Assembly (NCBI GenBank): GCA_964483805.1
Contig: CAZADH010000002.1
Location: forward strand, 1,163-65,162
Source of the DNA: an uncultured bacterium
GTDB lineage: Bacteria > Muiribacteriota > Ozemobacteria > Ozemobacterales > Ozemobacteraceae
Reading direction: 5' to 3'
Length of the DNA: 64,000 nt
In this document: piece by piece, positions 1 to 64,000 of the stretch
How positions within the stretch are numbered: position 1 is the first letter of the stretch
How the letters are laid out: every line of letters starts with the position of its first letter
The notes under the pieces: generated by a model
The model's input: the letters and a program-made list of their open reading frames with translations, nothing else
Database searches by the model: none
Told to the model about the DNA's origin: nothing
Program-made: the position numbers and the translations under genes

Positions 1-5
1 GACCG

Positions 6-365
6 TCAATCCACGCCTCCGGCAGCTCCACACCTCCCCTTAGACCCAGCCGAAAGGCCGGCGCCGGGGATAATGCCCTGTTCCACCAGCCTACTCAGCG
101 TTTCGTGATGCTCGGCAATCAACATCTCGAGCCCTTCGAGGACCCGCTCTTGGTGACCAGGGTCGACACGGGAATCCTGCAGTTGCCGACGTAGCGCCTC
201 CCGCAACCGCGCAACGCCACCTATTCGCAACGAGCCGCGCAGATCATCGCCCGAGGTGGCGAGCTGGGCAAAAGGGTCTTCGCCGAGGACACGCAACACG
301 ACTTCGAACGTACGGCGGAGCACCGGTTCCCAACCAGCGCCAAGAAGGTGTTCAATCAACGACAT
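6..365 (-). CDS. hypothetical protein (119 aa)
   Basis: Complete ORF with stop at 6-8. ATG at 365 is preceded by GAGGTGA (SD) 4-5 nt upstream. No recognisable domain. Confidence 0.45.
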   Translation of the reverse strand: MSLIEHLLGAGWEPVLRRTFEVVLRVLGEDPFAQLATSGDDLRGSLRIGGVARLREALRRQLQDSRVDPGHQERVLEGLEMLIAEHHETLSRLVEQGIIPGAGLSAGSKGRCGAAGGVD

Positions 366-594
366 TATTCACCTCGGAAATCGAAAATCCGTGCTGTTGG
401 CATAGATGCCGCTAACACAGGGCGCTACCAACCAAGCCCATGTGACCAGCGACGTAGCTCTTGGCTCGAGTATCCATGACCACTCCAGATTCGCAGATTT
501 CAGCGAAGCGAAGTCATGTTAACAACGTCCGGTTCGTTTGATCAACGAGTTTCGATGGCCGCATGTTCCGGGCAAGCGGACCAAAGCCACCCTG

Positions 595-1233
595 TCAGCG
601 GACCCGATACTCCCGCGGCGACTCGCGCACGATTTTTGGGGGGCGCGGCAGAATTTTGTTGAACTCGATCGCCAGGCCCGGCAGACACTGCACGTCGAGA
701 ACCAGATCGTTACCGTCGAGGATCTCCGCTGGCCCGAACGTGGCACCACCCGCGTCACGGCGGTAGACCGTGACCATGCGGTCGGTCGGATGGATGGTCC
801 AGAACTCTTTGACGCCGTGAATCTCGTAGAGGCGACGCTTCCGGATCAGGTCTTTCGAGGCTGTCGAGGGCGACAGGATCTCGATGACGAAATCGGGCGC
901 GCCGCGAATGCCGCGGGGAGTGACCTTGGCGGGGTCGCAGACAACCAGCACGTCGGGCTGCAGGACGGTGGTCACCTGCTCGTCGGCCTCGTCGCTCTTC
1001 GGAAACAGTACGTCGACCGGCGCATCGAACATCTCGCACGTTTTTCCGACAAGAAACGCGTGAATAACGGCGCACAGTTCTCGTGAAATCCGCTGGTGGT
1101 CGGTAGTTGGCGCCGGCGTCATGTCGAAGGCCTCGCCGTCGAGAATCTCCCAACGCTCGTCATCGGGCCAGGTTAGATAGTCACCGTAGGTGTATTTCTT
1201 CTTGCCCTGTGATTTCTGCTTCGTGCCGACCAT
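595..1233 (-). CDS. Uma2 family endonuclease (DUF820, PD-(D/E)XK fold)
   Basis: N-terminal YTYGDYLTWPDDERWEILDGE and the PDFVIEILSPST..D nuclease core are typical of the Uma2 family. GGGAGG SD lies 6 nt before ATG 1233. Confidence 0.85.
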   Translation of the reverse strand: MVGTKQKSQGKKKYTYGDYLTWPDDERWEILDGEAFDMTPAPTTDHQRISRELCAVIHAFLVGKTCEMFDAPVDVLFPKSDEADEQVTTVLQPDVLVVCDPAKVTPRGIRGAPDFVIEILSPSTASKDLIRKRRLYEIHGVKEFWTIHPTDRMVTVYRRDAGGATFGPAEILDGNDLVLDVQCLPGLAIEFNKILPRPPKIVRESPREYRVR

Positions 1234-1402
1234 CGCCAGTACCTCCCAGGCAATTAGGCTGTCACGTTGTCATGGTAGCATTCCGCGCGACGACATTCAA
1301 AACACGATGGATAGGGCAAAATGTAACCGCCGCATCAACCCGGACATCGGCCGCATGGATGAGGGCACCCGCCACGACCGCGGCCTCGACAACACGATTG
1401 GC

Positions 1403-3043
1403 TCAGCGCTGCTCCTTCACCCGCCACAGATCGAGGTTGCGGGTTTCGGGGTCGAAGACGACGCCGACCAAACGGACGGGCAGTGAAAGCGGGTTGCCGG
1501 GCGCGCCCGGTTTGTACTTCTCGGCGTAGCCCTTGGCCTCGAGCTGGTCGAGCGGGTCTTCGTCGGGCTTTTTCGAGCGGTCGAGGCCCTTCACCTTGAA
1601 TTCGAAGACCCAGATGCCCCAGGGTGTTTTCACGGTCAGGTCAATGCGGCCTTTGTTGGTCGTTTCCTCGCCGATCACGTCGAGACCAAGCGAAGCGAAG
1701 TAGCCGTAGACGACGCTGCAGTAGAATCCTTCGTATTTACATATCGGGTTGTTGCGATACCAGTCGTTGGGGATCGATGAAAAGAAGCCGTGGAAGACGT
1801 CGCGCAGAGCGTCGGGGTCGCTTTTCTCGAGGGCATTCCACAGGACGTTTCCCTGGGCTGAAACCAGCTTTTTCTCGCCCACGGTGTTCTCGAGAACCAG
1901 CCGCGAAAAGGAAGAGCGCACCTCGAGGTTGGGAAAACCCAGCCGGAACCGGCTGCCACGAATCGCGTCGTTTGATGTCTCTTTTACCGTCAGATATCCG
2001 GTCTGAAACAATACGGTCTCGAATCGCATCGACCCTGGTTCGACACTGTCGCTCAATTCGGCGCCGAGCCACAGGCTGTCGAGATCGGGTAACGCGCGCG
2101 GTTGCTCGTGCAGAAGCTTCATCAAGAACGACGGCGTGCCGGTCTCGAACCACCAGGGGTTAAATTGCCGCTTCTGCAGCAACAGCAGCAAATCGACGGG
2201 GTTGTAGACGCTCTCGCCACCCCACGAATAGCCGTTGTACCAGCGCCGAATCATGTCGCGGTCGAGGCCTTCGCAATGCGCTGCAAACACGGTGTCGAGA
2301 TCGTCTTCGGTGTATCCGCAAATCGAGCTGAATGCGGGGTCGAGCGTCAGGTCGTTGAGGTTGTTCAGCCCGCTGAAGATCCCGGCCTTGCTGAACTTGC
2401 TCACGCCGGTCAGCAGGACAAGCCGCAGGTGCTCGTCGAGAGGTTTCAGCGCCCCATAGAAATCACGGAGAATGCGCCGCGCGGCGGCGGCCTCATCTTG
2501 ATTCCCGAGCGTGTCGAGAATCGGCTTGTCATACTCGTCGGCAAGAAACACGACCTGCCTGCCCGTCGAACCAGAAATGGCTCGAACCAAGTCGACAAGC
2601 CGCATTCCGGGGTTCCCTTGCGTTAACTTCACGGCCCATCGTTCAGTCCAGCGATCGATGAGCGAGTGTAGCCGGGCATCGAGTTCGGCCGCATCGCGGA
2701 TTCCGCCTTCGGCAAAGTCGAGGCGGATCACCGGGTTGGTCTGCGACCAGTCCCATTCGGAATCGGGCGAATCGAGGAACAGCCCTTCGAACAGCTCCCG
2801 TCGCCCCGAGAAAGCGCAGTCGATCGTGTCGACCAGCAGGCTCTTGCCGAACCGGCGCGGGCGCGAGAGAAACCAGAATTTGCCTTGGTCGGCAAGTTCC
2901 GCGACGAACGGGGTCTTGTCGACATAGGTGTAACCGCCGGTCCGCATTTCTTTGAAGCTTTGAATGCCGATCGGCAGCCGGGGTTTCTTCGTGACAGATC
3001 GTTTCGTCACCGGTATTTTCGCGCTTTTTGGAGATCGGTTCAT
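1403..3043 (-). CDS. AAA-ATPase-like N-domain + PD-(D/E)XK C-domain protein (DUF1703 / PDDEXK_9 family)
   Basis: N-terminal LPIGIQSFKEMRTGGYTYVDKT..FLSRPRRFGKSLL is the hallmark of the predicted-AAA-ATPase family. C-terminal GRIDLTVKTPWGIWVFEFKV matches the PDDEXK_9 nuclease domain. Start taken as ATG 3043 (MNRSP); the track start at 3049 is a TTG. Confidence 0.85.
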   Translation of the reverse strand: MNRSPKSAKIPVTKRSVTKKPRLPIGIQSFKEMRTGGYTYVDKTPFVAELADQGKFWFLSRPRRFGKSLLVDTIDCAFSGRRELFEGLFLDSPDSEWDWSQTNPVIRLDFAEGGIRDAAELDARLHSLIDRWTERWAVKLTQGNPGMRLVDLVRAISGSTGRQVVFLADEYDKPILDTLGNQDEAAAARRILRDFYGALKPLDEHLRLVLLTGVSKFSKAGIFSGLNNLNDLTLDPAFSSICGYTEDDLDTVFAAHCEGLDRDMIRRWYNGYSWGGESVYNPVDLLLLLQKRQFNPWWFETGTPSFLMKLLHEQPRALPDLDSLWLGAELSDSVEPGSMRFETVLFQTGYLTVKETSNDAIRGSRFRLGFPNLEVRSSFSRLVLENTVGEKKLVSAQGNVLWNALEKSDPDALRDVFHGFFSSIPNDWYRNNPICKYEGFYCSVVYGYFASLGLDVIGEETTNKGRIDLTVKTPWGIWVFEFKVKGLDRSKKPDEDPLDQLEAKGYAEKYKPGAPGNPLSLPVRLVGVVFDPETRNLDLWRVKEQR

Positions 3044-3314
3044 TGCCAACGATCATACCGTCAACGGGGCTGACGGGGCAAATCGCATGGGCGCTTCAGT
3101 ACGCCGGAAAAGGTCGCCAACCTCACGATTGAACATCCTTGATGCGGCCGATCTGCTGCCGTGATTTGCGCACCAGAGAGGCAACTCGGTGAGCCAACAC
3201 TGTCGCCGCACACCAGAACCAACGCACGGGCACCAGCACTGATGCAGCCTGGTGCGGCCGCTCGTCTCTTGGCTCTCCGCGCGTTTCGGCCCCGAGGGCT
3301 CCTGCCTCGCGCCG

Positions 3315-6300
3315 TCACACGACAACAGCAACCTCGTGTATTGCTTCACCCGCAAACTCGCCAGGAAGGCGCAATTCGGGGCGCGGCTCGCACGAGACCG
3401 AGGGGGCGACGACTGCCGTCGTCGGTCCATCGAGCATGATGCCGGTCGCGGTCGCCTGTTTGCTCGCGGCCTCGAGCAAAGCCGCGCGTTCGAGGGGCGG
3501 GCCGAGAACGGCGCGCGCCAGCCGGCCGGACTGACTGCCGACGAGGCCGACGACGGCGGCGCCGGATGCGATGCCGATGCCGGTCTTGATGGTGAACTGG
3601 CCGGCGCGACGGCGGCGACCGTTGAAAACGGTGAGGGCCGCGCGCATGGTGCGCGCGGCCTGCACGGCGCGCTGTTCGCGCCGGGCGTCGTCACGCCGGG
3701 CGTCGTCGCCTTCGACCCGGTCGACAGAGGAACAAGCGGTGGCCGTGGCGTGTGGCGATGGGGCATCCCCGGGGCGGTCCAGGAAAACGGCGAGTATGGC
3801 ATCGCCGATGAACTTGTCGATGGTGCCGCCCTGCTCGCGAATGCACCACTCCATGGCGGTGAAGTAGTCGTTGAGCATGGCGACGATCTCTTCGGGCGGG
3901 TACTGTTCGGACAGCGTGGTGAAGCCGCGAATGTCGGACGTCAGCACGGTGACATCGGCCAACTCGCCACCGGGCGCCAGGGCGGCATCTTCGTCGCGGC
4001 CGACGACCTGCAATACATCGTCGGACACGAAGCGGCTCAACTGCTCGCGTTCGCGCAATCCCTGGGCCATGCCGTTGAACACTTCGGCCAGGTGGCCGAA
4101 CTCGTCGTTCTGGGCGAGCACGAGGCGCCAGCGGTAGTCGCCACGTGCCGTCGCCCGCATCGCAGCGAGAAACGTCGGCAGCGGCCAGGTAAGCAGACTG
4201 GCGACACCGCCGATGACGGTCAGGGTGATGCAGGACAAGACGGCGAGCAGGCCAAAACCGAGCGACATCGCTCCACCCCAGCGTGCCGTTGCAGCGACCG
4301 GCGCCGACCAGGCGACACCCCGGTAGTTGGCTTCGACGAAGAAACGGGGGGCCAGGACATCGGGCCGGGGCGCGGTCGGGTCGGCCAGCAACGCGCCGAT
4401 GCGTTGTTCGAGGCGCCGCCGCGACAGGTGACGCGGCTCGGTGCCGTGCAGGGCCTCGATGAAATACCGTGTATGCCAACCCAGATGCACCTCGTCGAAA
4501 GCGAGCGGCCGGCTCATCGTCGAGAGAGTTTCGGGAAATCGCTCACACAGCTCGGGGATCTGCTTCAACGCACGCGCGCGCAACGCCCTGGTGAGGGCGC
4601 TAAGGTAACGCTGGTTGCATGCATCATTGCCGCCGATGAGAAAGGCCAGTCCGACCACGGGGCCCGCCCGCACACGATGTGCGTAGTGGGCGTTTGCCGC
4701 CATGGACGGCGGCCCGGAACGCAGTTTCGGGCAGTGCAAACGACCCGCCCGCGCGGAGCTACCGCAGTGCAAGGCGGCGTTGTTTTGGGGGCCTCGAAGG
4801 GTGCCGTTGCTCCGCGGTGCATCGGCGCCGTGTGCCGTCAAGAACCCGCGCTGAAGCCCTGCATCGGCTGTCGAGGGTCCTGGCCGAGGCTCCTGGAGAA
4901 TCGCGATGCCTTCCCACTGGTCGGTGTTTCCCAGCAGGCTGCGGTGCATGCGATTCGGCGCCGCCAGCATCTGGCCGTAGTAACTCATGTCGAGAAACTG
5001 CTCGGCAATGCTGCGCGCGAGAATCGTCTGCGTCTCGAGGCCCGTGGTTCCCGAGCGCGGCCGAAACACGCCGAGTTGGGTCATGGTTTCCTGGGCCATG
5101 GTGCGGGTGATCGTCGACATTTTCACGGCTTCGCTGCGCCCTTCTTCGCCATAGTCAGACCAGAACCACTCGCGACCATCGGCCGCGTAGAGGAACATCG
5201 AGCGGCACAACTCCTCGCGCTCGATGATCCGCCGCATGGCTGATTTGACCGCGGCGGTCGACGAGGCCATCGACCCGGTCGAGATCAGGACCGCAAGCCG
5301 TTCGTTCCACCGGCGCAACCGGGCGGCCCACTGGTGATTGGCAATGCTGAGCCCGCGGTCGATGCGTTCGAAAGTGCGCTGCGCCCGATCGCGCACCTGT
5401 TGCGGCACCACGGCCTGGCGGGCCTGCTCCCAGGCCACCGACATGGCGACGAGGCCGAGCACCGGCAACGCCAGGCCCAAACCGAAGGCCACACCCATCT
5501 TGGTGCGCAGGTTGAGCCCTGCGGGCAGGCCGAACCACACGAGACGCACCGAGATCACCGTAGCGAAGGCGAAATACAGCCATCCCAGGCACGACAGACC
5601 GGGCAACCAGTCATGCCAGGGATGACGCCAGAGGGCCCGGGGGGCGAACACCGCCAGAGCAAGCCGGGACGCAGCCGTGCGGGGCGAGCCATACGTTGTA
5701 TGACGATCGACGCGGCGAATGTCGCTGCGGAAGCGGGTCGGCAACCGCGAGTAGTAGACCATACCGGCCTTGGTATCGAAAAAACCGCAGTGCGTTCCCG
5801 CCGGTGCCCGCACCAGACCGCGGCGAAGCGGCGGGTTCGACGACCGCGCCGCCAGATTTGCCATTTGCCGGCTCCGATCGACGCGACCGCCATCGAGAAT
5901 CGCCACATACATGGCATCGAACTCCGCGTGGATGCGCCGACCTTTGGGAATCGAGGAAACCCACCCGGCAATGCCGTGCAGAACCCGCATCGGCCGGAAC
6001 GCACTCAGGAGCATCTGGTTCTCGGGGCGCATGCCGGTGATGCCGGCGCCGCGCCCGACCAGTTCCTCGAACAGGCGTTGGCCGTGAGCAAAGTAATGGT
6101 CCTCGGGATTGGCACCGGCCTTGTGCACGATGCTGCGTACATGCCACGGAACGGCAATCTCGCGCATGCGGCGAAGCACCGCTGCCGTGGCAACTCCCCT
6201 GGGCGCCACCTCCGGATTCCACCATGTCCAGGTCGTCTGTGGTTCGGCCGCCAAAAACCACAGCGCCACCACGGGCATGCCGGTATGACGCTCACACGCC

Positions 6301-6668
6301 TCGCGAACGCGGGTCAGGTCGGCCGCCGAGCAGGAGCGCCAGCGGGCGACCTCAGTGGCGGTGGCGTCCTCGTGCATCCCCAGCTCGCGATTGAGCCGCC
6401 GAACGAACGGATTCGCGCCGGCACCGACAGCCGTTTCGGCCTCGAACTCGACCATCTCACCGGTAAGGTTCTGCCGACACAACACCCGCAACGCGTTCTC
6501 TTCATCGACGACCAGTTTGTTGATCCAGAAGCGCAGGGCCACCAACGGGATGAACACGAGCAGGAGCCAAACGACGACGAGACCGCCCGCGGCGATCGGC
6601 ACGATGCGAGTTACCGCGGGAGCCGCAGCATCGAGCAATACATCGTCTGTATTCTCGAGGCGGGTCAC
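3315..6668 (-). CDS. membrane sensor class III nucleotidyl cyclase (cyc2): multi-TM sensor, HAMP, CHD cyclase
   Basis: C-terminal SDIRGFTTLSE ... IDKFIGDAILAVF cyclase motifs follow a HAMP-like helix (FNGMAQGLREREQLSRF). Start reassigned to GTG 6668, with AGGAG SD 7 nt upstream and a GTGA overlap with the stop of the upstream gene. The track start at 6764 would overlap the upstream gene by 100 nt. Asn/Arg catalytic residues are replaced (VLGPPLERAALLEA). Confidence 0.8.
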   Translation of the reverse strand: MTRLENTDDVLLDAAAPAVTRIVPIAAGGLVVVWLLLVFIPLVALRFWINKLVVDEENALRVLCRQNLTGEMVEFEAETAVGAGANPFVRRLNRELGMHEDATATEVARWRSCSAADLTRVREACERHTGMPVVALWFLAAEPQTTWTWWNPEVAPRGVATAAVLRRMREIAVPWHVRSIVHKAGANPEDHYFAHGQRLFEELVGRGAGITGMRPENQMLLSAFRPMRVLHGIAGWVSSIPKGRRIHAEFDAMYVAILDGGRVDRSRQMANLAARSSNPPLRRGLVRAPAGTHCGFFDTKAGMVYYSRLPTRFRSDIRRVDRHTTYGSPRTAASRLALAVFAPRALWRHPWHDWLPGLSCLGWLYFAFATVISVRLVWFGLPAGLNLRTKMGVAFGLGLALPVLGLVAMSVAWEQARQAVVPQQVRDRAQRTFERIDRGLSIANHQWAARLRRWNERLAVLISTGSMASSTAAVKSAMRRIIEREELCRSMFLYAADGREWFWSDYGEEGRSEAVKMSTITRTMAQETMTQLGVFRPRSGTTGLETQTILARSIAEQFLDMSYYGQMLAAPNRMHRSLLGNTDQWEGIAILQEPRPGPSTADAGLQRGFLTAHGADAPRSNGTLRGPQNNAALHCGSSARAGRLHCPKLRSGPPSMAANAHYAHRVRAGPVVGLAFLIGGNDACNQRYLSALTRALRARALKQIPELCERFPETLSTMSRPLAFDEVHLGWHTRYFIEALHGTEPRHLSRRRLEQRIGALLADPTAPRPDVLAPRFFVEANYRGVAWSAPVAATARWGGAMSLGFGLLAVLSCITLTVIGGVASLLTWPLPTFLAAMRATARGDYRWRLVLAQNDEFGHLAEVFNGMAQGLREREQLSRFVSDDVLQVVGRDEDAALAPGGELADVTVLTSDIRGFTTLSEQYPPEEIVAMLNDYFTAMEWCIREQGGTIDKFIGDAILAVFLDRPGDAPSPHATATACSSVDRVEGDDARRDDARREQRAVQAARTMRAALTVFNGRRRRAGQFTIKTGIGIASGAAVVGLVGSQSGRLARAVLGPPLERAALLEAASKQATATGIMLDGPTTAVVAPSVSCEPRPELRLPGEFAGEAIHEVAVVV

Positions 6669-9600
6669 GACGGCACTCCTGCCAGTTCGAACACCGAGAT
6701 GGCCTGGGCCTTGCCCTTCACCGCAATGGCCCCGAGTCCGGCGAGAGTGAAGCCCTCGTTGCAACCGGCCGCGGTCGCGGCATCGAGGACGATCCCGGTG
6801 GCAACCGCCCGACGGCTCTCGCTCTCGAGGCGGGCCGCGAGGTTCACGGTATCGCCGATGACGGTGTGATCGATGCGACGCAGGCGCGAACCGATGCGTC
6901 CCGAGATCACCACGCCGGTCGCCATGCCGATTCCCAGAGACAAGGGCGGATCATCGGGCGTCACGGCCCGACGGCGACGGTCGAGATCGGCCAATGCAGC
7001 CCGCATCGCCCACGCGGCCCGGGCCGCCCGCACGGCGCTATCGTCTTGCGGACCGGGGGAAAACACGGCCATCACCGCATCACCGATGTATTTGTCGATA
7101 CTGCCACCATTGCGGGTCACCGCCGCCTCGGCCAGCGGAAACCAAGCGTTGAGCAGGTCGATGATCCAGCCCGGCGACCGCCTGGCCAACAGACCCGAAA
7201 AATCACGCAGGTGGGCGAACAACACGGTGGCGGCGCACCGCTCGCCGCCGGGGGCCAGATCGGCCCCGGTGCCGGCCTGCACCGTCGAGAGAACCTCAGC
7301 GGAGACGAAACGGGTCAGGCGCAAACGTTCGCGCAATCCCCGGCACATGTTGTTGAACTCGCCGGCGAGCTGGGCGAACTCGTCACGCGTGTCGCAACGC
7401 AGCTCGACGTCGAGCAATCCCTCGGTCACCCGGGTTCCGCCCTGCGACAGAACCCCGATCGGCCCCACGAAAACCCGCTCGAGATAACGCACCAACACAT
7501 AAAGCAATACAACACAGTACAGCGCGAGAGCGAGCAGCAACAGACGCTGGTTCCACACCTGCACCGGGCTGTCGGGTTCGACCAGAGCGACCGCGACCCA
7601 GGGAACGCCGTCGAACGACTGGACCACACCTACACCGCCATCGGCCGCCGGCAGGACGACGGCGGCCCCGGCCCGCGCCTCGAGAAGGCCCTCACGCGCC
7701 ACCTCGGCCAAAGCCCCGTCGTGCCGGGCCGAGATCGGCCAACACTGCTGGGGCTCGAGCTGCGGGTGATCGGCATCGGTGATGCGAAAGAAAGCGATGC
7801 GATCACCCTGGCGACACTCGAGTTGCTCGGCAAACGGCGCGGCGCGACGCCGACGCGCGAAATAGTCGTCGGCCGATCGTTCGGTGCGCTGCAACGTGAA
7901 CAACTCGGCCACGGGCAACCGGTCGCGCCGCGAGTCGGGGAAAACAAGAAACTGCAAGACGCGGCAGTTCTTCAGGCCACTGAAGCCGGAATCGGCCGGC
8001 GCGCCGTCGTCCATCACCAGGGCGCGAACATCGCCCACCCCGATGTTCTCGGCAATCGCCCATCGCGACCGGGTCAGATACGACGGCGCCCCGGGGCGCC
8101 CAAGGAGTTGCGGCGTAAATATGCCGTATTCGGCCAGGCTGCGAATGGCAAACAACCGGCCGAACTCCCGCAACTGGTCGGCCGCCACCGGATCGAGCTG
8201 CACAGGGTCGGAAGCAGGCGCACGGACTGTCCATTCCTCGCCCGAGGCCGCGATCAGGTGCACGGCATCGAGACAAGCGGTCTGCTGCAGGCGCGCCAGT
8301 CGGGCCGCCACCCGCGACCGATCGCGCACGAGATCGGCCCCGAGCCGCTCACGCACACGCGAAATCGCGGCGGCATGAAAGTCGGCGTGCGCGGCCAGAT
8401 CGGTGCCGACCACACCGATCTTCTCGCGAACCTCGTTGAGTCGTCGATCGACGTCGAGTTGGCGCGCAAAGCCGTGCCACGCCACAGCCACCAACCAGAA
8501 GCCCACGATGGGAACGACGACGGCGAGGCCCGTCGCCACCGCGAGCTTGCCCCAGATCGACAACGGCAGACGCACATCGTGCCGGGCCAACCGCCACAGC
8601 AGCACCGCGATCGCCAGGGCACCCAGGCCGAGCGCAATTCTGACCCACGGCAGCAGCGGCCGCAGCGGATGCACGAGACTCGCCAACGGCCGCCACACCA
8701 GCATGACGGGCGGTCGCGATCGGGGCCCCGGTCGACCACCCGAAGTATCGGCCCAACGGGCGGTGGTGTCGCGGTGCAACGGCCAGGCAAGTGCGTAGAT
8801 GTGCCGCGAACGGACGAACCGGGGCGACATGGCGGCCACTCTGCGGGTCAGGCGCCAGTTGGCGCCGCGCCGGTGCCGGCCCAGCCACAATCCGGCCGGC
8901 AAATCGGCATCGCGCAGAATCGCCAGGTAGCCACCGACGATCGGCGCGTGCGGATGATCGGAGGCCGGCAGGAAGCGGGTGTAGATCCAGAGCGGTCCGC
9001 CCCCGAACTTGGGCGAATACATGCCGACCACGGCCCCCCGGGGACTGCGTGCCGACGCATACTCGCCCAGCATGCTGCGCAACAGGCGATCGGCCATGGC
9101 CGGCGTCACGCGCTGCGCCGCCGCGACCGCACCCGGATCGGCCCAGGCCTGTCGGGTGCCCAATCCACCCATGAACTGCAGGATCTGCCGCGCAGCTTTC
9201 TGCGACGGCCGATTCAGGGCGGTAAAATACTTTGTATTGCCATGCACGATGACGTCGGCACCATCGGAACCGGCGACAAACACCGCCAGAGGCTCGGTTC
9301 CGAGCCGTCTCGACAACGCCGGCACCAATCGCCGCGCCCAGTGTTGAGCCGGGATCGGTCCGGACTCCGACGCCGCGAAGTGCCAACTGCGCACCCGCTC
9401 CGGATCGGGCCAACCGACGTCCTGTTCGGCGCTGTGCAGCAGACCGCGCAAACCGGTGGCCGGCTCGAGGGCGGCTGCTTCACGACGGGCCTGCGCGACC
9501 ATCTCGCTCTGCACGGTCGCGAGCAGATCCTGTTCGACCCGACCGATGATCGAGACCACCGCACGTTCACCGACCACCAGCGGAACCACGAGGCCCAAGA

Positions 9601-9701
9601 GCCACGCACACACCAGGACCCACGCGCGCGGACGCGCCGGCGACAGGGGGGTGCTCGCCGCGGTCGATCCGACATCATCAGGACGATGCATCGATGGCGT
9701 G
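6665..9701 (-). CDS. membrane sensor class III nucleotidyl cyclase (cyc1), paralog of cyc2-4
   Basis: HAMP (FNNMCRGLRERLRLTRF) plus cyclase motifs IDKYIGDAVMAVF and TVIGDTVNLAARLES are present. The first metal-binding Asp is replaced by His (VLFAHLRDFSG). Start taken at ATG 9701 (MHRPDD..., signal/TM follows); the track ORF extends to 10303 without support. Confidence 0.8.
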
Positions 9702-10002
9702 TTTCCTTCGAACGCGCTGGGGATACGCGTAGGGTTCAGAGACAGACGGCTGGTTCCGGGACGATCGATCGGGTCGTTTGCACTGCGCGAACCTGTCGTT
9801 TCGCGCCGCCTCGCCAGGGTCTGCGCGCCCTCCTGGCGCACCCTGGCACGCCCCTCCTGGGGCAGTCCGTGGCAGCAAACGCCCACTTCGCGCATCGGGG
9901 CAGCGGCACCGTCCAGGTGCCGCCCCGAAACGCGGCCATCCGTGGCCCCGGTCCGTGCGCTCGGGTCGGCACAGCAGGTGCGCTGGTGATTTTCGCCGAT
10001 TT

Positions 10003-10031
10003 TTGCGTCGCCGTCCATCCCCTGGTACAAT
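10003..10031 (+). promoter_or_regulatory. sigma70-like promoter TTGCGT-17-TACAAT upstream of the CHAD/HD genes
   Basis: Hexamers at 10003-10008 and 10026-10031 with a 17-nt spacer. About 85 nt upstream of the CHAD gene start codon. Confidence 0.4.
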
Positions 10032-10117
10032 CGCACGAAGACTTGTTGCGACCCGCCGGTCATGTGGCCGACTATACATACCGCGTGCATACGGCGAGGC
10101 AGAAACGGAACCGCCGG

Positions 10118-11270
10118 CATGACGACGAAACGCCCGCCCGCTCCTCGACGAACCGCATCGACTCCGGCCCGGAGCACGCCCCGCCGCGCCACCCAACCCC
10201 GGCCGGCGCCGGCCGCCCTCGACCGCCCCGGCTCGGTGGCCGCCCAGGCCCACGAAATGCTGATGCGACGCCGCGACGCGGTGGCCGCCGAACTGCAGCG
10301 CATCCTGGCGCAATGGGATGCCGAGGCCGTTCACGATCTGCGGGTGGCCTGCCGCCGCATGCGGTCGGCCTTGCGTGTTTTCGGCCCCCTGTATGAGCCT
10401 GGGGCCACCCGGCAGCTCGATCGTGGTCTGCGCCGCTTCATGCGCAAGTTCAACGGCCTGCGCGACCTCGATGTGCAGCTCGAGAACTGGGTCGAGTTGG
10501 CCGATGGGGCGCCGCGCGGGCTGCACGCCGATCTGCACCGCATCCACCGGGCGATGACGGCCGAGAAGGCCCAACTCGATCGGGAACTGCGGCAGGTCAT
10601 CACCGCCGAACCGCCACCGCTCGAGCTCCCGCCACGGGTGGGACCAAGGGGATCGGCCGCAGGTGCTTTGGCGCGGCTCCCGTTTGCCAGCGCGGCCGGG
10701 CGATTGCTCGACGGCGAGGTGCGCGAGTGCGCGGCGCGGGCCCGGGCGATCGACTGGCGCGACCCGGTGGCATCGATCGCGCCGTTGCATGCGTGGCGCA
10801 TCCAGGTGAAGCGGCTGCGGTACGGCATCGAGCATTGCAGCGAGCAACTGGGAAAGCTGGCGAAACCGCTGCTGACCTCGCTCAAGAGCCTGCAGGATGC
10901 CCTGGGCCACACCCACGATGACGACGTTTTTGCCGAACAGGTCATCGGTCGGTTGAAAGCACAAGAGAAGGCACGGTACCGCGGGGTGCGCGACGCCATC
11001 GCCGGCCTGCGCTGGCCCGACCCCGATGCCCGCGCCGTCTATGCTCTGGCCCATCGCGACGAGGTCGACGACACGGCCGCGTTGCTGTTTTTGCTGCAGC
11101 GACTGACCGAGCGACGCGCCATTCATGCCGCCCGCGTTCGCGTATTGCAGATGACCTGGCTGTCGACCGCGAACCTGACCGGCCTGCGACAGTGGTTCGC
11201 GAGCGGCAACTGCCCGGTGGTGTGGCGGCGGCTTCTTGCCGATGAATTAACCGGGTCGTCGTCGCGGTGA
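10118..11270 (+). CDS. CHAD domain protein
   Basis: Conserved-histidine alpha-helical repeats (HDLRVACRRMRSALRVF, LRDLDVQLE, WRIQVKRLRYGIE) are typical of CHAD. Start taken at ATG 10118 (MTTKRPP). Confidence 0.7.
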
Positions 11271-11354
11271 ACCACCGCCTGATCGTGCCGGTCATGCGAA
11301 CCACGCGCCGAGACCCGAGGTCCAACGACGCTGCGCTTTTCGGGAGAGAATGCG

Positions 11355-12065
11355 ATGCCGGAACCGGTCCTGATCGAAATGGCACGACATCCCCACGCTG
11401 ATCTGCCTCTTGCCGACGTCTCGCTGCGCACCGCCGGGCGCAGCGGCAACGGCGCCGTACGTGCGGCCGGCACCGACGGTCTGGCCTTGCATGCCGCCCA
11501 ACGACTGCTCGTCGATCTGGGCCCCGATGTCGCCGAGCACTGTCAGCACGTGGCCCGGCTGTCACTGGCCCTGTTCGACGGTCTGCAGCCCTTGCACCGG
11601 CTCGATGAAGAAACCCGCGTCGAACTGGCGTGCGCCGCGTTGCTGCACGACATCGGCGTGGCGGTTGCTGCCAACCGCCATCACAAACACCGCCGCGACC
11701 TGATCATGCAGCGGTTCTGGGTCGTTCCCGAGGAGCGCCGCCGCCGCATCGCGTTGATCGCCCGGTATCATCGCAAGGCACTGCCGGACAAAAGACATAC
11801 ATTGTATGACATTCTCAGCAAAACCGAGCGGCACGCGGTCTGGACCGCTCTGGGCTGCCTGCGCATCGCCGACGGACTCGACCGCACCCACCGCGCCCTG
11901 GCGCGCGGAGTTCACGTGGCAATTCTGCCCAAGAGCCTCGAGATTCGGGTCGATCTGCCGCTGGCCGGCCGCGAAGAACTGGCCGTTGCCAGAATGAAGG
12001 CCGACGGCCTGGCCACGCATTTCAAGCGCAGCGTGACGATCACGCACGCCGACCGCAACACGTAG
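11355..12065 (+). CDS. HD domain protein (Ppx/GppA C-terminal-like HD)
   Basis: LLHDIGVAV HD motif and RYHRK. GGGAGAGAA SD before the ATG. Directly downstream of the CHAD gene. Confidence 0.7.
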   Translation: MPEPVLIEMARHPHADLPLADVSLRTAGRSGNGAVRAAGTDGLALHAAQRLLVDLGPDVAEHCQHVARLSLALFDGLQPLHRLDEETRVELACAALLHDIGVAVAANRHHKHRRDLIMQRFWVVPEERRRRIALIARYHRKALPDKRHTLYDILSKTERHAVWTALGCLRIADGLDRTHRALARGVHVAILPKSLEIRVDLPLAGREELAVARMKADGLATHFKRSVTITHADRNT

Positions 12066-12103
12066 GGGCCGTTCGCGAACGGCCCTTACGTGTTGCGGTC
12101 GGC
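12048..12103. terminator. 56-bp near-perfect palindrome (27/28-bp arms around GTTCGCGAAC) between convergent genes; bidirectional terminator candidate
   Basis: gccgaccgcaacacgtaggggccgttcgc | gcgaacggcccttacgtgttgcggtcggc, one mismatch. It overlaps the HD gene stop (12063-12065) and lies 9 nt from the DUF2089 stop. No clear U-tract. Confidence 0.4.
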
Positions 12104-12111
12104 CCCGACGA

Positions 12112-12573
12112 TTATTCGCGATCGGCGGGGCGGTTGTCGCCGCGCAACAGGCGGGCGGCCTCATCGACGGTGATTTCGCGGTTGCGCACGCGTTGCAGGA
12201 CCGCCAGCGGGTCGGGCCGTGGTGCCGGCGCGGCGAGCGCTTGAAACATCGATTCGATGCGCTGTCGCACCGTCGGATATGACAACCCCAGCGACCGCTG
12301 CACATCTTTGAGATTGCCGCGTGCTTCGAGAAACAGGTTGAACAACCGACGCATCTCACCCTCGAGACGACACCCCGGGCACAAGGAATAGCGCCCCTGC
12401 ACCGCGGTGCCGCACGCGGCACATTCGAGCTTCACGACAACGAGACCGGCATTGCACGACGGGCAGCGCGACGGCACATCGGCCGAGGTCTCAGCGTGCG
12501 CTGGGTGGTCGTGATGAAAGTGCTCGTCGTGGGGCGATCGGCGCTCACCCCCGCGTTCGCCCGGGCTGCTCAT
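12112..12573 (-). CDS. DUF2089 protein (C4 zinc ribbon + HTH)
   Basis: CPSCNAGL..CAACG zinc ribbon followed by an HTH-like region (NLKDVQRSLGLSYPTVRQRIE). ATGA start/stop overlap with the upstream gene. Confidence 0.75.
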   Translation of the reverse strand: MSSPGERGGERRSPHDEHFHHDHPAHAETSADVPSRCPSCNAGLVVVKLECAACGTAVQGRYSLCPGCRLEGEMRRLFNLFLEARGNLKDVQRSLGLSYPTVRQRIESMFQALAAPAPRPDPLAVLQRVRNREITVDEAARLLRGDNRPADRE

Positions 12574-13622
12574 ACCGCTTCACCACCACCGGGGTTCTGA
12601 CTGTCCGCGCTTCCAGCGGGGTTGGCGGTGCTTTGGGCGGCCGTGGCCGTTTCGCGATCGATGCGCACGAACCCGCCCATCGTCTTCAACTGCAGGGTGG
12701 TGGCCGGGTTGCCGTCGCCCACGAGCACCGTCGCCTTGCGGGGCATCAGCCCGCGATGGTAGGTGATGCGCCCGACCTCGGGCCCGGCCTCGATGGCGCC
12801 GCCCATGGTCACCGCGCGAATCTCACCATTGGCCCCCGGCGCCACGGCCACGCGAATGTTGCCGCCCATGGTGTGGGCGCGACACTCCCCTTGCCAATCT
12901 GGCGCCAGGCCGATCTCGAGGTTGCCGCCCATCGTCTTGGCCTCGAAGGTCTTGCTCATGTTGCGCAGATGCAGGTTCCCGCCCATCGTGCGGAGTTTGA
13001 CCGCCGTCGGCACGCCGACGACATAGATCGAACCGGCCTGCATGGTTGCCCGCACGCGGGCCACCGAGGGCGGCACTTTAACGGTCAGGCTCTCATCGTC
13101 GGTGACGATGTGAATGCGGCGCCGGCCTTTGAATACTTTGTATGCACGCGGATGTCCGGCCACGATCTCGCATTGGTCACCGACGGCACCCAGCAACTCG
13201 AGCCGGCCGGCGTCGGTGATGCCGGGGCGACGCCGCACGCGGATGGTCAGGTCGAACCCGTTCTCGATGGTGAGTCGGCCCTCGGTCAGTCGCAACTCTT
13301 CGAGGTCGTTCTCGTCTTCGCGGTCGCCATCGGCATCGCCGTCTTCATTGAACCCGATCGTCGTCGGAATGTTGGCCAGCGAGTCGTGAATGATGTCACT
13401 GACCATCGGGCCGATCCCCGAGAGCATATCGTTGAGCGCCGAGAACGGCCCGAACCCGGGCCGACCGCCGCGATTCGGGTCGGCGCCCGGCAGCGGACCA
13501 CCGGTGTCGGCGGTGCGCTTCTGTTCGCCCTCGTTGAGGGCCTTGAGCAGGCGTTCGGCCTCATCGACGGTAATGACCTTGTCGGCCAGCATCTTCAGGA
13601 TCTCACGGCGTTCGTCACTCAT
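12570..13622 (-). CDS. DUF4097-like beta-repeat protein (LiaG-like putative adhesin fold) with SHOCT-like N-terminus
   Basis: Internal repeats TMGGNLHL / TMGGNLEI / TMGGNIRV / TMGGAIEA / TMGGFVRI. N-terminal ILKMLADKVITVDEAERLLKAL motif. AAGGGAG SD 6 nt before ATG 13622. Confidence 0.65.
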   Translation of the reverse strand: MSDERREILKMLADKVITVDEAERLLKALNEGEQKRTADTGGPLPGADPNRGGRPGFGPFSALNDMLSGIGPMVSDIIHDSLANIPTTIGFNEDGDADGDREDENDLEELRLTEGRLTIENGFDLTIRVRRRPGITDAGRLELLGAVGDQCEIVAGHPRAYKVFKGRRRIHIVTDDESLTVKVPPSVARVRATMQAGSIYVVGVPTAVKLRTMGGNLHLRNMSKTFEAKTMGGNLEIGLAPDWQGECRAHTMGGNIRVAVAPGANGEIRAVTMGGAIEAGPEVGRITYHRGLMPRKATVLVGDGNPATTLQLKTMGGFVRIDRETATAAQSTANPAGSADSQNPGGGEAV

Positions 13623-13690
13623 GATCGGCTCCCTTCGACATTTCGGTTGGGCAGCGAAGATGTCTCGCTGCTCGATCGCGTCACAATCAT

Positions 13691-13719
13691 TTTATAATCC
13701 TTTCTTTCGCTTTTGTCAA
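13691..13719 (-). promoter_or_regulatory. sigma70-like promoter TTGACA-17-TATAAA for the DUF4097-DUF2089 operon
   Basis: On the minus strand, the -35 is the rc of 13714-13719 and the -10 is the rc of 13691-13696, with an exact 17-nt spacer. It lies in an AT-rich divergent intergenic region (13680-13760) and gives a ~60-nt leader. Confidence 0.5.
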
Positions 13720-13869
13720 CACTGCTTTCTATTTTAGAAACGTCGCAAACATTATTGTCGTGCGGCAGGCATGACGGGCGGGGCGCGGGCAACTCGTGTC
13801 TCCACGGGCGAGAGGGCAGGTTTCTGCCCGGGTCACACGGCCACCCGGTGTGATATCTTCGAAACTGTC

Positions 13870-14580
13870 ATGTCGACGATGCCGCTCAAAACAGACCACG
13901 ACCACCGACGTCGTGGCGCCACGGTCGTACAATGCACGATCGCGCTCCTGGTGTTGCTGTTGCTGGGCGTCGCCGGCTTGATTGCCTTCGGTGGTGACAC
14001 CCGCGCGGGCCGTTTTCTCGGGCAAGAACTGGCGAGTTTCTGCTCCGGCAAAGGGAAGGCGCGCGCCGAGCGCCATTACCGCGAGCGACTCGAGTCGTTT
14101 GGCGTGACCCCGGCCGGGGCGCTTCCGGAGGTGCTGGTCAAGAAACGCGAGCATCTTTGCCTGCTGCTCGACCGGGGTCGCGTGCTGGCGACGTTTCCGA
14201 TCGCACTCGGGGCCAACCCGGTCGGTCAGAAAGAAACGATCGATGACAGCCGCACGCCCGAGGGCAGCTACCAGATCTGCTACAAGAAAGAGAACAGCCG
14301 GTATCACCTGTTCATCGGACTCTCGTATCCCTCACCGACAGACGCGGCACGCGCCTTTTCTGCCGGCCGGATCACCGCTTCCGAGAGCGAGGCGATTCTC
14401 GACGCGGCGCTCAACCACCAACGGCCACCCTGGAACACCGCGCTGGGCGGCCCGTTTGGCCTGCACGGTTTTGGCGCCGGCAACGACTGGACCGAAGGAA
14501 CGATCGCCATGGCCAACGGCCACATCGAGGAGCTTTACTGGAACCTGCCAATGGGTACCCGGGTGACGGTGGTGCCGTAG
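13870..14580 (+). CDS. L,D-transpeptidase (YkuD)-fold protein with catalytic Cys replaced by Thr
   Basis: FGLHGFGAGNDWTEGTIAMANGHIEELYWNLPMGTRVTV aligns to the YkuD core YGIHGT..SKGCIRM..IEL..GTRVTI, with Cys->Thr and Arg->Ala. N-terminal TM/signal. Start taken at ATG 13870. Confidence 0.6.
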   Translation: MSTMPLKTDHDHRRRGATVVQCTIALLVLLLLGVAGLIAFGGDTRAGRFLGQELASFCSGKGKARAERHYRERLESFGVTPAGALPEVLVKKREHLCLLLDRGRVLATFPIALGANPVGQKETIDDSRTPEGSYQICYKKENSRYHLFIGLSYPSPTDAARAFSAGRITASESEAILDAALNHQRPPWNTALGGPFGLHGFGAGNDWTEGTIAMANGHIEELYWNLPMGTRVTVVP

Positions 14581-14702
14581 CCTCCGATGGAGATTCGACG
14601 GGCGCCCGCCGGTCGCCTGTGCTAGACTGTTCTTCGAGCCTGACGCCACGCAGTGGCGAGCGGCGCCAAAATGTATTTATGAAGTGTTACGGAGACACCG
14701 CC

Positions 14703-15764
14703 ATGTTCTATCCTCGTACCCGACTGTTCATGCTGGCTCTTTCGGTCGCAGCTCTCGTCGCATCGTGTCTGACGACGGGTTGCGCGCAGCGTCCTGACGC
14801 CAACCCGGCCGGCGCCGACGCGATTGCCGCGACGCCCGCCCCGACCGCAACGGTCAATTTCAGCGTCCAGATCGACCCGCCATCGGCAAACCCTGGGGCC
14901 ACGATTCGGGCGGCCACCGGGGTTCAGGTCACATTCACGCTCGTCACCATCAACACCAGCGATCCCAACCGCAGCACCACCACGCAGGTGCAGACGGTCA
15001 ACACCACGACGGGGGGAAGCGCCACCGCAGCGTTCACCAATGTTCCCATTCAGCCGTGTCTGGCCTATATCTGGGTCGAGGGTGGCACCATCAGCACGTT
15101 CTCGCGGTTCCACGGCGCCGCGGATCTCGTCGCAGGTAATAATACCGTAATAGTGCAGCCGGTCGGCTCGAAGTTCAGCCGCGATGTCGAGGCACAAGCG
15201 TTGATCGACGTTCTCAACAACGCAACCACCCGGACCCACATCAACCAGGGCGTGGTCGCCACCACACGCGCCCTGGTCGCCGGGCTCAGCCGCCAGTCGA
15301 CGACCGTTTACAGCACTGCCGCCGCCCAATTGGCCCAGCAACTGGGCGCTGCCGGCACGACGCCGACGGCGGGCACCAGCCTGTTGGCCGTGTCGCAGGT
15401 GAAGGCCCAGATCAACGGAGTGGCGACGTTGCTCAACAGCACCGACTACACGCCGGGCGTGCCGTATTCGGCAGCAACCTTCACGGTCACGTTCAATTCG
15501 CCGCTGGCCGCTGTGCCCACGAACTTCACGGTCAAGGTGCGCAACGAAGATGCCGGCAGTACCACCACCCTGACCGCGACCAGCGGCATTAGCCACATGA
15601 GCATCGATGGCCCCGGCACGACGCTGACGATCATGGTCGGGTCGGGGCGCCTCGCCATCAACAAGCGCTACACCATCACGCTGCAAGGCGGCGTCATTCA
15701 ACCACAGACGGGGCCGACCACGGCAATGTCGGCGGCATACCGGTTCCAGACGGGTTTGAACTGA
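14703..15764 (+). CDS. Thr/Ala-rich lipoprotein
   Basis: Signal peptide with lipobox (LVASCLTTGC). GGAG SD 8 nt before ATG 14703. No recognisable domain. Confidence 0.6.
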   Translation: MFYPRTRLFMLALSVAALVASCLTTGCAQRPDANPAGADAIAATPAPTATVNFSVQIDPPSANPGATIRAATGVQVTFTLVTINTSDPNRSTTTQVQTVNTTTGGSATAAFTNVPIQPCLAYIWVEGGTISTFSRFHGAADLVAGNNTVIVQPVGSKFSRDVEAQALIDVLNNATTRTHINQGVVATTRALVAGLSRQSTTVYSTAAAQLAQQLGAAGTTPTAGTSLLAVSQVKAQINGVATLLNSTDYTPGVPYSAATFTVTFNSPLAAVPTNFTVKVRNEDAGSTTTLTATSGISHMSIDGPGTTLTIMVGSGRLAINKRYTITLQGGVIQPQTGPTTAMSAAYRFQTGLN

Positions 15765-15800
15765 CCGAAGCGCCTTGACATCGGCCGCCTACCGACGACC

Positions 15801-18662
15801 ATGACCCCATGGTCCGCCACGCGGTTTGCAGCGATGTGCCTGGTGTTTTTCGGGGTGCCGGTGGTGCTCATCTGCCTCGCGTCGAACCAGGTCTGGCGCG
15901 AAATCGAGCAACAGCGACTCGATCGGTTGTTTGCCCGTTTCGACCATGCTTTCGGCGAAATCGTTCCACACGCCGACACGGTCCGGTTTATGAACACGTT
16001 CTTCCGCGAGCTCACCGTGCGTGTGCCGCACAGCGACAATCCGCGTGCGAAGTTGCAGCGCCTGCTCGCGCACGCGAAGCGGCGGTTCCCCGGCATGTTC
16101 ACCATGACCTTCGTCGACTGGCGGGGCAACGTCGATGGCGAACTGAGCGATGGCCAACCTCCCCGCACGGTGTTGAAGCGACTTGCCGCGTTCTTTCGCG
16201 ACTGGACAGACAACAAGAAACCCAGTCGCCAGGACGAGGTCCTGTTTCGCGGATTCTATGGGCCAATGGTCGACATCGCCAAGATCAACCCCGACCGGTT
16301 CGAGTCGGTCAACTACAAACTCGATCGCGCCTACGCGTTCACCCACTCATTCGCCAACCTTGGCCTGCTCATCGTCCACCTGAACCACACCCCCGATTTT
16401 GAACGACGCGGCATGGTCGACCGGGTTGCCGCGTTCAATCGTCGATCCAAGTCGCTCGCGATTGCTCTCTTCGATGCCGAAGAGCCGATCGCCTCGGTGA
16501 GCCAACGCCTCAATTTGCCGGGTGTCGACTTCGGCCAGATCTATCCGCGCCTGGACTCGACGACCTCTGGCAGTTATTGCCACGAGGGGCGCTGGTTTGC
16601 GGCGCGCATGGCGCTGCCAACGGTCCTGGTCATTGCCACAGCCATGGGCCCCAGCAATCGGGATGTCGAGCGCGAGCGCCTCGCAGTGGTGGCGGTCCTG
16701 CTGTTGTCTTTCACCGTGCTCACGATCATGTCGTGGCTCATTGCCACCGGTCGCTGGACCATCTACATCTCGATTCGCGCCAAACTGGTGCTGCTGTTTC
16801 TCTACGCCGCTTTTTTACCGCTGGCCTTCATGAGCACCACCGCGTACAACTACCTGCGCGAGCGACGGGTCACGCTCGAGCGTCAGACCTCACTCGATGT
16901 CGAACAGGGCCTGAAGCTATTCGACGCCAAGTTCCCTCAGTTGATCGGCCATCATCAACGCACCTTACGCGACACGCTCGGTCGGCCGTACGACTCGCGA
17001 CGCCCGCTGCTCGAGGCCGCCAGCGATCGGGTGTCACGTCTCTGTCGTCTGCTGAAGACGCGTCACGCCACGATCTACGATCCAAAGGGTGACGTGCGCT
17101 GGTCACTCAAAGCGCCCGGCCCCAAAGCACGCGTGAACGACAAGATGATGCGCCAGGTGGCCGTCAATACAATCCGCACGATGAACAACGATGACGCCGA
17201 TCCGACCGCAGTGACCCAGCATCCGGTGTCGCAATTCTACGGCGCGGTGGCCGGTCTCGATCTCGACGTTTTGTATTCACAACTCACACGCAACCTGGGG
17301 CGGATCACCGAGTTTCGCCTTCCGGGCGACGCCACGTTCCAGTTCCTTTTCCCGATTCTCGGGCCGGACGGACGGGCCGAGTATCTGCTCGTCCTGGGCT
17401 GGCGACGCACCGACCTGGCGCGCATCTATATCAAACGTTGTCTGTTGGCCGCCGGCCGACGCATACCGCATACCGAGATGTGCGCGGTCGACCAGTTCAG
17501 CCGACAGTATGATTTTCCACCCAACTACCGCTACAGCGGCTGGATCGAACCACTGCTCATGCGCTTGCGTGACAATGCTCCGGCCGTTCGTGCCACGCTC
17601 CGACGCGACGGCCGTTCGTGGCTGCTGACCGGCATGCGCGGCCAGGAACTGCCAGACCACTCGCTCGTCGCCGTCACCGGCGATCATGAAATCCGCGCCG
17701 AAATCGGCGTCCTGCGCTGGCAGTTCGGCTTTGGGGCGGTGCTTCTGGTGCTGGTCAGCGCCACGGTCGGCAGTCTGCTCGCCCAGAGTTTTCTCGAACC
17801 GGTCCGCCACCTGACTCTTGGCATTTCGGCTTTGCACGACCGCCGCTTTTCAGACCGGGTGCCGGTTCTCGACCGCGACGAACTGGGCGACCTGGCGGCC
17901 ACCTTCAACACGATGATGGAAGGTCTCGAAGATCTCGAGGTGGCCCGCATCGTTCAAGAAAGCCTGTTCCCGACCGAACCGCTCACCTTTGGCACCGGCG
18001 CGATCTATGGTTCGTGCCTGCCCGCCAGTGAGGTCGGTGGTGATTACTACGACTATTTCATGGCCGACAACAGCAACCTGGTCATCCTCATCGGCGACGT
18101 CAGCGGCCACGGTGTCGGCGCCGCGATGGTCATGGCCATGGCCAAAGCGCTCGTGGCGCACCTCACCGCCGAAGGAACCGACCCCTCACGCATCCTGAAC
18201 GAACTCAACCGACTCTTCTTGACCCTGCTCAAACGCAAGAAGATGATGAGCTGCTTCTTCGCTTTCCTCGATCTGCGCACGCTCGCATTGCACTCGAGCA
18301 ACGCCGGTCACAATTTCCCCTACCTGTTGCGCAAGGGCCACATCGAGTCGTTGTCGACGGCCGGCTTCCCGTTGGGAACCCGCGCCAAGGCCGCGTATCC
18401 GACGACCACCGTGGCCCTGCAACCCGGCGACACGATTCTGTTCTACACCGACGGACTGGTCGAAGCGATTGCCCGTCATGGCGGTCAGATCGGCTACGAG
18501 GCGCTGGAAAGCGCGCTGCCGGCAATGATCGGCGCCACCCCCGGCGCGACCGAACGCAGCATTCGCACCTGGCACCGCGATCTGGCGGCAGCCGGCCCCC
18601 AGGCCGACGACATTTCGGTGGTCATCCTGCAACTGCACGCGGCGCCGACACCGGCCGCATAG
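15801..18662 (+). CDS. membrane sensor PP2C (SpoIIE/RsbU-type) serine phosphatase with HAMP; same sensor module as the cyclases
   Basis: C-terminal GGDYYDYF..LIGDVSGHGVGAAMVMA and FYTDGLVEA PP2C motifs. HAMP-like FNTMMEGLEDLE. Multi-TM N-terminal architecture parallels cyc1-4. Confidence 0.85.
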   Translation: MTPWSATRFAAMCLVFFGVPVVLICLASNQVWREIEQQRLDRLFARFDHAFGEIVPHADTVRFMNTFFRELTVRVPHSDNPRAKLQRLLAHAKRRFPGMFTMTFVDWRGNVDGELSDGQPPRTVLKRLAAFFRDWTDNKKPSRQDEVLFRGFYGPMVDIAKINPDRFESVNYKLDRAYAFTHSFANLGLLIVHLNHTPDFERRGMVDRVAAFNRRSKSLAIALFDAEEPIASVSQRLNLPGVDFGQIYPRLDSTTSGSYCHEGRWFAARMALPTVLVIATAMGPSNRDVERERLAVVAVLLLSFTVLTIMSWLIATGRWTIYISIRAKLVLLFLYAAFLPLAFMSTTAYNYLRERRVTLERQTSLDVEQGLKLFDAKFPQLIGHHQRTLRDTLGRPYDSRRPLLEAASDRVSRLCRLLKTRHATIYDPKGDVRWSLKAPGPKARVNDKMMRQVAVNTIRTMNNDDADPTAVTQHPVSQFYGAVAGLDLDVLYSQLTRNLGRITEFRLPGDATFQFLFPILGPDGRAEYLLVLGWRRTDLARIYIKRCLLAAGRRIPHTEMCAVDQFSRQYDFPPNYRYSGWIEPLLMRLRDNAPAVRATLRRDGRSWLLTGMRGQELPDHSLVAVTGDHEIRAEIGVLRWQFGFGAVLLVLVSATVGSLLAQSFLEPVRHLTLGISALHDRRFSDRVPVLDRDELGDLAATFNTMMEGLEDLEVARIVQESLFPTEPLTFGTGAIYGSCLPASEVGGDYYDYFMADNSNLVILIGDVSGHGVGAAMVMAMAKALVAHLTAEGTDPSRILNELNRLFLTLLKRKKMMSCFFAFLDLRTLALHSSNAGHNFPYLLRKGHIESLSTAGFPLGTRAKAAYPTTTVALQPGDTILFYTDGLVEAIARHGGQIGYEALESALPAMIGATPGATERSIRTWHRDLAAAGPQADDISVVILQLHAAPTPAA

Positions 18663-18671
18663 CAAACCATT

Positions 18672-20573
18672 TTATTGCAGCCACGGGCCATCATTGCCGA
18701 TCTTGCCCGGGCCGTCGAGAACCCAGGCGCCAATTGAATTCGCCCTCACCGTGAAGGTCAGTCGTAACGACGCTGTGGCCACCGTCTGGGTGGCCCCGGT
18801 GACGGCATCGACGTAGTTGCCGCTGCGCACATTGGTCACGGTCATGGTCTGATCGGCGCCGACACCGAGCCCCACCACCACATAGCTGTCGGAGATGTTC
18901 TCCGGCGTGCGCATCTGACGCACGAACGACATGCCGTTCGACCAGACGCGCCCGTTGACCAGTTGGCCGCGTTGCAGGGCCGGCACAGCCCGGCGGATCT
19001 GATTGAGCCGTTGGATATGGCGATACAACGGGTGGCTCTGCGTGGTCGGCAGCGACGCGGGCGTCAGATTGCCCCCGAAGTAGGCGCGCCCCGTGACCGC
19101 CAATACTTCGGCACCGGTGCCGATCGTTACCGGCGCCCCTTTCATGAAGGCGATCTCTTCGCCCTGGAACAGGCACGGGATGCCGCGCACCGTCCACATC
19201 AGGTTGTAGGCCAGCGCGGCGTTGGCGTCGGGGCCGTTGAAGCGATGAAATACATCGTATGTCGGTCCGACGCGGGCATTCTGAAAGAAGGTGATCAGCG
19301 TGGTCGGGTTGCCGTAGATCCAGTCGGCGCTCAGAATCGGGGCCAACCCGGTGAACGTGGCCACGGCGAGCGTGTCGCGCAACCCGACGAACAGCGGATA
19401 ATCGAAGACCGCCATGCGTGAATCCGGGCCCGAGTCGGGCTCGGCCGGGTCGGCGGCGACGCGGGTGTAATACCACGGCCGCACCCGGGCCAACGACTGC
19501 GGACTGCCCGCATCCCCCCACCCGGAGCCCAGATTGGCGACCTCGGCACAGAAGAACAGGTGCGGCGAATCACCGCGCCAATCATCGACCATGCGATGCA
19601 GATCGGTGCGATCGACATGGCGGGCGTGTTCGACGCAGATCCCGTCGACACCCCAGTGTGCATAGGTCCGCACCGCTTCACGGAAGTAGGCCCGCACCGT
19701 CATGTTCTCGGTGGCCAGATCGATCGAGTCGGCATCCTGGTGTTTACCTTGTATTGCATCGGGGTCGCTCCAGTCGGCGTCGGTCATCCAACCGTTGCGG
19801 TGATACCAGTTGCGGTCGAGATCGGCCTCGTCGGTGCCGAAGAACCGATCGGCGCGATAATCCATTTTCGGTACGGTGGTGCCGGTCTTGGGGTCGAGCA
19901 GCGGTTCGCCGCCGAAGGGGTCGCGCCGCACCCGTTCCCAGAACCAGTCGGGCGCCTTCGGGTTGTCGTTGTCGTCACGAAACGCCGATTTGTAGTTGCC
20001 GAGCACGATCTCGTACGGCCACGGCACGACCATCGCTTTCGCCCGGTAGTACTTGTGCGGCAGGCGGTTGATCCAGAACTGGTGCCGGATCCCGTAGTTG
20101 CTGGTGTGATTGACCACCACCGACTGGATCACCTTCATGCCCCGCTCATGGGCCGCGCGGATGAAATCGAGGTAGGTGCCACCCAGCGACTCGAGCCGCG
20201 GATCGACCTTCAGCCAGTCGTAGCCGAAGGTACCGTGGTAATCGAGCGCACCGCGGTTCTCGATGGGTGGCGAGATGAGAATCGCCGAGAACCCCAGGTC
20301 GCGAACGTAGTCGAGCGCCGCGATCAGCCCGGCGAAATCGCCCCGCCAATGAGGATCTCCGCGATCGATGCGTTCGCGCCCGTAAAAATTGTTCGTGGCG
20401 TCGCCGTCGTTGAAGCGCGTCAGCAATACGCGGTAAATCGTCTCACCGCGGAAGTCAGGGTCGACGGGAATCTCGGCCGCCGCAACAAACGCGTTGCCCC
20501 ATGCCGCCGCGAGAACGACCGAGAGCAATAGCGCCCGGATGGCACGCAGACACGCAGCCCGGCAGTTCGTCAT
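18672..20573 (-). CDS. alpha-amylase family glycoside hydrolase (GH13), secreted
   Basis: GH13 regions (FGYDWLKVDP, GMKVIQSVVVNHTS, catalytic-region context). Signal peptide MTNCRAACLRAIRALLLSVVLAAAWG. Start taken at ATG 20573 with AAAGGA SD 7 nt upstream. Confidence 0.85.
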   Translation of the reverse strand: MTNCRAACLRAIRALLLSVVLAAAWGNAFVAAAEIPVDPDFRGETIYRVLLTRFNDGDATNNFYGRERIDRGDPHWRGDFAGLIAALDYVRDLGFSAILISPPIENRGALDYHGTFGYDWLKVDPRLESLGGTYLDFIRAAHERGMKVIQSVVVNHTSNYGIRHQFWINRLPHKYYRAKAMVVPWPYEIVLGNYKSAFRDDNDNPKAPDWFWERVRRDPFGGEPLLDPKTGTTVPKMDYRADRFFGTDEADLDRNWYHRNGWMTDADWSDPDAIQGKHQDADSIDLATENMTVRAYFREAVRTYAHWGVDGICVEHARHVDRTDLHRMVDDWRGDSPHLFFCAEVANLGSGWGDAGSPQSLARVRPWYYTRVAADPAEPDSGPDSRMAVFDYPLFVGLRDTLAVATFTGLAPILSADWIYGNPTTLITFFQNARVGPTYDVFHRFNGPDANAALAYNLMWTVRGIPCLFQGEEIAFMKGAPVTIGTGAEVLAVTGRAYFGGNLTPASLPTTQSHPLYRHIQRLNQIRRAVPALQRGQLVNGRVWSNGMSFVRQMRTPENISDSYVVVGLGVGADQTMTVTNVRSGNYVDAVTGATQTVATASLRLTFTVRANSIGAWVLDGPGKIGNDGPWLQ

Positions 20574-20720
20574 CGTCACGTCCTTTCGCCGCCAATGGGC
20601 AACCCCGCGGGTCGAACCGGCCCGCAAGGCAGAAATATGTACGGGCAGATGACAAAACGCCAGGAAAAACGTCAACCGACACGACGAATGGAGTCGAACG
20701 ACGCCGCGATCGTCGGGGGT

Positions 20721-21554
20721 TTACCGACCCCAGCGCGGGGTTCTGGGCGGGGCCTTCTTGGCCGGCGGTTTCGGGGGCTCCGCTGGTTCGCTCGCCCGAT
20801 TCCAGCGTTCGAGGATCAAACGACGCGCCAACGTGATGTACTCACGCTCGTGGCTGAACACCTCGAGGGTGATCGTGCCGTCATAGACCGATTTCAATTC
20901 CGGGATGAGCCGGTTCCAGTCGATCTTGCCGGCGCCGGGCGGCAGGTGCAGATCGGACCGCCCATCGTTGTCGTGCAGATGCACGTGCTCGAGCCGGTCG
21001 GCGAACGCTTTGGCGAAATCTCCGGGCCAACGCCCATTGAGGTTGAAGTGACCGATATCGAGATGAAATCCCATTTCGGGATTCAGGCGCAGGATCCGGG
21101 TCAGGTTTTCGACACTCTCCTGATGCATGCCCACCGGCTCGTAAATGATGCCGATGCCCAGGTTGCTGGCCAGACCGATGATGTGGCGGAGCGACTCGGT
21201 TTGAAAGGCGATGCCCTCTTCGTCGGTGAACAGTGACGGCGGCCAGTGCGCATGGATCGTCACCTTCTTGCACTCGATCGCCGCGAATACCTCGAGGTAG
21301 CGCTGGGCCACCTGAACCGCGGCACTGCGCAACTGTTCGAGAGGCGATCCGATCGGCAGATACCAGGCGGTGTGCCCGACCACTCCCAGCTTGCGCTCGG
21401 CCAGCAGAGCCTTGATGGCCGCCGCATCAACGATGCACAGATCGCCGCGATCGGGTTCGAGAAACAGGTCGACAAAATCGAAGCCCTGATCGGCGATCCA
21501 GCGGATTTCGTCGAGAACGTCACGACGCGGGTGTGTGGGATATCCGAGCTTCAT
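20721..21554 (-). CDS. sugar phosphate isomerase/epimerase (xylose isomerase-like TIM barrel)
   Basis: HLHDNDG, ITLEVFSHE and other TIM-barrel AP-endonuclease-2-family motifs. Start taken at ATG 21554 (MKLGYPTHP). Confidence 0.7.
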   Translation of the reverse strand: MKLGYPTHPRRDVLDEIRWIADQGFDFVDLFLEPDRGDLCIVDAAAIKALLAERKLGVVGHTAWYLPIGSPLEQLRSAAVQVAQRYLEVFAAIECKKVTIHAHWPPSLFTDEEGIAFQTESLRHIIGLASNLGIGIIYEPVGMHQESVENLTRILRLNPEMGFHLDIGHFNLNGRWPGDFAKAFADRLEHVHLHDNDGRSDLHLPPGAGKIDWNRLIPELKSVYDGTITLEVFSHEREYITLARRLILERWNRASEPAEPPKPPAKKAPPRTPRWGR

Positions 21555-21696
21555 CGATGTTGCCCCCCTGCAAACGACGGTTCGAAGTGGGGCGTTTGCC
21601 ACCACGCAACGCGGACGAGCCGCTTCACCCCGTGCGATTCTACCGCGACCGATTGCCGCCGTCTATCGAGAACGGTTATGATCTCGATCGTCGGCC

Positions 21697-22632
21697 ATGT
21701 CCACGCGCATCCTGCACATCAGTGACCTGCATTTTCTGCCATCCCCGGCCGACCTGACCGGGGCCGACCTGTTGTGGTCGAAACGCTGGATCGGCGGTCT
21801 CAACATGGTGCTGCGCCGGTTCGGTGCATTTCGCGAAGCACCAAGCAAGGTCGCTACCCTGGCGGGTTTCATCGCCGACCACCGCATCGACTTCGTTGCC
21901 TGCTCGGGCGACCTCACCTGCCTGGGCACCCGGGGCGAATTGCAGAGCGCACGCAAAACCCTGGGGCCGGTGGTCGATGCCGTCGGGGCCCCGCGTTTTG
22001 TTGTCGTTCCTGGCAACCACGACCTCTACGTCGGGTCCGCGGCCATGCAAGACTTTGTATTGACGTTTTCCGAGCTGATGCACACCGACCGCCCCGATCT
22101 GGCGGCCCCGGGCAGTCACTGGCCGGTGGTGAAGAAGATCGGCAGCGATGCTGCCGTGGTCGCCGTGTGCAGTGCCGAGCCACACCGGGCGTTCTGGCGG
22201 GCCGACGGCACGGTGCCGCCGAGCGACATCGAGGCGGTGCGACGCACCTTGGCCGACCCACAACTGCGCGACCGCACCGTCGTGTTGCTGGTGCACCATG
22301 CGCCGGTGGCACCGGCGTGGTATCTGAACATCGGCGTCTCGACGCACGGGCTCGCCAATGGGGCCGACCTGGTGGCGGCAACCCGGGTCCCGGGGCGATC
22401 GCGGCCGGTTGTGGTCGCGCATGGGCATATCCATCGGCGCAGCGTGGTCACGGCGACCAGCGATCATCCCGCGGTATTCTGCTGCGGCAGCACGACCTAC
22501 GCCGGGCGCGAAGGACTGTGGGTCTACGAGATTGCCGACGCCACCGCCCGCGCCATCCCCGGGCATTGGGCCGGCACCCGGTACGAACTCGACGAAGCGT
22601 CGGCCGTCACCATCGCCTCCCCCGTTAAATAA
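21697..22632 (+). CDS. calcineurin-like metallophosphoesterase
   Basis: ILHISDLH, GDLT, VVPGNHD, LVHHAP and GHIH motifs. Confidence 0.8.
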   Translation: MSTRILHISDLHFLPSPADLTGADLLWSKRWIGGLNMVLRRFGAFREAPSKVATLAGFIADHRIDFVACSGDLTCLGTRGELQSARKTLGPVVDAVGAPRFVVVPGNHDLYVGSAAMQDFVLTFSELMHTDRPDLAAPGSHWPVVKKIGSDAAVVAVCSAEPHRAFWRADGTVPPSDIEAVRRTLADPQLRDRTVVLLVHHAPVAPAWYLNIGVSTHGLANGADLVAATRVPGRSRPVVVAHGHIHRRSVVTATSDHPAVFCCGSTTYAGREGLWVYEIADATARAIPGHWAGTRYELDEASAVTIASPVK

Positions 22633-22637
22633 AAAGA

Positions 22638-22663
22638 GGCCTGTCCACGAATAGGGACCGGCC
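22638..22663 (-). terminator. imperfect hairpin followed on the minus strand by CTCTTTTTATTT; weak intrinsic terminator candidate
   Basis: Stem GGCC-GTCC / GGAC-GGCC (one mismatch) with loop acgaatag. A T-tract follows only in the minus orientation. Confidence 0.25.
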
Positions 22664-22688
22664 TGAAACATAAGGAGGCAAACAAATC

Positions 22689-22712
22689 CATGAACCTTTT
22701 CGGCAGCGAATG
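22689..22712 (+). CDS. mini-ORF MNLFGSE with perfect SD (AAGGAGG, 10 nt spacer) in a convergent intergenic region
   Basis: AAGGAGG at 22672-22678. ATG 22689 ... TGA 22710-22712. No downstream + strand gene. Confidence 0.2.
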
Positions 22713-22888
22713 ATGTTTCGTGAATGATTTCGCGCGCGACAACGACAAACATCGCCGCACACCGACGCACACCGGCAAAACCGGTACAGACGCAGCGGGC
22801 GACGACGGATGTAAACTTTTTTTTGAAAGTTGCTGTTGCCCGCCATCGACGTGGCGGAAACGCCGTCTCGGGCCGGGAAAATGCTCAG

Positions 22889-23790
22889 TCAGCGCAGCCC
22901 GCGCAGGAAGTTGTTCACATTGCCCACGGCACGGTTGACGTCGCTGGCGGTCAGTTTTCGCTTCTTCTCGGGTTTGGGGGCAACAACGGGCTTAGCCGGC
23001 GGTTCGGCGGCGGTTTCGCCGGGAGCAGCCGCGACCGTCGTGGTTTCGTTGGCCGGTGCCAGACTGGTGATCGTCAATGATTTCGCTTCGCCATTTTTGA
23101 TCAGGTAACCCTTGACGCAGACCTTCTGCCCGACGCTCTTGCGCAGCTCGAGCGTCCGCCCCTGCAAAGGCACGACCTGACCTTTGTCGGTCACCAACAT
23201 GAACTTCTCGACGCCCTTGGCATCACGGTCACACGCAACCTGACCGACCCGACCCACGTGCACGGGTTTGCCCGCCGCCAGTGCCGCATCTTCTTCTTCG
23301 GGGGTCGGACCTTCGGGTTGCGCCGGTTCGATCGGCGTCGCGGAGCCGCTGGCCACGGCATTCTTGTCGGACTTCTTGTTCTTGCCGTTCAGAGTATCGG
23401 CCAGCTTCTTCTTGGCGGCTTTGATCGCCGCATCTTTCGCCATGCCGGTCAGCTTGCCGAGCAGCTTGTTCTGAAGCGAGCCCTTCTGGTCGTCTTTGTG
23501 CTCATCGGCGGCGGGAGCCGCGGCATTGCCACCGTCGGCGGCCGCGTCGACCGAACCCTTTGCCTCGTCACCATCGACGGCATGCCCCTTGTCGGTCAGC
23601 GATGACACGGTGCCTTTGGTGTCGTCGTCGCTCACGGGGGCAGGCTTCGTTTTGCCGGACCGCGACAGAGAATTGACCACACTCTTACTGTCGCCGAGAA
23701 GATTGCCGAACCCGGCCGCAACCACGACAGGAGAAACAAGCAGCGCCGCGCCGACAACCGCCGGCACAACGATGGCGAACGACTTGCGCA
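22889..23790 (-). CDS. secreted low-complexity (Ala/Lys/Asp-rich) protein
   Basis: Start reassigned to GTG 23790 (VRKSFAIVVPAVVGAALLVSPVVVAAG signal peptide) with GGAGG SD 7 nt upstream. The track start at 23869 lies in an AT-rich leader. Confidence 0.5.
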
Positions 23791-23981
23791 CGAGGAGACC
23801 TCCGACCGAGAATGAAATACATCGTATTGCCTCATCAAGGCAACCGCGGGAAAACGCAATGAGACGCACTCGAGGTCTCAGACAATATCACAACCGGGGG
23901 CACGGTACAAGACCGGCGCACCGCATGCGGCGGGTCCGGCGGGCTGGGCGCCCTGTACTGTTGTGGTGTCTGCGACCGGCC

Positions 23982-25055
23982 TCAAACCTGCAGGCTGAGC
24001 ATGCGCTCCATGGCTGTTCGCGCGGGGTCACGCACATCGGGCGGCACCCGGACCACGTTGACGTTGGGCCACTGGTCGAGCACATAGAGAATGTCATTGA
24101 TTGTATTGCGGTGCATGTTCGGGCAGGGCGACGGGGCCAGCGGCAGCACCATCTTCAGCGATGACTGCTTGGCCAGACGATTGACGAGGTTGACCTCGGT
24201 GCCGACGAAGATCGTCGCACCTGGCGGGGCCTTGTTGACGTAATCGACGATCGTGCGGGTCGAGCCGTGGGCATCGGCGAGCTCGAGCACCTCGCGCGGG
24301 GTCTCGGAGTGCACGATCACGACGCAATACGGGAACAGCGCGCGCGCTTCGAACACCATTTCGGGCTTGAAGCGGGTGTGCACGTGGCAGTTGCCCTTCC
24401 AGAGGATGACCTGCGCATCACGCACGGCCTTGACCGTAAGCCCGCCGAGGCCGACATGGGGATCCCAGACGACGATCTTGTCTTCAGGAATGCCGCGATC
24501 GATGGCGGTGTTGCGACCGAGGTGCTGGTCAGGGAAGAAGAACAGCTTGGATCGACGCTCGAGGGCCCAATCGACAGCGGCCCGCGCGCTCGACGAGGTG
24601 CAGATGATGCCGCCATGACGCCCACAGAAGGCTTTCACCGTGGCGTGCGAGTTGATGTAGGTCACCGGCATCAGGTCTTTCTCGACATCGATGATACTGG
24701 CCAGTTGTCGCCACGCGGCCTCGACCTCGTCGATCGGAGCCATGTCGGCCATCGGACAACCCGCGTCACCGTGCGGCAAGACCACAGTCTGGTCGTCGCG
24801 GGTCATGATGTCGGCGGCCTCGGCCATGAAGTGCACGCCGGCAAAGATGATGCGGGTGGCCTTCGCGGCCGCTGCAAAACGCGACAACTCGAACGAGTCG
24901 CCCGATTTGTCGGCCAGCGCCATCACCGCATCGGATTGATAGTGATGCGCCAGGATGAGCAGGTCGTCACCGAGCTTCTCACGGTGTTTCTGAATACGCA
25001 GGAGCACTTCCTTCGCCGGCAGTGAGAAATACTCGTGAGGCAGGTAATAACGCAT
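23982..25055 (-). CDS. nadA: quinolinate synthase NadA
   Basis: MRYYLPHEYF... with Fe-S ligand contexts GCPMADMA, CHVHTRF and CPNMHRNT. AAGGAG SD 8 nt before ATG 25055. Confidence 0.9.
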   Translation of the reverse strand: MRYYLPHEYFSLPAKEVLLRIQKHREKLGDDLLILAHHYQSDAVMALADKSGDSFELSRFAAAAKATRIIFAGVHFMAEAADIMTRDDQTVVLPHGDAGCPMADMAPIDEVEAAWRQLASIIDVEKDLMPVTYINSHATVKAFCGRHGGIICTSSSARAAVDWALERRSKLFFFPDQHLGRNTAIDRGIPEDKIVVWDPHVGLGGLTVKAVRDAQVILWKGNCHVHTRFKPEMVFEARALFPYCVVIVHSETPREVLELADAHGSTRTIVDYVNKAPPGATIFVGTEVNLVNRLAKQSSLKMVLPLAPSPCPNMHRNTINDILYVLDQWPNVNVVRVPPDVRDPARTAMERMLSLQV

Positions 25056-25272
25056 GTTTGGCTCTCCTTGCGGGCGCACCCTGCGCCCCATCCTCGCGTC
25101 TGGGGGCGTGTCTCCGCACTTCAGGGGTCGTCCCCCCAACCCCGATTATACGACGGCGCGCCGTGCCGAGCGAACAGAACCCACAGACCCTTCTCCGATC
25201 GGCACCCCACACCGCACTTTCGCGGTGCTCCGTTGCCCACCCATGCCCAACGAACGCAGGGTAACCGGGCCG

Positions 25273-27207
25273 TCACTTCGTCTCGGCAGCCCGCCCCTGT
25301 TCGCGCACCAGTTCCTGGTAGATCGCACACGAACGCAACAACTCCTGATGCGTACCGGTGGCCGCCAGGCGACCGTCGGCCAGTACGAGGATGCGGTCGG
25401 CATTCTGGGCCGACGACAGGCGGTGTGTGGCGATCAGACAGGTGATATTGCTGCCGTATTTACTGAGGTCCTGCCACAAGCGCTGCTCGTTGGCTGCATC
25501 GAGCGCCGAGGTGACGTCGTCCATGAGCAGCAACTCGGGCTCGCCCACCAGCGCCCGGGCGATCGACAGACGTTGTCGCTGCCCCCCCGACAGGGTGATG
25601 CCACGCTGCCCGACCTTCTCGTCGTATTTCTTCGGCAGCGCCTCGATCTCGGCGGCGAACTGGGCCGTGCGCGCGCAGGCTTCGAGCCGCTCACGCGGGG
25701 CACCGCGGTAGAAATCGATGTTGACCGCGACGGTCTCAGAAAAGACGACCGGTTCCTGTTGGATGTAACCGATGCGTTTGCGCACTTCGGTGGGGTCCAG
25801 TGCGCCGAGCGGTCGACCGTTGACGGCGATCTCACCCGAAGACGGCTGCAGAACACCGGCGACGAGATTGAGCAGGGTCGTCTTGCCCGACCCGATCTTG
25901 CCGACGATGGCGACCTTCTCGCCGCGCCGCATCGAGAAACTGATGCCCGACATGGCAAACGGTTTCGGCGGTTCAGGAACCGCGGTGCAACCGACCAGGG
26001 GGCCGACGGTCGCGGGCGATTGGCCGGAAGAGGGCAGCGCACCGCTCGGTCCCGGCGCCTGACCGGTCTTATCGGCCGCCACTTTGGCCTTCGGAAAGAC
26101 AAACGCCAGATCGCGGCAGTCGACGGTTTCGAGCGCGGCAATCTTCTCGGTACCCGCCGGCGGCCGCGCCGACGCCGGGTCGACCTCGACCATTTCTTCG
26201 AGACGATCGATCGCCACGCAGGACTGCGCGAGATTGACGAGCAGCACCGGAATATCGACCAGCGGCCCGACGATCATGCCCAGATAGGTGAAGAAGGCGT
26301 AATACACGCCGATCGAGATCTCGCCGCGAATGACCATGATGCCGCCAAAGAGCAATACAAGAAGTTGCCCCAGATAGTTGATGAACTCGAAATAGACCGA
26401 GAACAGGCCCTCGACCATGACCATGTCGATCTCGAGCCCGATGCGCTTCTGCATCAGTTTCTCGAACAGGCCGATCTGGGGCTTTTCGGCATTGAACGAC
26501 TTGACGATCTTGATGCCCGACCACGCCGACTCGAGGAAGTCATTGGTCTGCGACACGCCCTTCTGCAGGTCGCGATAGCGCGATTCGACGGTCTTCTCGA
26601 GCTTCATGAACAGCAACAACATGGCCGGCAACGGCAGGATGGCGATGATCGTCAGTTTCACGTTGAGCAGCAGCATCGACAGCAGGCAGAAGAAGATGAT
26701 GCAACTCGAGTTGAGCGCACGGAAGATGCCCGAGCAGCAGACCCACGACAGGCCGGGCGGAAAATTCTTTACGTCCTCGGTCAGACGCGTGACCAGGTCG
26801 CCGGTGCGAAAGTGCAGGAAGAACCGGTGGCTCTTGGTCAGAATCTCGCCGAAGAACTTCTCGCGGAACGACATCTCGAACAGCAGGTTGAGCCGGCCGC
26901 GCAGAAACGGATACAACCCGGTGAAGATGCCCGCGACACCGAGGGCCAGCAACGCGAGCAGCAGGCGGTTGCGTTCGGCGAACACCACCTCGAGCGACAG
27001 TTTGCCGTCGTTGAACAGCTTGAGATTGCCGACCAGCGCGTCGATGATCTGCCGAAACAGCAGCGGGAACGACACCGACACCACCACCGACAACACGGTG
27101 AGCAGGATGAGCAGGCCGATCATCGGCAGGCGTTCGCGGTATTGCCCAAACACCCACTTCAGGTAATACCACCTGTTATGACGGAGTTCTTCGGTCTTTT
27201 CGCTCAT
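25273..27207 (-). CDS. ABC exporter, fused permease/ATP-binding subunit
   Basis: Six-TM exporter domain plus Walker A GSGKTT, LSGGQRQRLSIARAL and Walker B LLLMDDVTSALD. A low-complexity insertion lies in the NBD. Confidence 0.85.
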   Translation of the reverse strand: MSEKTEELRHNRWYYLKWVFGQYRERLPMIGLLILLTVLSVVVSVSFPLLFRQIIDALVGNLKLFNDGKLSLEVVFAERNRLLLALLALGVAGIFTGLYPFLRGRLNLLFEMSFREKFFGEILTKSHRFFLHFRTGDLVTRLTEDVKNFPPGLSWVCCSGIFRALNSSCIIFFCLLSMLLLNVKLTIIAILPLPAMLLLFMKLEKTVESRYRDLQKGVSQTNDFLESAWSGIKIVKSFNAEKPQIGLFEKLMQKRIGLEIDMVMVEGLFSVYFEFINYLGQLLVLLFGGIMVIRGEISIGVYYAFFTYLGMIVGPLVDIPVLLVNLAQSCVAIDRLEEMVEVDPASARPPAGTEKIAALETVDCRDLAFVFPKAKVAADKTGQAPGPSGALPSSGQSPATVGPLVGCTAVPEPPKPFAMSGISFSMRRGEKVAIVGKIGSGKTTLLNLVAGVLQPSSGEIAVNGRPLGALDPTEVRKRIGYIQQEPVVFSETVAVNIDFYRGAPRERLEACARTAQFAAEIEALPKKYDEKVGQRGITLSGGQRQRLSIARALVGEPELLLMDDVTSALDAANEQRLWQDLSKYGSNITCLIATHRLSSAQNADRILVLADGRLAATGTHQELLRSCAIYQELVREQGRAAETK

Positions 27208-29057
27208 TACCGCGACCCCGTCGGCGCAACACCGGCCCCAAGAACCGCCGAGACATCGGCCGCCGCCCGTTCTTCACTGATCGCCTGGATGGCCGACAAC
27301 TTCTGATAGACACCCTCGGGCCGATCGATCAACTCGGCGTGCGTGCCCGACTCGACGATGCGCCCGTCGGCAAAAACCAGGATCAGATCGGCGTTGCGGA
27401 TCGTCGACAACCGATGGGCGATGATGATCGCGGTGCGACCGCGCATCAGCAACTGCATCGACTGCTGCAGCGCCCGTTCGGTGATGACATCGACCGCCGA
27501 CGTGGCCTCGTCGAGAATGAGCAGATCGGGATTGCGCACCATCGCCCGCGTGTACGACAACAACTGCCGCTCGCCCTGCGACAGATTGGCGCCGCGCTCG
27601 GCCAGTTCGGTCTGGTAACCCTGCGGCCGCGCCATGATGAACTCGTGCGCGCCGATCGCCTCCGCCGCGGCGATCACGGTGGCATCGCTGATTTCCGGCG
27701 AGAAGGCCTTGAGGTTGTCCATGATCGTGCCGGGAAACAGATAGACCTCTTGCAATACAAGAGCAAGACGACTGCGCCAGTCTTCGAGGCGATAACTGCG
27801 GATATCCTCGCCATCGAGGCGCACAGCGCCGCTGGTCGGGTCATAAAAACGCAGCAACAGGTTGACGCAGGTGGTCTTGCCCGACCCGGACGCACCGACG
27901 ATCGCCACGTGCTGACCACGCTTCGCGGCAAAACTCACATCATGTAATACAACGTCTTTATTGTATGAAAAGCTGACATTGTCGAAGGTCAACTCTCTCT
28001 GCAATCGGGGCTCGCGGGCTTCGGCGACGCTGTCGATCACGTCGGTGGGAGTGTCGAGAATCTCGAAAATGCGCCCCGATGCCGCCAGACTGGTCTGGAT
28101 CTGGGCGATGACCATCATCAACTCGCGGATCGGCCCGAAGAACTGGCGCAACAACTCGATGAACATGACCAGCGTGCCCACGCTCATTTTGCCGGCGGCG
28201 ATCTGGTTGCTGCCGTACCAGAAAACGCCAATGACCACCAGTGTTTCAGTGATGAAGTTGAACGTCGGCCAGAAGAGCACGTAGTCGATGATCATCGTCT
28301 TGCGTTCGAACGCATACTTGGCGCGGTTGTATTCAACCAGCCGGTCGCGCACCGCCGCCTCGCGGTTGTAGAGCTGGATCAACGGCACACCCTGGATGTA
28401 TTCGGCGATGTAACCCGTGATCTCGCTGTTCTTCTCGCGGATCTGCCGGTACAGGCCGCGGATGTAGCCCATGTAGTAATAGAGCGCCACGCTGGCCGGC
28501 GGCACCGCAAAGGCCACCCAGATGCCGAACCAGGGCTGTTCGTAGACGACGATACCCACGACCCCGAAGAGCATGATCAGGCTCGAGAAGACCTGGGCCG
28601 TCGAGTTGGTGAACAGCGCCTTGAGCTGATCGACGTCAGACTCGGATCGCGTCAGCAACGTGCCAACCTTGTGCCGGTCGAAGAAACGCATGCCGTGCCG
28701 CACGATGTGGGTGAACAGTTCGGTCTTGATGCCGGCAATGATGCGGGCTCCCATGCGCGCGAGGACCAACACCTGCCCGTACCGCACCGCCGCGCCGATC
28801 GCCAGGCAGCCGACGAACAGCAACGCCGCGCGGATCGCATAACCCATGTCGGACTGGGGAATCGCCACATCGATGATCGCCCGCAGAATGAGCGGCCGCG
28901 ACAGGTGCACGGCGGTAACGATGATGACGGCCAGCGCTGCCGCCGCCAACGACGCGGTGTGCGGACGAAAATACGGCAACAACCGCCGCAGCAGTGACCC
29001 GGTCGGGGGACGGGTGGTGGTGCCGTTGTTTTCGTCGGCGCTCATCAGGTGCGACAT
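27207..29057 (-). CDS. ABC exporter, fused permease/ATP-binding subunit (heterodimer partner)
   Basis: GASGSGKTT and LSQGERQLLSYTRAM (degenerate signature, typical of asymmetric heterodimeric exporters). 1-nt overlap with the downstream ABC gene. Confidence 0.85.
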   Translation of the reverse strand: MSHLMSADENNGTTTRPPTGSLLRRLLPYFRPHTASLAAAALAVIIVTAVHLSRPLILRAIIDVAIPQSDMGYAIRAALLFVGCLAIGAAVRYGQVLVLARMGARIIAGIKTELFTHIVRHGMRFFDRHKVGTLLTRSESDVDQLKALFTNSTAQVFSSLIMLFGVVGIVVYEQPWFGIWVAFAVPPASVALYYYMGYIRGLYRQIREKNSEITGYIAEYIQGVPLIQLYNREAAVRDRLVEYNRAKYAFERKTMIIDYVLFWPTFNFITETLVVIGVFWYGSNQIAAGKMSVGTLVMFIELLRQFFGPIRELMMVIAQIQTSLAASGRIFEILDTPTDVIDSVAEAREPRLQRELTFDNVSFSYNKDVVLHDVSFAAKRGQHVAIVGASGSGKTTCVNLLLRFYDPTSGAVRLDGEDIRSYRLEDWRSRLALVLQEVYLFPGTIMDNLKAFSPEISDATVIAAAEAIGAHEFIMARPQGYQTELAERGANLSQGERQLLSYTRAMVRNPDLLILDEATSAVDVITERALQQSMQLLMRGRTAIIIAHRLSTIRNADLILVFADGRIVESGTHAELIDRPEGVYQKLSAIQAISEERAAADVSAVLGAGVAPTGSR

Positions 29058-29138
29058 GGTGCGAGCATCATATCACCGGAATGGCGCCGGCGAAACGAAC
29101 ACGAGAGCGTGCGGCCAACCCAATGCCGCAGGAATGGC

Positions 29139-29513
29139 TCACCCTTCGGAGCCGCGGTCCTCCCAGGGTTGGCGGACAGCGCACACGGCCCCGCTCACGT
29201 CGGTGGTGAGATCGGCCAATCCGGCCAGACCAACGAGTTTGAACACCCGGGTCTTGGTGGGATCGAGGCCGCAGAACGCCATGCGCCCGCGAAAATCGTG
29301 GTGAACGCGCAAAGCCAGCGAGACCAGGCCGGTCACGCCTGGCGAGTTGATCACCTTGCAGCCGGCCAGATCGATGACGACGCCAGTCTTGCCCTGAGCG
29401 AAAAACTGCTCGACCTCGCGCGCCACATCGGCATGCGCCAGGTCGTCGTAATACCCGCTGACCAACAGGACCGGCGTGCCGCCCATGTCCTGCACCTGCA
29501 GGTTGAAAGCCAT
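29139..29513 (-). CDS. STAS domain protein (anti-sigma factor antagonist, SpoIIAA-like)
   Basis: VIDLAGCKVINSPGVTGL with a conserved phosphorylatable Ser context. GGGAG SD 8 nt before ATG 29513. Confidence 0.8.
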   Translation of the reverse strand: MAFNLQVQDMGGTPVLLVSGYYDDLAHADVAREVEQFFAQGKTGVVIDLAGCKVINSPGVTGLVSLALRVHHDFRGRMAFCGLDPTKTRVFKLVGLAGLADLTTDVSGAVCAVRQPWEDRGSEG

Positions 29514-29525
29514 CGGTCTCGCTCC

Positions 29526-32207
29526 CTAGTCACGTTTGCGAATCATCACCACGCGGGCCACCGTGGCGCCGTCTTTGTCGATCATGATCGGCAAGACCCA
29601 GCCGGCCACATGATTCCCGGTCGCGTACCCGCGCGTCCAGTTCTTCTCGCCCTGGATATGCATCAAGTTACCCTCAGACGTGCGAACCGTCAACATGTCC
29701 GGAGTCACGGCCTCGATACGCCCTTCGACTTTCGTTTCGGAGGCACCGGCAACCGGCCCGGGTCGCGGGCCCTCGGGCGCCTCTTCATCGGCAACGAAGC
29801 TCGTGCACAAGAGTCCGAGACCAACCAGGGCGATCAACAACACGGCCGACCGAATCGGCGCGGTGACGAAAGCATGGTGAATCCCGGCAATGATCCAGGC
29901 CGGCCACGACAGGGTCTCCGCCGAGTCCGATGCGCCCTGCCCGCGCCCGGCCTGCATGGCGCGGCGACTGTAGGCCGGTGGCGGCGCCTGGCGTCGAGTC
30001 TGCTCTTCGCCCCACCGCCGCGCCCACTCCTGTTCGAGCGTTCCCATCTGATTGGCGGCGATCATGCCCAGTTCGAGCAACTGGTCGCGACAGCGGTCCA
30101 ATGTCGCCTTCGCCGCATCACGGGCCTCGCCCTCGAGCAGGCGTGACAGCCGATACAGTGGATACATGTTGGCCACGTCAGGGTTCAGCTCGAACAGACC
30201 GAGCGCCTCGTCACGCAGAGCAGCCGAGGGGCGTGACGCCAGAAAATCGCACAGCGTGTCGCGAACCAGCACCCAATCGAACTGAACGATGCTCGCCAGG
30301 GCCGAACGCCGGTGATCTTCGCTCTGGCTCTGCAACAGGGCCCGCACGGTTGACAGTGCCTGTCCGCCGTCGAAGTGCCGCAACACCTGCAAGGCCGTGG
30401 CCCGCACCCATGGATCGGGCGCATTGAGGAACTTGCCCAACACCGGCACGATAACATCGGTGCCGTGGCGGGCGAGATACTCGTGGGGGGCGTTAACGTG
30501 GTGGGGACTCGCGTTGTGCAGCCCCGTTTCGCCACCCCGGGCCACCCCCGGCCCCTCGCGGCGCCGGGCGGGGCGCAACGCCGCCGCCCGCAATGCCGCC
30601 GGCGACTGGCGGTCGCGCAGAATCTCGGTCAGTTGCGGTTTGATCGCCGGCAGATCGGCACTGCGCCATGAAGCAATACGTTGTATTTTACCGGTCAGCG
30701 ACAACTCGGCCCACGGCTCGGTTGCGACCGCGCTTGGCGCGTGGCCGGGGTCTGCCGGCGTCGCGGCCACCGGCGCATGATGGGTGTCCACCGGCGCAGG
30801 CACGGTCGTCTCCGGTTTTCGTTCCGGGGGTGGGGGTGGGGCTGCAGTTTTGCGCGCAACCACAACGGGGGAAGCTGGTTCGACGGGCACGGCGGAAGCG
30901 GGCGCCGCGTCGTCAGACGGTGCTCCCACCGTGGGCGCAACCGTCCCCGACTGCGAATCGACCTTCACCGCGGCCACAGGTGCCGACACGGGAACGGCAT
31001 CGATCACGGGCCCCGCGGCGAGCACCCGATCGAGGATCTGCCGCGCCTTGGGCGTCAGGTTCCACAGACGGGCTTCACGCAACGCGAGGCGCACCGGTTC
31101 ACCACCGATGCAGACCCGCATCAACGCGACGAGTTCGATCTCGACGTCGGCATCGGCAGCATCGAGACGCGTCAACCAGTCCTGCACGAACAACATCGCC
31201 GAGCGCCGCTCGCGGAAGGACGCCAGGCGCGCCAGGTACCCGGCGTGGTCGGTTCCCGACAGGCCGGCGGCTTCGACCGCCTCGGCCGCCGCATCGACCA
31301 GACGCTCGAGCAGCGCCGTCTTCTGCGGCCACGATTGCTCAGCCATCGTCGCCAACGTGAACGGCATGTCGAGATCCGGATTCATCGCCACCAGGGCCCC
31401 GGCTTCTTCGAGCAGTTCCAGATCCTGTTCTGCGGCCAAAAACTGGAGCAACACCGGCTTGACCGACTCGAACGGCAATAGGAAAAGGTTGCCGATCGCC
31501 GCCATTTTGGTGCGGGTTTCGGAGCCGAGCAGCATGCCTTGCAGGTGCTGCAGCGCCTCGTCGGGATCGACGGCCACCAGGCCCCACACCGCCAGCGCAC
31601 GCAATCGCGGTTCGGGCGAACTGAGAAACAGCGGCAACTGCTTGACGAGGTGTTGTGGCGCCAACGTGACCAGGCTCTCGAGCACCGCCATCTGCAAACC
31701 CAGATGCGGTGCGAGCAATCGGCTGGTCAAGACGTCGAGCCGCTCTTGCGGCCAGTGTTTGGCGAACGTGCGCACCAGAGCCGCCCCCACGACCGGATCG
31801 GTCTCGCCGACGAGCAAATCGGGAGCATGCACGGCAAGGGCGGCCCGTCGCTTCTCGTCACACCCCAGAATCAACTCGAGCCGTTGCGCCGGGTCGACGC
31901 GCTTCAGTTCGGTCACGAACTCATGGTCCGTCGCCGGCACGCGCGGCGTCCCGTCTTTGCCAACGATGACTCCTGCCGACTGCGGGGCGACACGGCGCGC
32001 GACGGCGGCGATAGCGTATTCGAGCAGCATGCGACACTCGGGGTCGTCCTCGACCAACAGTCGCTCGTGGAGCTCGCGCAACAGATCGTCGGTGTGGCCG
32101 TGCCGCAACGCTTCTTCGTACGCCATGAGGCGGAACGAACGGAACGGCGCTGCCAGATCGGCGCGCCACGGCTCCCGAACGTTCGGCCTGGTCTGATTGT
32201 CGCTCAC
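29526..32207 (-). CDS. HEAT (PBS-lyase-like) repeat protein with Pro/Ala-rich linker, C-terminal TM segment and small C-terminal domain
   Basis: Repeated Leu-rich HEAT-like units. A TM segment near the C-terminus (AVLLIALVGLGLLCTSF). Same operon as the STAS gene. GTG start at 32207 has a weak RBS, so the start is uncertain. Confidence 0.65.
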   Translation of the reverse strand: MSDNQTRPNVREPWRADLAAPFRSFRLMAYEEALRHGHTDDLLRELHERLLVEDDPECRMLLEYAIAAVARRVAPQSAGVIVGKDGTPRVPATDHEFVTELKRVDPAQRLELILGCDEKRRAALAVHAPDLLVGETDPVVGAALVRTFAKHWPQERLDVLTSRLLAPHLGLQMAVLESLVTLAPQHLVKQLPLFLSSPEPRLRALAVWGLVAVDPDEALQHLQGMLLGSETRTKMAAIGNLFLLPFESVKPVLLQFLAAEQDLELLEEAGALVAMNPDLDMPFTLATMAEQSWPQKTALLERLVDAAAEAVEAAGLSGTDHAGYLARLASFRERRSAMLFVQDWLTRLDAADADVEIELVALMRVCIGGEPVRLALREARLWNLTPKARQILDRVLAAGPVIDAVPVSAPVAAVKVDSQSGTVAPTVGAPSDDAAPASAVPVEPASPVVVARKTAAPPPPPERKPETTVPAPVDTHHAPVAATPADPGHAPSAVATEPWAELSLTGKIQRIASWRSADLPAIKPQLTEILRDRQSPAALRAAALRPARRREGPGVARGGETGLHNASPHHVNAPHEYLARHGTDVIVPVLGKFLNAPDPWVRATALQVLRHFDGGQALSTVRALLQSQSEDHRRSALASIVQFDWVLVRDTLCDFLASRPSAALRDEALGLFELNPDVANMYPLYRLSRLLEGEARDAAKATLDRCRDQLLELGMIAANQMGTLEQEWARRWGEEQTRRQAPPPAYSRRAMQAGRGQGASDSAETLSWPAWIIAGIHHAFVTAPIRSAVLLIALVGLGLLCTSFVADEEAPEGPRPGPVAGASETKVEGRIEAVTPDMLTVRTSEGNLMHIQGEKNWTRGYATGNHVAGWVLPIMIDKDGATVARVVMIRKRD

Positions 32208-32270
32208 GGCCAGCGACCCATTACAGTTTCAACGGCCACCCGCTGTCGACACCTCCAGAAAAAACACGCA

Positions 32271-32299
32271 GAGTTCCGAATCCCGAGTTCCGAGTTCCT
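32271..32299. repeat. three direct (C)GAGTTCC repeats in the divergent promoter region
   Basis: Copies at 32271-32277, 32286-32292 and 32293-32299, flanked by A-tracts. Lies between the HEAT-STAS operon and the channel gene. Confidence 0.5.
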
Positions 32300-32420
32300 C
32301 AGGATCATCGGCATATCTCTGAAAAAAGCCCAGCCGACCACCACCATCGCCGCACCGACCATCGCCGTCCCCGTGTGAATTCGATTCCAGACCGGCATTG
32401 TGACACAGAACCGGTGGCGG

Positions 32421-32450
32421 TTGCATCGGTGGGGTGCCGACCACTACAAT
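32421..32450 (+). promoter_or_regulatory. sigma70-like promoter TTGCAT-18-TACAAT abutting the channel ATG (leaderless mRNA predicted)
   Basis: -35 at 32421-32426 and -10 at 32445-32450. The ATG lies at 32457, only 6 nt after the -10. Confidence 0.5.
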
Positions 32451-32456
32451 CCCGGC

Positions 32457-33893
32457 ATGAAGCCGGAACCACCGATCCTGCAAAAAAACGTCGAGCGCCG
32501 ACGACACCCCAGAATTCGCGCAATCGTCGATCATCCGCTGTCAGGACTGATCGTGGTCATCCTCATCTTCCTGTCTGTTGCACTCCTCGTGGTCGAAACG
32601 ACATGCAGCATCTCACCGGAAATGATGGGTGGACTGCAGTTGTTGACCGATGCGCTCACCATCTTCTTCGTCATCGAACTGATCCTCCGCTGGATCGTAA
32701 GTCCGTCCAATGCACGGTTTCTGCGCAACCACTGGATCGATATCCTCGCCGTGCTCCCGTTGTTGCGGGTGTTTCGCCTCGGCCGCATTTTTCAACTCGT
32801 GCGCTTGTTGCGCGTCTTCTCGCTTGCTACCGTCTTTCAGCGCCGTGTCGCCCAGTTTGGCGGCGTGTTCGAAGGGCGGGCCGTCGAATACTCGATCTTG
32901 ACCGGGTTCCTGCTGTTTGCGCTGTTGTTCGGCACCATCGGCTTCACCGAGTTCGAAGTCGGGCGGAATCCGACCCTGAACACCCCCGAGGACGCGTTCT
33001 GGAAGGCCTTGTTCTCACTGCTCTCGAATCAGTATGCCGACTATCCTGCGACCCTTGGCGGTCGCCTCGTTTTCGCACTGTTGTCGTTGTTCGGCATGAG
33101 TGTCTTCGCGATGTTGACCGGCACGATATCTGCCGTCATGATCGACAAACTCAAGGAGAGAGCGATGCAACGCCCGGTAAACCCCGACGATCTCGAGCAC
33201 CATATTGTCATTTGCGGCTTCAGCGCCAAAGTTGCCATTATCGTTCGCGAGTTTCTTGCCGAACCTCGTTACGCCGACCGCGACATCATTCTCGTCTCAG
33301 CACAGGCCGATCTTGACGAGTTACGCACCGGGGGCATCCGCACCGAACGCATCGGCGTCGTGCGCGAGGATTTCACGCGCATCGACGCGCTCCAAAGGGC
33401 TGGAATCACCCGTGCCGACGTGGCCATCGTCCTCTCTGAAGCCGGAGAAAACCGCGCGAACCACGACATCGATGCCAGGACCCTGCTGGCTGCATTGTCC
33501 ATTGCTCGTTTGCGCCCGGGCATTCACCTCTGCGCTGAACTCTACCACCGCGAATACAGTGCCCATCTGAAGATGGGCGGCATCACCAATATCGTCATCC
33601 AGGGTGAGGTCTCGGGCAGTCTTCTGGCACGAATCGCCATGAACGAGGGTTTGCTCCCGTTCTTTGAAGATTTGCTTACGCCGGGAGAAGGCAACGCACT
33701 CTTGTTTGTGAAACCCCCGGCGAATCTCGTCGGCCGCTCCGTTCGCGATGCCGTTCCGCTCCTGCACGCCACCGAAAATTCACTGCTCGTCGCAGTGAAA
33801 TCACCCAACAGCGAACTGCGCATCAATGCAGGCGATCATGTCATCCGCAGTGATGACGAACTGCTGGTGATCACCCCGGCCCGCGGCGGTTGA
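32457..33893 (+). CDS. voltage-gated ion channel (S1-S4 voltage sensor + pore) fused to an RCK/TrkA-N domain; non-canonical filter
   Basis: S4 LRVFRLGRIFQLVRLLRVF. Pore helix FWKALFSLLS followed by NQYAD instead of T[VI]GYGD. RCK Rossmann HIVICGFSAKVAIIVREF. Confidence 0.8.
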   Translation: MKPEPPILQKNVERRRHPRIRAIVDHPLSGLIVVILIFLSVALLVVETTCSISPEMMGGLQLLTDALTIFFVIELILRWIVSPSNARFLRNHWIDILAVLPLLRVFRLGRIFQLVRLLRVFSLATVFQRRVAQFGGVFEGRAVEYSILTGFLLFALLFGTIGFTEFEVGRNPTLNTPEDAFWKALFSLLSNQYADYPATLGGRLVFALLSLFGMSVFAMLTGTISAVMIDKLKERAMQRPVNPDDLEHHIVICGFSAKVAIIVREFLAEPRYADRDIILVSAQADLDELRTGGIRTERIGVVREDFTRIDALQRAGITRADVAIVLSEAGENRANHDIDARTLLAALSIARLRPGIHLCAELYHREYSAHLKMGGITNIVIQGEVSGSLLARIAMNEGLLPFFEDLLTPGEGNALLFVKPPANLVGRSVRDAVPLLHATENSLLVAVKSPNSELRINAGDHVIRSDDELLVITPARGG

Positions 33894-34037
33894 TGCCAGA
33901 CGGCGGCACCACGCGTACGCGGCTTCGGTGCACCGTGGCCAGGTCAGCAAAATTTGACGGTTCCGACCACAATCTGCAAGAATTGATGTACTGAACCGAT
34001 GGCCCCGTTCGTGTCTGCCATCGAGAAGGGGTTGATC

Positions 34038-34937
34038 ATGCGCAAACTGATGCTCGTGCTGTTGATCGCAATCGGGTTCTGCAGCGTCTCGTTGCCCGCC
34101 GACTGCCAGGAATTGACGGTCTTTGCCATGTGCCCACCGCGAACCATGAGCTGGGCCAATCCGCGCGCGCTGCTGTTCTCGACCGCCGGCAACAAACTGA
34201 CTTTCCACCACATGCAGTACAAGCACTCGATCGGCCACGTCTTCATCGAACTGAAGAACGGTGACGAGCGCATGATGGCCGGCAGCATTCCGGTCGGTGA
34301 TTCGAACGCCCTCAACAAACAAATGTTGATGAAAGAAGGCGTCGGCCTCGGCATCCTGTTCGCCAACATGCCCGGCACGCTCGAAACCGCGGCCGACCTC
34401 GATCCGCAACTGCCCGACCGCTACACCTCGGGTCGCATCGCTTTCATCACGTTCAGACTGAGCCAGTCGACCTACGACCGTCTGGTCAAATTCATCAAGG
34501 AATACAAAGAGCGCGGTTACGACAAGATCTACAACGGGCTCAACGAACCGCGCCGCGGATTGGGCGCCGGGTGCGGCACCTTCGGCATGGCCTGCCTCGA
34601 TGTCGCCGGCTTGTTGCATCCGGTCTGGCGCAACGTCTGGTACCGGCATGTCGACATCGCGCAACGCCTGATCGGCGGCCGTTTCGGCGGCGGCAAGAAG
34701 GTCTCGGTCGCCCAGATCCTCATGGCTGGCTGCTGGGCCCGCGACGGCGAACCGACCCGCCGCCTCGACCTGTGCGATCCCGACCTCGTCTACAAGTGGG
34801 TCAACGCCACCTACGATCGCCAACTCGAAAACGGCGACCGCCGCATTGGCCTGGTCAAGCGCAAGAACGCCAAGGGGCTCGTTTACGACTGTTCGCATGT
34901 GCCGACCCCGACCGAGCCGATCTTCATCGACGACTGA
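34038..34937 (+). CDS. secreted hypothetical protein
   Basis: Signal peptide MRKLMLVLLIAIGFCSVSLPA. No recognisable domain. Followed by a strong intrinsic terminator. Confidence 0.55.
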   Translation: MRKLMLVLLIAIGFCSVSLPADCQELTVFAMCPPRTMSWANPRALLFSTAGNKLTFHHMQYKHSIGHVFIELKNGDERMMAGSIPVGDSNALNKQMLMKEGVGLGILFANMPGTLETAADLDPQLPDRYTSGRIAFITFRLSQSTYDRLVKFIKEYKERGYDKIYNGLNEPRRGLGAGCGTFGMACLDVAGLLHPVWRNVWYRHVDIAQRLIGGRFGGGKKVSVAQILMAGCWARDGEPTRRLDLCDPDLVYKWVNATYDRQLENGDRRIGLVKRKNAKGLVYDCSHVPTPTEPIFIDD

Positions 34938-34958
34938 CCGTTCTCGTCACGACGGCAA

Positions 34959-35001
34959 CACCCCCGGCGACCTCGCGGACGCCGGGGGTGCTTGTTTTGT
35001 T
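34959..35001 (+). terminator. rho-independent terminator (11-bp perfect GC stem, 10-nt loop, CTTGTTTTGTT tail)
   Basis: CACCCCCGGCG (34959-34969) / CGCCGGGGGTG (34980-34990) followed by a T-rich tract. Confidence 0.55.
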
Positions 35002-35025
35002 CAATACAATATATTACAAATCAGG
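35002..35025. repeat. conserved AT-rich element CAATACAATATATTACAAATCAGG overlapping the HAD gene stop codon
   Basis: 22/24 identical (one indel) to 59529-59552 and related to 58144-58162. In all three cases the TCA of AATCAG is the stop codon (TGA) of a minus-strand gene. Confidence 0.45.
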
Positions 35026-35671
35026 ACCAGAGCGCGCGCACCCGGGCCGCAATCTTGTCGTGGTCGGTGACCTGCCAGGCCCAGAGGTGCTGCCGACGGC
35101 CCTCGGCAACATAATCGGGAATGTCGTCGAGGTAGAGAATGTGCTCGGGGGCCATGCCTGCCTGGGCGATGGCGTCGTGATAGATGGCCGGGTCTGGTTT
35201 CATCGCGCCCACACGGTGCGACATCGTCAGTTGGTTGAACCAGCGCAACGCCGGGTTGGTGCGGATCTCGAGACGTTCGTGCAGGGCATTGGTGTTCGAC
35301 AGCAAGCCGATGCGGCAACGGGGTGCCAGCCACTCGACCAACGCCGTCATGACCTCGGAACGCACGAAGATGCCGGCAAAGGCCTCGTCAAAGAGAGCAC
35401 AATCGAGCGGAATGCCGAGAATGTCGCACACCCGTTGGCGGAAAACGGCCTCGTCGAGTTCGCCCCGCTCAAACTCGGAGGCCAACGCCGTATGCGCGTA
35501 GAGTTGCCGCCACGCGACCTCCGGATCGCGCGGGGAGCCGGCGAGCAGGCGGCGGATGAAGCGACGGTTGTCGAACCAGGCCATGACGTTGCCGTAATCG
35601 AACAACACCAGGCGGGGTCGCCACCCCGCCGGCGCAACCGGACCGTTCTGTGCAAAAGCAACCGTGTTCAT
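35021..35671 (-). CDS. HAD family hydrolase (HAD-IA-like)
   Basis: LVLFDYGNVM (motif I DxG/N), LLSNTN and YLDDIPDYV motifs. Start taken at ATG 35671. Confidence 0.7.
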   Translation of the reverse strand: MNTVAFAQNGPVAPAGWRPRLVLFDYGNVMAWFDNRRFIRRLLAGSPRDPEVAWRQLYAHTALASEFERGELDEAVFRQRVCDILGIPLDCALFDEAFAGIFVRSEVMTALVEWLAPRCRIGLLSNTNALHERLEIRTNPALRWFNQLTMSHRVGAMKPDPAIYHDAIAQAGMAPEHILYLDDIPDYVAEGRRQHLWAWQVTDHDKIAARVRALWS

Positions 35672-35704
35672 GCGGCGGCATGATACCATGACCCGGGATC
35701 AACC

Positions 35705-36172
35705 ATGGCCAACTTCTCAGTATTCAAAGCGATCGTGCGCGAACAACTGCGCAAGATTCCGCGCCGGTTTCGGCGCGGCGTGCATGGCTTTCGCGTCGAA
35801 CGACGCGCCAAGCGGCAGCCCGGCTCGTTGTCGGGGCTCTACATTCTCGGCACGTATCACACCGACGCCGACCATCTCGGGCCCGTAGTTACATTGTATT
35901 ACGGTTCGTTTCGCCGCGTTTTCCCCGAGGCGACGCTGCGCCTGGTGCGCCGCGAGGTGGCCAAGACCATTGCCCACGAACTGCTGCACCACTGGGAACT
36001 GCAAGCCGGACGCGACCTGCTCGGTGACGAAGACCGCCTGCAGTTAGCGCGCTGGCGCCGCCGCATGGGTCTGGCCGGCGATACGATCACCGGGCGCAGC
36101 GTCCTCGAGGCGCTCACCTTCATCTATTGCCTGCTGTTGATCCTGGCTTTCGTCGCCGCACTCGCCAATTGA
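35705..36172 (+). CDS. minimal zincin-like metallopeptidase family protein (HExxH, COG3824-like)
   Basis: AHELLHHWEL HExxH motif in a ~150-aa protein with a C-terminal hydrophobic tail. Confidence 0.65.
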   Translation: MANFSVFKAIVREQLRKIPRRFRRGVHGFRVERRAKRQPGSLSGLYILGTYHTDADHLGPVVTLYYGSFRRVFPEATLRLVRREVAKTIAHELLHHWELQAGRDLLGDEDRLQLARWRRRMGLAGDTITGRSVLEALTFIYCLLLILAFVAALAN

Positions 36173-36174
36173 CA

Positions 36175-36202
36175 ACGCCGCGGCCTGACTGCGCCGCGGC
36201 GT
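36175..36202. terminator. 10-bp perfect GC hairpin (ACGCCGCGGC / GCCGCGGCGT, 8-nt loop) between convergent genes
   Basis: Immediately after the TGA at 36170-36172 and 24 nt from the GH1 stop. No strong U-tract. Confidence 0.4.
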
Positions 36203-36225
36203 GATCGACGACGAGCGAAGAACGA

Positions 36226-37653
36226 TCAGGGCAACCCGTTGGCGGCGGCACATTTGCCGAGCATATCGGCGCCCGGAGCGAGTTTGCGTTCTTGAACCGC
36301 AGTGTTGACCGTCAACAACCCACGTTTCGGCGCAAACCCATGTTCGTATTCGAAGCCCGACAACAGCGGTTCGACGAAGAACCCACGCAGATCGACACCT
36401 TGCGCAACCGCGGCCACGGCGTGACGCACATGCTCGAGAATGAAGGCCTCACGACGCGTGCCGGCGCGATCGTCGACACCGACCATCGCGTAAACCGGCA
36501 CCTGGACCGACTTGAGCGAAACCAGCAGTTTCGCCAGATCGGCCGGATCGATGACTTGCCCCAGGTCGTCGGCCGCCATGCCCTGCGGCACGACCCGCTC
36601 GACGAACAGGGGCTTGAGCAGGTTGAACTTGATCTCGGCCAGGCCGCGGTAGTTCACGATCAGGAAATCGGCCGCCTTCGGGAACAACGGGCCACCGGCA
36701 TTGATCGGGGCGCCACCGGGAACCGACCCGCCTTTGCCAAAGGTGTCGCTCTTGCCGAACGCCTCGCCCTTGCCGCTGGAACCCGATTGACCGGCCGGGA
36801 GCGCTCGCGGCAGCACACCGTCGAGGAAGGTCCAGTTCATCAACCCGTCTTGGGCACGGGCCAACGCCACGTCGGTCGGGTTGTCGATGCGCGCCGGGCG
36901 AACCCAGGTCATGCCGTGCAGGAGACCGACGGCGCAGTTGACGCCATCGTTGTCGGCATCGGCCAGATCGTGCCGCTTGAGCATATCGTAGGCACCGCGT
37001 TGCATGCCCATCAGCACGGCAACCGCTTTGCCGTAGGGCGTCACGTCACACATGCCCGGCGGACACCGCGCGTCTTTGAAAGCCCGGGTGGCATAGGAAA
37101 CCGGCTCCCGCAGCGGCAACCACTCGTCGACTTTGTCGCCGAGTCGCTTGGCCACAACCTCAGCGTACTTGTCGAAATCGAGGATGGTCGCGGGCACCAT
37201 CAACCCACCTTTGGCAGCAACCCACTGCGGCAAGGTATGATCGAACAGCACGACCATCGGGCGCAACCCCGCCTTGCGCGCGGCACCAAGCACTTCGGCA
37301 TAGTGGGCCAACGACGCCTCGTCGAACTGACCCTGCATCGGCTCGATGCGGCTCCATTCGAGCGAGATGATCAAGGCGTTGAGATGGAGCTTCTTTGCCC
37401 AGTCGATGTCTTCGGGATACAACTGCCAATGGTTGCAGGCCTGCCCCGACACTGAACCATCGGAGATCTTGCCGGGCATCTGTTCCCACATTGTCCAGTC
37501 GTTGGCGTGGTTGCCCTCGTTGGCGTGGGCAGAAATCAGGCTGCCCCACAAAAACCCCGGACCAAACCCGTTACCACCGGCCCAGACCGTCGTGCCGACC
37601 AGCAGGGCCATTCCGAGGATGCATGCGATGGCGCCGATTGACTGTCGTTTCAT
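36226..37653 (-). CDS. GH1 family beta-glucosidase-like glycoside hydrolase, secreted
   Basis: GH1-like LEWSRIEP and NEGNHANDW regions. Signal peptide MKRQSIGAIACILGMALLVGTTVWA. GGAG SD 7 nt before ATG 37653. Confidence 0.7.
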   Translation of the reverse strand: MKRQSIGAIACILGMALLVGTTVWAGGNGFGPGFLWGSLISAHANEGNHANDWTMWEQMPGKISDGSVSGQACNHWQLYPEDIDWAKKLHLNALIISLEWSRIEPMQGQFDEASLAHYAEVLGAARKAGLRPMVVLFDHTLPQWVAAKGGLMVPATILDFDKYAEVVAKRLGDKVDEWLPLREPVSYATRAFKDARCPPGMCDVTPYGKAVAVLMGMQRGAYDMLKRHDLADADNDGVNCAVGLLHGMTWVRPARIDNPTDVALARAQDGLMNWTFLDGVLPRALPAGQSGSSGKGEAFGKSDTFGKGGSVPGGAPINAGGPLFPKAADFLIVNYRGLAEIKFNLLKPLFVERVVPQGMAADDLGQVIDPADLAKLLVSLKSVQVPVYAMVGVDDRAGTRREAFILEHVRHAVAAVAQGVDLRGFFVEPLLSGFEYEHGFAPKRGLLTVNTAVQERKLAPGADMLGKCAAANGLP

Positions 37654-37838
37654 GGCTGTTCTCCAGAATCGTGCTGTTCTTCGCGGGGTCGACACACCAA
37701 TACTTAATGTGGCCGTGTCGAACCGCACCGATGGGATTATACCCGACAGACCGGTACCCCCTGCAAGAGTGAGAGAACGAGTTACCGTTCCGAACCCCTT
37801 GTACTGCGACCAGCGAGGTCGTAAAATGAACCCGAACC

Positions 37839-38789
37839 ATGAAACCGCACGATGACATGAGCCCAGACCCAACCGAAACCGAGCCCGTCCCAACGGACCG
37901 GCCGCCCGAGCCCGTGCGGCATCCGCGCACCGGCGACTCCACACCCGACCCCACAACCGAAGCGCTGTTGGGTGCGGTCGATCGCGGTGGTCTCGGACGG
38001 CACGGCGCCCGTCTGATCGTCGGGCTCGCCGCTTCCGGCCGAACGCTGTTCACCCTCGACGAGATCCACCGCCGCAGCGGGTTGCACCCGCGGCACTGCG
38101 AGTCATTGTTGCGTGGGCTCGTTGAGCGCGGGTGGCTGCGCCGGGTACGCAAGGGCCTGTATGCGCTCATCCCCATCGACATCGTCGATGCCCGACAGTG
38201 GTCGCCGGACCCCGTGTTGGTTGCCGCCCATCTGTTCAGCCATGCCACCTTGTCGCACGGCACGGCGCTGCTCATTCATGGCCTGACACTTCAGGGCCGG
38301 CCAATGTTCCCCTACACGGTCGTCAGCCCGATGCGCCAGGCCGATGTGATGATCGACCAGAACCAATACCATGCCGTCTACCGCCCGGCGGAAGCCGCGT
38401 TCGGCGCGATGGACCTCTTTCACAGCGGCACCCTCGTGCGGGTCACCGACCTCGAACGCACGTTCTGCGACGTTCTCCTCGAACCCGATCACTGTGGCGG
38501 CATCTGGGAAGCCATGCGTGCTTTTGGACAACTGCACGACCGGCTCGACTTCGAACGCCTCGATGAATATGTACAACGTATTGATCGCCGGGTGTTGTGC
38601 AAGCGCCTTGGTTACACCTGCGAACTGTTCGGGGTGTTCGGGCCCTGGCTAGACCGCTGGCATGCGCGTGTCGATGCCAACTACAACCTGCTCGATCCGA
38701 CCGGGCAGGTGCGGGGCCTCACCCATCCGCGCTGGCGTTTGCGCATCAACATCAACCCGCGCTACCTCGAAACCCTGGCGCGGCGATGA
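37839..38789 (+). CDS. AbiEi-like wHTH domain protein (type IV TA antitoxin / transcriptional regulator-like)
   Basis: LFTLDEIHRRSGLHPRHCESLLRGLVERGWLRRVRKGLYALIP matches the AbiEi_4 N-terminal wHTH. Acidic/Pro-rich N-terminal extension; the start is uncertain. Confidence 0.6.
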   Translation: MKPHDDMSPDPTETEPVPTDRPPEPVRHPRTGDSTPDPTTEALLGAVDRGGLGRHGARLIVGLAASGRTLFTLDEIHRRSGLHPRHCESLLRGLVERGWLRRVRKGLYALIPIDIVDARQWSPDPVLVAAHLFSHATLSHGTALLIHGLTLQGRPMFPYTVVSPMRQADVMIDQNQYHAVYRPAEAAFGAMDLFHSGTLVRVTDLERTFCDVLLEPDHCGGIWEAMRAFGQLHDRLDFERLDEYVQRIDRRVLCKRLGYTCELFGVFGPWLDRWHARVDANYNLLDPTGQVRGLTHPRWRLRININPRYLETLARR

Positions 38790-39769
38790 GGCCGGCCCGC
38801 ACCCACACATTTCATCGTCTTTGGGCCGAGCACAAGTATCGGGTCATGGCCCAGAGCTACAAACGGTATCTGCATTGCGGCCAACTCGTGTCGGCGCAAC
38901 CTCCGCGGGCCCGCGCCTTTCTGCGCCAGCTCGCCGAGCATCTCGATGACCCGATGGTCGAGCGCAACAACGCGCTCCTGCATGCGTACGGGCACCTGAA
39001 GCGCAAACTGCCCGAGGACGAGAAAGAGACGCTGATTGCGGCCATCGCCGACAATGTGCCCGAGGCCCTCGACCAACTGTACGCCGGGGTCGTGGCCCTC
39101 GACGACCAGTATCTGCTCGGATCGCGCCTGTTTCGCGACCGGCATGGGTTCTACAAGTGGCTCGAGCCGGCCGGCACGCTGGTGATCGCGTTCGGACCCA
39201 GCGAAGTCGTCCTGTCGAGCGATCGGCTGGTCGAACGTGTCGCTGCCGTAGTCCGCACCGAGAACTTCGACCTCGGTGCGTTGCGCGAACTGGCGTCTCT
39301 CGACACCCACGCTGGTCCGGGCATTGATCTGGCTACCTGGCAGAGTTGGCCGACATCGCTACGCATGGTTCTCTTGCATCATCTGGCCGTGGTCGTACTG
39401 TCGCGCCGGGTGATCGGTCATCCGCGGTGGCCCTGGGCACATTTGTTCGAGGTCCTCGCCGGCACCCACCACCCCGAGCCAACTGTCGTCGCTCCCGGCG
39501 AAGCCGTTCTGCTGGCGGTCGAACGCTTCTGGGACGACAATCCGGCGACCGTCGGCGAACTGCCGTCACCGGCCCAGTTGGCCGGGGTCTGGGGCGAGTC
39601 GATCGGCGGGCATCATTTCGCAACACCGAGCATCGATCTGGCCATCAGAACCATCGGCGAGCTGTTTGCTCTCGGTGACAAGGCCCTGGTCGCCGACATC
39701 GACGCCGAACCGCTCGAGCCCGAGCCAGAAGAGGCCGCCGCTGATCCGTATGCCGACCCAGATGAGTAA
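38786..39769 (+). CDS. hypothetical protein translationally coupled (ATGA) to the AbiEi-like gene; no AbiEii NTase motifs
   Basis: ATG 38786 overlaps the TGA at 38787-38789. No GS..D.D nucleotidyltransferase signature. Acidic C-terminal tail. Confidence 0.5.
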   Translation: MRPARTHTFHRLWAEHKYRVMAQSYKRYLHCGQLVSAQPPRARAFLRQLAEHLDDPMVERNNALLHAYGHLKRKLPEDEKETLIAAIADNVPEALDQLYAGVVALDDQYLLGSRLFRDRHGFYKWLEPAGTLVIAFGPSEVVLSSDRLVERVAAVVRTENFDLGALRELASLDTHAGPGIDLATWQSWPTSLRMVLLHHLAVVVLSRRVIGHPRWPWAHLFEVLAGTHHPEPTVVAPGEAVLLAVERFWDDNPATVGELPSPAQLAGVWGESIGGHHFATPSIDLAIRTIGELFALGDKALVADIDAEPLEPEPEEAAADPYADPDE

Positions 39770-39894
39770 ATGAAGCAATACATTTTCCATACAATGGCAA
39801 CACGTCTTCGGTCATTGATTCGTCAGGTCGAAGCAATCCTCCCCGTTCAATAAACACGAAATCGCCGACAACATTCCTCGTCCCCCTTGGCAGC

Positions 39895-42800
39895 ATGAGG
39901 TGCTTTTGGTACACTGACCCGGCCGCGGTTGCGTGCCGCCGCGTTGTCCGTCGCTTCCCGTGCGGCAAACCCTATGACAACTGCGGTCGATTGTTCGGGA
40001 AAGGCTCTGGTCATCCGCCATTGACTAAGTTCTCCGCCACGACGCACGACACGACCTTGCCGCTCTCGCGCGACTGCCGTCTGAGAAAACAGCAGTTCGG
40101 GGCGACGCGAGATGGGGCTTCTTGCGCGGCTGCCGGGCCGCACTCTGCGGGTTTCGCGAGACTCTGCCGCGGTTGGTTGCTGCCGGTTCTTGTCGCCCTT
40201 GTCTTGGTCCCTGTCGGCTGGGCACAGAGCGCCTCACCGGCGGCCAACGTTGTCGCCGGCACCCCGGCCGGGGCCTCCGCCCCCACGGTTTCGCCAGTGA
40301 CAGCCATGGCCTCGACCACGCCCCTCGCGACGCCGGCAGCCGTTGTTTCAGCCACCGCCACGGCGATCAGTGCTGCATCCACGGTGGCGGTTTCCAGCGA
40401 AACCGCCGAGACCGACCCCGAATTTGCGACGGCCTCGGCCTCGGTCCGCGGTGCGACGCGCAACGACGAAGACGACGACGCATCGGCATCGGCAACGATC
40501 GCCTCGCCGACCCGCACGCAACCAACGATCCTGCCCGACGGACGCAAAGTCTGGCCGGGTGATCCGGGGCCGCTGCCCGAAGACGGAGCCGTGGGCGGAA
40601 TCCCGGGTGATGCCCCACCAAGCACATCGCCGCTGCCTGTCCCCGAACCGGCGCCAGTCGCCACCGGGTCAGCCCGACCGTTTGACCCGGGCACCGCCCG
40701 CTGGGTCAAACCGCTTGGGAAACCGGGTTCCGAACCGGGATTGCCGGCCTCGGGGTCCGCAATGCCGCGCCTGGGGTCCGATGCCGAAGTGCTGTTGCCC
40801 CTGCCCGAGGTGCCTCTGGCCACGGGCAGTGCCGGTTACGAAGTCCCGCTCGCCACCGGCCTGCCCCGCCCCCCGCAGGCCCCGATGGCAACGGTGGCGT
40901 CGCTGACCACCGAGCCGCCGGTCGACGACGAGACCGATGCAGCATCAGGAACGGCCAATGCGAGCGGTACCCGTTCGGCGAGAGGCCGAGGCAAGAAGGG
41001 CGGTAAAGAGACCGACGTCGAAGACCCGGCACTGATCAAGGCGCAGCACGAGCGCAACAAAAGCGAGATCATGGCCTTCCTGCGCGAAACGCCAACGCGC
41101 GAGCCGGGAGAACGCTGGTTGTTCCTGGCGAAATACTGCGCCGACCTGGATGATCCCGATGGAGCCCGTGAACTGCTGCGACGCGTCGTGCGGGCGGTGC
41201 CGGTCGCCGCCGAGCGCAAATGGGAAGCGCAGTTGTTGCTGGCCGAGATTCTCGAGAAACAGAAGATGTATGCCGAGGCGCTCAAAGAGCTCGAGCGCCT
41301 GCTGTCATGGCAACCCCAACGTCAATACAAAGTGCGCGCTGAACTGGCTCGCGCCCGTCTGTTCTCACGCGATCTTACCCATTTTTCTGATCTGCTCAAA
41401 GCCTACCGGCGGTATCACGCGTGGTTCCCCGACGCCAACGAACCCGAAGAACTCGTCTATTTCAGCGGCTTCGAGAAGGGATACAACCTCGAGATCGCCA
41501 TCCACGCCATCGAGGCCTGGGAGAAGATCGCATCGTTTCCCGAGCTGCCGGCCGCCAACGAAGCCCGGCTGCAACTGGCGATCATCGAGGGTTACGACCT
41601 GGGGCGGGCCCGCCAGGCCCTGACCCTGTTGTCGCGCATCGGTCCCCCGTATAAAGACGCCGCCGAAATCCGCTCACTGCTGGTGCGCGGAGCAATACAA
41701 CATCTGCACATTCAGCCACCGGCCGATCCCAAGGTGGCGCTCGCGGCATATCGCGAGTATCTCGCCCGCGAAACCGACATCGACGGTTGGCGCACCGGTC
41801 AGATGCTGCTGGGCGACCTGTTGCGCGACCGGTTGAACGACCCGCGCGAAGCGGTCGATGTGTTTCTGGGTCTGACACAGATCCCGCCGCACCTGGCGAC
41901 CGAATCGTTGCGGTCACTCAAGCGCGCCCGCGAACGGGCCGACGACGATCGGGCCTGGGCGCTTCTGGGCTACAAGATGGCCGGGCACTGTGCGGAGTTC
42001 AACGCCCACGATCTCGACCGCGCGTTGATGACCTACCGTCAGGGGATCGAACTGGCGCGGGCGACCGTGGCATCCGGCACCAAAGATGACGGCACGGTGT
42101 TCTGGTTCGAAACGGCGATCGCCCGCACCGAGCCCAAGACCAGCAAGGCGCAGGCCCTGTTCGATCAAGCCGTCGAGCGGTATCGGTCACGCGATCTCGA
42201 AGGCGGGGTCCGGTTGTTCGACCAGTTCGTCGCCAGTCACCCCGACCATTTGCTGCGCCGCGAGGCGATGTTCCGCGCCGTGCAGATCGTCGACGACGAC
42301 CTGCATCGGTTCGACGACGCTCTGGCGCGCTACCAGCGCTACCTGATCGAGGTCAGTCCGCGCAAGTCGAAGTGGCAGCTCGACGCCATCTACGACTGGG
42401 GTCGCGCCGATGAAGCCCGCTACCGCATCGGCAACCTGTTGGCCCGCCACCGTTCCGAATTCGTGAAGGCGCTCAAGACCTTCGCCGACCTCTCGGCCGC
42501 GTATCCCGACAGTTTCTGGGCCAAGCAGGGCGTCGTCGACTCGATCGAAATCTACCAGAAGCGGCTCGATGACGAGAACCGTGCCCGTGAATTCATGCGC
42601 CAGTACATCGATCGGTGGCCGAACGACAAGAAGTCGCAGGATTACCGACGCTACCTGGCCAAGGCGCTGATCGCTCAGGGGTTGGCCGGCCAGGCGATGG
42701 GGCTGCTGCAAGATCTCATCGACCACGGCTCGCCGACCGACAAGGAGTCGGTGGCAACGCGGCAGTTGTTGCGTGACCTGTCGTTCTCGCAGCAGAAAGA

Positions 42801-45800
42801 CCGGCTCCAGGCGATGCTCGGGGCGGCCGGCAATCGCGATCGTCCGTTGTTGTATGCGAATCTCATCGATATCCTCACGTTGGCCACCTCGACCGCGGCG
42901 CTCGACGAACTCGGGCGCCAGATCCGCCAGGCCGACAACCTGAACGACGCCACCCGCTGGGGCCTGATGTATCGCCTGGGCACCCGCCTGTACGCCATGG
43001 ACCCGAGCAAATCCCGCGAGGTGTTCGCCGAACTGGCCGCCAGCGCCTCGGGAACGACCCGGCTCAAGTGCCTGTTGACGCTGGGCAACATCGCCTACCG
43101 CGTCGAGAAGAACCAGGCCGAAGCCATCAAGGCCTACGAGGCTGCGTTGGCCATGGCCCCGCTCGATCCGCTGCTCGAAACGCCGACGTACCGCCTGGGT
43201 CGTCTCTACGCATGCCGGGGCGAAGGCGTGTTGGCCATCACCACGCTGAATCAGTTCATCCAGCGATTCCCGCTCAGTCGCCACCTGGCGAAGGCCTACC
43301 TCGCGCGCGGCCAGATCGAACTGGCGTTGCACCGGCCCGACCTGGCCGAACGCTCGGTGCGGCGGGCCCTCACCCTCGACCCGCCACTGGCCGAAAAGGC
43401 CAAAGACCTGGTCACACAAATCGAAAAGGCCATGCCGGTCGATCGCTGGCTCGCGGCACGGCGACGGACCCTCGAGGCGCGCCAACTCGAGCAACACGAT
43501 GTATTTATGGCCAGTCTGACCCTGGCCATGACCGCAACCGGAACCTCCCGTGTTCCCGTCCCCGGATGGCGCGAACCCGAGCAATTGCGGGCCCGGGCCG
43601 CTCTGTTGTCGGGGCATGTCGGTTCCGAGACCGGTTCGGCGGCCGGTGACGAACGGTCAGGAGCCACCGCGAGCGGCGCCGAACTGCTCGATGTCGAAAC
43701 GCTGTCGCCGACCGAGATTTATCAGCGTTTTCAGGCCGAGGCGATCAAGGCCAAGCCCGCTCCACAGGTCGGCGCCGAACTGTTGTTGACCCTCCTGCGC
43801 CGCTCACCACGCGAACAACCGCAACTGTGGCAAAAGGCCCTGCGGCAATACATCAGTTGGCGACTCTGGCGGCGGCCCGATCAAGCCGCCTTCGTTAAAG
43901 AGGTCGCGGCGCTGCTCGAACGCCACAACTACAGCGAAGATGTTGCCGAACTGGCCTACCGGCACGGCGCCGTACTCGATCGCGTCTTGCAGCGCTTCGA
44001 GCAGGCGAACAAGTCGTATTTCCAGTATCTCTCCTTCTATCCGAAAGGAGCGCGGGTGAAGCTCGTGCGTGCCCGCATTCCGCAGGTCTACGAGGAACTG
44101 AACGACACCAAATCGGCGAAGCGTTTCTACCAGAAGGTCGTCGACGATCCGCAGATGGGCGACGAACTGCGCGTCGATGCCTCGGTCCGCCTGGGCCGCA
44201 TGATGGCCAAGAGCGACGGCGAGTCGGGGCGCGCCGATATCCAGAAGCTGCTCGAATCCGCGCTGGCACTCGACACACCACGACGGCCCGAACTGTATCT
44301 GCGGCTCGAGAAGCTCACCTCAAACCAGGAGTACGTCGAGCGTGCGCTCGAAGCGAAAGGCGCCGAGCCCTTCCGGCTGCTGGCGTTGAAGCGACTGGTC
44401 AAAAAAGCCGAAGAGAAAGATTTCGACAAAGCGCTCGAACTGGTCGAGAAATACAAATCATCATTCAGCGAAGACGATTCCGTCATCTGGCTCGACAAGA
44501 AACTGAGCGATCTGGCCAAGCGCGGGCAGATCAGCAAGATCGAGGACCAGATCGAACAGTTCCCCGAAGAGGCCCAGACCCCGCAGCGGATCTTCCAGTT
44601 GGCCAACCTCATCGAAGGCCTCGAAAACACCCGCTATCGCTCGCAAGACCTGTTCTACGAAATCACCCTGGTCTACCCACACTCGCAGTATTACCGCGAG
44701 AGCAAGATCCGCGCCGAGAACACCCGGGCCATCGAGGCGGTGCATGCCTTGAGTGCGGCGTTGAAGAAGGGTGTGCAGGGAGCGGACGGCGACTCGTTGT
44801 TGCTCGAGCGCGCGCGCATCTATGCGACCAAGCTGCAAGACGACAGCAAGGCCCAGGAAGACTGCGAAGCCGTGTTGACGCTGTTCCCGAACTCACCGCG
44901 GCGCTGGGAAGCAATGCGGGGCCTGGGCGACGCCATTCTGCGTGCGGAGCGCAACGCGGAGCGCGCGCTGCGGTATTACGAGCAGGCGCTGGCCGCATGT
45001 CCGGATGCCGAGGAACGCGGCAAGCTGACGGCCAAGGTCGACGCGCTCGTCGAGTTTCGCGACAAGGTGCTCGTTGCCGATGGTGATGTGAAGGCCCAAC
45101 AGACGGGCCTCGACCACATCCTCGCGGTCTGGCGCCTCGACCTCGAACCGGAACGGGCGCTCGCGCTGATCCAACAGGCGCGCACGGTGCTCGAGAACAA
45201 GCCGCTCGCCGCCCGCCTGTGGTATCTCGAAGGCCGCCTGCTCGAACAGTCGGGCAAAAAGGCCGCTGCGTTGCTCGCCTATCGCAATGTGGTCGACAGC
45301 ATCGCCAACCCTGGAGCCCGCAAGGATGTCGCCTGGTATCGCATGATGCGCCTGCATCTCGAAGCCGGCGATCGCAGCGCCGCCGAGAAAGACGCCATTG
45401 CGCTGACCACGCGGTATCCGCGCTCGCTGATGGCCCGCAGCGCCTGGTATCGCCTGGCCTGTTGGCGTGAGGAAGCCAAGGATCTGAGCGGGGCGCACGC
45501 GGCACTCGACCGGTTGTTGTCGTACCGGGCGCTGATCCCGACCCACCGCACGCACCTGACCAAGAAACAAGCCGACATCGAGGCGCGCATGAACCTCGAA
45601 GACCTCGATCGGTTGCGTGCCGCCAGCAAGGTGCAGAACAATTTCCGCTATCTGGCCGCCCGCCTGCTCGAGAACGACCAACGCGATTCCGAGCGGGCCA
45701 TGGCGGAGTATCAGGCCTATCTCGCCACCCGCCCGGGCGTCGCCCGTTCGCGCGAAATCCTGATGAAACTGGCCACGATGGCCGAACGCAAGGGCGATTA

Positions 45801-46812
45801 CGCGGCGGCCATCGGCTACCTCGATCAGTTGATGGGCACGCGCGAACCGTGTGCCGAGAACCTCGATCTGGTCACGCGCATCGGTGGCCTCCTCGAAGAC
45901 AAGGTCAACAACCCCGAACTGACGACCCTGTTCTTCCAGACCGTCGCCGACGTGCATCGGCAGGTGCCGCAGGTGCGGCGGTTCGCCCTCTCGAAGATCA
46001 AGCGCATGGAAGAGAAAGCCCGCGTCAAGGTGGCCGGCCCGGTGCGCCGCAAGGTCAAGCGCGAGTACACCGAAGAAGACAAGGAACTGCTCACCGAGAT
46101 CGACGACATACTTGGTAAATACGTCGACGATCAGGCCGATTTTGTCAGGGCCGAGCGCGAACTGCTCGACATGTGGGATGCGAACCCGAAATCGGAGGCG
46201 GTTGTCGACATCATGAAGGAACTGGTGGCGCTCAACGAAGAGCGGCTGCTCGACCCGGGCAAGGCCACCGAGTACTACGAGCGCTTCCTGAAAGAACGCC
46301 CCGACGATCCCGAGGTCGAGGCCCTGACCTTGAAACTCTACGAATTGTACTCGACGAAACTGCAGAACGGCGAGAAGGCGCTGCAGGTCTTGAGCGACTT
46401 CGAACGCAAGTTCCCCAATTCGACCATGCTGCTCGAGATCCAGTTGAAACTGGGCAAGGCCAACGAGACGTTGACCCGCAACTACTCCGAAGCCCGGCGC
46501 ATCTACCAGCGCATCATCGACACCCAGAAGAACGACCCGATCGTCCACGAAACGTATTTCCGCATGGGCACACTGTTGCGTGACGGTTTCGCCGACTACA
46601 ACGGGGCCATCGCCATGTGGCAGTCGATGAATACGAAGTTCTATCAGAATGCCTTTGCCGCCGAAGCCGTCTACGAGATCGGTTTGACCTACGAGGTCTA
46701 CTTGCGCGACTTCACCAAGGCGAAGGACGCCTTCAACTCGATCCTGCGGCAATGGCCGAACACACCGCTGCAGAACAAGGTCCGCGAAGCGATTCTCCGC
46801 GTCGGCGGTTGA
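39895..46812 (+). CDS. giant (~2300 aa) TPR-repeat protein, probably secreted or membrane-anchored
   Basis: Continuous ORF with many TPR-like helical repeats. A hydrophobic signal-like segment LLPVLVALVLVPVGWAQS lies ~95 aa in, so the true start may be an internal TTG/GTG near 40177. Low-complexity Ala/Thr/Pro-rich region follows. Confidence 0.7.
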   Translation: MRCFWYTDPAAVACRRVVRRFPCGKPYDNCGRLFGKGSGHPPLTKFSATTHDTTLPLSRDCRLRKQQFGATRDGASCAAAGPHSAGFARLCRGWLLPVLVALVLVPVGWAQSASPAANVVAGTPAGASAPTVSPVTAMASTTPLATPAAVVSATATAISAASTVAVSSETAETDPEFATASASVRGATRNDEDDDASASATIASPTRTQPTILPDGRKVWPGDPGPLPEDGAVGGIPGDAPPSTSPLPVPEPAPVATGSARPFDPGTARWVKPLGKPGSEPGLPASGSAMPRLGSDAEVLLPLPEVPLATGSAGYEVPLATGLPRPPQAPMATVASLTTEPPVDDETDAASGTANASGTRSARGRGKKGGKETDVEDPALIKAQHERNKSEIMAFLRETPTREPGERWLFLAKYCADLDDPDGARELLRRVVRAVPVAAERKWEAQLLLAEILEKQKMYAEALKELERLLSWQPQRQYKVRAELARARLFSRDLTHFSDLLKAYRRYHAWFPDANEPEELVYFSGFEKGYNLEIAIHAIEAWEKIASFPELPAANEARLQLAIIEGYDLGRARQALTLLSRIGPPYKDAAEIRSLLVRGAIQHLHIQPPADPKVALAAYREYLARETDIDGWRTGQMLLGDLLRDRLNDPREAVDVFLGLTQIPPHLATESLRSLKRARERADDDRAWALLGYKMAGHCAEFNAHDLDRALMTYRQGIELARATVASGTKDDGTVFWFETAIARTEPKTSKAQALFDQAVERYRSRDLEGGVRLFDQFVASHPDHLLRREAMFRAVQIVDDDLHRFDDALARYQRYLIEVSPRKSKWQLDAIYDWGRADEARYRIGNLLARHRSEFVKALKTFADLSAAYPDSFWAKQGVVDSIEIYQKRLDDENRAREFMRQYIDRWPNDKKSQDYRRYLAKALIAQGLAGQAMGLLQDLIDHGSPTDKESVATRQLLRDLSFSQQKDRLQAMLGAAGNRDRPLLYANLIDILTLATSTAALDELGRQIRQADNLNDATRWGLMYRLGTRLYAMDPSKSREVFAELAASASGTTRLKCLLTLGNIAYRVEKNQAEAIKAYEAALAMAPLDPLLETPTYRLGRLYACRGEGVLAITTLNQFIQRFPLSRHLAKAYLARGQIELALHRPDLAERSVRRALTLDPPLAEKAKDLVTQIEKAMPVDRWLAARRRTLEARQLEQHDVFMASLTLAMTATGTSRVPVPGWREPEQLRARAALLSGHVGSETGSAAGDERSGATASGAELLDVETLSPTEIYQRFQAEAIKAKPAPQVGAELLLTLLRRSPREQPQLWQKALRQYISWRLWRRPDQAAFVKEVAALLERHNYSEDVAELAYRHGAVLDRVLQRFEQANKSYFQYLSFYPKGARVKLVRARIPQVYEELNDTKSAKRFYQKVVDDPQMGDELRVDASVRLGRMMAKSDGESGRADIQKLLESALALDTPRRPELYLRLEKLTSNQEYVERALEAKGAEPFRLLALKRLVKKAEEKDFDKALELVEKYKSSFSEDDSVIWLDKKLSDLAKRGQISKIEDQIEQFPEEAQTPQRIFQLANLIEGLENTRYRSQDLFYEITLVYPHSQYYRESKIRAENTRAIEAVHALSAALKKGVQGADGDSLLLERARIYATKLQDDSKAQEDCEAVLTLFPNSPRRWEAMRGLGDAILRAERNAERALRYYEQALAACPDAEERGKLTAKVDALVEFRDKVLVADGDVKAQQTGLDHILAVWRLDLEPERALALIQQARTVLENKPLAARLWYLEGRLLEQSGKKAAALLAYRNVVDSIANPGARKDVAWYRMMRLHLEAGDRSAAEKDAIALTTRYPRSLMARSAWYRLACWREEAKDLSGAHAALDRLLSYRALIPTHRTHLTKKQADIEARMNLEDLDRLRAASKVQNNFRYLAARLLENDQRDSERAMAEYQAYLATRPGVARSREILMKLATMAERKGDYAAAIGYLDQLMGTREPCAENLDLVTRIGGLLEDKVNNPELTTLFFQTVADVHRQVPQVRRFALSKIKRMEEKARVKVAGPVRRKVKREYTEEDKELLTEIDDILGKYVDDQADFVRAERELLDMWDANPKSEAVVDIMKELVALNEERLLDPGKATEYYERFLKERPDDPEVEALTLKLYELYSTKLQNGEKALQVLSDFERKFPNSTMLLEIQLKLGKANETLTRNYSEARRIYQRIIDTQKNDPIVHETYFRMGTLLRDGFADYNGAIAMWQSMNTKFYQNAFAAEAVYEIGLTYEVYLRDFTKAKDAFNSILRQWPNTPLQNKVREAILRVGG

Positions 46813-46902
46813 TTCAACGATTCTGCCCGACTGTCGCGCCATTGCGTTCGGGCGACAGATCTGCTTGAATGAAGGTTCACTTTTCGGAGGCAGGGAGGCC
46901 AG

Positions 46903-48279
46903 GTGCTGCGCGGCAACGACATGATCCAGTTGTTGGAACGCAAAGACCGCTTCGTCATTGACTGGGCGGTGGCTGTGTTGCGCGAAATCGGGCCGGAGCC
47001 GCATCCGCTCGAATCGGAACTGGTCGAGGTCATCAAAGGCACGGCCCTGCCTCTGACCCTCGCCGCCCTGTTGCCGGTCTTGCGTGACGAGAAGAACCCG
47101 CAATCGTTGCGTGACAAAGTGATGGCCAATTTGGTCGAGCGTGACCGGTTGATGCTGCGCTTGATCAACGCGTGCACGCGGGCCAGCCAACGTGAGCGAC
47201 TTCTCAATCCGCTCGCCGCCATGATGGTCGACGCGACCAGCGACATTGCCTGCTTCTCGGCGCTGATCCGGTTGCTCCTCGGGCATCGTGAATCGCGCGA
47301 ACGCCTGCTCGCCGGCTTCGACAGCCTGTCGCGCATCCAGCGTTGGAACGTCGTGGTCAGTCTGGAAGCGACCGGCGATCTGCAGTATCTGTCGTTGTTC
47401 ATTTCGGCCCTCGAAGACAGCGAACCCACGGTCGTGCAGGTGGCGGTGAAAGCCCTGGGGCGTCTGGGCGCCCACGCGGCAATCGACGAGATCATCGGCA
47501 AGCTCACCCATCCGCGCGAAGAGGTTGTGCTCAGCGCCGTGCGCACGCTCAGCGAGTTTCGTGACTCGCGCGCCACGCTGCCGCTCATGAAGCTGATGGC
47601 CGGCACGCGCAGCCATCGCGTCCGCGCCACGGTCATCGCCGCTCTGGGCGGCTTCGCAGAAACACGGACTATTCCGGTAATAACCCGGTATCTCGCCCAC
47701 GGTGACGAGCGGGTGCGTGCGAACGCCGTCTCGGCAATCAGCCAGAAGATGCTGGCCACGGGCAAGCAAGATCCAGAGATCATCAACCGCATTCGCGAAA
47801 TGCTCGGCGATCCCAACCATCGGGTGCGCGCCGATGTCATCAGCAGTCTGTGGCAACTGGGCCAGATCGACAGTCTGACCGAAATCACCAAGATGGCGGC
47901 CTCGACCAACGACGAAGAACGGGCGGCCGGCGCCTATCTGGTCGGGCGCCTCAAGCTTCTGCAGTTCAAAGAGATGCTGATCGGTCTGACCGGCGATCCG
48001 GTGTGGTCGGTGCGCAAACTGGCAGCATTGTCATTGTTGTCGCTTGGCGATGCGGGCAAAGCGGTGTTGAAGGGGTTGTTGTCGCAGGGCGATGAACGCC
48101 AGCGCCTGGTCGCCGCCTTCGCGCTGTCGATGGGCGGTTATCCCGACGCGCACGGCCTGTTGCTGTGGGCCTCGCGCCAGGGCGGCAGCGACGGCGCCCT
48201 CGCCACCCAGTTGTTGAGCCAGTTGTCAGGCACGCCCGTGGGTGCGGTCGCGGCGGGTGACATCGAATCCGACGGTTGA
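46903..48279 (+). CDS. HEAT (PBS-lyase-type) repeat protein
   Basis: Repeats ..VRANAVSAISQ.., ..VRADVISSLWQLG.., ..VRKLAALSLLSLGD... GTG start with GGGAGG SD 4 nt upstream. Confidence 0.75.
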   Translation: MLRGNDMIQLLERKDRFVIDWAVAVLREIGPEPHPLESELVEVIKGTALPLTLAALLPVLRDEKNPQSLRDKVMANLVERDRLMLRLINACTRASQRERLLNPLAAMMVDATSDIACFSALIRLLLGHRESRERLLAGFDSLSRIQRWNVVVSLEATGDLQYLSLFISALEDSEPTVVQVAVKALGRLGAHAAIDEIIGKLTHPREEVVLSAVRTLSEFRDSRATLPLMKLMAGTRSHRVRATVIAALGGFAETRTIPVITRYLAHGDERVRANAVSAISQKMLATGKQDPEIINRIREMLGDPNHRVRADVISSLWQLGQIDSLTEITKMAASTNDEERAAGAYLVGRLKLLQFKEMLIGLTGDPVWSVRKLAALSLLSLGDAGKAVLKGLLSQGDERQRLVAAFALSMGGYPDAHGLLLWASRQGGSDGALATQLLSQLSGTPVGAVAAGDIESDG

Positions 48280-51211
48280 CCCCACCCCGTTGACCGGCGA
48301 CGCCCACAGTTCTGCAGCCCCCCCCAAGGCGTTGCCCCCGTCTGTTCCAGACGACGGCGCGGGACACCGGTCACGCTGGCTGACCGTGCTCATCGGCTGG
48401 ACCATCGTCTACTGCTCGCTCGTGATCACGCCGGCGGTGATGTGCTATATTGTATTTACATCTGCCGCCGCCACTCGCTTCAATAGCCGGCTTGACGACG
48501 TGCGGCGCGACCTGGCGGTGCGCGGCGATCGTCTCGTGGCGCGCTGTGAGCGCGAGAAGGTCGTGGTGGGTCTCGTCGAGGGCCTGAACCGTCGCGGCAT
48601 CGCCGGTTTCCTGGCCAGGGCCCAGACCTGGCAGCGCCATCACCCGGGAGCGATGCGTTGGATCGCCTGGGATCGCACGGGAACGCTGCTCAAGATGCCC
48701 GACGAGTTGTCGGTGAACGGCAAACGTGCCTGGCAGGAGGTCGTACGCAAGATCTGGCATCCCGATGCCGGCAGCCGCACGACGGTGGCCGAGCGCGCCC
48801 AAGTCGTCGCGGGTTTGCAGCGGTTCCTTGGTCGGCGTCCGGTGGCCGGCACGCTGGTCGAGTCACCCCGGCGCCTGATCTCGACGGTCATCCTCGATCG
48901 GCCCTGTTGGTTCGTCTGGGCGCACCACCGGCCAGCACCCCACACGCAACCCGCACCAGTCGGCGATCCGCTCGGGGGGATTCTGCTGCAGGTCTTTCCT
49001 GAGAAACTGCCGGCCCAGTTCTGGATCGATCCGGTCTTGCGCCTGGCCGCGCGCGACCATGCCGACCGCCAGCCTCCGTTCGTCATGTTCGATCTGTGCG
49101 AACCGTGGCGCAATGTGGTGTCACCGTCGTTGGCCCGTCTTTCGCAGGGTTTCGTGCCCACGTTGCGCCGACGTTTTCTCGAGCGCAGCAGCGAACTGAT
49201 CCAGGTCGGTTCCTACATTGCTGTCCCGGTTTCGCTCGACGCGGCGGGCGACACCCCGCAGCGGCTGCTGGTGCTCGCCGACATCGCCGACCTGTACCTG
49301 GAGCGAGCCACCGCCGAGCGCCGATCCGGCCACCTCTTGCTGCTCTTCCTCGTCGCCACAGCAGCCGGTGGAGCATACTGGGGGCGAAGCGGCGGTCACG
49401 GGGTGTCGCTGCGGTTGCGGGTGGTGCTGTTGTTTGGCGCCGCCGTGTTGTTGCCCACGCTCGGCCTGGTCGTCGGCGGCGCCCAGCTCGTCCGGTGGGA
49501 GGACCACAGCGAACGGGCCGTCGCCATCGACATGCTGCAACAGTCGGCGCTGCGGCTGAACGCTCGCGGCTACATGTATTTCGAAGAATACGGCGAACGG
49601 GTCCGGGAGCGCCTGGTCGCCCGCATTACCGGGCTCACCCGGGAACAGGATCTGCTCGCCGCCCTGCGCACGGCCATGCGCCAGGGCCTGGGGTCGAGTT
49701 TCTTCGTTTCCAGACTCGATGGGGGATTGTGGACATCGGGAGGCCGCCGCCTTGCCTCGGGCCCTCTCGAAATGCTGCGTTTCGCCATGCGTCGCGAACA
49801 CAACGAGGACGTCAATCTGCTCGCCCAGAGCGTCGTTTCGCCGCCGGGGCAGAAAGCCGACGTGCCATGGGTGCCCCTGACCGCAACCGCGGGAGCGGTG
49901 GTGTCTCGCATCAACGCCGTGCGCATGCTGCGCCTGGGCGATGCGGAATACGCGGTATTGAAGATGGCCGTCACCATCAACTTCCGCACCCGCCTGGTCA
50001 TCGTGGTATTCGATCCCCACGACCTCGAACTCGATCTGGCGGCCCGTGCCAGTCTGAGTATGCGCCGGCGCGAACTGCGCTCGCCAACCGCGCTCGCGCC
50101 GCGGGTCCATTTCGTGGCGGCAACACCGATCGGCGGCTGTTCCTGGCTCAACGCCTCGCTCGGTCGCCAACCGGCGGTCGCCCGGGCCGTTGCCCTCGAA
50201 AACGAGACGGTGGGCCTCATCGACTGGGCCGGTGAGACTCAACTGTTCTTCGTGCCGGCCCGCGAGACGCGGGCGGTGTTGCGCCCCATCTGGTTGTTGC
50301 CCGACCGCGGCATCCGCGCACGCATGGAGCGGCGGTGGCAGTTGATCGTGCGCACCGCAGCGTTGACTTCGGTGGGCGCGATTGCGCTGGCGTTGGCGCT
50401 CGCGGCCGGCGTTCTCGGGCCGGTTCGCCGCCTCGACCAGGCCGTCGCCGCCGTCCGCGCCGGCGATCTGCACTCCCGGGTCGACGGCGTCACCCGCGAC
50501 GAGATGGGGATCCTGGCCATGGCCTTCAACGACATGGTCGGCCGGTTGCGCGAACGGGAGCGGATGAAGGCCTACGTCTCGGCCACGGTCCTGGCAGCCG
50601 TCCGCGACGACACCGTGTCGCGCGGCGCGAGTGCACGTTCGGCACGCGTCACCGTGCTGTTCTCGCACATCGCCGCTTTTTCCCAGATCGCCCGCACCTG
50701 GACCCCGGAGGCTGTGTTTTCCATGCTCAACAGCTACTTCGCCGGCGTCGAACCGGTCGTGCGTGAGCAGGGCGGCGACATCGACAAGTTCATCGGTGAC
50801 GCGGTCATGGCCAGGTTTTTTGGTGACGGTCAGGAACGGCAGGCGGTCAATGCCGCACTGGCAATGCGCCGGCACTTGAATACATACAACGTAAGTCGCC
50901 AACAGGCCGGGTTGCCCGCAATCAACATCGGGATCGGGATCAACACAGGGGAGGTCATGCTCGGCGATGTCGGCAGCCGCAACCGCAAAGACCTGACCGT
51001 CATCGGCGACGCCGTCAACCTTGCCGCCCGCCTCGAGGTAGTGGCGCATCAGGGCACGCACACGCGCATCGTCGTCTCGGCAGAAACGGCCGGACAGCTC
51101 GAACCGTCGCTGCGACTGGTCGAGTTGGCGGTCACCACGGTCAAGGGCAAAGACCGCCCCGTGCAGGTATTCGAAGTGGTCGGGCCGACCGACGCGCAGG
51201 TGCCCCAGTGA
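48242..51211 (+). CDS. membrane sensor class III nucleotidyl cyclase (cyc3); His replaces first metal-binding Asp
   Basis: HAMP (FNDMVGRLRERERMKAY) followed by VLFSHIAAFSQ ... IDKFIGDAVMA ... TVIGDAVNLAARLE. Start uncertain: the track GTG at 48242 overlaps the HEAT gene by 38 nt, and alternative TTG starts lie at 48290 and 48332. Confidence 0.8.
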   Translation: MRSRRVTSNPTVDPTPLTGDAHSSAAPPKALPPSVPDDGAGHRSRWLTVLIGWTIVYCSLVITPAVMCYIVFTSAAATRFNSRLDDVRRDLAVRGDRLVARCEREKVVVGLVEGLNRRGIAGFLARAQTWQRHHPGAMRWIAWDRTGTLLKMPDELSVNGKRAWQEVVRKIWHPDAGSRTTVAERAQVVAGLQRFLGRRPVAGTLVESPRRLISTVILDRPCWFVWAHHRPAPHTQPAPVGDPLGGILLQVFPEKLPAQFWIDPVLRLAARDHADRQPPFVMFDLCEPWRNVVSPSLARLSQGFVPTLRRRFLERSSELIQVGSYIAVPVSLDAAGDTPQRLLVLADIADLYLERATAERRSGHLLLLFLVATAAGGAYWGRSGGHGVSLRLRVVLLFGAAVLLPTLGLVVGGAQLVRWEDHSERAVAIDMLQQSALRLNARGYMYFEEYGERVRERLVARITGLTREQDLLAALRTAMRQGLGSSFFVSRLDGGLWTSGGRRLASGPLEMLRFAMRREHNEDVNLLAQSVVSPPGQKADVPWVPLTATAGAVVSRINAVRMLRLGDAEYAVLKMAVTINFRTRLVIVVFDPHDLELDLAARASLSMRRRELRSPTALAPRVHFVAATPIGGCSWLNASLGRQPAVARAVALENETVGLIDWAGETQLFFVPARETRAVLRPIWLLPDRGIRARMERRWQLIVRTAALTSVGAIALALALAAGVLGPVRRLDQAVAAVRAGDLHSRVDGVTRDEMGILAMAFNDMVGRLRERERMKAYVSATVLAAVRDDTVSRGASARSARVTVLFSHIAAFSQIARTWTPEAVFSMLNSYFAGVEPVVREQGGDIDKFIGDAVMARFFGDGQERQAVNAALAMRRHLNTYNVSRQQAGLPAINIGIGINTGEVMLGDVGSRNRKDLTVIGDAVNLAARLEVVAHQGTHTRIVVSAETAGQLEPSLRLVELAVTTVKGKDRPVQVFEVVGPTDAQVPQ

Positions 51212-54051
51212 CCCGCAACGACAAGACCGAACCGGCAAGAGTGCCGCTCTGGCAATGGTTTGTCTTGTATCTGCTCGTTGTTGCCCTGCCGTCGTGGATG
51301 GTCGCCGACTATTTCCGGGCGTTGTTTGCCGAACAGGCTGAGACCCGCAGCCAGATGGCCGCAGCCAAGCTTTCGGTCGATGCGGCGGCCGCCGCGCACT
51401 TCTTCCGCTCGTCGTTTCTGCTCGAGTCGCTCCTGACCCGCTCTGCCTGGCCCGAGGCGCGTTGGCCGCAGTTTGTCGAGGCGCTCGAACGTCGCTACCC
51501 AGGTGCCTTTCGCTGGATTCTCTACGACCGATCGCAGCAGATTATCCCCATCGTCCCGACGGCACGCCTGCCCGGCGGCCCGGGGTTGTGGCATCGGGTC
51601 GTGTCGAGTTACGCCATCGCTTCCATGTCGTTCTACCGGTTGCTCGACGCCCGCCTTGGCACCGATCCGCTTCTGGGCGAAGTGCAGCGCGCGCTCGGCC
51701 CCGGTTTTCGGTTCGAGAACCTTCTCTCGACTTCCAGGGGCGTGCTGTACGGCCCCTGGGAAGGCGAACCTGCCGTCATGGCCTGGTGGCAGGATGGTCG
51801 CGATGCGGCTGACAACATCGTGGATCGCGGCCGCTTGCGCGGGTTTTTCGCGGTCATGCGCCCCGGGCGCCTGCCGCCGTTGCTGCCGATGCGCCTCATC
51901 GTCAGGGGCCACGCCGCGGGCATGCGGCGATCGACCTCATCGTTGGTGGCGATCGACCCCGCCGACCCCCGCCGCTTCTACACCCATCCCACTGTTCCGC
52001 GCGAACCGGCCCTGGGCGAACGGCTCTGGACCGCCCATCGCCACCGCACCGCCGACGTTTTCCGCGTCGATCATTGGCTCGCCACCGCCGTGCCCATCCG
52101 CGAGGCCATGGCCGGCAGGGTTTTTCTCCTGCACGACCTGGCCCCCGGGGAACGGCAGTATCAATGGCAATACAACATATTGATGGTCATCCTGTTCGCC
52201 GTGCAAGCCATCGGCGTGCTGTTGCTGCTCTCCTGCTGGCGCCGCGGGGGGCTCGAACTCGGCCTGCGTTGGCGCATCATGAGTGCCCTCTCGCTGGCCA
52301 TGTTGCTGCCGCTCGGCGGCCTGTATCAACTGGGCGAGCGGATGGTGGCGCGCGAGTATCAGGTCCGCCGCGAACAACTGGCGGCCGGTTTGAGCCGGGA
52401 CCTGGCCTTGGTCATGCCACGGTATCGGGACTTCAGCAGTCGGTATGGCGCCGCTCTGCTGGCCTCACTGACACGCGCTGTGGCCGGCCCGTTGTCGGAG
52501 CGGGAGATCAGCACCCGTTTGCAGCGGTTCGTCAGCCGACCGGCCCACCAGGTTTCCGATTTTTACCTGAGCGACGCCCGAGGACGACTGGCCCGCAGCG
52601 GCCGCGAACAGTCAGACCGGCGGTTCAAGACCATTGCCCAGATCATGTTGTCGGGCGTCTTGCGCGACAATGGCGGCCCCACCGAGTCTTCGGCTTTCAA
52701 CGAGAGCATGCTCGAAACCGTGGCCGAGGTCGCCGAGAAAGACCGCCGCATGGACCAGTCGCTGCTGCGGGTAAACGAGTGGGGCCTGCACATGTTCATG
52801 CGCGACTCGCGCTACATCATTGCCCTGCTGCCCCGGGTCGACGGCACCATGCGATCGTTGCTCGTGCCGGTGAATCCGGCACTGGTGAAGGTTCGCTTTG
52901 CCAATCGCGAGTTCGTGCGCGGACTGACGCCGGAGTTGCAGGCCGTCGGGCTGAGCCGGGCGAACTTCACCTCGGACCAGTGGGGGCACATTCCCGCCGT
53001 GCCGGCCTTCTGGCAGAACGGCGAGATTCGCCAGGCCCTCGAAGATCGGCGGACGCAGCGCGCCGGCGAGTTCACGCTCAACAACGGCCGCTTCCTCTAC
53101 CAGACCGGCGCGCGGACCGCGTTGTTTCCTTACATTTTCGTGGGCGTGGCCCCCCTCGACCCGGTCGCGGCCGAGGTCAATCGACACGCATGGGCGTTTC
53201 GGGGTGCGGCCCTCTTTGTCACCGGCCTGGTGGGCGTTCTCGGCTGGTTATTGGCCGCCGGCCTGCTCGCGCCGATCCGTCGCCTCGAAGTAGCGGTGCG
53301 CCAGGTCGCCGCGGGCAACCTCGACGTCGAGGTGGCCGTGGTGGGCCGTGACGAGATTGGTCGCCTGGCCGAGAATTTCAACGACATGTTCCGCGGTCTG
53401 CGCGAGCGCGAGCGCATGCAGGCCTATGTGTCTCCGGCTGTCCTCGAGGCGGTGCGCGACGACGCCACCGCGGCGGGCCAGCAGGCGCGAACCTGCGAGG
53501 CGACGGTGTTCGTTGCCGATATCCGCTCGTTTACGACCCTGTCGGAGAAACATGGACCGCAAGCGATGTTCGCGATGCTCAACGAGTACATGACGGGGGT
53601 CGAGGCGTTGCTTCGCGAGCATGGCGGACGCATCGACAAGTTCATCGGGGACGCCGTCCTGGCGGTGTTTCTCGACCCAGGTCGTGCGGGCGCCCTCGAG
53701 GCGGTGCGGGCAGCATGGGCCGTCACCCGGTTCGTCGCCGAGTTCAGCACCCGCCGGCAACGGGCCGGGTTGTTCGGGGTGGGCGTCGGGGTCGGCATCA
53801 CCACCGGCCGCGTCCTGGTGGGCACGGTCGGCAGCGCAACCCGCAAAGATCTGGCCGTGATTGGTGACGAGGTCGAGCGGGCCGCGCAACTCGAAGCCGC
53901 CTCGAAACAGGGGCGTCACTCGCGCATCATTCTCTCGCCGGCCACCCACGACCTGGTCAAGGATGTAACTCGTTGTATTTCTCTTGCTCCCTCTCACGCC
54001 CGCGATGCCGACCTCGTCGCTTTCGAAGTGGTCGAAGCGCCAAGCGCTTGA
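51208..54051 (+). CDS. membrane sensor class III nucleotidyl cyclase (cyc4); Asps intact, Asn/Arg replaced
   Basis: GTG 51208 overlaps the TGA of cyc3 (GTGA). HAMP (FNDMFRGLRERERMQAY), then VFVADIRSFTTLSE ... IDKFIGDAVLAVF ... VIGDEVERAAQLEAA. Confidence 0.8.
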   Translation: MTRNDKTEPARVPLWQWFVLYLLVVALPSWMVADYFRALFAEQAETRSQMAAAKLSVDAAAAAHFFRSSFLLESLLTRSAWPEARWPQFVEALERRYPGAFRWILYDRSQQIIPIVPTARLPGGPGLWHRVVSSYAIASMSFYRLLDARLGTDPLLGEVQRALGPGFRFENLLSTSRGVLYGPWEGEPAVMAWWQDGRDAADNIVDRGRLRGFFAVMRPGRLPPLLPMRLIVRGHAAGMRRSTSSLVAIDPADPRRFYTHPTVPREPALGERLWTAHRHRTADVFRVDHWLATAVPIREAMAGRVFLLHDLAPGERQYQWQYNILMVILFAVQAIGVLLLLSCWRRGGLELGLRWRIMSALSLAMLLPLGGLYQLGERMVAREYQVRREQLAAGLSRDLALVMPRYRDFSSRYGAALLASLTRAVAGPLSEREISTRLQRFVSRPAHQVSDFYLSDARGRLARSGREQSDRRFKTIAQIMLSGVLRDNGGPTESSAFNESMLETVAEVAEKDRRMDQSLLRVNEWGLHMFMRDSRYIIALLPRVDGTMRSLLVPVNPALVKVRFANREFVRGLTPELQAVGLSRANFTSDQWGHIPAVPAFWQNGEIRQALEDRRTQRAGEFTLNNGRFLYQTGARTALFPYIFVGVAPLDPVAAEVNRHAWAFRGAALFVTGLVGVLGWLLAAGLLAPIRRLEVAVRQVAAGNLDVEVAVVGRDEIGRLAENFNDMFRGLRERERMQAYVSPAVLEAVRDDATAAGQQARTCEATVFVADIRSFTTLSEKHGPQAMFAMLNEYMTGVEALLREHGGRIDKFIGDAVLAVFLDPGRAGALEAVRAAWAVTRFVAEFSTRRQRAGLFGVGVGVGITTGRVLVGTVGSATRKDLAVIGDEVERAAQLEAASKQGRHSRIILSPATHDLVKDVTRCISLAPSHARDADLVAFEVVEAPSA

Positions 54052-54175
54052 TGCATGCGCGACTGCCGTAGAGTCATCCGCCCGCACACAACAGGCCCCA
54101 ACGCCTGCGCAGCTCCTTGATATTGCTTCTGTATTTATCGTATCCTGGCCATCATCCACACCCGGGGAGGCTCTT

Positions 54176-55135
54176 ATGACATCAACCGGCATTCGCGTAG
54201 GGGTCAGTAGTTGCCTATTGGGCAACGAGGTTCGTTTCGACGGCGGTCACAAACACGATCGTTACATCACCGGCACGCTGGGTCAGTTCTTTACCTGGGT
54301 CCCGGTGTGTCCGGAGGTCGAGTGCGGGCTGCCCGTGCCGCGCGAAGCGATGCGGTTGCTCGGCCGCAAGGAGTCGCCGCGCCTGGTCACGGTCAACACC
54401 GGTGTCGATCTCACCGACAAGATGCTGACGTATGCCCGGCGACGGGTCGCCGAGCTGGCCCACGAGGATCTGTGCGGCTACATTTTCAAGAGCGGGTCAC
54501 CCAGCTCGGGCATGCAGGGCGTTCGGCTCTACGACGCCAATGGTGTGCCGGCCAAAGTGGCCGTCGGCCTGTTCGCCCGCGAGTTCATGACCGCCTTTCC
54601 GCTCATCCCCTGCGAAGACGAGGGACGCTTGCACGACATGGGGCTGCGCGAGAATTTCATCGAGCGGGTGTTTGCCTGGCGGCGTTGGCGCGACTTTCTC
54701 GCCGGTGGACGGCGCCCGCGCGACCTCGTGGCGTTCCATGCCCGCGAAAAAATGCTCTTGATGGCCCACAGTGTCAAGCATCTGCGCGAACTTGGCCGGT
54801 TGGTCGCTGAAGCCGGCTCGATCAAGGGACGCGGAACCGACCTTTTTGACCGCTACGGCGAGACCTTCATGACCGCCTTGAAAACTCACGCCACGCCCAA
54901 GAAGCACGCCAACGTGCTTTCACACCTGCAGGGCTTTCTGAAAGACCAGTTGACCACGCCCGACAAGCAGGAACTCGTCGAGGTGATCGAGTCGTATCGC
55001 ACCGGCCAGGTGCCGCTCATCGTGCCGCTGACCCTGCTCAATCACCATTTCCGCCATCACCCGGTCGACTGGGTCGCCGACCAGACCTATCTGCACCCAT
55101 ATCCCGGGGAACTGCTGCTGCGCAACCATGTGTGA
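54176..55135 (+). CDS. DUF523 + DUF1722 domain protein
   Basis: N-terminal GVSSCLLGNEVRFDGGHK (DUF523) and C-terminal DUF1722-like helical region. GGGGAGG SD 6 nt before the ATG. Confidence 0.7.
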   Translation: MTSTGIRVGVSSCLLGNEVRFDGGHKHDRYITGTLGQFFTWVPVCPEVECGLPVPREAMRLLGRKESPRLVTVNTGVDLTDKMLTYARRRVAELAHEDLCGYIFKSGSPSSGMQGVRLYDANGVPAKVAVGLFAREFMTAFPLIPCEDEGRLHDMGLRENFIERVFAWRRWRDFLAGGRRPRDLVAFHAREKMLLMAHSVKHLRELGRLVAEAGSIKGRGTDLFDRYGETFMTALKTHATPKKHANVLSHLQGFLKDQLTTPDKQELVEVIESYRTGQVPLIVPLTLLNHHFRHHPVDWVADQTYLHPYPGELLLRNHV

Positions 55136-55179
55136 CCTCAGCCGCGCCCGGCACCGGCACACTATATTTCCGTGGTAGG

Positions 55180-55200
55180 ACGCGACTCCGAGGTCGCGTT
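55180..55200. terminator. 7-bp GC hairpin (ACGCGAC / GTCGCGT) between convergent DUF523 and MCP genes
   Basis: Stem 55180-55186 / 55193-55199, 6-nt loop. Weak T-stretch. Confidence 0.3.
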
Positions 55201-55232
55201 CGCTGGCCGCTGCCGGCCCGGCGGTATGTCGC

Positions 55233-56966
55233 TTACTCGCGAATGGTGAAGCGCGACACCAGCGCGTGCAGTTCGTCGGCCAGCCGCGCGAGTTCCTCGG
55301 CCGAACCGGAGATCTGCGAAACCGTTGCGGTCTGCTGCTCGATGGCGGTCGAGACCACGCCGGTGCGCTCGGAGGTGATGCGGGTGAGCTTGGTGATATC
55401 TTCGATCGTGCGCGACATGACTTCGGCATTGCGCGACTGTTCGCCCGACACCTTCGATATTTCTTTGATCTTGCGGTTCACATCACCGGTGTTGGTGATG
55501 ATGTTGTCGAGGTTTGCTGACACGGCCCGGGTTACGGCGATGCCGTCGTCGACGCGCTGGCGGCCGATCTGCATCGAGTCGACGGCACTCTGCGTTTTCA
55601 ATTGCACGTTGTCGATCAGCGACGAGATCTCTTCGGCAGCCTCCGCCGATTCTTCGGCCAGTTTGCGCACCTCCTCGGCGACGACCGAGAAACCCTTGCC
55701 CTGATCGCCGGCACGCGCCGCTTCGATGGCGGCGTTCAACGCCAGCAGGTTGGTCTGCGAAGCGATGGTACTGATCGTGGTGACGATATCGGAGATCTGT
55801 TTCGACGCGGCGTTCAGATCGAGAATGACCTGTGTGGCCATGTCGACCGACTCTTTGATCTTACCGATCATGTCGACTGCCTTCTTGACCGTCTGACCGC
55901 CGGTGGCGGCGACCTCGTTGGTGCTGTTCGACGCATCGACGGCCGTGGCCGCCAGTTGCGCCACCTGATGGGCCGAAGTCGAAAAGTTCTCGATCTGCCG
56001 GGAGGTCTTCTCGAGATTCGACGCGATTTCGACCGCCGAAGTGTTGATCTCGACCACGTTGCGCGAGATGTCTTGCAGAGTGGCCGCCGATTCGACCGAA
56101 GCCGACGACAGCTCCTGCGAACTGCTGGCCACATCGTTCGAGGTTTCGAGCACCTTCGAGATCATCTGACAGATGCCGTGCAGCATCAGGTTGAAGCTCT
56201 CGGCCAGGGTCTGGAACTCGTCTTGCGAGGCAATCTTCAGACGTGTCTCGAGCCGCCCCTGCTCGGCCCGCGCCATGCTCTCGATGATCATCTGGAACGG
56301 CCCCGAGATGCCGCGGGCGATGAAGACCGAGAAGAACACACCGAACACGATGACCGCGACCGGCAACACCTTCATGGCCATTTTGATCGAGCCGAAAAAC
56401 TCGAGCATCCCGGTCTTGAGTCGTTTTTCGGCGCTGTCGAACTGCGCCCCTGACAATTGCTCCATTTGCTTGCCCAGGTGGTCTTCGCGTTTCTCCATGA
56501 TCGTCGTGATTGCCAGGGAGAGCGGAATCGGGGCCGTTGCCGCCAGATAGTCGTCGATCACCGCAACCAGCTCGGTCGTTGCCGCTTCACATGAGTCAGC
56601 AATGCCCTGGTGCTGTTTGCCCAACTCGGGCGGCGCCTTCAGATCGAGCGCAGCCACCACGGTCTTGATCGACGGGGATTCCTCACTGACAATCGACTTG
56701 GCATCTTTCTCGGCATCGCGCACCAAATCGGCCGACCTCTCGGTCGGGCTGGCCAGATGGCGCACGGCTTCGAGGCAGAGCCGGTTCACGCGCTGCGACC
56801 ACCGCGCTGTCACTTTCAGCAACGGCAACTCGATTTCGGTGATGAACTTCACGTCGGTCTCGAGCCGCGACAGCTTCATGCTCGTCCAGACCGTCATTGC
56901 CAATCCGGCCACGACGAGAACGGCAAACCCCAAGAGGATCTTCTTGCCGATCGAAAGTTTCAGCAT
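55233..56966 (-). CDS. methyl-accepting chemotaxis protein (TM - sensor - TM - HAMP - MCP signalling domain)
   Basis: Highly conserved MCP signalling region (QTNLLALNAAIEAARAGDQGKGFSVVAEEVRKLAEES) and a HAMP segment. Confidence 0.85.
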   Translation of the reverse strand: MLKLSIGKKILLGFAVLVVAGLAMTVWTSMKLSRLETDVKFITEIELPLLKVTARWSQRVNRLCLEAVRHLASPTERSADLVRDAEKDAKSIVSEESPSIKTVVAALDLKAPPELGKQHQGIADSCEAATTELVAVIDDYLAATAPIPLSLAITTIMEKREDHLGKQMEQLSGAQFDSAEKRLKTGMLEFFGSIKMAMKVLPVAVIVFGVFFSVFIARGISGPFQMIIESMARAEQGRLETRLKIASQDEFQTLAESFNLMLHGICQMISKVLETSNDVASSSQELSSASVESAATLQDISRNVVEINTSAVEIASNLEKTSRQIENFSTSAHQVAQLAATAVDASNSTNEVAATGGQTVKKAVDMIGKIKESVDMATQVILDLNAASKQISDIVTTISTIASQTNLLALNAAIEAARAGDQGKGFSVVAEEVRKLAEESAEAAEEISSLIDNVQLKTQSAVDSMQIGRQRVDDGIAVTRAVSANLDNIITNTGDVNRKIKEISKVSGEQSRNAEVMSRTIEDITKLTRITSERTGVVSTAIEQQTATVSQISGSAEELARLADELHALVSRFTIRE

Positions 56967-57004
56967 GTTCGTCTACCGTGTTGCACGCGATACGCAGAAG
57001 CTGT

Positions 57005-58102
57005 TCACAACCGCCCCCGCTGCATGTTGAATGAATCGAGGCGGTAGTGAGGGACAAACAGCTCTTTGAAGGTCGCCATGGCAAACCCATCGGTCATGCT
57101 GGCCAGATGATCGACGACCGTTCGCCAGACCGGGGTGTCCGGCGCCACCGGGTGATGCAACCGGGTCAGCAGGCGTTCGGGTTTGCTCATAAAATACTGG
57201 GCCATCTGCCGCAACAACACCCGGCTCTTTTCGATCTCGTCTTCGATTTCGTGGCGGGTGTAGACCTTCTCGTAGAGAAATGCCCGCAACTCCTCGGCGG
57301 CATCGGCCACCGGCTTGCTCAAGGCAATTGCCGGCTTGCCCCAGCTTTCGAGAATGATGTCTTTGACCATGCCGTGAATACGTTGTGAGTTGCGCTCGCC
57401 CAGAAGCGTCACCGGGCCTGCCGGCAAGTCGCTCAGACTGATCAAACCCGCCCGCACCGCATCGTCGATATCGTGATTGATATAGGCCACGAGGTCGGCC
57501 AGGCGGACCACCTGGGCCTCGAGCGTCAACGGGGCTTCGGCAGCGCCGCTGAGCAGCAACGGCCCGGACCGCCCCTTGCTGTGCTTCAGAATGCCGTCGA
57601 CCACCTCGGCGGTCAGGTTGAGGCCCGCACCGTTCTTTTCGAGGTGCCGCACCACGCGCACGCTGTGGACGGCGTGGTGAAACCCTTCGGGCGAAAGCTC
57701 ACCCAGCACCTGCTCACCAGCATGCCCGAACGGGGTGTGCCCCAGATCGTGCCCGAAGGCGATGGCCTCGGTGAGATCTTCGTTGAGCCGCAGCCCACGG
57801 GCAATCGTGCGCGCGATCTGGGCCACCTCGAGGGTGTGCGTCAGGCGGGTGCGAAAGTGATCGTTGCGTGGAGCCAGGAACACCTGGGTCTTGTGCTTCA
57901 ACCGCCGAAACGCCTCGCTGTGCAGGATCCGATCGCGATCGCGTTGAAAACAGGTGCGATAGAAGCAATCGCGCTCCGGCCGGTCGCGCCCGCGCGACGC
58001 CTGGCTCTTGCAGGCGAACGGCGACAGAAACGCCGTTTCCTGGTCCTCGAGCATACGTCGTATGACGTCGCCTTCGGGTCGCTTCACTTCGTGTTCGCTC
58101 AT
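57005..58102 (-). CDS. dGTP triphosphohydrolase-like HD domain protein
   Basis: HD motifs RLTHTLEVAQIAR, FGHDLGHTPFGH and ADLVAYINHDIDD. Confidence 0.8.
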   Translation of the reverse strand: MSEHEVKRPEGDVIRRMLEDQETAFLSPFACKSQASRGRDRPERDCFYRTCFQRDRDRILHSEAFRRLKHKTQVFLAPRNDHFRTRLTHTLEVAQIARTIARGLRLNEDLTEAIAFGHDLGHTPFGHAGEQVLGELSPEGFHHAVHSVRVVRHLEKNGAGLNLTAEVVDGILKHSKGRSGPLLLSGAAEAPLTLEAQVVRLADLVAYINHDIDDAVRAGLISLSDLPAGPVTLLGERNSQRIHGMVKDIILESWGKPAIALSKPVADAAEELRAFLYEKVYTRHEIEDEIEKSRVLLRQMAQYFMSKPERLLTRLHHPVAPDTPVWRTVVDHLASMTDGFAMATFKELFVPHYRLDSFNMQRGRL

Positions 58103-58143
58103 TAACCTGGTCTCCGGCTGCTGCGCCGGTCACACCCACATGT

Positions 58144-58162
58144 CAATACAACAGCAATCAGG
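58144..58162. repeat. CAATACAACAGCAATCAGG element overlapping the thymidine phosphorylase stop codon
   Basis: Shares CAATACAA and AATCAGG with the 35002 and 59529 elements. Its reverse complement with flank shares ATCGTATCCTG plus ATTGCTnnTGTATT with 54122-54147. Confidence 0.4.
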
Positions 58163-59465
58163 ATACGATATCGAGCACCAGCGGCAGCGGTTTGCTCTCG
58201 CGGTCTTCGATGACGAACGATGCCGTCAGCGCCTCGATGGCGCGGCGGTTGTCACGCTTCGGGTCCAGGTGCAACTCGGCGAGGGGTTCACCCTGGGCCA
58301 CCTTATGGCCAACGTGGCGCACGAGCTTCATGCCCACCGCCGGATCAATGATGCTGTCTTTGGTTTCGCGCCCGGCCCCGAGCATCATCGCCGCAATGCC
58401 GACCTGCTCGCACTCGATGCGGGTGATGTAACCGCTGCGGGGCGACGGCAGCGGTTCGACCTTCGTCGCCGCCGGCAGGCGCTCGGGGTGGCGGATCAAT
58501 TCGGGGTCACCGCCCTGCGCTTCGACCATTTCACACAACTTTTGGAACGCCGAACCATCGCTGATGGTTTTCTCGACGCGGGCTTTGGCCTCGGCTGCCG
58601 AGATCTTGCCCCCCGCCGACAACCGCAGTGCTTCGCCGGCCAGCGTGCTCACGAGATCGACGAGATCGCGCGGCCCCTTGCCCTGAAGGGTGGCGATCGC
58701 CTCTTTTACCTCGAGGGCGTTGCCGATCATTTCGCCCAGCGGTTCGTCCATGTTTGACAGCACCGCGACGCACTGGCGCCCCGACTGCTTGCCGATGGCA
58801 ACCATCGCCTGCGCCAGTGCCTTCGCGTCGGCCTGGGTCTTCATGAATGCCCCACTGCCCACCTTCACATCGAGAACGAGACCGTTGTTGGGAACCGTGA
58901 GCTTCTTCGACATGATCGAAGCCGCAATGAGCGGAATCGAGTCGACGGTCGCCGTGACATCACGCAAGGCGTAGATCTTTTTGTCGGCCGGCACGAGATT
59001 GCCGGTCTGACCGACGATGGCCACGCCAATGCGGTTGACCACGGCGATGAACTTGTCGACCGGCAACTCGCAGGTGAACCCTTTGATCGACTCGAGCTTG
59101 TCGATGGTTCCGCCGGTATGCCCAAGCCCGCGGCCCGACATCTTCGCCACTTTCAAACCGAGTGCGGCAAGAATCGGCCCCAACACGAGACTGGTCTTGT
59201 CACCGACACCCCCGGTCGAATGCTTGTCGACCGTGAACCCCTCGATGCCCTTCAACTCCACCTGATCGCCCGACCGGCGCATGGCGTCGGTCAACCAGAA
59301 GGTTTCCTCGGCATCCATGCCTTTGAAGTAGATGGCCATGAGCATCGCCGCCATCTGATAATCAGGCAGCGTCCCTTTGACGTAACCCTCGACCAGAGCG
59401 TCGATTTCGGCCGCCGTCAGTTTGACACCATCGCGCTTCTTTTTGATCAGATCGTACGGACGCAT
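58158..59465 (-). CDS. thymidine / pyrimidine-nucleoside phosphorylase
   Basis: Full-length match to family features (MRPYDLIKKKRDG..., HSTGGVGDKTSLVLGPILAALG, GRGLGHTGGTIDKLE). AAGGAG SD 8 nt before ATG 59465. Confidence 0.9.
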   Translation of the reverse strand: MRPYDLIKKKRDGVKLTAAEIDALVEGYVKGTLPDYQMAAMLMAIYFKGMDAEETFWLTDAMRRSGDQVELKGIEGFTVDKHSTGGVGDKTSLVLGPILAALGLKVAKMSGRGLGHTGGTIDKLESIKGFTCELPVDKFIAVVNRIGVAIVGQTGNLVPADKKIYALRDVTATVDSIPLIAASIMSKKLTVPNNGLVLDVKVGSGAFMKTQADAKALAQAMVAIGKQSGRQCVAVLSNMDEPLGEMIGNALEVKEAIATLQGKGPRDLVDLVSTLAGEALRLSAGGKISAAEAKARVEKTISDGSAFQKLCEMVEAQGGDPELIRHPERLPAATKVEPLPSPRSGYITRIECEQVGIAAMMLGAGRETKDSIIDPAVGMKLVRHVGHKVAQGEPLAELHLDPKRDNRRAIEALTASFVIEDRESKPLPLVLDIVS

Positions 59466-59528
59466 GCTTCGGCTCCTTGCTTCGCAGTCGACATGGTCAG
59501 CCCACAGGGAGGGCGGCGGGAACAAGAG

Positions 59529-59552
59529 CAATACAGAATATTACAGAATCAG
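59529..59552. repeat. CAATACAGAATATTACAGAATCAG element overlapping the small-ORF stop codon
   Basis: Near-identical to 35002-35025. Lies in the 83-bp gap between the small ORF and thymidine phosphorylase. Confidence 0.45.
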
Positions 59553-59740
59553 CGCTTGATCCGGGCCAGGCGGATGTTGTTGGCCTGGTAACAACGGTCG
59601 TAGGCTTCGCAATCGTAGCACGCCTGCTGGCGGTCAGGCGCATCGATCTTCATGTCCTCGACACGCATGCCGGTCATATTCCATTTGGCGAAGAGATCGG
59701 TTCCAAAACACTTGGGCATCTTGGCTTGCGGAACGGCCAT
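59549..59740 (-). CDS. small Cys-containing hypothetical protein (63 aa; C-x29-C-x2-C-x5-C)
   Basis: GC3-rich codon usage. Co-oriented with thymidine phosphorylase. No known domain recognised. Confidence 0.35.
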   Translation of the reverse strand: MAVPQAKMPKCFGTDLFAKWNMTGMRVEDMKIDAPDRQQACYDCEAYDRCYQANNIRLARIKR

Positions 59741-59883
59741 GGTCTTTGTTTACCTCGTATTCTTGATCTTGATGGCTGAGTGGCCGTAACGGAACACGTG
59801 CCGACCGACAACCGGCAGGCATCATAGCACAGCCGGCAGGGATCGACCAACCGTTGCGTGCACGTCGACGTAATATCTCAGTA

Positions 59884-60005
59884 AGCGGGGGCACGCGCCC
59901 CCGCTCGGCTCGCGGCACAGGTCCGCGAGCCTCACACCCCGCGGTCGGCCGCGTTGCGGCCTTCGTATTTCGCCGGCAAACGCCACCGGTAACGGAGAGG
60001 TTACC
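59884..60005 (+). other. array of four consecutive GC-rich stem-loops in the leader of the YmdB-like/CHASE2-cyclase operon
   Basis: AGCGGGGGC-acgc-GCCCCCGCT (59884-59905), GGCTCGCGG-cacaggt-CCGCGAGCC (59907-59931), GGCCGC-gtt-GCGGCC (59947-59961, followed by TTCGTATTT), GGTAAC-ggagag-GTTACC (59988-60005). Confidence 0.4.
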
Positions 60006-60206
60006 ACCGCGACCCGACGCCCCGGTTTCTGTGGCAAACCTGCAACAGCAGCGGATCCTTCGCTTGTCTGGACCTCACCCCCGTGTTACCATGCTGGCAC
60101 GGACTGAAACGGTGCTGGCGTGCTCGTTCTGCCGACAGCGAGAGCAACGCCCGCTCACGACCGCAACAGAATCCAGGCACTCTGGCACAGGAAGGCGGCA
60201 GATTAC

Positions 60207-61007
60207 GTGTTGTCGTTGTTGCTCCTGGGTGAAATCTCGGGCCGCGTCGGCATTCGCGCCATCGAGACGGCCGCACCGACCTGGCGACGGGCCAACCCCA
60301 GGCCACTGGTGATCGCCAATGCCGGCGGGCTGCTCGGCACCGCCGGGCTCACCCGCGACGTGGTGACCGGGCTTGCCGATGCCGGCATCGACGTGCTGAC
60401 CGTAACCCCACGGGCGGCGGCCACACCCCGCGCCCGCGCACTTCTTGCCGATGGTCACGGGATGGTCCGCCCGTTGAACGCACCCGCCGGGTTTCCCGGA
60501 TGCGGCACCCGACTGCTCGAAACCGCCCAGGGACGGCTGCAGTTCGCGGTGGTGCACACGTGGTCCGATTTCGACGGTCTCGATGATCCGTTCGCGGCGC
60601 TCGCACGCTGGAGCCAGAATCTGGCCGGCAACGATGCGATCCTGCTCGAGATCCAGGGCCAGGATGTGCGCGAGAAGATCGGCCTTGCCCGCTGGTTTCG
60701 CCGCACCCGAACGGCTCCCGTCCACTGGTTCGGCACCGGACTGGGCATCGTGGCCGGCGGGCGTGAGTTGACGCCGACAGGCATCGAACTGATCGATGTG
60801 GGCCGCTGCGGCGCGCAGGCCGGCGTGCTCGGCGAAGACCTCGATTCCTGGCTGGCACGCACCCGCGACCGCCGCCACGCCGGGCCAGTCGAGACACCCA
60901 ATGACGTGCGCCTCGATGGCGTCCGCCTCGCCCTCGATCGCCAGGGCTCACCGCTCGAGGTCGCACCATGGGCCTTTATCCCACCGAGCAAAGCGGTCGC
61001 CTCGTGA
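60207..61007 (+). CDS. YmdB-like (TIGR00282/calcineurin-fold) pseudo-phosphoesterase: all His/Asn metal ligands substituted
   Basis: Collinear with B. subtilis YmdB (LLLGEISGRVG ~ LFIGDVVGSPG; LVIANAGGLLGTAGLT ~ FTIINGENAAHGKGLT; DVLTVTPRAA ~ DAITMGNHTW; GMVRPLNAPAGFPGCG ~ NLVRPANFPEGTPGKG; DDPF conserved; WFGTGLGI ~ VVGTHTHV). The track ORF starts at 60120; the likely start is GTG 60207, with AGGAAGG 11 nt upstream. Confidence 0.6.
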   Translation: MLSLLLLGEISGRVGIRAIETAAPTWRRANPRPLVIANAGGLLGTAGLTRDVVTGLADAGIDVLTVTPRAAATPRARALLADGHGMVRPLNAPAGFPGCGTRLLETAQGRLQFAVVHTWSDFDGLDDPFAALARWSQNLAGNDAILLEIQGQDVREKIGLARWFRRTRTAPVHWFGTGLGIVAGGRELTPTGIELIDVGRCGAQAGVLGEDLDSWLARTRDRRHAGPVETPNDVRLDGVRLALDRQGSPLEVAPWAFIPPSKAVAS

Positions 61008-62998
61008 TCACGCGCGGACGCATCATTCTTATTGCTTTTGTATTGCTGTGGTGGCTGGCCTCGACCTGGACCGCCCACCAGGGCTGGCTGAACCGCACCG
61101 ACGAGATGCTCGAAGACATGCAGTGGCGCCTGCGCTGGGCGTTGGTGCCCGATCGAACGCCAAGCCAGGTGGTCACGCTGCTGATCACCCGCAACGATGT
61201 CGTGCAGTTGTCGTCGGCACACAGTTTCGAGTGGCCGCTCAACCGACGGTGGTTCGGGCGCGTCGTCGAGGTCCTGCAGCGGTGCCGGGCCCGGGCCGTC
61301 GGCTTCGACATGGCTTTTCTGCCCTCCACAAAGACCGATGGCGACCCGTTGTTCGCGGCTGCACTCGCATCGTGGCCCCGCCGGGTGGTGCTCGGCACCG
61401 AACTGCAGGGAACCCTGGCCGGTTCAGCGAATGATGAAGATGACGACGAGGAAGGCTACGGGCAGGGCCTGCGACCCACCCCGGTCAAGACCGAGTTCGC
61501 CTCGCCGGCCTGGGGGTTGGGCGCGTTCAATTTCCTCGAGAACCGCGAGGGCACCGAGATTCCGCGGGTGATGCCCCTCCACTTCCCGGTGAACGGCCGG
61601 TGCTTCCCCGGCCTGGCGCTGGCGACCTGGATGGCAGGCCAAGACCGATCGGTGGCATTGACTGCCGCATCCGGCGCTGTCCAGTTGGGGCCGACCCTCC
61701 GTTTTCCGGCCGAGGAGCTCATCCCCGACGGGCGAACGTTCTTCGTCGACCGTGTGCTGAGTCCGATTTTCCCGGAGAATCCGCATTTGCGCTTCCATGC
61801 CCTGTTCGCCTTTCACGATGAACGGGTCACCTTCGCTGCCTACAAAGACGCGGTCTCGTTTGCCCAGCTCGCGCTGTGCAACCCGAACGATGGCCCGGCA
61901 GTTGCTTCGCTGGCCCGCATTCTTGCCGACAAATATGTCTTGATCGGGGTCGGCGAGAACACCCTGGGCGACGTGATCCAGATGCCCAACCAGCCGCGCC
62001 GGGTTGCGGGGGTGATGCTGCACGCCGCCATGCTCGACGGCCTGACCCGCCACGAGGGCTTCCTGTCTCGTTGTCGATCGGCGGGGTGGCGCACCACCGT
62101 CGCCGGCATCGCCCTGGCCCTGTCGCTGTTCGTCCTGTTCACCCAGGCCCGTTTCTCACCGCTCCGCGGCCTCCTCACCGCGCTGGGCGGTTTCATCACC
62201 GTCGTCGTCACACTGTTCGCCCTGTTCTGTGGCGGGGTGCTGCTGCCGTGGTCGGTCATTCCGGTGACGTTCATCGGCGTGCTCCCCGCATGCTATTTCT
62301 ACGGGTACCTGGTCGAAGGTCGCGAGAAAGCGCAGATCAAAGACATCTTCAAGAAACAGGTGTCGCCCGAGATCGTCGATGAGCTGCTGACGCGTGCCGA
62401 CGAGATCATGGCCGCCCGTCGCCAGGAGATCTCGGTAGGTTTCATCGATGTTTGCGGCTTTACCAGTTTCTCTGAATCCCATTCACCCGAACGCGTACTC
62501 GTGCAACTTAATCACTACTTCAGTCGTATCATTCCGGACCTCATGCAACGACGGGTAACGCTCGACAAACTGATTGGCGACGCGCTCATGATCACGACCG
62601 GCGTTCCGTTGCCCGACCCGGCGCATGCGGTACGGTTGGTCGAGGCGGCCGCGGCGATTCGCAAGATGGTCGCGCAGATCAACACGAATCTTCCGCCTGG
62701 CTTCGAACCGTTTACCGTCAGTTGTGGTATTAACTCTGGCGACGCCATTGTCGGCAATGTGGGTTCGCGGGAACGCATGGAGTACACCGTCATCGGCGAT
62801 GTGGTGAATCTGGCTGCCCGCCTGCAAGGGGTGGCAAAGAGTCAGGAGATCGTCGTGGGGCCAAGAACCTACGAGATGACGCGTGATCGGTTCCAGTATC
62901 GCCCGTTACCCCCTCTCACGGTGAAGGGCAAATCCGAACCGGTGCAGGCCTACATGCTCCTCGAACCCGCAGACATCCAGCATTCGCAAACCCTGTGA
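60968..62998 (+). CDS. CHASE2 sensor domain class III nucleotidyl cyclase (canonical catalytic residues)
   Basis: N-terminal TM then CHASE2 region (VTLLITRNDVVQLSS..WPLNRRWFGRVVEVL..AVGFDMAFL). TM cluster. Cyclase GFIDVCGFT ... LIGDALMI ... YTVIGDVVNLAARLQG. ATG 60968 has a GAGGT SD; an alternative GTG at 61004 overlaps the upstream stop (GTGA). Confidence 0.85.
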   Translation: MGLYPTEQSGRLVITRGRIILIAFVLLWWLASTWTAHQGWLNRTDEMLEDMQWRLRWALVPDRTPSQVVTLLITRNDVVQLSSAHSFEWPLNRRWFGRVVEVLQRCRARAVGFDMAFLPSTKTDGDPLFAAALASWPRRVVLGTELQGTLAGSANDEDDDEEGYGQGLRPTPVKTEFASPAWGLGAFNFLENREGTEIPRVMPLHFPVNGRCFPGLALATWMAGQDRSVALTAASGAVQLGPTLRFPAEELIPDGRTFFVDRVLSPIFPENPHLRFHALFAFHDERVTFAAYKDAVSFAQLALCNPNDGPAVASLARILADKYVLIGVGENTLGDVIQMPNQPRRVAGVMLHAAMLDGLTRHEGFLSRCRSAGWRTTVAGIALALSLFVLFTQARFSPLRGLLTALGGFITVVVTLFALFCGGVLLPWSVIPVTFIGVLPACYFYGYLVEGREKAQIKDIFKKQVSPEIVDELLTRADEIMAARRQEISVGFIDVCGFTSFSESHSPERVLVQLNHYFSRIIPDLMQRRVTLDKLIGDALMITTGVPLPDPAHAVRLVEAAAAIRKMVAQINTNLPPGFEPFTVSCGINSGDAIVGNVGSRERMEYTVIGDVVNLAARLQGVAKSQEIVVGPRTYEMTRDRFQYRPLPPLTVKGKSEPVQAYMLLEPADIQHSQTL

Positions 62999-63148
62999 AC
63001 AAACATGGAAAAAATTACGGGAAAAACTTGCCGCGACGTATTATCATAGCGGATGCGCGAGCGCTGTCTCGCGGCCGATGCTGCCCATTGAACTGCGGGC
63101 CGGCCGGTCGTGTTTGCGTATTGGTGCTGAGTTGTGGCGATCTCCGGG

Positions 63149-64000
63149 ATGGTTGTCCCGAGAATTTGGAGCATTGAGAACTTGGTGGACAAGCTCGACA
63201 AGGAACTGATCTTCGCGCTTTATGAAGCGCAGAAACAGGCCTTGGCGCATCAGGGCGACCTCGACTCGCTCCTGACCACGTTTGTTCGTACCGCCGACAT
63301 TCTCACCGGGCGTGCCGACTTCGCCCTGCTCCTCTATGAGCATGGCACCGATTCGGTCCGCGTTCGCTTTCAAAATGGCAACGAACCCGGCAATCTCGAT
63401 GGCCTGAAGCAACAGGTCAAGGTATTGGCGACCGGCGGTGAGAAACCGGCCCTGCCAAGGGTCGCCGAGGCGAATGCCGAGTCTTTGCTGCTGCCGCTCG
63501 GTTCCGAGAAAGTGTTCGGCGCGGTCGTGGTCGGCAAGGGCAAGATCGCCGATCCGGCCAGACACTTTGAACTGCTCGAGTTCCAGGCGCTGATCACCAC
63601 GGCCGTCGAGCGTCTGCGCCGCGGCCAACACCTGCAGCTCCAAATGGACGAACTCGGTACGCTTTACGAGGTCGGCAAGGTCATCAGCTCAACCCTCGAC
63701 CTGACCGACCTGCTCAAGAAGATCATGGCCATGGCTACCAAGGTCATGCAATGCGAGACCAGCACGGTTTATTTGATCGACAGAGAGACCAACGAGATCT
63801 ACTTCCATATCGTGCAGGGCGAGGGCAACGTGGCCGCGAAGCTACGCGAAATGCGCTTGCCGATGGGCACCGGTCTCGCCGGATGGTGCGCCCAGCACAA
63901 CGAGCCGGTCATCGTTCCCGATACCTCGAAAGACCCACGGTTCTTCAAGGGTGGCGACAAGAAGTCCGGGTTTGTCACCCGCTCGATGATCTGTGTGCCG
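63149..64000 (+). CDS. GAF domain protein (at least two GAF domains), 3' end beyond window; absent from the ORF track because no stop
   Basis: VMQCETSTVYLIDRETNEIYFHIVQGEG ... LPMGTGLAGWCAQHNEPVIVPDTSKDPRFFKGGDKKSGFVTRSMICVP is a classical GAF. Start between ATG 63149 and TTG/GTG 63182-63185 (GGAG at 63166-63169). Confidence 0.65.
   Translation, partial: MVVPRIWSIENLVDKLDKELIFALYEAQKQALAHQGDLDSLLTTFVRTADILTGRADFALLLYEHGTDSVRVRFQNGNEPGNLDGLKQQVKVLATGGEKPALPRVAEANAESLLLPLGSEKVFGAVVVGKGKIADPARHFELLEFQALITTAVERLRRGQHLQLQMDELGTLYEVGKVISSTLDLTDLLKKIMAMATKVMQCETSTVYLIDRETNEIYFHIVQGEGNVAAKLREMRLPMGTGLAGWCAQHNEPVIVPDTSKDPRFFKGGDKKSGFVTRSMICVP

Follow-up and report, generated by a model that had tools for sequence, protein, structure and literature searches.

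Tandem double-Cache-like sensor domains in a receptor family of Rifleibacteriota, with adenylate cyclases that may work in pairs

No extracellular sensor is commoner in bacteria than the Cache domain, which usually occurs once per chain. A 64,000-nucleotide stretch of DNA from an uncultured bacterium of the family Ozemobacteraceae (contig CAZADH010000002.1, assembly GCA_964483805.1; hereafter the window) encodes, within 51 kb, five copies of a different arrangement: a large module with four membrane helices and two extracytoplasmic domains, placed in front of a cyclase in four genes and a PP2C phosphatase in the fifth. What is this module, are the five copies truly related, how old are they and how many enzymes do they control? 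The answer proposed here, to which we give a probability of roughly 0.7, is a receptor family met so far in Rifleibacteriota only, which has a duplicated, double-Cache-like sensor and whose four cyclases in the window would form two obligate heterodimers.

Architecture and homology of the five receptors

The open reading frames cycA, cycB, PP2C, cycC and cycD share the order TM1, domain A, TM hairpin, domain B, TM4, HAMP and output, in agreement with the original prediction (Table 1). The topology is based on Kyte-Doolittle hydropathy and AlphaFold models. Hydropathy gives a domain A of 268–315 aa, a two-TM hairpin, a domain B of 293–311 aa and a TM4 lying directly before HAMP, and AlphaFold likewise puts long helices at these four TM positions in the PP2C module. 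Domain B of cycA, at 404 aa, is longer owing to an insert. A frameshift artefact was considered for this ~70-aa stretch and rejected, since the other frames have no match to the family profile. CycA, deposited at NCBI as a protein of 1117 aa (P0003), contains odd inserts in both domain B and the cyclase domain. The five short loop strings given as examples in the original prediction were all found at the hairpin. For the family as a whole the hairpin signature is S-[IL]-R-x-[KR]-[IL] and that of domain A is R-[FY]-P-G-x-F-x-W/F...D-x-x-G; the signatures consist mainly of P, G, F and W, and invariant polar residues are few.

Pfam identifies HAMP with Guanylate_cyc in four of the receptors and HAMP with SpoIIE in the other. 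The HAMP scores (PF00672, cut-off 25 bits) are 37.9 bits for PP2C, 48.2 for cycC, 56.3 for cycD and 25.3 for cycB, and in these four the match begins no more than a few residues from TM4; the 23.5 bits of cycA, a partial match to profile positions 15–53, fall under the cut-off. The output of PP2C matches SpoIIE (PF07228) over its full length with 153 bits (E 9e-45), and its sequence contains the metal-binding motifs GGDYYDYF, GDVSGHG, YTDGL and DDIS. In its order of TM, HAMP and PP2C this protein resembles SiaA of Pseudomonas aeruginosa, a HAMP-linked SpoIIE/RsbU-type PP2C, but it has another periplasmic module: the match to the NCBIfam SiaA model (E 1e-19, with 70 bits where the equivalog cut-off is 700) is confined to HAMP and PP2C and leaves the sensor out. 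The start of cycB is likely the ATG at 9691, because a Shine-Dalgarno-like stretch, GAAGGAAA, lies upstream of it and the 204 aa farther upstream in the frame are Arg-rich and implausible. When the window was scanned with the family HMMs, exactly these five members were returned, a result that is circular for the window proteins. A sixth cyclase of the window (60968–62998) has a CHASE2 sensor and is unrelated to the five receptors.

Table 1. Predicted features of the five receptor genes (positions in the window; hexad, catalytic residues of the cyclase domain)
Gene	Coordinates	Strand	TM1	Domain A	Hairpin	Hairpin loop	Domain B	TM4	HAMP	Output domain	Hexad	Remarks
cycA	3315..6668	-	6549-6605	5589-6548	5436-5588	residue 417 LNLRTKM	4248-5435 (with ~70-aa insert)	4191-4247	4050-4166 (under Pfam cut-off)	cyclase 3459-3959	D-K-D-A-E-L	C1-like subunit; Asn and Arg missing
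cycB	6665..9691	-	9569-9625	8657-9568	8483-8656	residue 581 LSIWGKL	7547-8482	7490-7546	7346-7477	class IIIb cyclase 6698-7231	H-K-D-T-N-R	C2-like subunit; probable ATG start
PP2C	15801..18662	+	15825-15881	15882-16685	16686-16841	residue 323 ISIRAKL	16842-17723	17724-17780	17775-17933	SpoIIE-type PP2C 18072-18635		sensor phosphatase; solo gene in window
cycC	48242..51211	+	48389-48457	48458-49330	49331-49477	residue 388 VSLRLRV	49478-50359	50360-50416	50399-50554	cyclase 50636-51163	H-K-D-T-N-R	C2-like subunit; deposited start GTG 48386 (P0004)
cycD	51208..54051	+	51247-51315	51316-52176	52177-52332	residue 351 LGLRWRI	52333-53211	53212-53268	53251-53406	cyclase 53488-53961	D-K-D-A-E-Q	C1-like subunit; P0001

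The similarity between any two of the five sensor modules is near noise, with 14–25% identity and a best E of 3e-6. Single-sequence hhalign and pairwise BLAST of the sensor regions linked only cycC with cycD (89%) and cycA with cycB (50%) and gave nothing for PP2C. As these methods were too weak, family profiles were used instead. Word-index homologue searches returned the query alone, even with 11 known relatives in the query alignment. An exhaustive HMMER search yielded 295 cluster representatives that fall into the length class of the five. Of 136 relatives, 108 have exactly four predicted TMs at matching spacing, and domain A spans ~270–305 aa and domain B ~295–308 aa. Shorter matches were considered as single-unit ancestors that had not been duplicated and were rejected as N-terminally truncated fragments.

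Sensor profiles were built from ~150 relatives and three subfamilies, PP, CD and AB, were compared profile to profile with the TM segments removed. Corresponding domains match across the subfamilies with probabilities of 85–99% and E values down to 1e-17: 98.9% (E 1e-17) for PP_A with CD_A, 98.6% (E 8e-16) for PP_B with CD_B, 97.7% for PP_B with AB_B, 96% for CD_B with AB_B and 92% for PP_A with AB_A. On this profile evidence the five sensor modules are homologous, with a likeness beyond chance, and the relationship on which the original prediction depended holds even though pairwise similarity is so low. In addition, domain A of the PP subfamily matches its own domain B (96%, E 4e-9, 261 columns). 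The module is therefore a tandem duplication of a TM-domain-TM unit.

Predicted fold of domains A and B

The N-terminal ~650 aa of all five receptors have no Pfam match, and for 50 diverse members the module remains without a match in Pfam, NCBIfam or PDB sequences even at E<=1. The Cache-clan models (dCache_1/2/3, sCache and Cache_3-Cache_2) recognise neither the five window proteins nor the 50 members at that threshold, and the module profile has 0 matches to PDB sequences at E<=10. At the level of sequence, the earlier statement that the domains match no recognised sensor family stands.

Its further statement that they are not Cache does not survive at the level of fold. AlphaFold models domains A and B of PP2C with a pLDDT of 91.5 and a pTM of 0.82, each domain having a long stalk helix and, after it, two alpha/beta units, and domain A of cycD is likewise alpha/beta (pLDDT 90.8). 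When these models were submitted to Foldseek, the top matches were nearly all double-Cache (double-PDC) sensor domains, among them LuxQ, KinD, McpH, Tlp3, PctA, Mlp24 and DctB; the TM-scores are low (0.2–0.5) and the rmsd high, so that the agreement is one of fold class and not of close superposition. The long N-terminal helix and two PAS-like alpha/beta modules of solved dCache domains are thus present in the predicted models. According to Upadhyay et al. (2016, PMC4822843), a Cache domain takes up all of the extracytoplasmic sequence from one TM helix to the next, and both A and B fill the entire extracytoplasmic stretch between two TMs in a protein that bears an output. As modeled, domains A and B have a Cache-like fold, of a known kind and not a new one; the match to a well-known sensor family, which the original prediction had named as grounds for its own refutation, extends to structure and not to the sequence models, and so fulfils those grounds in part. 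The proteins share with LuxQ, KinD, McpH, Tlp3, PctA and DctB the predicted stalk helix, the predicted pair of PAS-like units and the presence of HAMP and an output in the chain. They differ from these double-Cache sensors in having two such domains in series per chain with a TM hairpin between them, in lacking any Cache-clan Pfam match and in their low TM-scores. A search of the literature for tandem Cache domains split by a TM hairpin found nothing specific.

What do such domains detect? No conserved polar pocket residues were identified in the sensor domains of the family, and docking of a periplasmic partner protein, in the manner of LuxQ, is as possible as ligand binding. A stricter alternative holds that periplasmic proteins dock on A and B, as LuxP does on LuxQ, or that the two domains are structural spacers, the signal then being protein contact or the state of the envelope and not a small molecule. 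The periplasmic domains of LuxQ are indeed among the best structural matches, above all for domain A of cycD, and a signature poor in invariant polar residues fits such a role. However, most of the structural neighbors, namely McpH, KinD, Tlp3, PctA, Mlp24 and DctB, bind their ligands directly, and no conserved binding-protein gene lies beside the family genes in the contigs examined. We therefore regard this alternative as unlikely, although it is the most probable of the alternatives considered.

Cyclase outputs and gene pairs

The four cyclases score 37.9–72 bits against PF00211 (Guanylate_cyc; cut-off 21.9, E 1e-9 to 6e-20). The nearest solved enzymes by PDB sequence are OaPAC, CyaB and CyaC (E 4e-29 to 7e-20), which are class IIIb enzymes. 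With these as closest matches and Thr at the position of the substrate-specifying Asp in cycB and cycC, the assignment is to class IIIb. None of the four chains has a complete catalytic hexad and it is complete only across a pair. In cycB and cycC, His is found at the first metal-binding Asp while Lys, Thr, Asn and Arg are kept; in an alignment with the photoactivated cyclase 5x4t/4yus, the His of cycC falls on the Asp of its FSDI motif. In cycA and cycD both metal-binding Asp residues are kept, whereas the catalytic Asn and Arg have been lost, as has the specificity Thr.

The genes with complementary losses are also neighbors. The GTG start of cycA lies on the stop of cycB (GTGA, 6665–6668) and that of cycD on the stop of cycC (GTGA, 51208–51211), making cycB with cycA and cycC with cycD, as read from the gene order, two translationally coupled pairs. 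In each, the complementary losses fall in two subunits that, with their genes overlapping in this way, would be expressed together.

The same division runs through the family. Of 67 cyclase domains, 21 have the canonical set. Another 25 retain Asn and Arg but not the first Asp, with His at that position in 17 of these 25, and 19 retain both Asp residues and have lost Asn, Arg or both. Non-canonical partners were adjacent in all eight pairs examined: in six the C2-like gene comes first and overlaps its partner by 4 nt, in another an Hpt gene separates the two, and in the last the order is reversed, again with an overlap of 4 nt. The pairing recurs in six other contigs (L001, L002, L003, L085, L086 and L087), canonical cyclase genes are solo in 3/3 cases and in one protein, P0043, a C2-like and a C1-like half are naturally fused. 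Four cyclase domains are present, as originally predicted, but the complementary hexads, the overlaps and the recurrent pairing make them look like two heterodimeric enzymes, each with one active site made by both partners. A literature search, which was not exhaustive, found nothing specific on natural bacterial heterodimeric class III cyclases.

The cyclases could instead be independent homodimers, with cycA and cycD as dead pseudo-enzymes or pure sensors, cycB and cycC weak or dead and the pairing a matter of operon organisation only. Every single chain does lack part of the hexad, cycA has its odd inserts, and the heterodimer is proposed from sequence and gene order; moreover, the conserved His might still bind metal and so allow homodimer activity. 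Against this, the losses are complementary and non-random, and His recurs in most proteins that lack the first Asp and retain Asn and Arg. Complementary partners adjoin one another in 8/8 pairs, with a 4-nt start/stop overlap in seven of these, canonical members stand alone in 3/3 cases, and the C2-C1 fusion exists in nature. Furthermore, C1-like and C2-like clades are both conserved across genomes, which argues for purifying selection. Independent homodimers are accordingly improbable, somewhat more so than sensor domains that serve as docking platforms.

Distribution of the family and a proposed mechanism

Every named genome that has the module belongs to Candidatus Rifleibacteriota, Ozemobacteraceae included, and the module is restricted to this lineage so far as is known, which agrees with the lineage-specific character originally assigned to it. 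Its fusion to different outputs also extends beyond the window: across the family these are class III cyclases, PP2C phosphatases and, in P0084, HAMP-GAF-GGDEF. CycB, PP2C, cycC and cycD match proteins of other genomes with E 1e-25 to 1e-102 over 93–98% of their length, and the best such relative of cycA has E 5e-39 with 69% coverage. The best sensor relatives are ~30% identical. The cyclase domains of cycA, cycB, cycC and cycD belong to four distinct old clades, and each clade includes orthologues from other genomes. The expansion of the family is old, judging from these comparisons, because each paralogue has far closer relatives in other genomes than in the window; the proposal of a recent expansion was wrong. 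Sensor clusters and output types co-segregate exactly, and there is no sign of recent domain shuffling. The TPR/HEAT genes upstream of cycC are not conserved beside cyclase pairs in the other contigs examined. A recent, genome-specific expansion of a truly new fold shuffled onto different outputs, to which five copies in 51 kb, two output types in the window and the absence of Pfam, NCBIfam and PDB sequence matches in the sensor region had pointed, is the least probable of the readings considered and is largely refuted by the old clades and the closer relatives elsewhere, and it also conflicts with the divergence of the window sensors, the exact tracking of sensor cluster by output type and the predicted double-Cache-like fold.

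For the receptor family with a duplicated sensor, the following mechanism is proposed. A TM helix, a double-Cache-like domain and a second TM helix form a standard bacterial unit, which would be duplicated here in tandem, such that each chain exposes two related Cache-like domains of ~270–310 aa to the periplasm, joined on the cytoplasmic side by a short loop bearing Arg or Lys. By analogy with other Cache-HAMP receptors, binding of a ligand or partner outside would be transmitted through TM4 to HAMP. In one gene HAMP would then switch a SpoIIE/RsbU-type PP2C and in the other four a class IIIb adenylate cyclase. Domain A could reach the output only via the hairpin or by packing on domain B. 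The module probably either combines two inputs or folds into an intramolecular pseudo-dimer, the latter being the proposal made for GlnX.

GlnX of Corynebacterium and Mycobacterium has four TMs, two periplasmic four-helix-bundle domains and a short cytoplasmic TM2-TM3 loop, and is proposed to have arisen when a canonical sensor domain was duplicated along with the membrane anchors on either side of it, so as to form a pseudo-dimer within one molecule (PMC9769921). The topology is alike, the short loop included, and the homology of A and B points to the same kind of event. However, the GlnX domains are all-helical, of ~155 aa, and the protein lacks a cytoplasmic output, whereas the domains described here are of ~280 aa and are followed by HAMP and an enzyme. 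Because the AlphaFold models are alpha/beta and not all-helical four-helix bundles, the module is, as modeled, an analogue of GlnX and not a member of its family.

Structures of class III cyclases assign the metal-binding Asp pair to one subunit and, to the other, Lys/Thr, which set the specificity, together with Asn/Arg, which act on the transition state. In the proposed obligate heterodimers, cycB with cycA and cycC with cycD, the upstream subunit would contribute Lys, Thr, Asn and Arg, with His at its own first metal site, and the downstream subunit, which has lost Asn, Arg and the specificity Thr, would contribute both metal-binding Asp residues. Each pair would then have one catalytic site and one degenerate pocket, as results from split residues in mammalian adenylate cyclase C1/C2 and in the alpha/beta subunits of soluble guanylate cyclase. 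Unlike these, the halves are encoded by separate, translationally coupled bacterial genes, each half has its own four-TM double-Cache-like receptor and HAMP, and the position of the lost Asp is taken by a conserved His. A single cAMP-forming site would be governed by as many as four different periplasmic domains. A wider reading is offered more tentatively, as one that may well not hold in full: duplicated TM-dCache-TM pseudo-dimers would constitute a receptor class of Rifleibacteriota, in which gene duplication would have led to obligate heterodimers, the His-marked degenerate pocket would be an allosteric site and the whole would be a bacterial, receptor-coupled counterpart of mammalian C1/C2 of independent origin.

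In this candidate phylum, ~300 sequence clusters of large signalling proteins escape the sensor models of Pfam and NCBIfam. If the proposal is true, two Cache-like domains threaded through the membrane and two chains per catalytic site would make a signal integrator of up to four inputs, whose logic is open to experimental dissection. Co-translated bacterial cyclase pairs with complementary halves would, in addition, be a simple model for the origin of the asymmetric C1/C2 design of animals and for the role of the degenerate second pocket.

Architecture of the five receptors

The window, which has a GC content of 61-68%, carries five large ORFs encoding receptors with the order TM1, domain A, TM hairpin, domain B, TM4, HAMP and output. 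In Pfam searches, four of these (cycA, cycB, cycC and cycD) have a HAMP and a class III cyclase domain and the fifth a HAMP and a SpoIIE-type PP2C domain, with all matches confined to the C-terminal thirds; NCBIfam matches fall on TM4 and HAMP only. Hydropathy places four TM segments in each receptor, with a domain A of 268-315 aa and a domain B of 293-311 aa (404 aa in cycA) separated by a short loop. All five hairpin-loop strings quoted in the original prediction are found where expected, and the architecture it described is borne out. As the HAMP and catalytic domains are necessarily cytoplasmic, the four TM segments would make the short Arg/Lys loop cytoplasmic and both domains A and B extracytoplasmic, a topology to which both hydropathy and the AlphaFold helices point.

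Receptor genes and other features of the window
Feature	Position	Strand	Description
cycA	3315-6668	-	large ORF with the shared architecture
cycB	6665-9691	-	large ORF with the shared architecture
PP2C phosphatase	15801-18662	+	large ORF with the shared architecture; solo gene
cycC	48242 or 48386-51211	+	large ORF with the shared architecture
cycD	51208-54051	+	large ORF with the shared architecture
Insert, cycA domain B	4660-4890	-	~70 aa, Pro/Gly/Ala/Arg-rich
Insert, cycA cyclase domain	about 3620-3770	-	~30 aa, Asp/Arg-rich
STAS-domain gene	29139-29513	-	small; ~10 kb from the PP2C receptor
HEAT-repeat membrane protein	29526-32207		893 aa; adjoins the STAS gene
TPR protein and HEAT-repeat protein	39895-48279	+	2305 and 458 aa; directly upstream of cycC; HEAT gene runs at its end into the long cycC ORF
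Sixth cyclase	60968-62998	+	CHASE2 sensor, unrelated to the family; fully canonical hexad
HAMP-MCP chemoreceptor, voltage-gated-type K+ channel with RCK domain, AbiEi-family antitoxin, Uma2 endonuclease-like gene, AAA-ATPase/PD-(D/E)XK gene (listed jointly)	55233-56966, 32400-33893, 37839-38789, 595-3049	-, +, +, -	other window genes

A frameshift origin of the insert in cycA domain B was ruled out, because the other reading frames there have no match to the family profile.

Homology, fold and distribution of the sensor module

Pairwise similarity between the sensors is barely visible by BLAST and single-sequence hhalign: cycC and cycD match with 89% probability over 441 columns, the cycA/cycB link is weak (50%), and the PP2C sensor has no match to the four cyclase sensors. 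A MAFFT alignment revealed shared motifs and was used as a profile to search 1.84 billion cluster representatives exhaustively with HMMER. At E<=1e-3 this yielded 295 proteins, of which 97 also passed E<=1e-10; most have 940-1000 aa. Among the best 150, 73 carry PP2C and 65 cyclase outputs, two of the latter being double-length fusions, and the others are fragments. The predicted TM count is exactly four, and the spacing conserved, in 108 of 136 relatives. The exhaustive search also returned P0084 (1073 aa), in which the four-TM, double-domain module is joined to HAMP-GAF-GGDEF with a GGEEM motif, a third output type. A word-index homologue search returned the query alone even with a query alignment that included 11 family members present in the searched collection, and absence of this family is not readable from it.

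Clustered by sequence, the sensors form three groups. One is the PP2C type; of the two cyclase types, "CD" contains cycC and cycD, and "AB" contains cycA and cycB. Profile-profile comparison after removal of the TM segments connects all three. For domain A, PP2C matches CD at 98.9% (E 1e-17) and AB at 92%, and CD matches AB at 85%; for domain B, the values are 98.6% (E 8e-16), 97.7% and 96%, respectively. Therefore, the five window modules are homologous, in keeping with the modular shared sensor that had been proposed. A domain A signature, R-[FY]-P-G-x-F-x-[WF]...D-x-x-G, is common to cyclase and PP2C types. In addition, domains A and B of the PP2C type match each other (96%, E 4e-9, 261 columns) and are therefore homologous, so the module consists of one TM-domain-TM unit duplicated internally in tandem.

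No Pfam sensor match was found for the window proteins at E<=1 or for 50 diverse family members, and a PDB sequence search with the module profile gave none. AlphaFold models are confident, both for the PP2C module (662 aa, 62-sequence alignment; pLDDT 91.5, pTM 0.82) and for cycD domain A (296 aa; pLDDT 90.8). Each modelled domain has a long helix continuing the TM segment, followed by two alpha/beta units, and domains A and B each take up all of the extracytoplasmic sequence from one TM helix to the next, in proteins that also contain an output domain. Occupying the whole of such a region in an output-domain protein is characteristic of Cache domains (Upadhyay et al., PMC4822843). The sensor is unrecognised by sequence but, as modelled, is Cache-like and not a new fold. 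The closest architectural precedent found is GlnX, which has four TMs and two periplasmic domains, and for which duplication of a sensor with its membrane anchors, giving an intramolecular pseudo-dimer, has been proposed (PMC9769921). The duplication idea is the same, but the GlnX domains are four-helix bundles whereas those here are alpha/beta units.

Distribution was scanned using the PP2C-type alignment against one genome per species, a collection from which the window's own genome is absent. Named genomes with a match reaching the sensor are all Candidatus Riflebacteria, Rifleibacteriota or Ozemobacteraceae, and the remaining such loci are MAGs; in other phyla only the HAMP-PP2C part was matched. 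That the window's genome also belongs to this phylum is inferred. The sensor is thus lineage-specific, as claimed. Recent expansion, which had also been claimed, is not borne out. In sensor-only BLAST, each window protein has matches in other genomes, with E-values between 1e-25 and 1e-102. For four of the five the coverage is 93-98%, and the best relative of cycA covers 69% (E 5e-39); the best match among window paralogues is E 3e-6. Furthermore, neighbour-joining of cyclase domains assigns cycA, cycB, cycC and cycD to a separate clade each, and all four clades contain proteins from elsewhere. On these comparisons, the expansion is not recent. There is likewise no sign of recent domain shuffling, because sensor cluster and output type co-segregate.

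Complementary cyclase pairs

The cyclase domains were aligned and the alignment was checked against a solved class IIIb enzyme. In cycB and cycC (C2-like), the first metal-binding Asp is His and the Lys, second Asp, Thr, Asn and Arg are kept. In cycA and cycD (C1-like), both Asp are kept and the Thr, Asn and Arg are replaced by Ala, Glu and Leu/Gln. Solved structures of class III cyclases show the Lys, Thr(Asp), Asn and Arg of one subunit opposite the metal-binding Asp of the other. Therefore, cycB with cycA and cycC with cycD would each form one complete site and one degenerate pocket, as in the animal C1/C2 enzymes. Each pair is joined by a GTGA overlap (6665-6668 and 51208-51211).

Canonical residues, complete in one chain, occur in 21 of 67 family cyclase domains. 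The first Asp is missing with Asn/Arg kept in 25 (His in 17 of these), both Asp are kept with Asn and/or Arg lost in 19, and two fit none of these patterns. On other contigs, the C2-like P0009, P0016, P0041 and P0044 are each followed by a C1-like gene with a 4-nt overlap; P0042 is separated from its partner by a small Hpt gene, and P0069/P0077 overlap by 4 nt in reverse order. P0043 is a natural fusion of C2-like and C1-like halves, and the canonical members P0006, P0008 and P0011 each stand alone. Window-type pairing recurs on six other contigs (L001, L002, L003, L085, L086 and L087). Complementary losses, overlapping genes and recurrence suggest that the paired cyclases form heterodimers rather than acting as four independent enzymes. 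A limited literature search found no description of natural bacterial pairs of this kind.

Several neighbours of the pairs were noted. L086 encodes a small Hpt protein (7975-8349, +) between the two cyclase genes, and in L085 the pair has beside it an MscS-type channel (6186-7778, -) that carries a cyclic-nucleotide-binding domain and could be an effector. A HEAT-cyclase fusion lies upstream of the L003 pair (2942-5965); HEAT/TPR genes beside pairs were not found on other contigs. In Rifleibacteriota genomes, PP2C-type receptors form head-to-tail arrays of 2-5 often overlapping genes (L014, L018, L020-L026, L029, L030), where the neighbour of a copy whose domains A and B are both clear is commonly one that matches the profile over part of domain B only. 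The PP2C-type phosphatases may also pair.

Proposed signalling

Periplasmic ligands, or partner proteins as with LuxQ, would act on the two Cache-like domains that each chain carries. From domain B, the signal would run through TM4 and HAMP to the enzyme, and domain A could exert influence only by packing against domain B or via the hairpin. The PP2C model covering both domains has a high pTM, consistent with a fixed A/B arrangement. STAS proteins are the usual substrates of SpoIIE/RsbU phosphatases, and PP2C therefore probably dephosphorylates a STAS-type partner-switching protein. For the cyclases, the Lys/Thr pair makes cAMP the most likely product, and the single catalytic site of a heterodimer would come under the control of as many as four different periplasmic domains.

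Overall, the first interpretation is partly right: this is a modular family, restricted to one lineage and so far without annotation. A new fold and recent expansion do not stand, and the four cyclases are probably not independent enzymes. The main interest of the family lies in its duplicated sensor and in the conserved pairing of complementary cyclases.

Follow-up and report, generated by a model that had tools for sequence, protein, structure and literature searches.

A degenerate, AT-rich 17-bp dyad with the consensus GMAATAC-AAN-GTATTKC is strongly over-represented in the 64-kb window analysed here (the whole stretch of 64,000 nucleotides), in genes and between them. We tentatively propose, with a probability of roughly 0.35, that these are iterated recognition sites for a DNA-binding protein that is abundant, homodimeric and sequence-specific and whose role would most likely be chromosome-wide.

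The motif was first noticed in a sequence-only reading of the window as a 9-mer, GCAATACAA, described as occurring nine times exactly, with a series of one-off variants. An exact search of both strands together recovered all nine copies, six of them where they had been placed and three displaced by 1-2 nt (19748, 24102 and 61036 become 19749, 24101 and 61038). The variants are all present as well (TCAATACAA, GCAATACAT, GCAATACAG and the pair at 30673/30681), with one shifted from 39776 to 39775. Against these nine copies, dinucleotide shuffles predict 0.07, an order-3 Markov model 0.67 and the shuffling of synonymous codons within genes 0.79, which confirms the over-representation under all three nulls and shows that within the window it persists against both Markov-order-3 and codon-aware controls. 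Overall, the excess is 10- to 60-fold within the window, the reverse of what restriction avoidance predicts. The motif is 33% GC; a base count of the whole window gave 63.8% GC rather than the ~67% previously assumed, with GC skew of one sign throughout.

Related words show the same excess in the window: CAATACAA has 14 copies (1.7-3.2 expected), AATACAA has 23 (4.7-5.3 expected), and AATACA and ATACAA/TTGTAT, with 44 and 35 copies, occupy ranks 1-2 among the 192 hexamers with one G/C (median count 5). The 5-mer AATAC is no outlier against words of the same composition in the window. One-off forms are also enriched, including AATACAT (13 versus 3.2 expected) and AAGACAA (7 versus 2.3 expected).

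The 9-mer is a real word, but treating it as the unit overlooked the dyad, of which GCAATACAA is a single arm together with the A/T spacer. When every 4-mer dyad with spacers of 0-15 was scanned without bias, ATAC-N3-GTAT was the top-ranked inverted repeat of the window (p about 3e-15), with 10 exact copies against about 0.16-0.7 expected and enrichment at spacer 3 only. All ten exact copies are intragenic. The full 17-bp dyad occurs in graded form, with 39, 16 and 7 sites matching at least 10, 11 and 12 of 14 positions (14.2, 1.7 and 0.18 expected; estimates for the 11/14 threshold range from 1.7 to 4.6). In matrices anchored on AATACA, K is found at -2 and C/A at -1, and G-T-A-T-T is enriched at exactly +8 to +12, suggesting that sites found by a single arm tend to bear a partial second arm. 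G at -3 of ATAC is in turn conserved in 13 of the 20 arms of exact dyads. The second arm in the single-arm matrices and the G at -3 kept in exact dyads therefore mark 9-mers and dyads as one family. Graded degeneracy is typical of protein-binding sites, and together with dyad symmetry this PWM-like pattern fits a dimeric binding protein better than classical DUS/USS. Since the window holds no perfect 17-mer (14/14) and about two thirds of its strong 9-mer arms have no convincing partner arm, the unit could instead be an asymmetric 9-mer with the dyads secondary, which would speak against a dimer site.

Table 1. Motif sites in the window (core, exact ATAC-N3-GTAT; fractions, positions matched in the 17-bp dyad).
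Feature	Position	Strand	Context
Core	4464..4474	.	Cyclase gene 3315-6764; 17-mer 11/14
Core	5691..5701	.	Cyclase gene 3315-6764; 17-mer 11/14
Exact GCAATACAA arm	7504..7512	+	Antisense in cyclase gene; sense GTT GTA TTG CTT (VVLL)
17-bp dyad AAAATACTTTGTATTGC	9224..9240	.	12/14; cyclase gene 6665-10303; exact 9-mer 9232-9240 (minus strand), core 9227-9237
Core	11797..11807	.	Ppx/GppA-domain gene
Core	13133..13143	.	Gene 12570-13622
Arm variant TCAATACAA	17164..17172	+	SpoIIE-phosphatase gene
Core	19250..19260	.	Alpha-amylase-family gene; 17-mer 11/14
Exact GCAATACAA arm	19749..19757	-	Alpha-amylase-family gene, GCA ATA CAA (AIQ); 17-mer at 19741, 10/14
17-bp dyad GCAAGACTTTGTATTGA	22047..22063	.	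12/14; includes TCAATACAA on minus strand at 22055
17-bp dyad GAAATACATCGTATTGC	23814..23830	.	13/14, top-scoring of window; near 5' end of ORF 22889-23869
Exact GCAATACAA arm	24101..24109	-	nadA, CGC AAT ACA ATC
Exact GCAATACAA arm	26352..26360	+	Antisense in ABC exporter gene, CTT GTA TTG CTC (LVLL); 17-mer 11/14
Exact GCAATACAA arm	27752..27760	+	Antisense in second ABC exporter gene, CTT GTA TTG CAA
17-bp dyad GCAATACGTTGTATTTT	30673..30689	.	12/14; HEAT-repeat gene
Intergenic TCAATACAATATATTACAAATCAG	35001..35024	+	11/14 dyad; includes TCAATACAA at 35001; intrinsic-terminator-like hairpin on one side, TGA stop of gene 35021-35689 on the other
Intergenic GCAATACATTTTCCATACAA	39775..39794	+	Variant GCAATACAT at 39775; 6 nt past TAA stop; ~100 nt upstream of TPR protein gene
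Arm variant TCAATACAA	41322..41330	+	TPR protein gene
Exact GCAATACAA arm	41692..41700	+	Gene of 2305-aa TPR protein, GCA ATA CAA
17-bp dyad GGAATACGCGGTATTGA	49945..49961	.	12/14; cyclase gene 48242-51211
17-bp dyad GCAATACAACATATTGA	52167..52183	.	12/14; one arm is the exact 9-mer at 52167 (+); cyclase gene 51208-54051
Core	58053..58063	.	HD-domain gene, 49 nt inside annotated start
Intergenic TCAATACAA	58143..58151	+	7 nt past thymidine-phosphorylase gene stop; upstream of HD-domain gene
Intergenic GCAATACAGAATATTACAGAATCA	59528..59551	+	12/14 dyad; one-off variant GCAATACAG at 59528; flanked by stop of small ORF 59549-59740 and thymidine-phosphorylase gene
Exact GCAATACAA arm	61038..61046	-	Antisense near 5' end of CHASE2-cyclase gene, TTT GTA TTG CTG

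About 28 sites lie in the window, and their number is uncorrelated with local GC (rho 0.06). The dyads at 30673 and 9224 have GCAATAC-N3-GTATTTTACC in common, and the sites at 35001 and 59528 share a composite pattern. Arms run in both orientations relative to transcription, as had been claimed (7 sense, 5 antisense). Strand bias and periodic spacing had been raised as possibilities, and the window shows neither strand skew (exact 9-mers 5+/4-; arms 9+/5-) nor periodicity; no promoter preference is clear there. The dyads use all three reading frames (4, 3 and 3), and the peptides that they encode are unrelated. Survival of the excess under the codon-aware null, use of all frames, unrelated peptides and independence of orientation together bear out the view that the signal acts at the DNA rather than the protein level. 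The claim that the sites draw on rare codons largely holds, with GTA at 4% of the codons for Val, ATA at 2% of those for Ile and ACA at 6% of those for Thr; TTG, at 20% for Leu, and CAA, at 29% for Gln, are not rare. The nadA site falls in a segment of NadA that varies among homologues, reading AAT ACA here and AAC AGC in relatives of similar GC. A search against Rfam gave no family match for the motif, and the genes of the window include no candidate for a cognate binding factor.

That the signal is a technical or local artefact, produced by chance, by codon usage, by repeats in paralogous genes or by a recently transferred segment of odd composition, is extremely improbable and largely refuted. 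The data come from one 64-kb window that contains five paralogous cyclase genes, but the motif sites in paralogues lie at non-homologous positions, the only long repeats of the window reflect cyclase-domain paralogy and are free of the motif, and a repeat search of the window found no longer repeat containing it. Sites reach 14 of the 16 4-kb bins and touch about 25 genes unrelated to one another, and the observed counts were matched in none of 500 codon-aware shuffles and in 0 of 100-200 dinucleotide or Markov simulations. An ordinary operator, for example of a LexA-like or Lrp/AsnC-like dimer on a 5-N3-5 palindrome, with a few functional intergenic sites and incidental intragenic copies, is very unlikely. 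Lrp/AsnC proteins bind 13-bp sites of the form abcde-WWW-edcba and some SOS boxes have the layout xxAC-N3-GTxx, which the dyad may be said to recall; the sites at 58053, 58143 and 59528 group around two nucleotide-metabolism genes, and 4 of 28 sites are intergenic although non-coding DNA makes up just 5.6% of the window. That intergenic excess is not significant, however (about 1.6 expected), and the other 24 sites are intragenic with no preferred gene position (relative positions 0.04-0.71). Their rare codons run counter to the bias in mutation and codon use of a genome with 64% GC, and incidental sites would not reach a 10- to 60-fold excess.

A role as a self-recognition signal, in DNA uptake or in recombination linked to transformation, comparable to USS/DUS or to HIP1 as recently proposed, is possible though rather unlikely. 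Machinery preferring motif-bearing DNA would, through repeated uptake and recombination, seed the chromosome, genes included. The strong excess in both orientations, all frames and synonymous or tolerated codons is a hallmark of USS/DUS/HIP1, and the contrast in composition between motif and window agrees with it. So does lineage specificity, which is suggested by the absence of motif enrichment in the distant relatives and unrelated genomes compared, the closest relative available having 56% NadA identity; enrichment was likewise absent among the first 120 metagenome matches listed and in one viral scan. The palindrome HIP1 is reported to aid transformation, and a function as an uptake sequence has been suggested for it, in the available text of two sources (bioRxiv 10.1101/2024.09.10.611283; 10.64898/2026.06.24.733823). 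Arguing against this reading, the window has no competence genes and shows no terminator-forming inverted pairs of the motif, another possibility raised earlier, with only one site beside a terminator. Intragenic dyads with a strict 3-bp spacing are foreign to USS/DUS, and the motif, with 9 exact versus 21 one-off copies, shows far more degeneracy than their cores. Classical USS/DUS occur about once per kb, more densely than the motif in the window, which has 0.14 exact 9-mers and about 0.45 sites per kb. Alternatively, the word could accumulate without function as a by-product of sequence-specific enzymatic bias, such as a methyltransferase with short-patch mismatch repair, or another conversion of near-matches into the motif; we judge this clearly unlikely. 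Type II methyltransferase targets are typically dyad-symmetric, as is the motif, and neighbours at position 4 are low under the codon-aware null in the window (AATCCAA 0 versus 2.4 and AATGCAA 0 versus 2.3 expected; AATSCAA together 0 versus 4.7), a possible depletion that directional conversion would produce and that would fit an origin by conversion or repair. The depletion is nonetheless weak (combined P about 0.01 before correction for 7 positions), and the neighbours AATACAT, AAGACAA, CATACAA and GATACAA are enriched rather than depleted. Vsr/Dcm in E. coli, a known repair-driven bias, yields excesses far smaller than that seen here, and no methyltransferase or Vsr-like gene lies in the window. 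For HIP1, the conservation analyses described in the available part of one study favoured selection over biased repair (PMC5861425).

The motif is akin in kind to HIP1 and to uptake sequences and is a member of neither family. Like the DUS of Neisseriaceae and the USS of Pasteurellaceae, which are 9- to 12-nt words, it is in large excess in both orientations and all frames, is lineage-specific and departs from average genome composition. DUS/USS are asymmetric, nearly invariant and found about once per kb, with DUS often in terminator hairpins, whereas the motif has dyad symmetry around a fixed 3-bp spacer and is degenerate and sparser. Chi and KOPS/SRS are also short over-represented words inside genes, but theirs are strongly skewed to the leading strand and the motif is unskewed despite one-sign GC skew. 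The cyanobacterial HIP1 (Highly Iterated Palindrome 1, GCGATCGC) is likewise a palindromic word, within genes and between them, in strong excess chromosome-wide (here, in the window), and roles at the peptide, RNA or gene-regulation level account for neither. As an 8-mer, HIP1 is exact, GC-rich and without interruption, and it may be present at more than one copy per gene; the motif is gapped, degenerate and AT-rich, occurs about once per 2 kb in a non-cyanobacterial GC-rich genome, often as a lone arm, and has no known methyltransferase. HIP1 holds targets of two, DmtA and DmtC, according to the available text of 10.64898/2026.06.24.733823, which also proposes a role in DNA uptake and transformation; its function has been debated for decades, and a role in nucleoid structure is proposed as well (PMC5861425).

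The sites of Noc (NBS), SlmA (SBS), MatP (matS) and ParB (parS) resemble the motif in being 12- to 16-bp palindromes, mostly intragenic and read by dimers, though they have no sequence similarity to it. They number tens per genome, and with the window taken as representative the motif would number in the hundreds to thousands; nucleoid-occlusion, partition and similar known sites are 10-100 times sparser than the motif of the window, which counts against the dimeric-protein reading. Under the dimeric-protein reading, each monomer would contact one GMAATAC(AA) arm of a two-fold symmetric 17-bp site, 5'-G-M-A-A-T-A-C-(A-A-N)-G-T-A-T-T-K-C-3', two arms with their centres 10 bp apart making a strong site and a lone arm a weak one. 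Sites recur about every 2 kb of the window whatever the gene, strand or frame, fitted in by rare synonymous codons and variable protein segments, and would therefore be maintained or repeatedly re-created at the level of the DNA. As with the Noc, SlmA, MatP and ParB sites, they would most likely serve the chromosome rather than single promoters, for example through binding by a nucleoid-associated or 'chromosome-marking' protein.

The sequence-only reading had singled out the 9-mer GCAATACAA as strongly over-represented, and this excess is a real signal in the 64 kb of one uncultured genome. All nine exact copies that it had reported (either strand) are present, although three had been placed 1-2 nt away from their actual positions, and every one-off variant that it had listed was found as well. 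The window has a GC content of 63.8%, and the nine copies compare with 0.07 expected from dinucleotide shuffles and 0.67 under an order-3 Markov model. The excess also persists under the codon-aware control that the reading had proposed, in which each gene's synonymous codons are permuted so that its protein and its codon usage stay the same (0.79 copies expected; 0 of 500 shuffles reach nine). It is detectable at hexamer length and above: AATACA (44 copies) and ATACAA (35 copies) are the two commonest of the 192 hexamers with one G/C (median 5), and TTGTATT is the top 7-mer under the order-3 model (23 versus 4.7 expected). The 5-mer AATAC was rejected as the unit, being no outlier among words of equal composition; because those words behave comparably, its roughly 4-fold excess over dinucleotide shuffles reflects the weakness of that null. 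The base preceding CAATACAA, a shorter 8-mer within the arm, is G in 9 of 14 copies, T in 5 and never A or C. One-off variants number 21, against nine exact copies of the 9-mer, and the enriched one-off words include AATACAT (13 versus 3.2 expected), AAGACAA (7 versus 2.3) and CATACAA (7 versus 3.4). AATCCAA and AATGCAA each have 0 copies where about 2.4 are expected, a weak hint of depletion.

Because several of the 9-mers carry GTATT three bases downstream, we tested inverted arms directly. The plus strand of the window contains 94 ATAC and 110 GTAT, and the combination ATAC-N3-GTAT is found in 10 copies where about 0.16 are expected, with every other spacer from 0 to 40 giving at most two copies. 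An unbiased scan of all 4-mers in direct or inverted arrangement with spacers of 0-15 ranks this dyad core first (p about 3e-15), and the second-ranked pair, AATA-N5-TATT, describes the same sites. Under the codon-aware null, the 10 copies compare with 0.7 expected. Overall, and depending on the null, the 9-mer is over-represented 11- to 130-fold and the dyad core 14- to 60-fold.

In matrices anchored on AATACA, K stands at -2 and C/A at -1, with G, T, A, T, T enriched at +8 to +12, and in the ten exact dyads G stands at -3 of ATAC in 13 of 20 arms. Together these patterns show that 9-mers and dyads are one family, with the consensus 5'-G-M-A-A-T-A-C-(A-A-N)-G-T-A-T-T-K-C-3'. We scored sites by counting matches over its 14 specified positions, with expectations from the order-3 Markov model and the codon-aware null, respectively: 39 sites have at least 10 matches (14.2 and 17.0 expected), 16 have at least 11 (1.7 and 4.6) and 7 have at least 12 (0.18 and 1.4). 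Two full 9-mer arms, if paired, would overlap by a single base and call for incompatible letters there (AA versus TT), which accounts both for the nTT spacer in half of the dyads and for the lack of a perfect 17-mer. A convincing partner is missing for about two thirds of strong 9-mer arms. Recognising the dyad refines the original 9-mer observation in a concrete, testable way.

Once merged, the strong sites number about 28 and span 3.3 to 61 kb, or roughly one per 2.1 kb; 24 of them are inside genes, in a window whose non-coding share is 5.6%. All ten exact dyads are intragenic, pair only at the fixed 3-bp spacer and fall at relative gene positions of 0.04-0.71. The sequence-only reading had described the word as occurring in both orientations, encoding unrelated peptides and using otherwise rare codons; the first two features hold, and the third largely does. 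Orientation is mixed (9-mer 5+/4-, 8-mer 9+/5-; 7 sense and 5 antisense with respect to transcription), the exact dyads use all frames (4:3:3) and encode peptides such as [H/N]-T-x-Y, Y-x-V and I-[R/Q]-x-[I/M], and the codons involved are scarce here (GTA 4% of Val, ATA 2% of Ile, ACA 6% of Thr). Seven of 23 AATACAA copies read as h-V-L (xTT GTA TTG) and stand in hydrophobic stretches, which allow the word to be spelled with synonymous codons. The nadA site is written AAT ACA, in a segment that differs from one homologue to another; relatives of similar GC have AAC AGC there. Spacing checked at short range in the window shows no periodicity and is random-like (CV 0.83, p 0.21). Sites occupy 14 of 16 4-kb bins, and how many fall in a bin does not depend on local GC (rho 0.06). 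We saw no strand polarity, and GC skew keeps a single sign throughout the window.

Positions of the exact 9-mers, selected motif sites and neighbouring features in the window
Position (nt)	Strand	Feature
7504, 26352, 27752, 41692, 52167	+	Exact 9-mer
9232, 19749, 24101, 61038	-	Exact 9-mer
5691, 9227		Dyads in paralogous genes
9224-9243, 30673-30692		Sites sharing GCAATAC-N3-GTATTTTACC
23814-23830		Top-scoring site, 13/14
58053		Motif site
35001-35024, 59528-59551		Intergenic sites after TGA as read on the minus strand, longer composite
58143-58160		Intergenic site after TGA as read on the minus strand
595-3049		Uma2-family putative endonuclease and AAA-ATPase/PD-(D/E)XK_9 protein
3315-10303, 48242-54051, 60968-62998		Cyclase genes
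11355-12065, 12112-12573		Convergent genes
12048-12103		28-nt inverted repeat
23982-25052		nadA
59549-59740	-	63-aa Cys-rich small ORF

Chance, codon usage and paralogy as sources of the excess are ruled out by the nulls and by the paralogue and repeat comparisons. The two dyads at similar offsets in paralogous genes are not aligned, since their proteins align with a 164-residue offset, and paralogues do not carry sites at corresponding positions. The sites are part of no repeat family, and the long repeats reflect cyclase-domain paralogy only. An RNA family and a REP- or MITE-like interspersed repeat were likewise rejected: the sites have no Rfam match, belong to no longer unit and are mostly (24 of 28) in genes. 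The lack of strand skew in the 9-mer and 8-mer excludes a polar motif of the Chi or KOPS kind. Avoidance would be expected of a restriction-modification target, yet the word is strongly over-represented.

Several further sequence features of the window stand out. Three intergenic sites, read on the minus strand, begin directly after a TGA stop. Two of them have in common a longer composite, TGATT(C)TGTAATAT(A/T)(T/C)TGTATTG, made up of two TGTAAT/TGTATT units in direct orientation with a spacing of about 10 bp; this composite may represent a separate 3'-end or intercistronic element that uses the same core. One of the two directly follows a small ORF (…CYDCEAYDRCY…) that is without a Pfam match and lies just upstream of the thymidine-phosphorylase gene. 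A string of 17 specified bases, GCAATAC-N3-GTATTTTACC, is common to two sites in unrelated genes, and a metagenome scan with it gave chance matches only, among the matches listed. The second-arm variant TAAAATAC/TAAATAC is also enriched (TAAATAC 7 versus 1.0 expected). Other words exceed the codon-aware null in the window: TCGA (735 versus 454, z about 21), CTCGAG (78 versus 29) and the 8-bp palindromes CCTCGAGG (10 versus 2.8) and GCTCGAGC (11 versus 3.5), probably through the codon-pair context of NTC before GAN. A loopless inverted repeat, 96% complementary, lies between two convergent genes and is probably a bidirectional terminator hairpin.

The window looks like ordinary chromosome, with nadA, two ABC exporters, an MCP, a SpoIIE phosphatase, a 2305-aa TPR protein, a thymidine phosphorylase and Uma2. 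It is unusually dense in signalling genes: besides the MCP and the SpoIIE phosphatase it contains a STAS protein, a GAF protein and five class III adenylate/guanylate cyclase genes, all large and carrying HAMP/CHASE2 sensors, two as tandem pairs. The first 3 kb have a lower GC content (59.6%) and may be acquired DNA; the first 3.3 kb contain no arm or dyad core, against about 1.5 sites expected.

Judged from protein matches, the lineage is very isolated. Among 5.8 billion proteins searched, the best match to NadA is 56% identical and comes from Candidatus Ozemobacter sibiricus (Riflebacteria), and a scan of genome contigs gave identities of at most 51%. NadA and one cyclase are on record from a single 94.5-kb NCBI contig only. 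For the 947-aa cyclase, the search returned itself and two remote matches, with relatives for the catalytic domain only. AATACAA has zero copies in the loci of distant relatives (64-67% GC), and 19 loci from other phyla show no motif excess. A metagenome scan with GCAATACNNNGTATTTTACC, a pattern of 17 specified bases found twice in the window, gave single, mostly low-GC chance matches among at least 120 listed, with no enriched high-GC contig among them, and a viral scan with the query GCAATACAANGTATTGC gave 43 matches, all single and attributable to chance. Literature searches on the word and the dyad returned primers and an unrelated methylation motif only. Since these loci and the matches listed show no enrichment, the motif appears, as far as can be seen, to be specific to this lineage.

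Among known iterated words, DUS/USS occur about once per kb as asymmetric units with a near-invariant core, and their intergenic inverted pairs form terminator hairpins; they work with a cognate uptake machinery or receptor that favours DNA carrying them. The motif described here shares with them a short-word excess on both strands, inside genes and in all frames, but it is sparser (0.14 exact 9-mers per kb), its match scores are graded, and its arms pair at a fixed 3-bp spacer within genes and not as terminators; density, invariance and asymmetry all place it outside DUS/USS. One site adjoins a terminator hairpin without forming it. HIP1-type words are uninterrupted exact octamer palindromes (GCGATCGC or a close variant), are recognised by cognate (orphan) methyltransferases and are distributed periodically on a 10-90 kb scale. 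HIP1 is the closest known kind, sharing a strong excess inside genes, in all frames, that does not come from peptide or codon use. The present motif is outside the HIP1 family, however, being gapped (7-3-7), degenerate and rich in A and T, and its GC-rich host genome is not cyanobacterial. One study describes HIP1 as a palindrome iterated both within genes and between them, with an excess of 15- to 300-fold and apparently selected, and reports that no peptide, RNA or regulatory role was found (PMC5861425). A role in uptake has recently been proposed in two reports (10.1101/2024.09.10.611283; 10.64898/2026.06.24.733823).

A putative homodimeric, sequence-specific DNA-binding protein is suggested as the reader of the motif by the strict spacing, the two-fold symmetry, the distance of 10 bp between arm centres and a degeneracy that is graded as in a PWM. 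Such a homodimer would bind strongly at dyads and weakly at single arms, and its sites would serve the whole chromosome, as those of a nucleoid-associated or marking protein. We tentatively favour a chromosome-wide role of this kind over promoter control because the sites ignore genes, strands and frames and are written against the GC-rich codon bias. An ordinary transcription-factor regulon is distinctly improbable: it is contradicted by the intragenic excess, and the sites are not concentrated at promoters, with 4 of 28 intergenic and gene positions of 0.04-0.71, even though sites 58053, 58143 and 59528 flank two nucleotide-metabolism genes and the xxAC-N3-GTxx layout may resemble that of some SOS boxes and of 5-3-5 Lrp/AsnC protein sites.

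The main rival, which we regard as doubtful, is a self-signal for uptake or recombination. It would fit a population-genetic signature like that of USS/DUS and a palindromy like that of HIP1, but the motif departs from classical USS/DUS in its density, its degeneracy and its fixed dyad spacing. No competence genes were found within the window, nor was a cognate DNA-binding protein or methyltransferase. It is unlikely that the motif is a by-product of repair or methyltransferase activity, a reading whose one supporting observation is the weak depletion of neighbouring words, and a local island of the motif in this 64 kb is scarcely credible. A more novel reading, to which we assign a probability of about 0.35, is that an uncultivated deep lineage independently evolved a chromosome-wide, iterated, AT-rich gapped dyad, a counterpart to HIP1, that would be read by a dedicated dimer and selected for nucleoid organisation or for self-DNA recognition in uptake or recombination.

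The value of the motif is limited at present, as the evidence comes from 64 kb of one uncultured genome. It would offer a practical marker, both to bin this lineage and to detect foreign DNA in it, and the dyad geometry supplies a concrete probe (GCAATACAAAGTATTGC) with which the cognate protein could be captured. Few words are iterated across whole genomes. Those that are, such as USS/DUS, Chi and HIP1, have each brought a process at the level of the chromosome to light; HIP1 still lacks an explanation after three decades. A second, unrelated iterated palindrome with dimer geometry in another phylum would provide an independent case on what such signals do.

Follow-up and report, generated by a model that had tools for sequence, protein, structure and literature searches.

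Three minus-strand genes in the 64-kb stretch of DNA analyzed here (the window) are followed by similar short strings (copies 1, 2, and 3; Table 1), which raises the question of whether these form a conserved element dedicated to gene ends, as a preliminary description proposed, or belong to a more widespread kind of sequence. The three strings are exact at the coordinates first given for them, and each begins within the TGA stop of its gene. Copies 1 and 2 had been described as 22/24 identical; with one gap allowed, 21 of 26 aligned columns match, and as far as TGTATTG the figure is 20 of 23. Their common form is TGATT(c)TGTAATAT-N2-TGTATTG, and the arrangement GTAAT-N5-GTATT that it contains occurs in the window only in these two copies, at a nearly equal offset from the TGA stop. 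When each of the two strings was searched in the window at up to 3 mismatches, no further match was found. Read on the plus strand, copy 1 contains TCAATAC-aat-ATATTAC (35001-35017; 11/14 matches to the dyad described below) and copy 2 GCAATAC-aga-ATATTAC (59528-59544; 12/14). Copies 1 and 2 are near-complete dyads, and copy 3 is a single half-site. Copy 2 lies in a spacer of 83 nt that precedes the ATG of the phosphorylase (59465), and copy 3 in one of 55 nt that precedes the ATG of the HD hydrolase (58102).

The strings had also been said to share an over-represented word. Over-representation was borne out, as TTGTATTG occurs 14 times in the window versus 0.30 in shuffles; sharing was not complete, as copy 2 has CTGTATTG in its place. 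The core of the word is TGTATT (44 observed versus 5.0 expected in the window), its commonest form is (T)TGTATTG(C), and it often appears as TTGTATTGC (9 versus 0.14). The excess is approximately 35-fold across the window, in a Riflebacteria (Ozemobacteraceae-like) genome of 63% GC, and the density is about 1 per 2 to 5 kb (about 1 per 4.6 kb for the 8-mer TTGTATTG). The word is sharply defined: variants of TTGTATTG with one change at positions 2 to 7 are as frequent as expected (12 versus 12.3), whereas the exact word is not (14 versus 0.4), and one-nucleotide deviations are restricted to the first and last bases. Identical 16-mers containing it were found in unrelated genes and frames; for example, the 16-mer ACTTTGTATTGACGTT at 22055 has an identical copy around 41323.

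Half-sites are also paired at a fixed spacing. The palindrome ATAC-N3-GTAT is present at 10 sites versus 0.01 expected and was the top dyad among all tested 4-Nx-4 combinations (z, 34 to 37). A partner half-site of GTATT is enriched at a gap of 3 only, where it accompanies 19.6% of GTATT sites, compared with 0 to 4% at other gaps. Approximately 80% of GTATT half-sites stand alone, in either orientation, and about 20% are arranged head to head as (GC)AATAC-N3-GTATT(GC). Sites matching GCAATAC-N3-GTATTGC at 11/14 or better numbered 16, with copies 1 and 2 among them, versus 0 in the reversed-sequence control.

Most copies lie within genes (12 of 14 for TTGTATTG and 39 of 44 for TGTATT). The 12 coding copies of TTGTATTG fall in 10 genes from unrelated families; 5 of them are sense and 7 antisense, and over all 14 copies the split is 7 to 7. 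As copies occur in many unrelated genes, in sense and antisense, and in several reading frames, the excess acts at the level of DNA and not of RNA or protein. Synonymous-codon shuffling (500 runs) yielded 1.36 coding copies of TTGTATTG, with a maximum of 4, versus 12 observed, and 0.58 palindromes versus 10 observed. The copies are written in rare codons at conserved amino acids: 36% of all GTA and 25% of all ATA codons fall inside GTATT/AATAC. The conserved I-R-R-M of the HD hydrolase, encoded as ATC CGC CGC xTG in eight relatives, is encoded here as ATA CGA CGT ATG, from which the palindrome at 58053-58063 arises.

Table 1. Copies of the word, dyads, and associated features in the window
Feature	Coordinates	Strand	Context
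Palindrome ATAC-cgt-GTAT	4464-4474		Coding
Palindrome ATAC-gtt-GTAT	5691-5701		Coding
AATACA-gacga-TGTATTG	6636-6653	-	Starts 11 nt past TGA stop of cyclase gene 6665-10303; junction with next cyclase gene
TTGTATTG	7505-7512	-	Coding, sense, GTT GTA TTG
Palindrome ATAC-ttt-GTAT, lengthened to TTGTATTG	9227-9239		Coding
Palindrome ATAC-att-GTAT	11797-11807		Coding
Palindrome ATAC-ttt-GTAT	13133-13143		Coding
TTGTATTG	17165-17172	-	Coding, antisense
ATACGATGTATTTCAT	19245-19260	-	Amylase-family gene; 16-mer identical to that at 23812-23827, different gene and frame
TTGTATTG	19749-19756	+	Coding, antisense, GCA ATA CAA
TTGTATTG	22055-22062	+	Coding, sense
ATACGATGTATTTCAT	23812-23830	-	Plus strand GAAATAC-atc-GTATTGC; best dyad in window, 13/14
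TTGTATTG	24101-24108	+	Coding, antisense, NadA
TTGTATTG	26353-26360	-	Coding, sense, ABC transporter
TTGTATTG	27753-27760	-	Coding, sense, ABC transporter
Dyad GCAATAC-gtt-GTATTTT	30673-30689		Coding, HEAT-repeat gene
GC-rich hairpin	34958-34991		Between convergent 33999-34937(+) and 35021-35689(-); z = -4.18
Copy 1, TGA stop + TTGTAATATATTGTATTG	34999-35023	-	HAD hydrolase
TTGTATGGAAAATGTATTGCTTCAT, double copy	39770-39800	-	Intergenic; begins directly after TAA stop of plus-strand gene, therefore antisense to both neighbors
TTGTATTG	41323-41330	-	Coding, antisense, TPR giant gene
TTGTATTG	41693-41700	-	Coding, antisense, TPR giant gene
Dyad GGAATAC-gcg-GTATTGA	49945-49961		Coding, cyclase gene
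Dyad GCAATAC-aac-ATATTGA, including TTGTATTG(-)	52167-52183		Coding, antisense, cyclase gene
ATTGCTTCTGTATTT + ATCGTATCCTG	54122-54147	+	Intergenic, 29 nt upstream of 2-thiouracil desulfurase/DUF1722 gene start
Palindrome ATAC-gtc-GTAT	58053-58063		HD-hydrolase codons 14-17
Copy 3, TGA stop + lone half-site TTGTATTGA	58141-58160	-	Pyrimidine-nucleoside phosphorylase
Copy 2, TGA stop + CTGTAATATTCTGTATTGC	59526-59551	-	63-aa Cys-rich ORF
TTGTATTG	61038-61045	+	N-terminal transmembrane segment of cyclase 60968-62998; 31 nt past stop of overlapping upstream gene

Contrary to the description of the element as conserved, the orthologous spacers do not contain it, either in 36 syntenic Riflebacteria loci or in the closest relative (74% identity). 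AATAC-N3-GTATT was not found in Riflebacteria loci L001 to L037 and L081 to L086, and the five GC-rich loci tested singly (L001, L002, L004, L006, and L007) had no excess of TTGTATTG. The word is absent from these relatives and is lineage specific. A sister clade has an iterated dyad of its own, ATAT-N8-ATAT (6 versus 0.01 in shuffles), whose sites use rare codons and are kept at orthologous positions even though nucleotide identity is approximately 79% and synonymous sites close by vary.

These observations are best explained, with a probability of roughly 65%, if the three strings are occurrences, between genes, of an iterated recognition word of the HIP1/DUS/USS class that operates at the DNA level and is specific to the lineage, its genome-wide spread being extrapolated from 64 kb of one metagenome-assembled genome. 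The word would be recognized by a sequence-specific protein that binds or processes DNA and can bind as a monomer or dimer, and selection or a conversion-type drive would maintain the abundance of the word. It would therefore be a "self" mark, like HIP1, the DUS of Neisseria, and the USS of Pasteurellaceae, and, if so, it could have a role in DNA uptake, recombination, or chromosome organization. Intergenic DNA, being free of coding constraint, may carry fuller versions of the word, which would be why the strings were noticed just past stops. A point against this reading is that the 64-kb window was found to contain no binding protein, methyltransferase, competence gene, or GIY-YIG nuclease.

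Like DUS and USS, the word is asymmetric, in their 8- to 12-nt range, present in both orientations, and mostly coding in protein-tolerated frames, and those sequences likewise have clade-specific "dialects." In a further similarity, additional DUS/USS copies and inverted pairs are located just downstream of genes. However, DUS and USS occur at about 1 per kb, more densely than the word here, and have a cloud of one-off variants and inverted pairs of variable spacing instead of a sharp core and an exact N3; no uptake sequence is known to have fixed-spacing dyads. Among the palindromic chromosome-organization sites (matS/MatP, NBS/Noc, and SBS/SlmA), matS, GTGAC-N3-GTCAC, is also a clade-specific 5-N3-5 palindrome in coding DNA. 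Such sites occur in tens per genome and only within particular regions, whereas 10 palindromes and many half-sites occur here in 64 kb. HIP1 (GCGATCGC) and the alternate cyanobacterial iterated palindromes are similarly short, tens- to hundreds-fold over-represented, mostly intragenic, imposed via codon choice, and lineage specific, with alternate words in related lineages. The one-nucleotide deviations of HIP1 also cluster at the first and last bases (PMC4390886), and its proposed roles are in chromosome structure, methylation-linked repair, and transformation (PMC5861425, PMC4390886, bioRxiv 10.1101/2024.09.10.611283). In contrast, the octamer palindrome of HIP1 is GC rich and uninterrupted and comes from a different phylum, while the unit here is asymmetric and AT rich, lies in a GC-rich genome, and forms an interrupted (N3) palindrome in only about 20% of half-sites; no cognate methyltransferase is known for the word. 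This difference from the simple octamer palindrome of HIP1 counts against the iterated-word reading, as do the fixed-spacing dyads. The dRS3/NTS hairpin repeats recognized by Ssn nucleases differ in being approximately 30 bp, GC rich, hairpin forming, intergenic, and clustered around particular genes (PMC11893778), whereas the word is shorter, AT rich, and mainly coding.

The strings could instead be a dedicated intercistronic or 3'-flank regulatory element (terminator associated, a processing site, or an internal promoter), with the coding copies as unrelated background. The proposed association with gene ends is reflected in a modest but significant excess just past stops: sense TGTATTG occurs 5 times within 40 nt downstream of stops versus 0.28 expected, which also counts against the iterated-word reading. 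The GTAAT-N5-GTATT arrangement exclusive to copies 1 and 2 favors a dedicated element as well, and a generic word accounts for it only as relaxed constraint plus coincidence; in addition, each of the three GTAATAT words in the window lies between genes. However, the word is not special to gene ends, as most copies are intragenic (75 to 89%), half of these antisense. Offsets vary from 8 to 32 nt from stops and from 41 to 113 nt to the next starts, both genes flanking the intergenic copy at 39776 are antisense to it, and the element is missing from the orthologous spacers. Copy 1 does adjoin a strong GC-rich hairpin, as an intrinsic terminator or 3'-untranslated-region element might, but this hairpin is a bidirectional terminator that serves two convergent genes and is separate from the motif. 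The other copies have no hairpin, their two flanks fold no better than shuffles, and no common RNA structure was found, folding z values being -0.14, +0.34, and +1.10 for 3 of 4 flanks. The suggested internal promoter fares no better: a weak promoter-like match (9/12) coincides in part with the copy at 54117-54146, but no sigma-70 promoter-like site overlaps copy 1 or 2, and a promoter at the HAD copy would face into the convergent gene. A dedicated element is unlikely. It is very unlikely that copies 1 and 2 are operators for an OmpR/PhoB-type response regulator. Both contain two 7-nt direct repeats, (C/T)TGTA(A/T)T, with a 10-bp period, which may resemble a Pho box, CTGTCAT-N4-CTGTCAT. However, there are only two instances, one of which is flanked by convergent genes and has no promoter that it could control; neither has a conserved counterpart in relatives, and both also match the iterated dyad, at 11 and 12 of 14 positions.

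A polar sequence like Chi or KOPS, recognized by a translocating motor of recombination or segregation, would agree with a mainly coding, G+T-rich 8-mer (7/8 bases) of this density and with the location of 14 of 20 TGTATTG on the minus strand, which a uniformly negative GC skew suggests is leading. We consider it highly improbable, as the strand bias is not significant (14:6 for TGTATTG and 21:13 for GTATTG), polar sequences do not form fixed-spacing palindromes, and Chi is known to be enriched far less than the word is here. On a neutral reading, the word would be a by-product of context-dependent bias in mutation or repair, lacking both function and a binding protein; this would include a methylation-linked short-patch repair drive, reportedly proposed by Elhai for HIP1. 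The sharp core with HIP1-like terminal deviations (PMC4390886) and the lineage specificity are in keeping with such a bias. Its probability is nevertheless low, since it could hardly produce the exact N3 spacing or the 16-mers that recur unchanged in unrelated genes and frames, m5C deamination has no route in an AT-only core, the sister-clade sites persist while their synonymous surroundings vary, and Xu et al. argued for selection on HIP1 (PMC5861425). The reading of the copies as relics of a miniature mobile element (REP, MITE, or an NTS/dRS3-like hairpin repeat) is largely refuted. Dyad symmetry and some intergenic copies are compatible with it, and an iterated dyad is already known in dRS3, ATTCCC-N8-GGGAAT (PMC11893778), but a search of the window revealed neither a longer repeat unit nor terminal repeats or target duplications, the window also lacks a RAYT or GIY-YIG gene, and most copies are in frame in coding sequence and arose by synonymous substitution rather than insertion. 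A recombination-associated repeat, the loosest option of the preliminary description, is the only one of its proposals still compatible with the data.

The preliminary description had also reported that the phosphorylase copy and the end of that gene reappear, inverted and with halves swapped, upstream of the DUF523 gene. Indeed, TATCGTATCCTG is common to 58159-58170(-) and 54136-54147(+), beside ATTGCT..TGTATT. This match is statistically weak because the window contains 147 inverted pairs seeded on 12-mers and because ATCGTAT belongs to the motif family; by a rough estimate, about 0.2 such coincidences are expected among motif-flanking regions.

The k-mer statistics of the window, which comes from an Ozemobacteraceae-like member of the Riflebacteria and has a GC content of 63%, single out one word family, and every statistic reported here for the TGTATT word derives from this one 64-kb stretch. 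TGTATT was observed 44 times (5.0 expected), TTGTATT 23 times (1.1 expected), the 8-mer TTGTATTG 14 times (0.4 expected), TTGTATTGC 9 times (0.14 expected), and TGTATTGCT 8 times (0.08 expected). The excess of TTGTATTG claimed in the preliminary description was confirmed, as dinucleotide-preserving shuffles of the window contained 0.30 copies, and the enrichment of the 8-mer amounts to 35- to 47-fold. Its core is sharp: variants differing by one base at positions 2 to 7 total 12, with 12.3 expected, and deviations from TTGTATTG are found at the first and last base only. Two 16-mers, ATACGATGTATTTCAT and ACTTTGTATTGACGTT, each occur twice in identical form, in unrelated genes and differing reading frames. 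The recognised sequence may be longer than 9 nt (GTATTGCTTCAT); ATGAA(GC)AATAC has five occurrences. A literature search on the 8-mer returned primer sequences only. Other enriched words, unrelated to TGTATT, are GGCCATGGCC (10 versus 0.9), CTCGAG (156 versus 60), and CCTC/GAGG.

When all combinations of two 4-mers and a gap were scored, AATA-N5-TATT (z 37) and ATAC-N3-GTAT (z 34), both palindromes, ranked best. ATAC-N3-GTAT is present at 10 sites in the window (0.01 in shuffles), and at no other spacing was the ATAC/GTAT pair found there more than once. The top words and the palindromes combine into the 17-bp dyad GCAATAC-N3-GTATTGC, which is matched at 11 or more of 14 positions by 16 sites in the window and by none in the reversed sequence. 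As a partner half accompanies 19.6% of GTATT sites at a gap of 3, and occurs at background level at other gaps, the sites fall into two groups, about 80% standing alone as half-sites and about 20% forming dyads of exact spacing. The possibility that lone half-sites are decayed dyads was rejected on the bimodal distribution of gap-3 partner matches. A scan of IMG/VR with the perfect dyad GCAATACNNNGTATTGC returned at least 120 single matches attributable to chance; several copies on one GC-rich contig were not found.

The majority of copies lie within coding sequence (12 of 14 for TTGTATTG, 39 of 44 for TGTATT). Their host genes are unrelated and include adenylate cyclases as well as genes for a SpoIIE-type phosphatase, an amylase-family enzyme, a metallophosphoesterase, NadA, two ABC transporters, and a TPR protein; as the latter genes carry copies too, paralogy of the five cyclase genes was rejected as the origin of the copies. 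Orientation relative to transcription is even (7 sense and 7 antisense among the 14 TTGTATTG copies, the two intergenic ones included), and the codons over coding copies are xTT-GTA-TTG, GCA-ATA-CAA, xxC-AAT-ACA-Axx, or CAA-TAC-AAx. When synonymous codons were shuffled inside each gene (500 runs), 1.36 coding copies of TTGTATTG were obtained (maximum, 4) versus the 12 present, an approximately 9-fold excess, and 0.58 coding palindromes were obtained versus 10. GTATT/AATAC sites also take up 36% of the GTA codons and 25% of the ATA codons of the window, both of which are rare. Together, these observations therefore place the signal on double-stranded DNA, where it acts against codon bias, and not at the level of RNA or protein.

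The three gene-end strings of the preliminary description were recovered exactly, and all three start inside the TGA stop codon of a minus-strand gene, as had been described (see the table). Other details required correction. The two long strings, reported as 22/24 identical, agree at 21 positions of a 26-column alignment that includes one gap, and string 2 carries CTGTATTG rather than TTGTATTG, which all three had been said to share. A search of the window with up to 3 mismatches gave no further copy of either long string. The 12-mer TATCGTATCCTG is indeed common to 58159-58170 (minus strand) and 54136-54147 (plus strand), but the proposed rearrangement of swapped halves at 54122-54147 was set aside: as the window holds 147 inverted pairs seeded on 12-mers, and as ATCGTAT lies within the motif family, the correspondence is probably a coincidence.

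Coordinates of the gene-end strings, copies of the word, and other features of the window
Feature	Position	Strand	Remark
String 1	34999-35023	-	long string
HAD-family hydrolase gene	35021-35689	-	TGA holds start of string 1
Copy 1 as dyad, TCAATAC-aat-ATATTAC	35001	read on +	among the 16 sites matching at ≥11/14
String 2	59526-59551	-	long string
Conserved 63-aa Cys-rich ORF	59549-59740	-	TGA holds start of string 2
Copy 2 as dyad, GCAATAC-aga-ATATTAC	59528	read on +	among the 16 sites matching at ≥11/14
String 3	58141-58160	-	solitary half-site, no dyad
Pyrimidine-nucleoside (thymidine) phosphorylase gene	58158-59465	-	TGA holds start of string 3
Sense TGTATTG ≤40 nt 3' of a stop	6636, 35002, 58144, 59529, 61039		five copies
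TGTATTG after a stop, antisense	39776
TPR-repeat protein gene (2,305 aa)	39895-46812	+	five TGTATT copies, four antisense
ATACGATGTATTTCAT	19245-19260, 23812-23827		identical 16-mer
ACTTTGTATTGACGTT	22050-22065, 41320-41335		identical 16-mer; word at 22055, 41323
Membrane adenylate/guanylate cyclase genes	3315-6764, 6665-10303, 48242-51211, 51208-54051, 60968-62998		five paralogues
Defence/toxin-antitoxin-like genes	595-3049, 37839-38789
Inverted repeat, 28 + 28 nt	12048-12103		loopless, 96% complementary
Convergent genes beside the inverted repeat	11355-12065, 12112-12573	+, -

The preliminary description had read these strings as a conserved 3'-flank element, with possible roles as a terminator-associated or 3' untranslated region (UTR) element, an internal promoter, or a small mobile or recombination-associated repeat. 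The impression of gene-end placement is partly founded, since sense TGTATTG copies no more than 40 nt 3' of a stop number 5 versus 0.28 expected, and since GTAAT-N5-GTATT is found in the window solely at the two long copies. Intergenic DNA, which makes up 5.6% of the window, likewise contains 4 of the 20 TGTATTG copies (binomial p = 0.02). However, most copies are coding, distances to stops and to next starts vary, and two of the five post-stop copies sit where the start of the following gene is ambiguous or overlaps. Folding of the flanks against shuffles gave a significant structure at one of three (34940-35026, z -4.18; 58100-58163, z -0.14; 59463-59554, z +0.34), so that no GC-rich stem-loop with a U-tract is common to the copies; the hairpin stands beside the HAD copy only, as a terminator that the HAD gene and the convergent gene share. 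Rfam and tRNA scans gave no match, and promoter and terminator scans combined with RNA folding gave no signal common to the copies. An extended -10 promoter fares no better under a sigma-70 criterion of -35 and -10 hexamers 16 to 18 nt apart with TGn immediately before the -10. No promoter-like site lies over the copies at 35000 or 59530, the sole overlap is a weak 9/12 match at 54117-54146, and in TGTAATAT the TG directly abuts TAATAT, so that the spacer base of an extended -10 is missing. A dedicated gene-end element is thus mostly not supported, although the observation behind it was partly confirmed. The fuller versions of the word in spacers would be an effect of relaxed constraint there; uptake sequences are likewise enriched immediately 3' of genes.

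A mobile repeat of the REP, MITE, or NTS type also finds no counterpart in the window, where no family of intergenic units of 20 nt or longer was found, where 39 of 44 TGTATT copies are coding, and where a repeat search returned paralogous gene segments only, none carrying the word. Coding copies arose via synonymous substitution, not insertion. Codons 14 to 17 of the HD-hydrolase gene, for example, encode I-R-R-M as ATA CGA CGT ATG and form ATAC-GAC-GTAT, while eight relatives have ATC CGC CGC xxG for I/L-R-R-x; at the phosphorylase C terminus, GAT ATC GTA stands in place of GAC ATC GTC. As three simultaneous synonymous changes keep I-R-R-M intact, the alternative that a methylated motif had caused a sequencing or consensus error was rejected.

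Conservation of the element at orthologous gene ends is not observed in the Riflebacteria loci compared. The phosphorylase of the window is at most 74% identical to any other in the collections (71% at best among species representatives), and the order Cys-rich ORF, phosphorylase, HD-hydrolase, methyl-accepting chemotaxis protein (MCP) is kept in 36 loci. The two orthologous spacers in these loci are short, with a ribosome-binding site only, and lack the element. It is also absent from the closest relative (L081, 74% identity), whose orthologous spacer is of similar length (84 versus 83 nt) yet GC-rich at the place of the word. AATAC-N3-GTATT does not occur in any of the Riflebacteria comparison loci (L001-L037, L081-L086), and no TTGTATTG excess was found in the five GC-rich loci tested singly (L001, L002, L004, L006, L007). 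The Cys-rich ORF (MAVPQAKMPKCFGTD...CYDCEAYDRCYQ...), which has no Pfam or NCBIfam match, adjoins the phosphorylase upstream in the 36 loci as part of a four-gene block with the HD/HD_assoc hydrolase and the MCP.

A sister clade (L001, L002, L003, L082, L083, L084-86), whose phosphorylases are 70 to 71% identical to that of the window and whose members are 79 to 90% identical to one another at the nucleotide level, carries a dyad of its own. ATAT-N8-ATAT is present at 6 sites in the 21.3 kb of L001, spanning 8050-21029, versus 0.01 in shuffles. Members of the clade share its coding sites at orthologous positions, although synonymous positions nearby differ; in the aligned block, a small sample at about 79% nucleotide identity, 3 of 3 sites are at orthologous positions. 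They are written in the rare codons TAT, ATA, and AAT, where L004, L007, and the window have TAC, ATC, and AAC. No comparable dyad was found in the L004-L007 group or in GC-rich loci from other phyla. This indicates that the iterated-word phenomenon recurs in Ozemobacteraceae and that each word is lineage specific.

Several known classes of iterated words resemble the window word in part. HIP1-like words are defined by at least 15-fold over-representation of a short word beyond codon usage, and the 35- to 47-fold enrichment found here, about 9-fold over the synonymous-shuffle null, lies within that range. HIP1 and the alternate HIPs show 15- to 300-fold excess, conservation in open reading frames, end-base deviations, and variability among lineages; nucleoid structure, transformation, and methylation-linked repair are among the roles proposed for them (PMC5861425, PMC4390886, bioRxiv 10.1101/2024.09.10.611283). 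However, that class consists of uninterrupted palindromes, whereas TTGTATTG is asymmetric, with about 20% of half-sites in AATAC-N3-GTATT; as to a cognate (orphan) methyltransferase, the 64-kb window encodes no methyltransferase domain. Likeness to DUS/USS lies in the asymmetry of the word, its occurrence in both orientations (7 sense, 7 antisense), its coding location (12/14), and its lineage specificity among the relatives examined; no competence genes were found in the window. With regard to a Chi- or KOPS-type skew, strand counts in the window, which lacks origin and terminus, were not significant (TGTATTG, 14:6; GTATTG, 21:13). The palindrome architecture of matS/NBS/SBS fits the dyad; those sites occur as tens of copies in a defined region, and the 10 palindromes per 64 kb plus lone half-sites are far denser. 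The dRS3/NTS dyads, which are read by Ssn nucleases (PMC11893778), are also among the nearest phenomena. The window word differs from each of HIP1, DUS/USS, and dRS3/NTS: it is AT-rich in a GC-rich genome, asymmetric, and mainly coding, with a minority N3 dyad and no variant cloud.

Overall, the word is a DNA-level, orientation-independent, and lineage-specific signal; its hexamer core is strict, and its dyad form keeps an exact spacing. The gene-end strings belong to the hyper-abundant-word class as a novel variant with a putative reader protein. The word would be the site of a sequence-specific protein, bound as monomer or dimer, and its abundance would be maintained through selection or conversion; it may serve in uptake or recombination marking, chromosome organisation, or repair drive. 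No candidate reader gene was found in the window, and ten of its proteins (six without a Pfam hit) had no NCBIfam match. More tentatively, at roughly three chances in ten, GC-rich sub-lineages of Ozemobacteraceae might each keep their own AT-rich "barcode" (TGTATTG/AATAC-N3-GTATT or ATAT-N8-ATAT) in hundreds of genes at a rare-codon cost, read by fast-evolving proteins as a self signal that serves either chromosome organisation or the uptake or recombination of DNA. If true, this would be the first HIP1/DUS-class system beyond the few clades known for such words, in the unusual form of a site for a monomer combined with a dimer site of fixed spacing.

Hyper-abundant short words (HIP1, DUS/USS, Chi) are rare, and each is a pointer to a basic DNA transaction; to our knowledge, HIP1 has no explanation yet after 30 years. 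The window adds an independent example from an uncultured phylum, in which an AT-rich word stands against a GC-rich background and codon bias. Two clades with two words offer a comparative handle, as a gene co-varying with the word could lead to its reader protein and to an answer on whether words of this kind label self DNA. Annotators should not take AT-rich patches 3' of stops in this genome as a sign of promoters or terminators.

Some further features of the window were recorded. The defence/toxin-antitoxin-like genes comprise a Uma2-family putative endonuclease, an antitoxin regulator of the AbiEi type, and a protein with AAA-ATPase_like and PDDEXK_9; a connection with the word was not found for any of them. 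HAMP domains are present in four of the paralogous cyclases and CHASE2 in one, and the genes include two tandem pairs with overlapping or ambiguous starts. The loopless inverted repeat between convergent genes is probably a bidirectional terminator.
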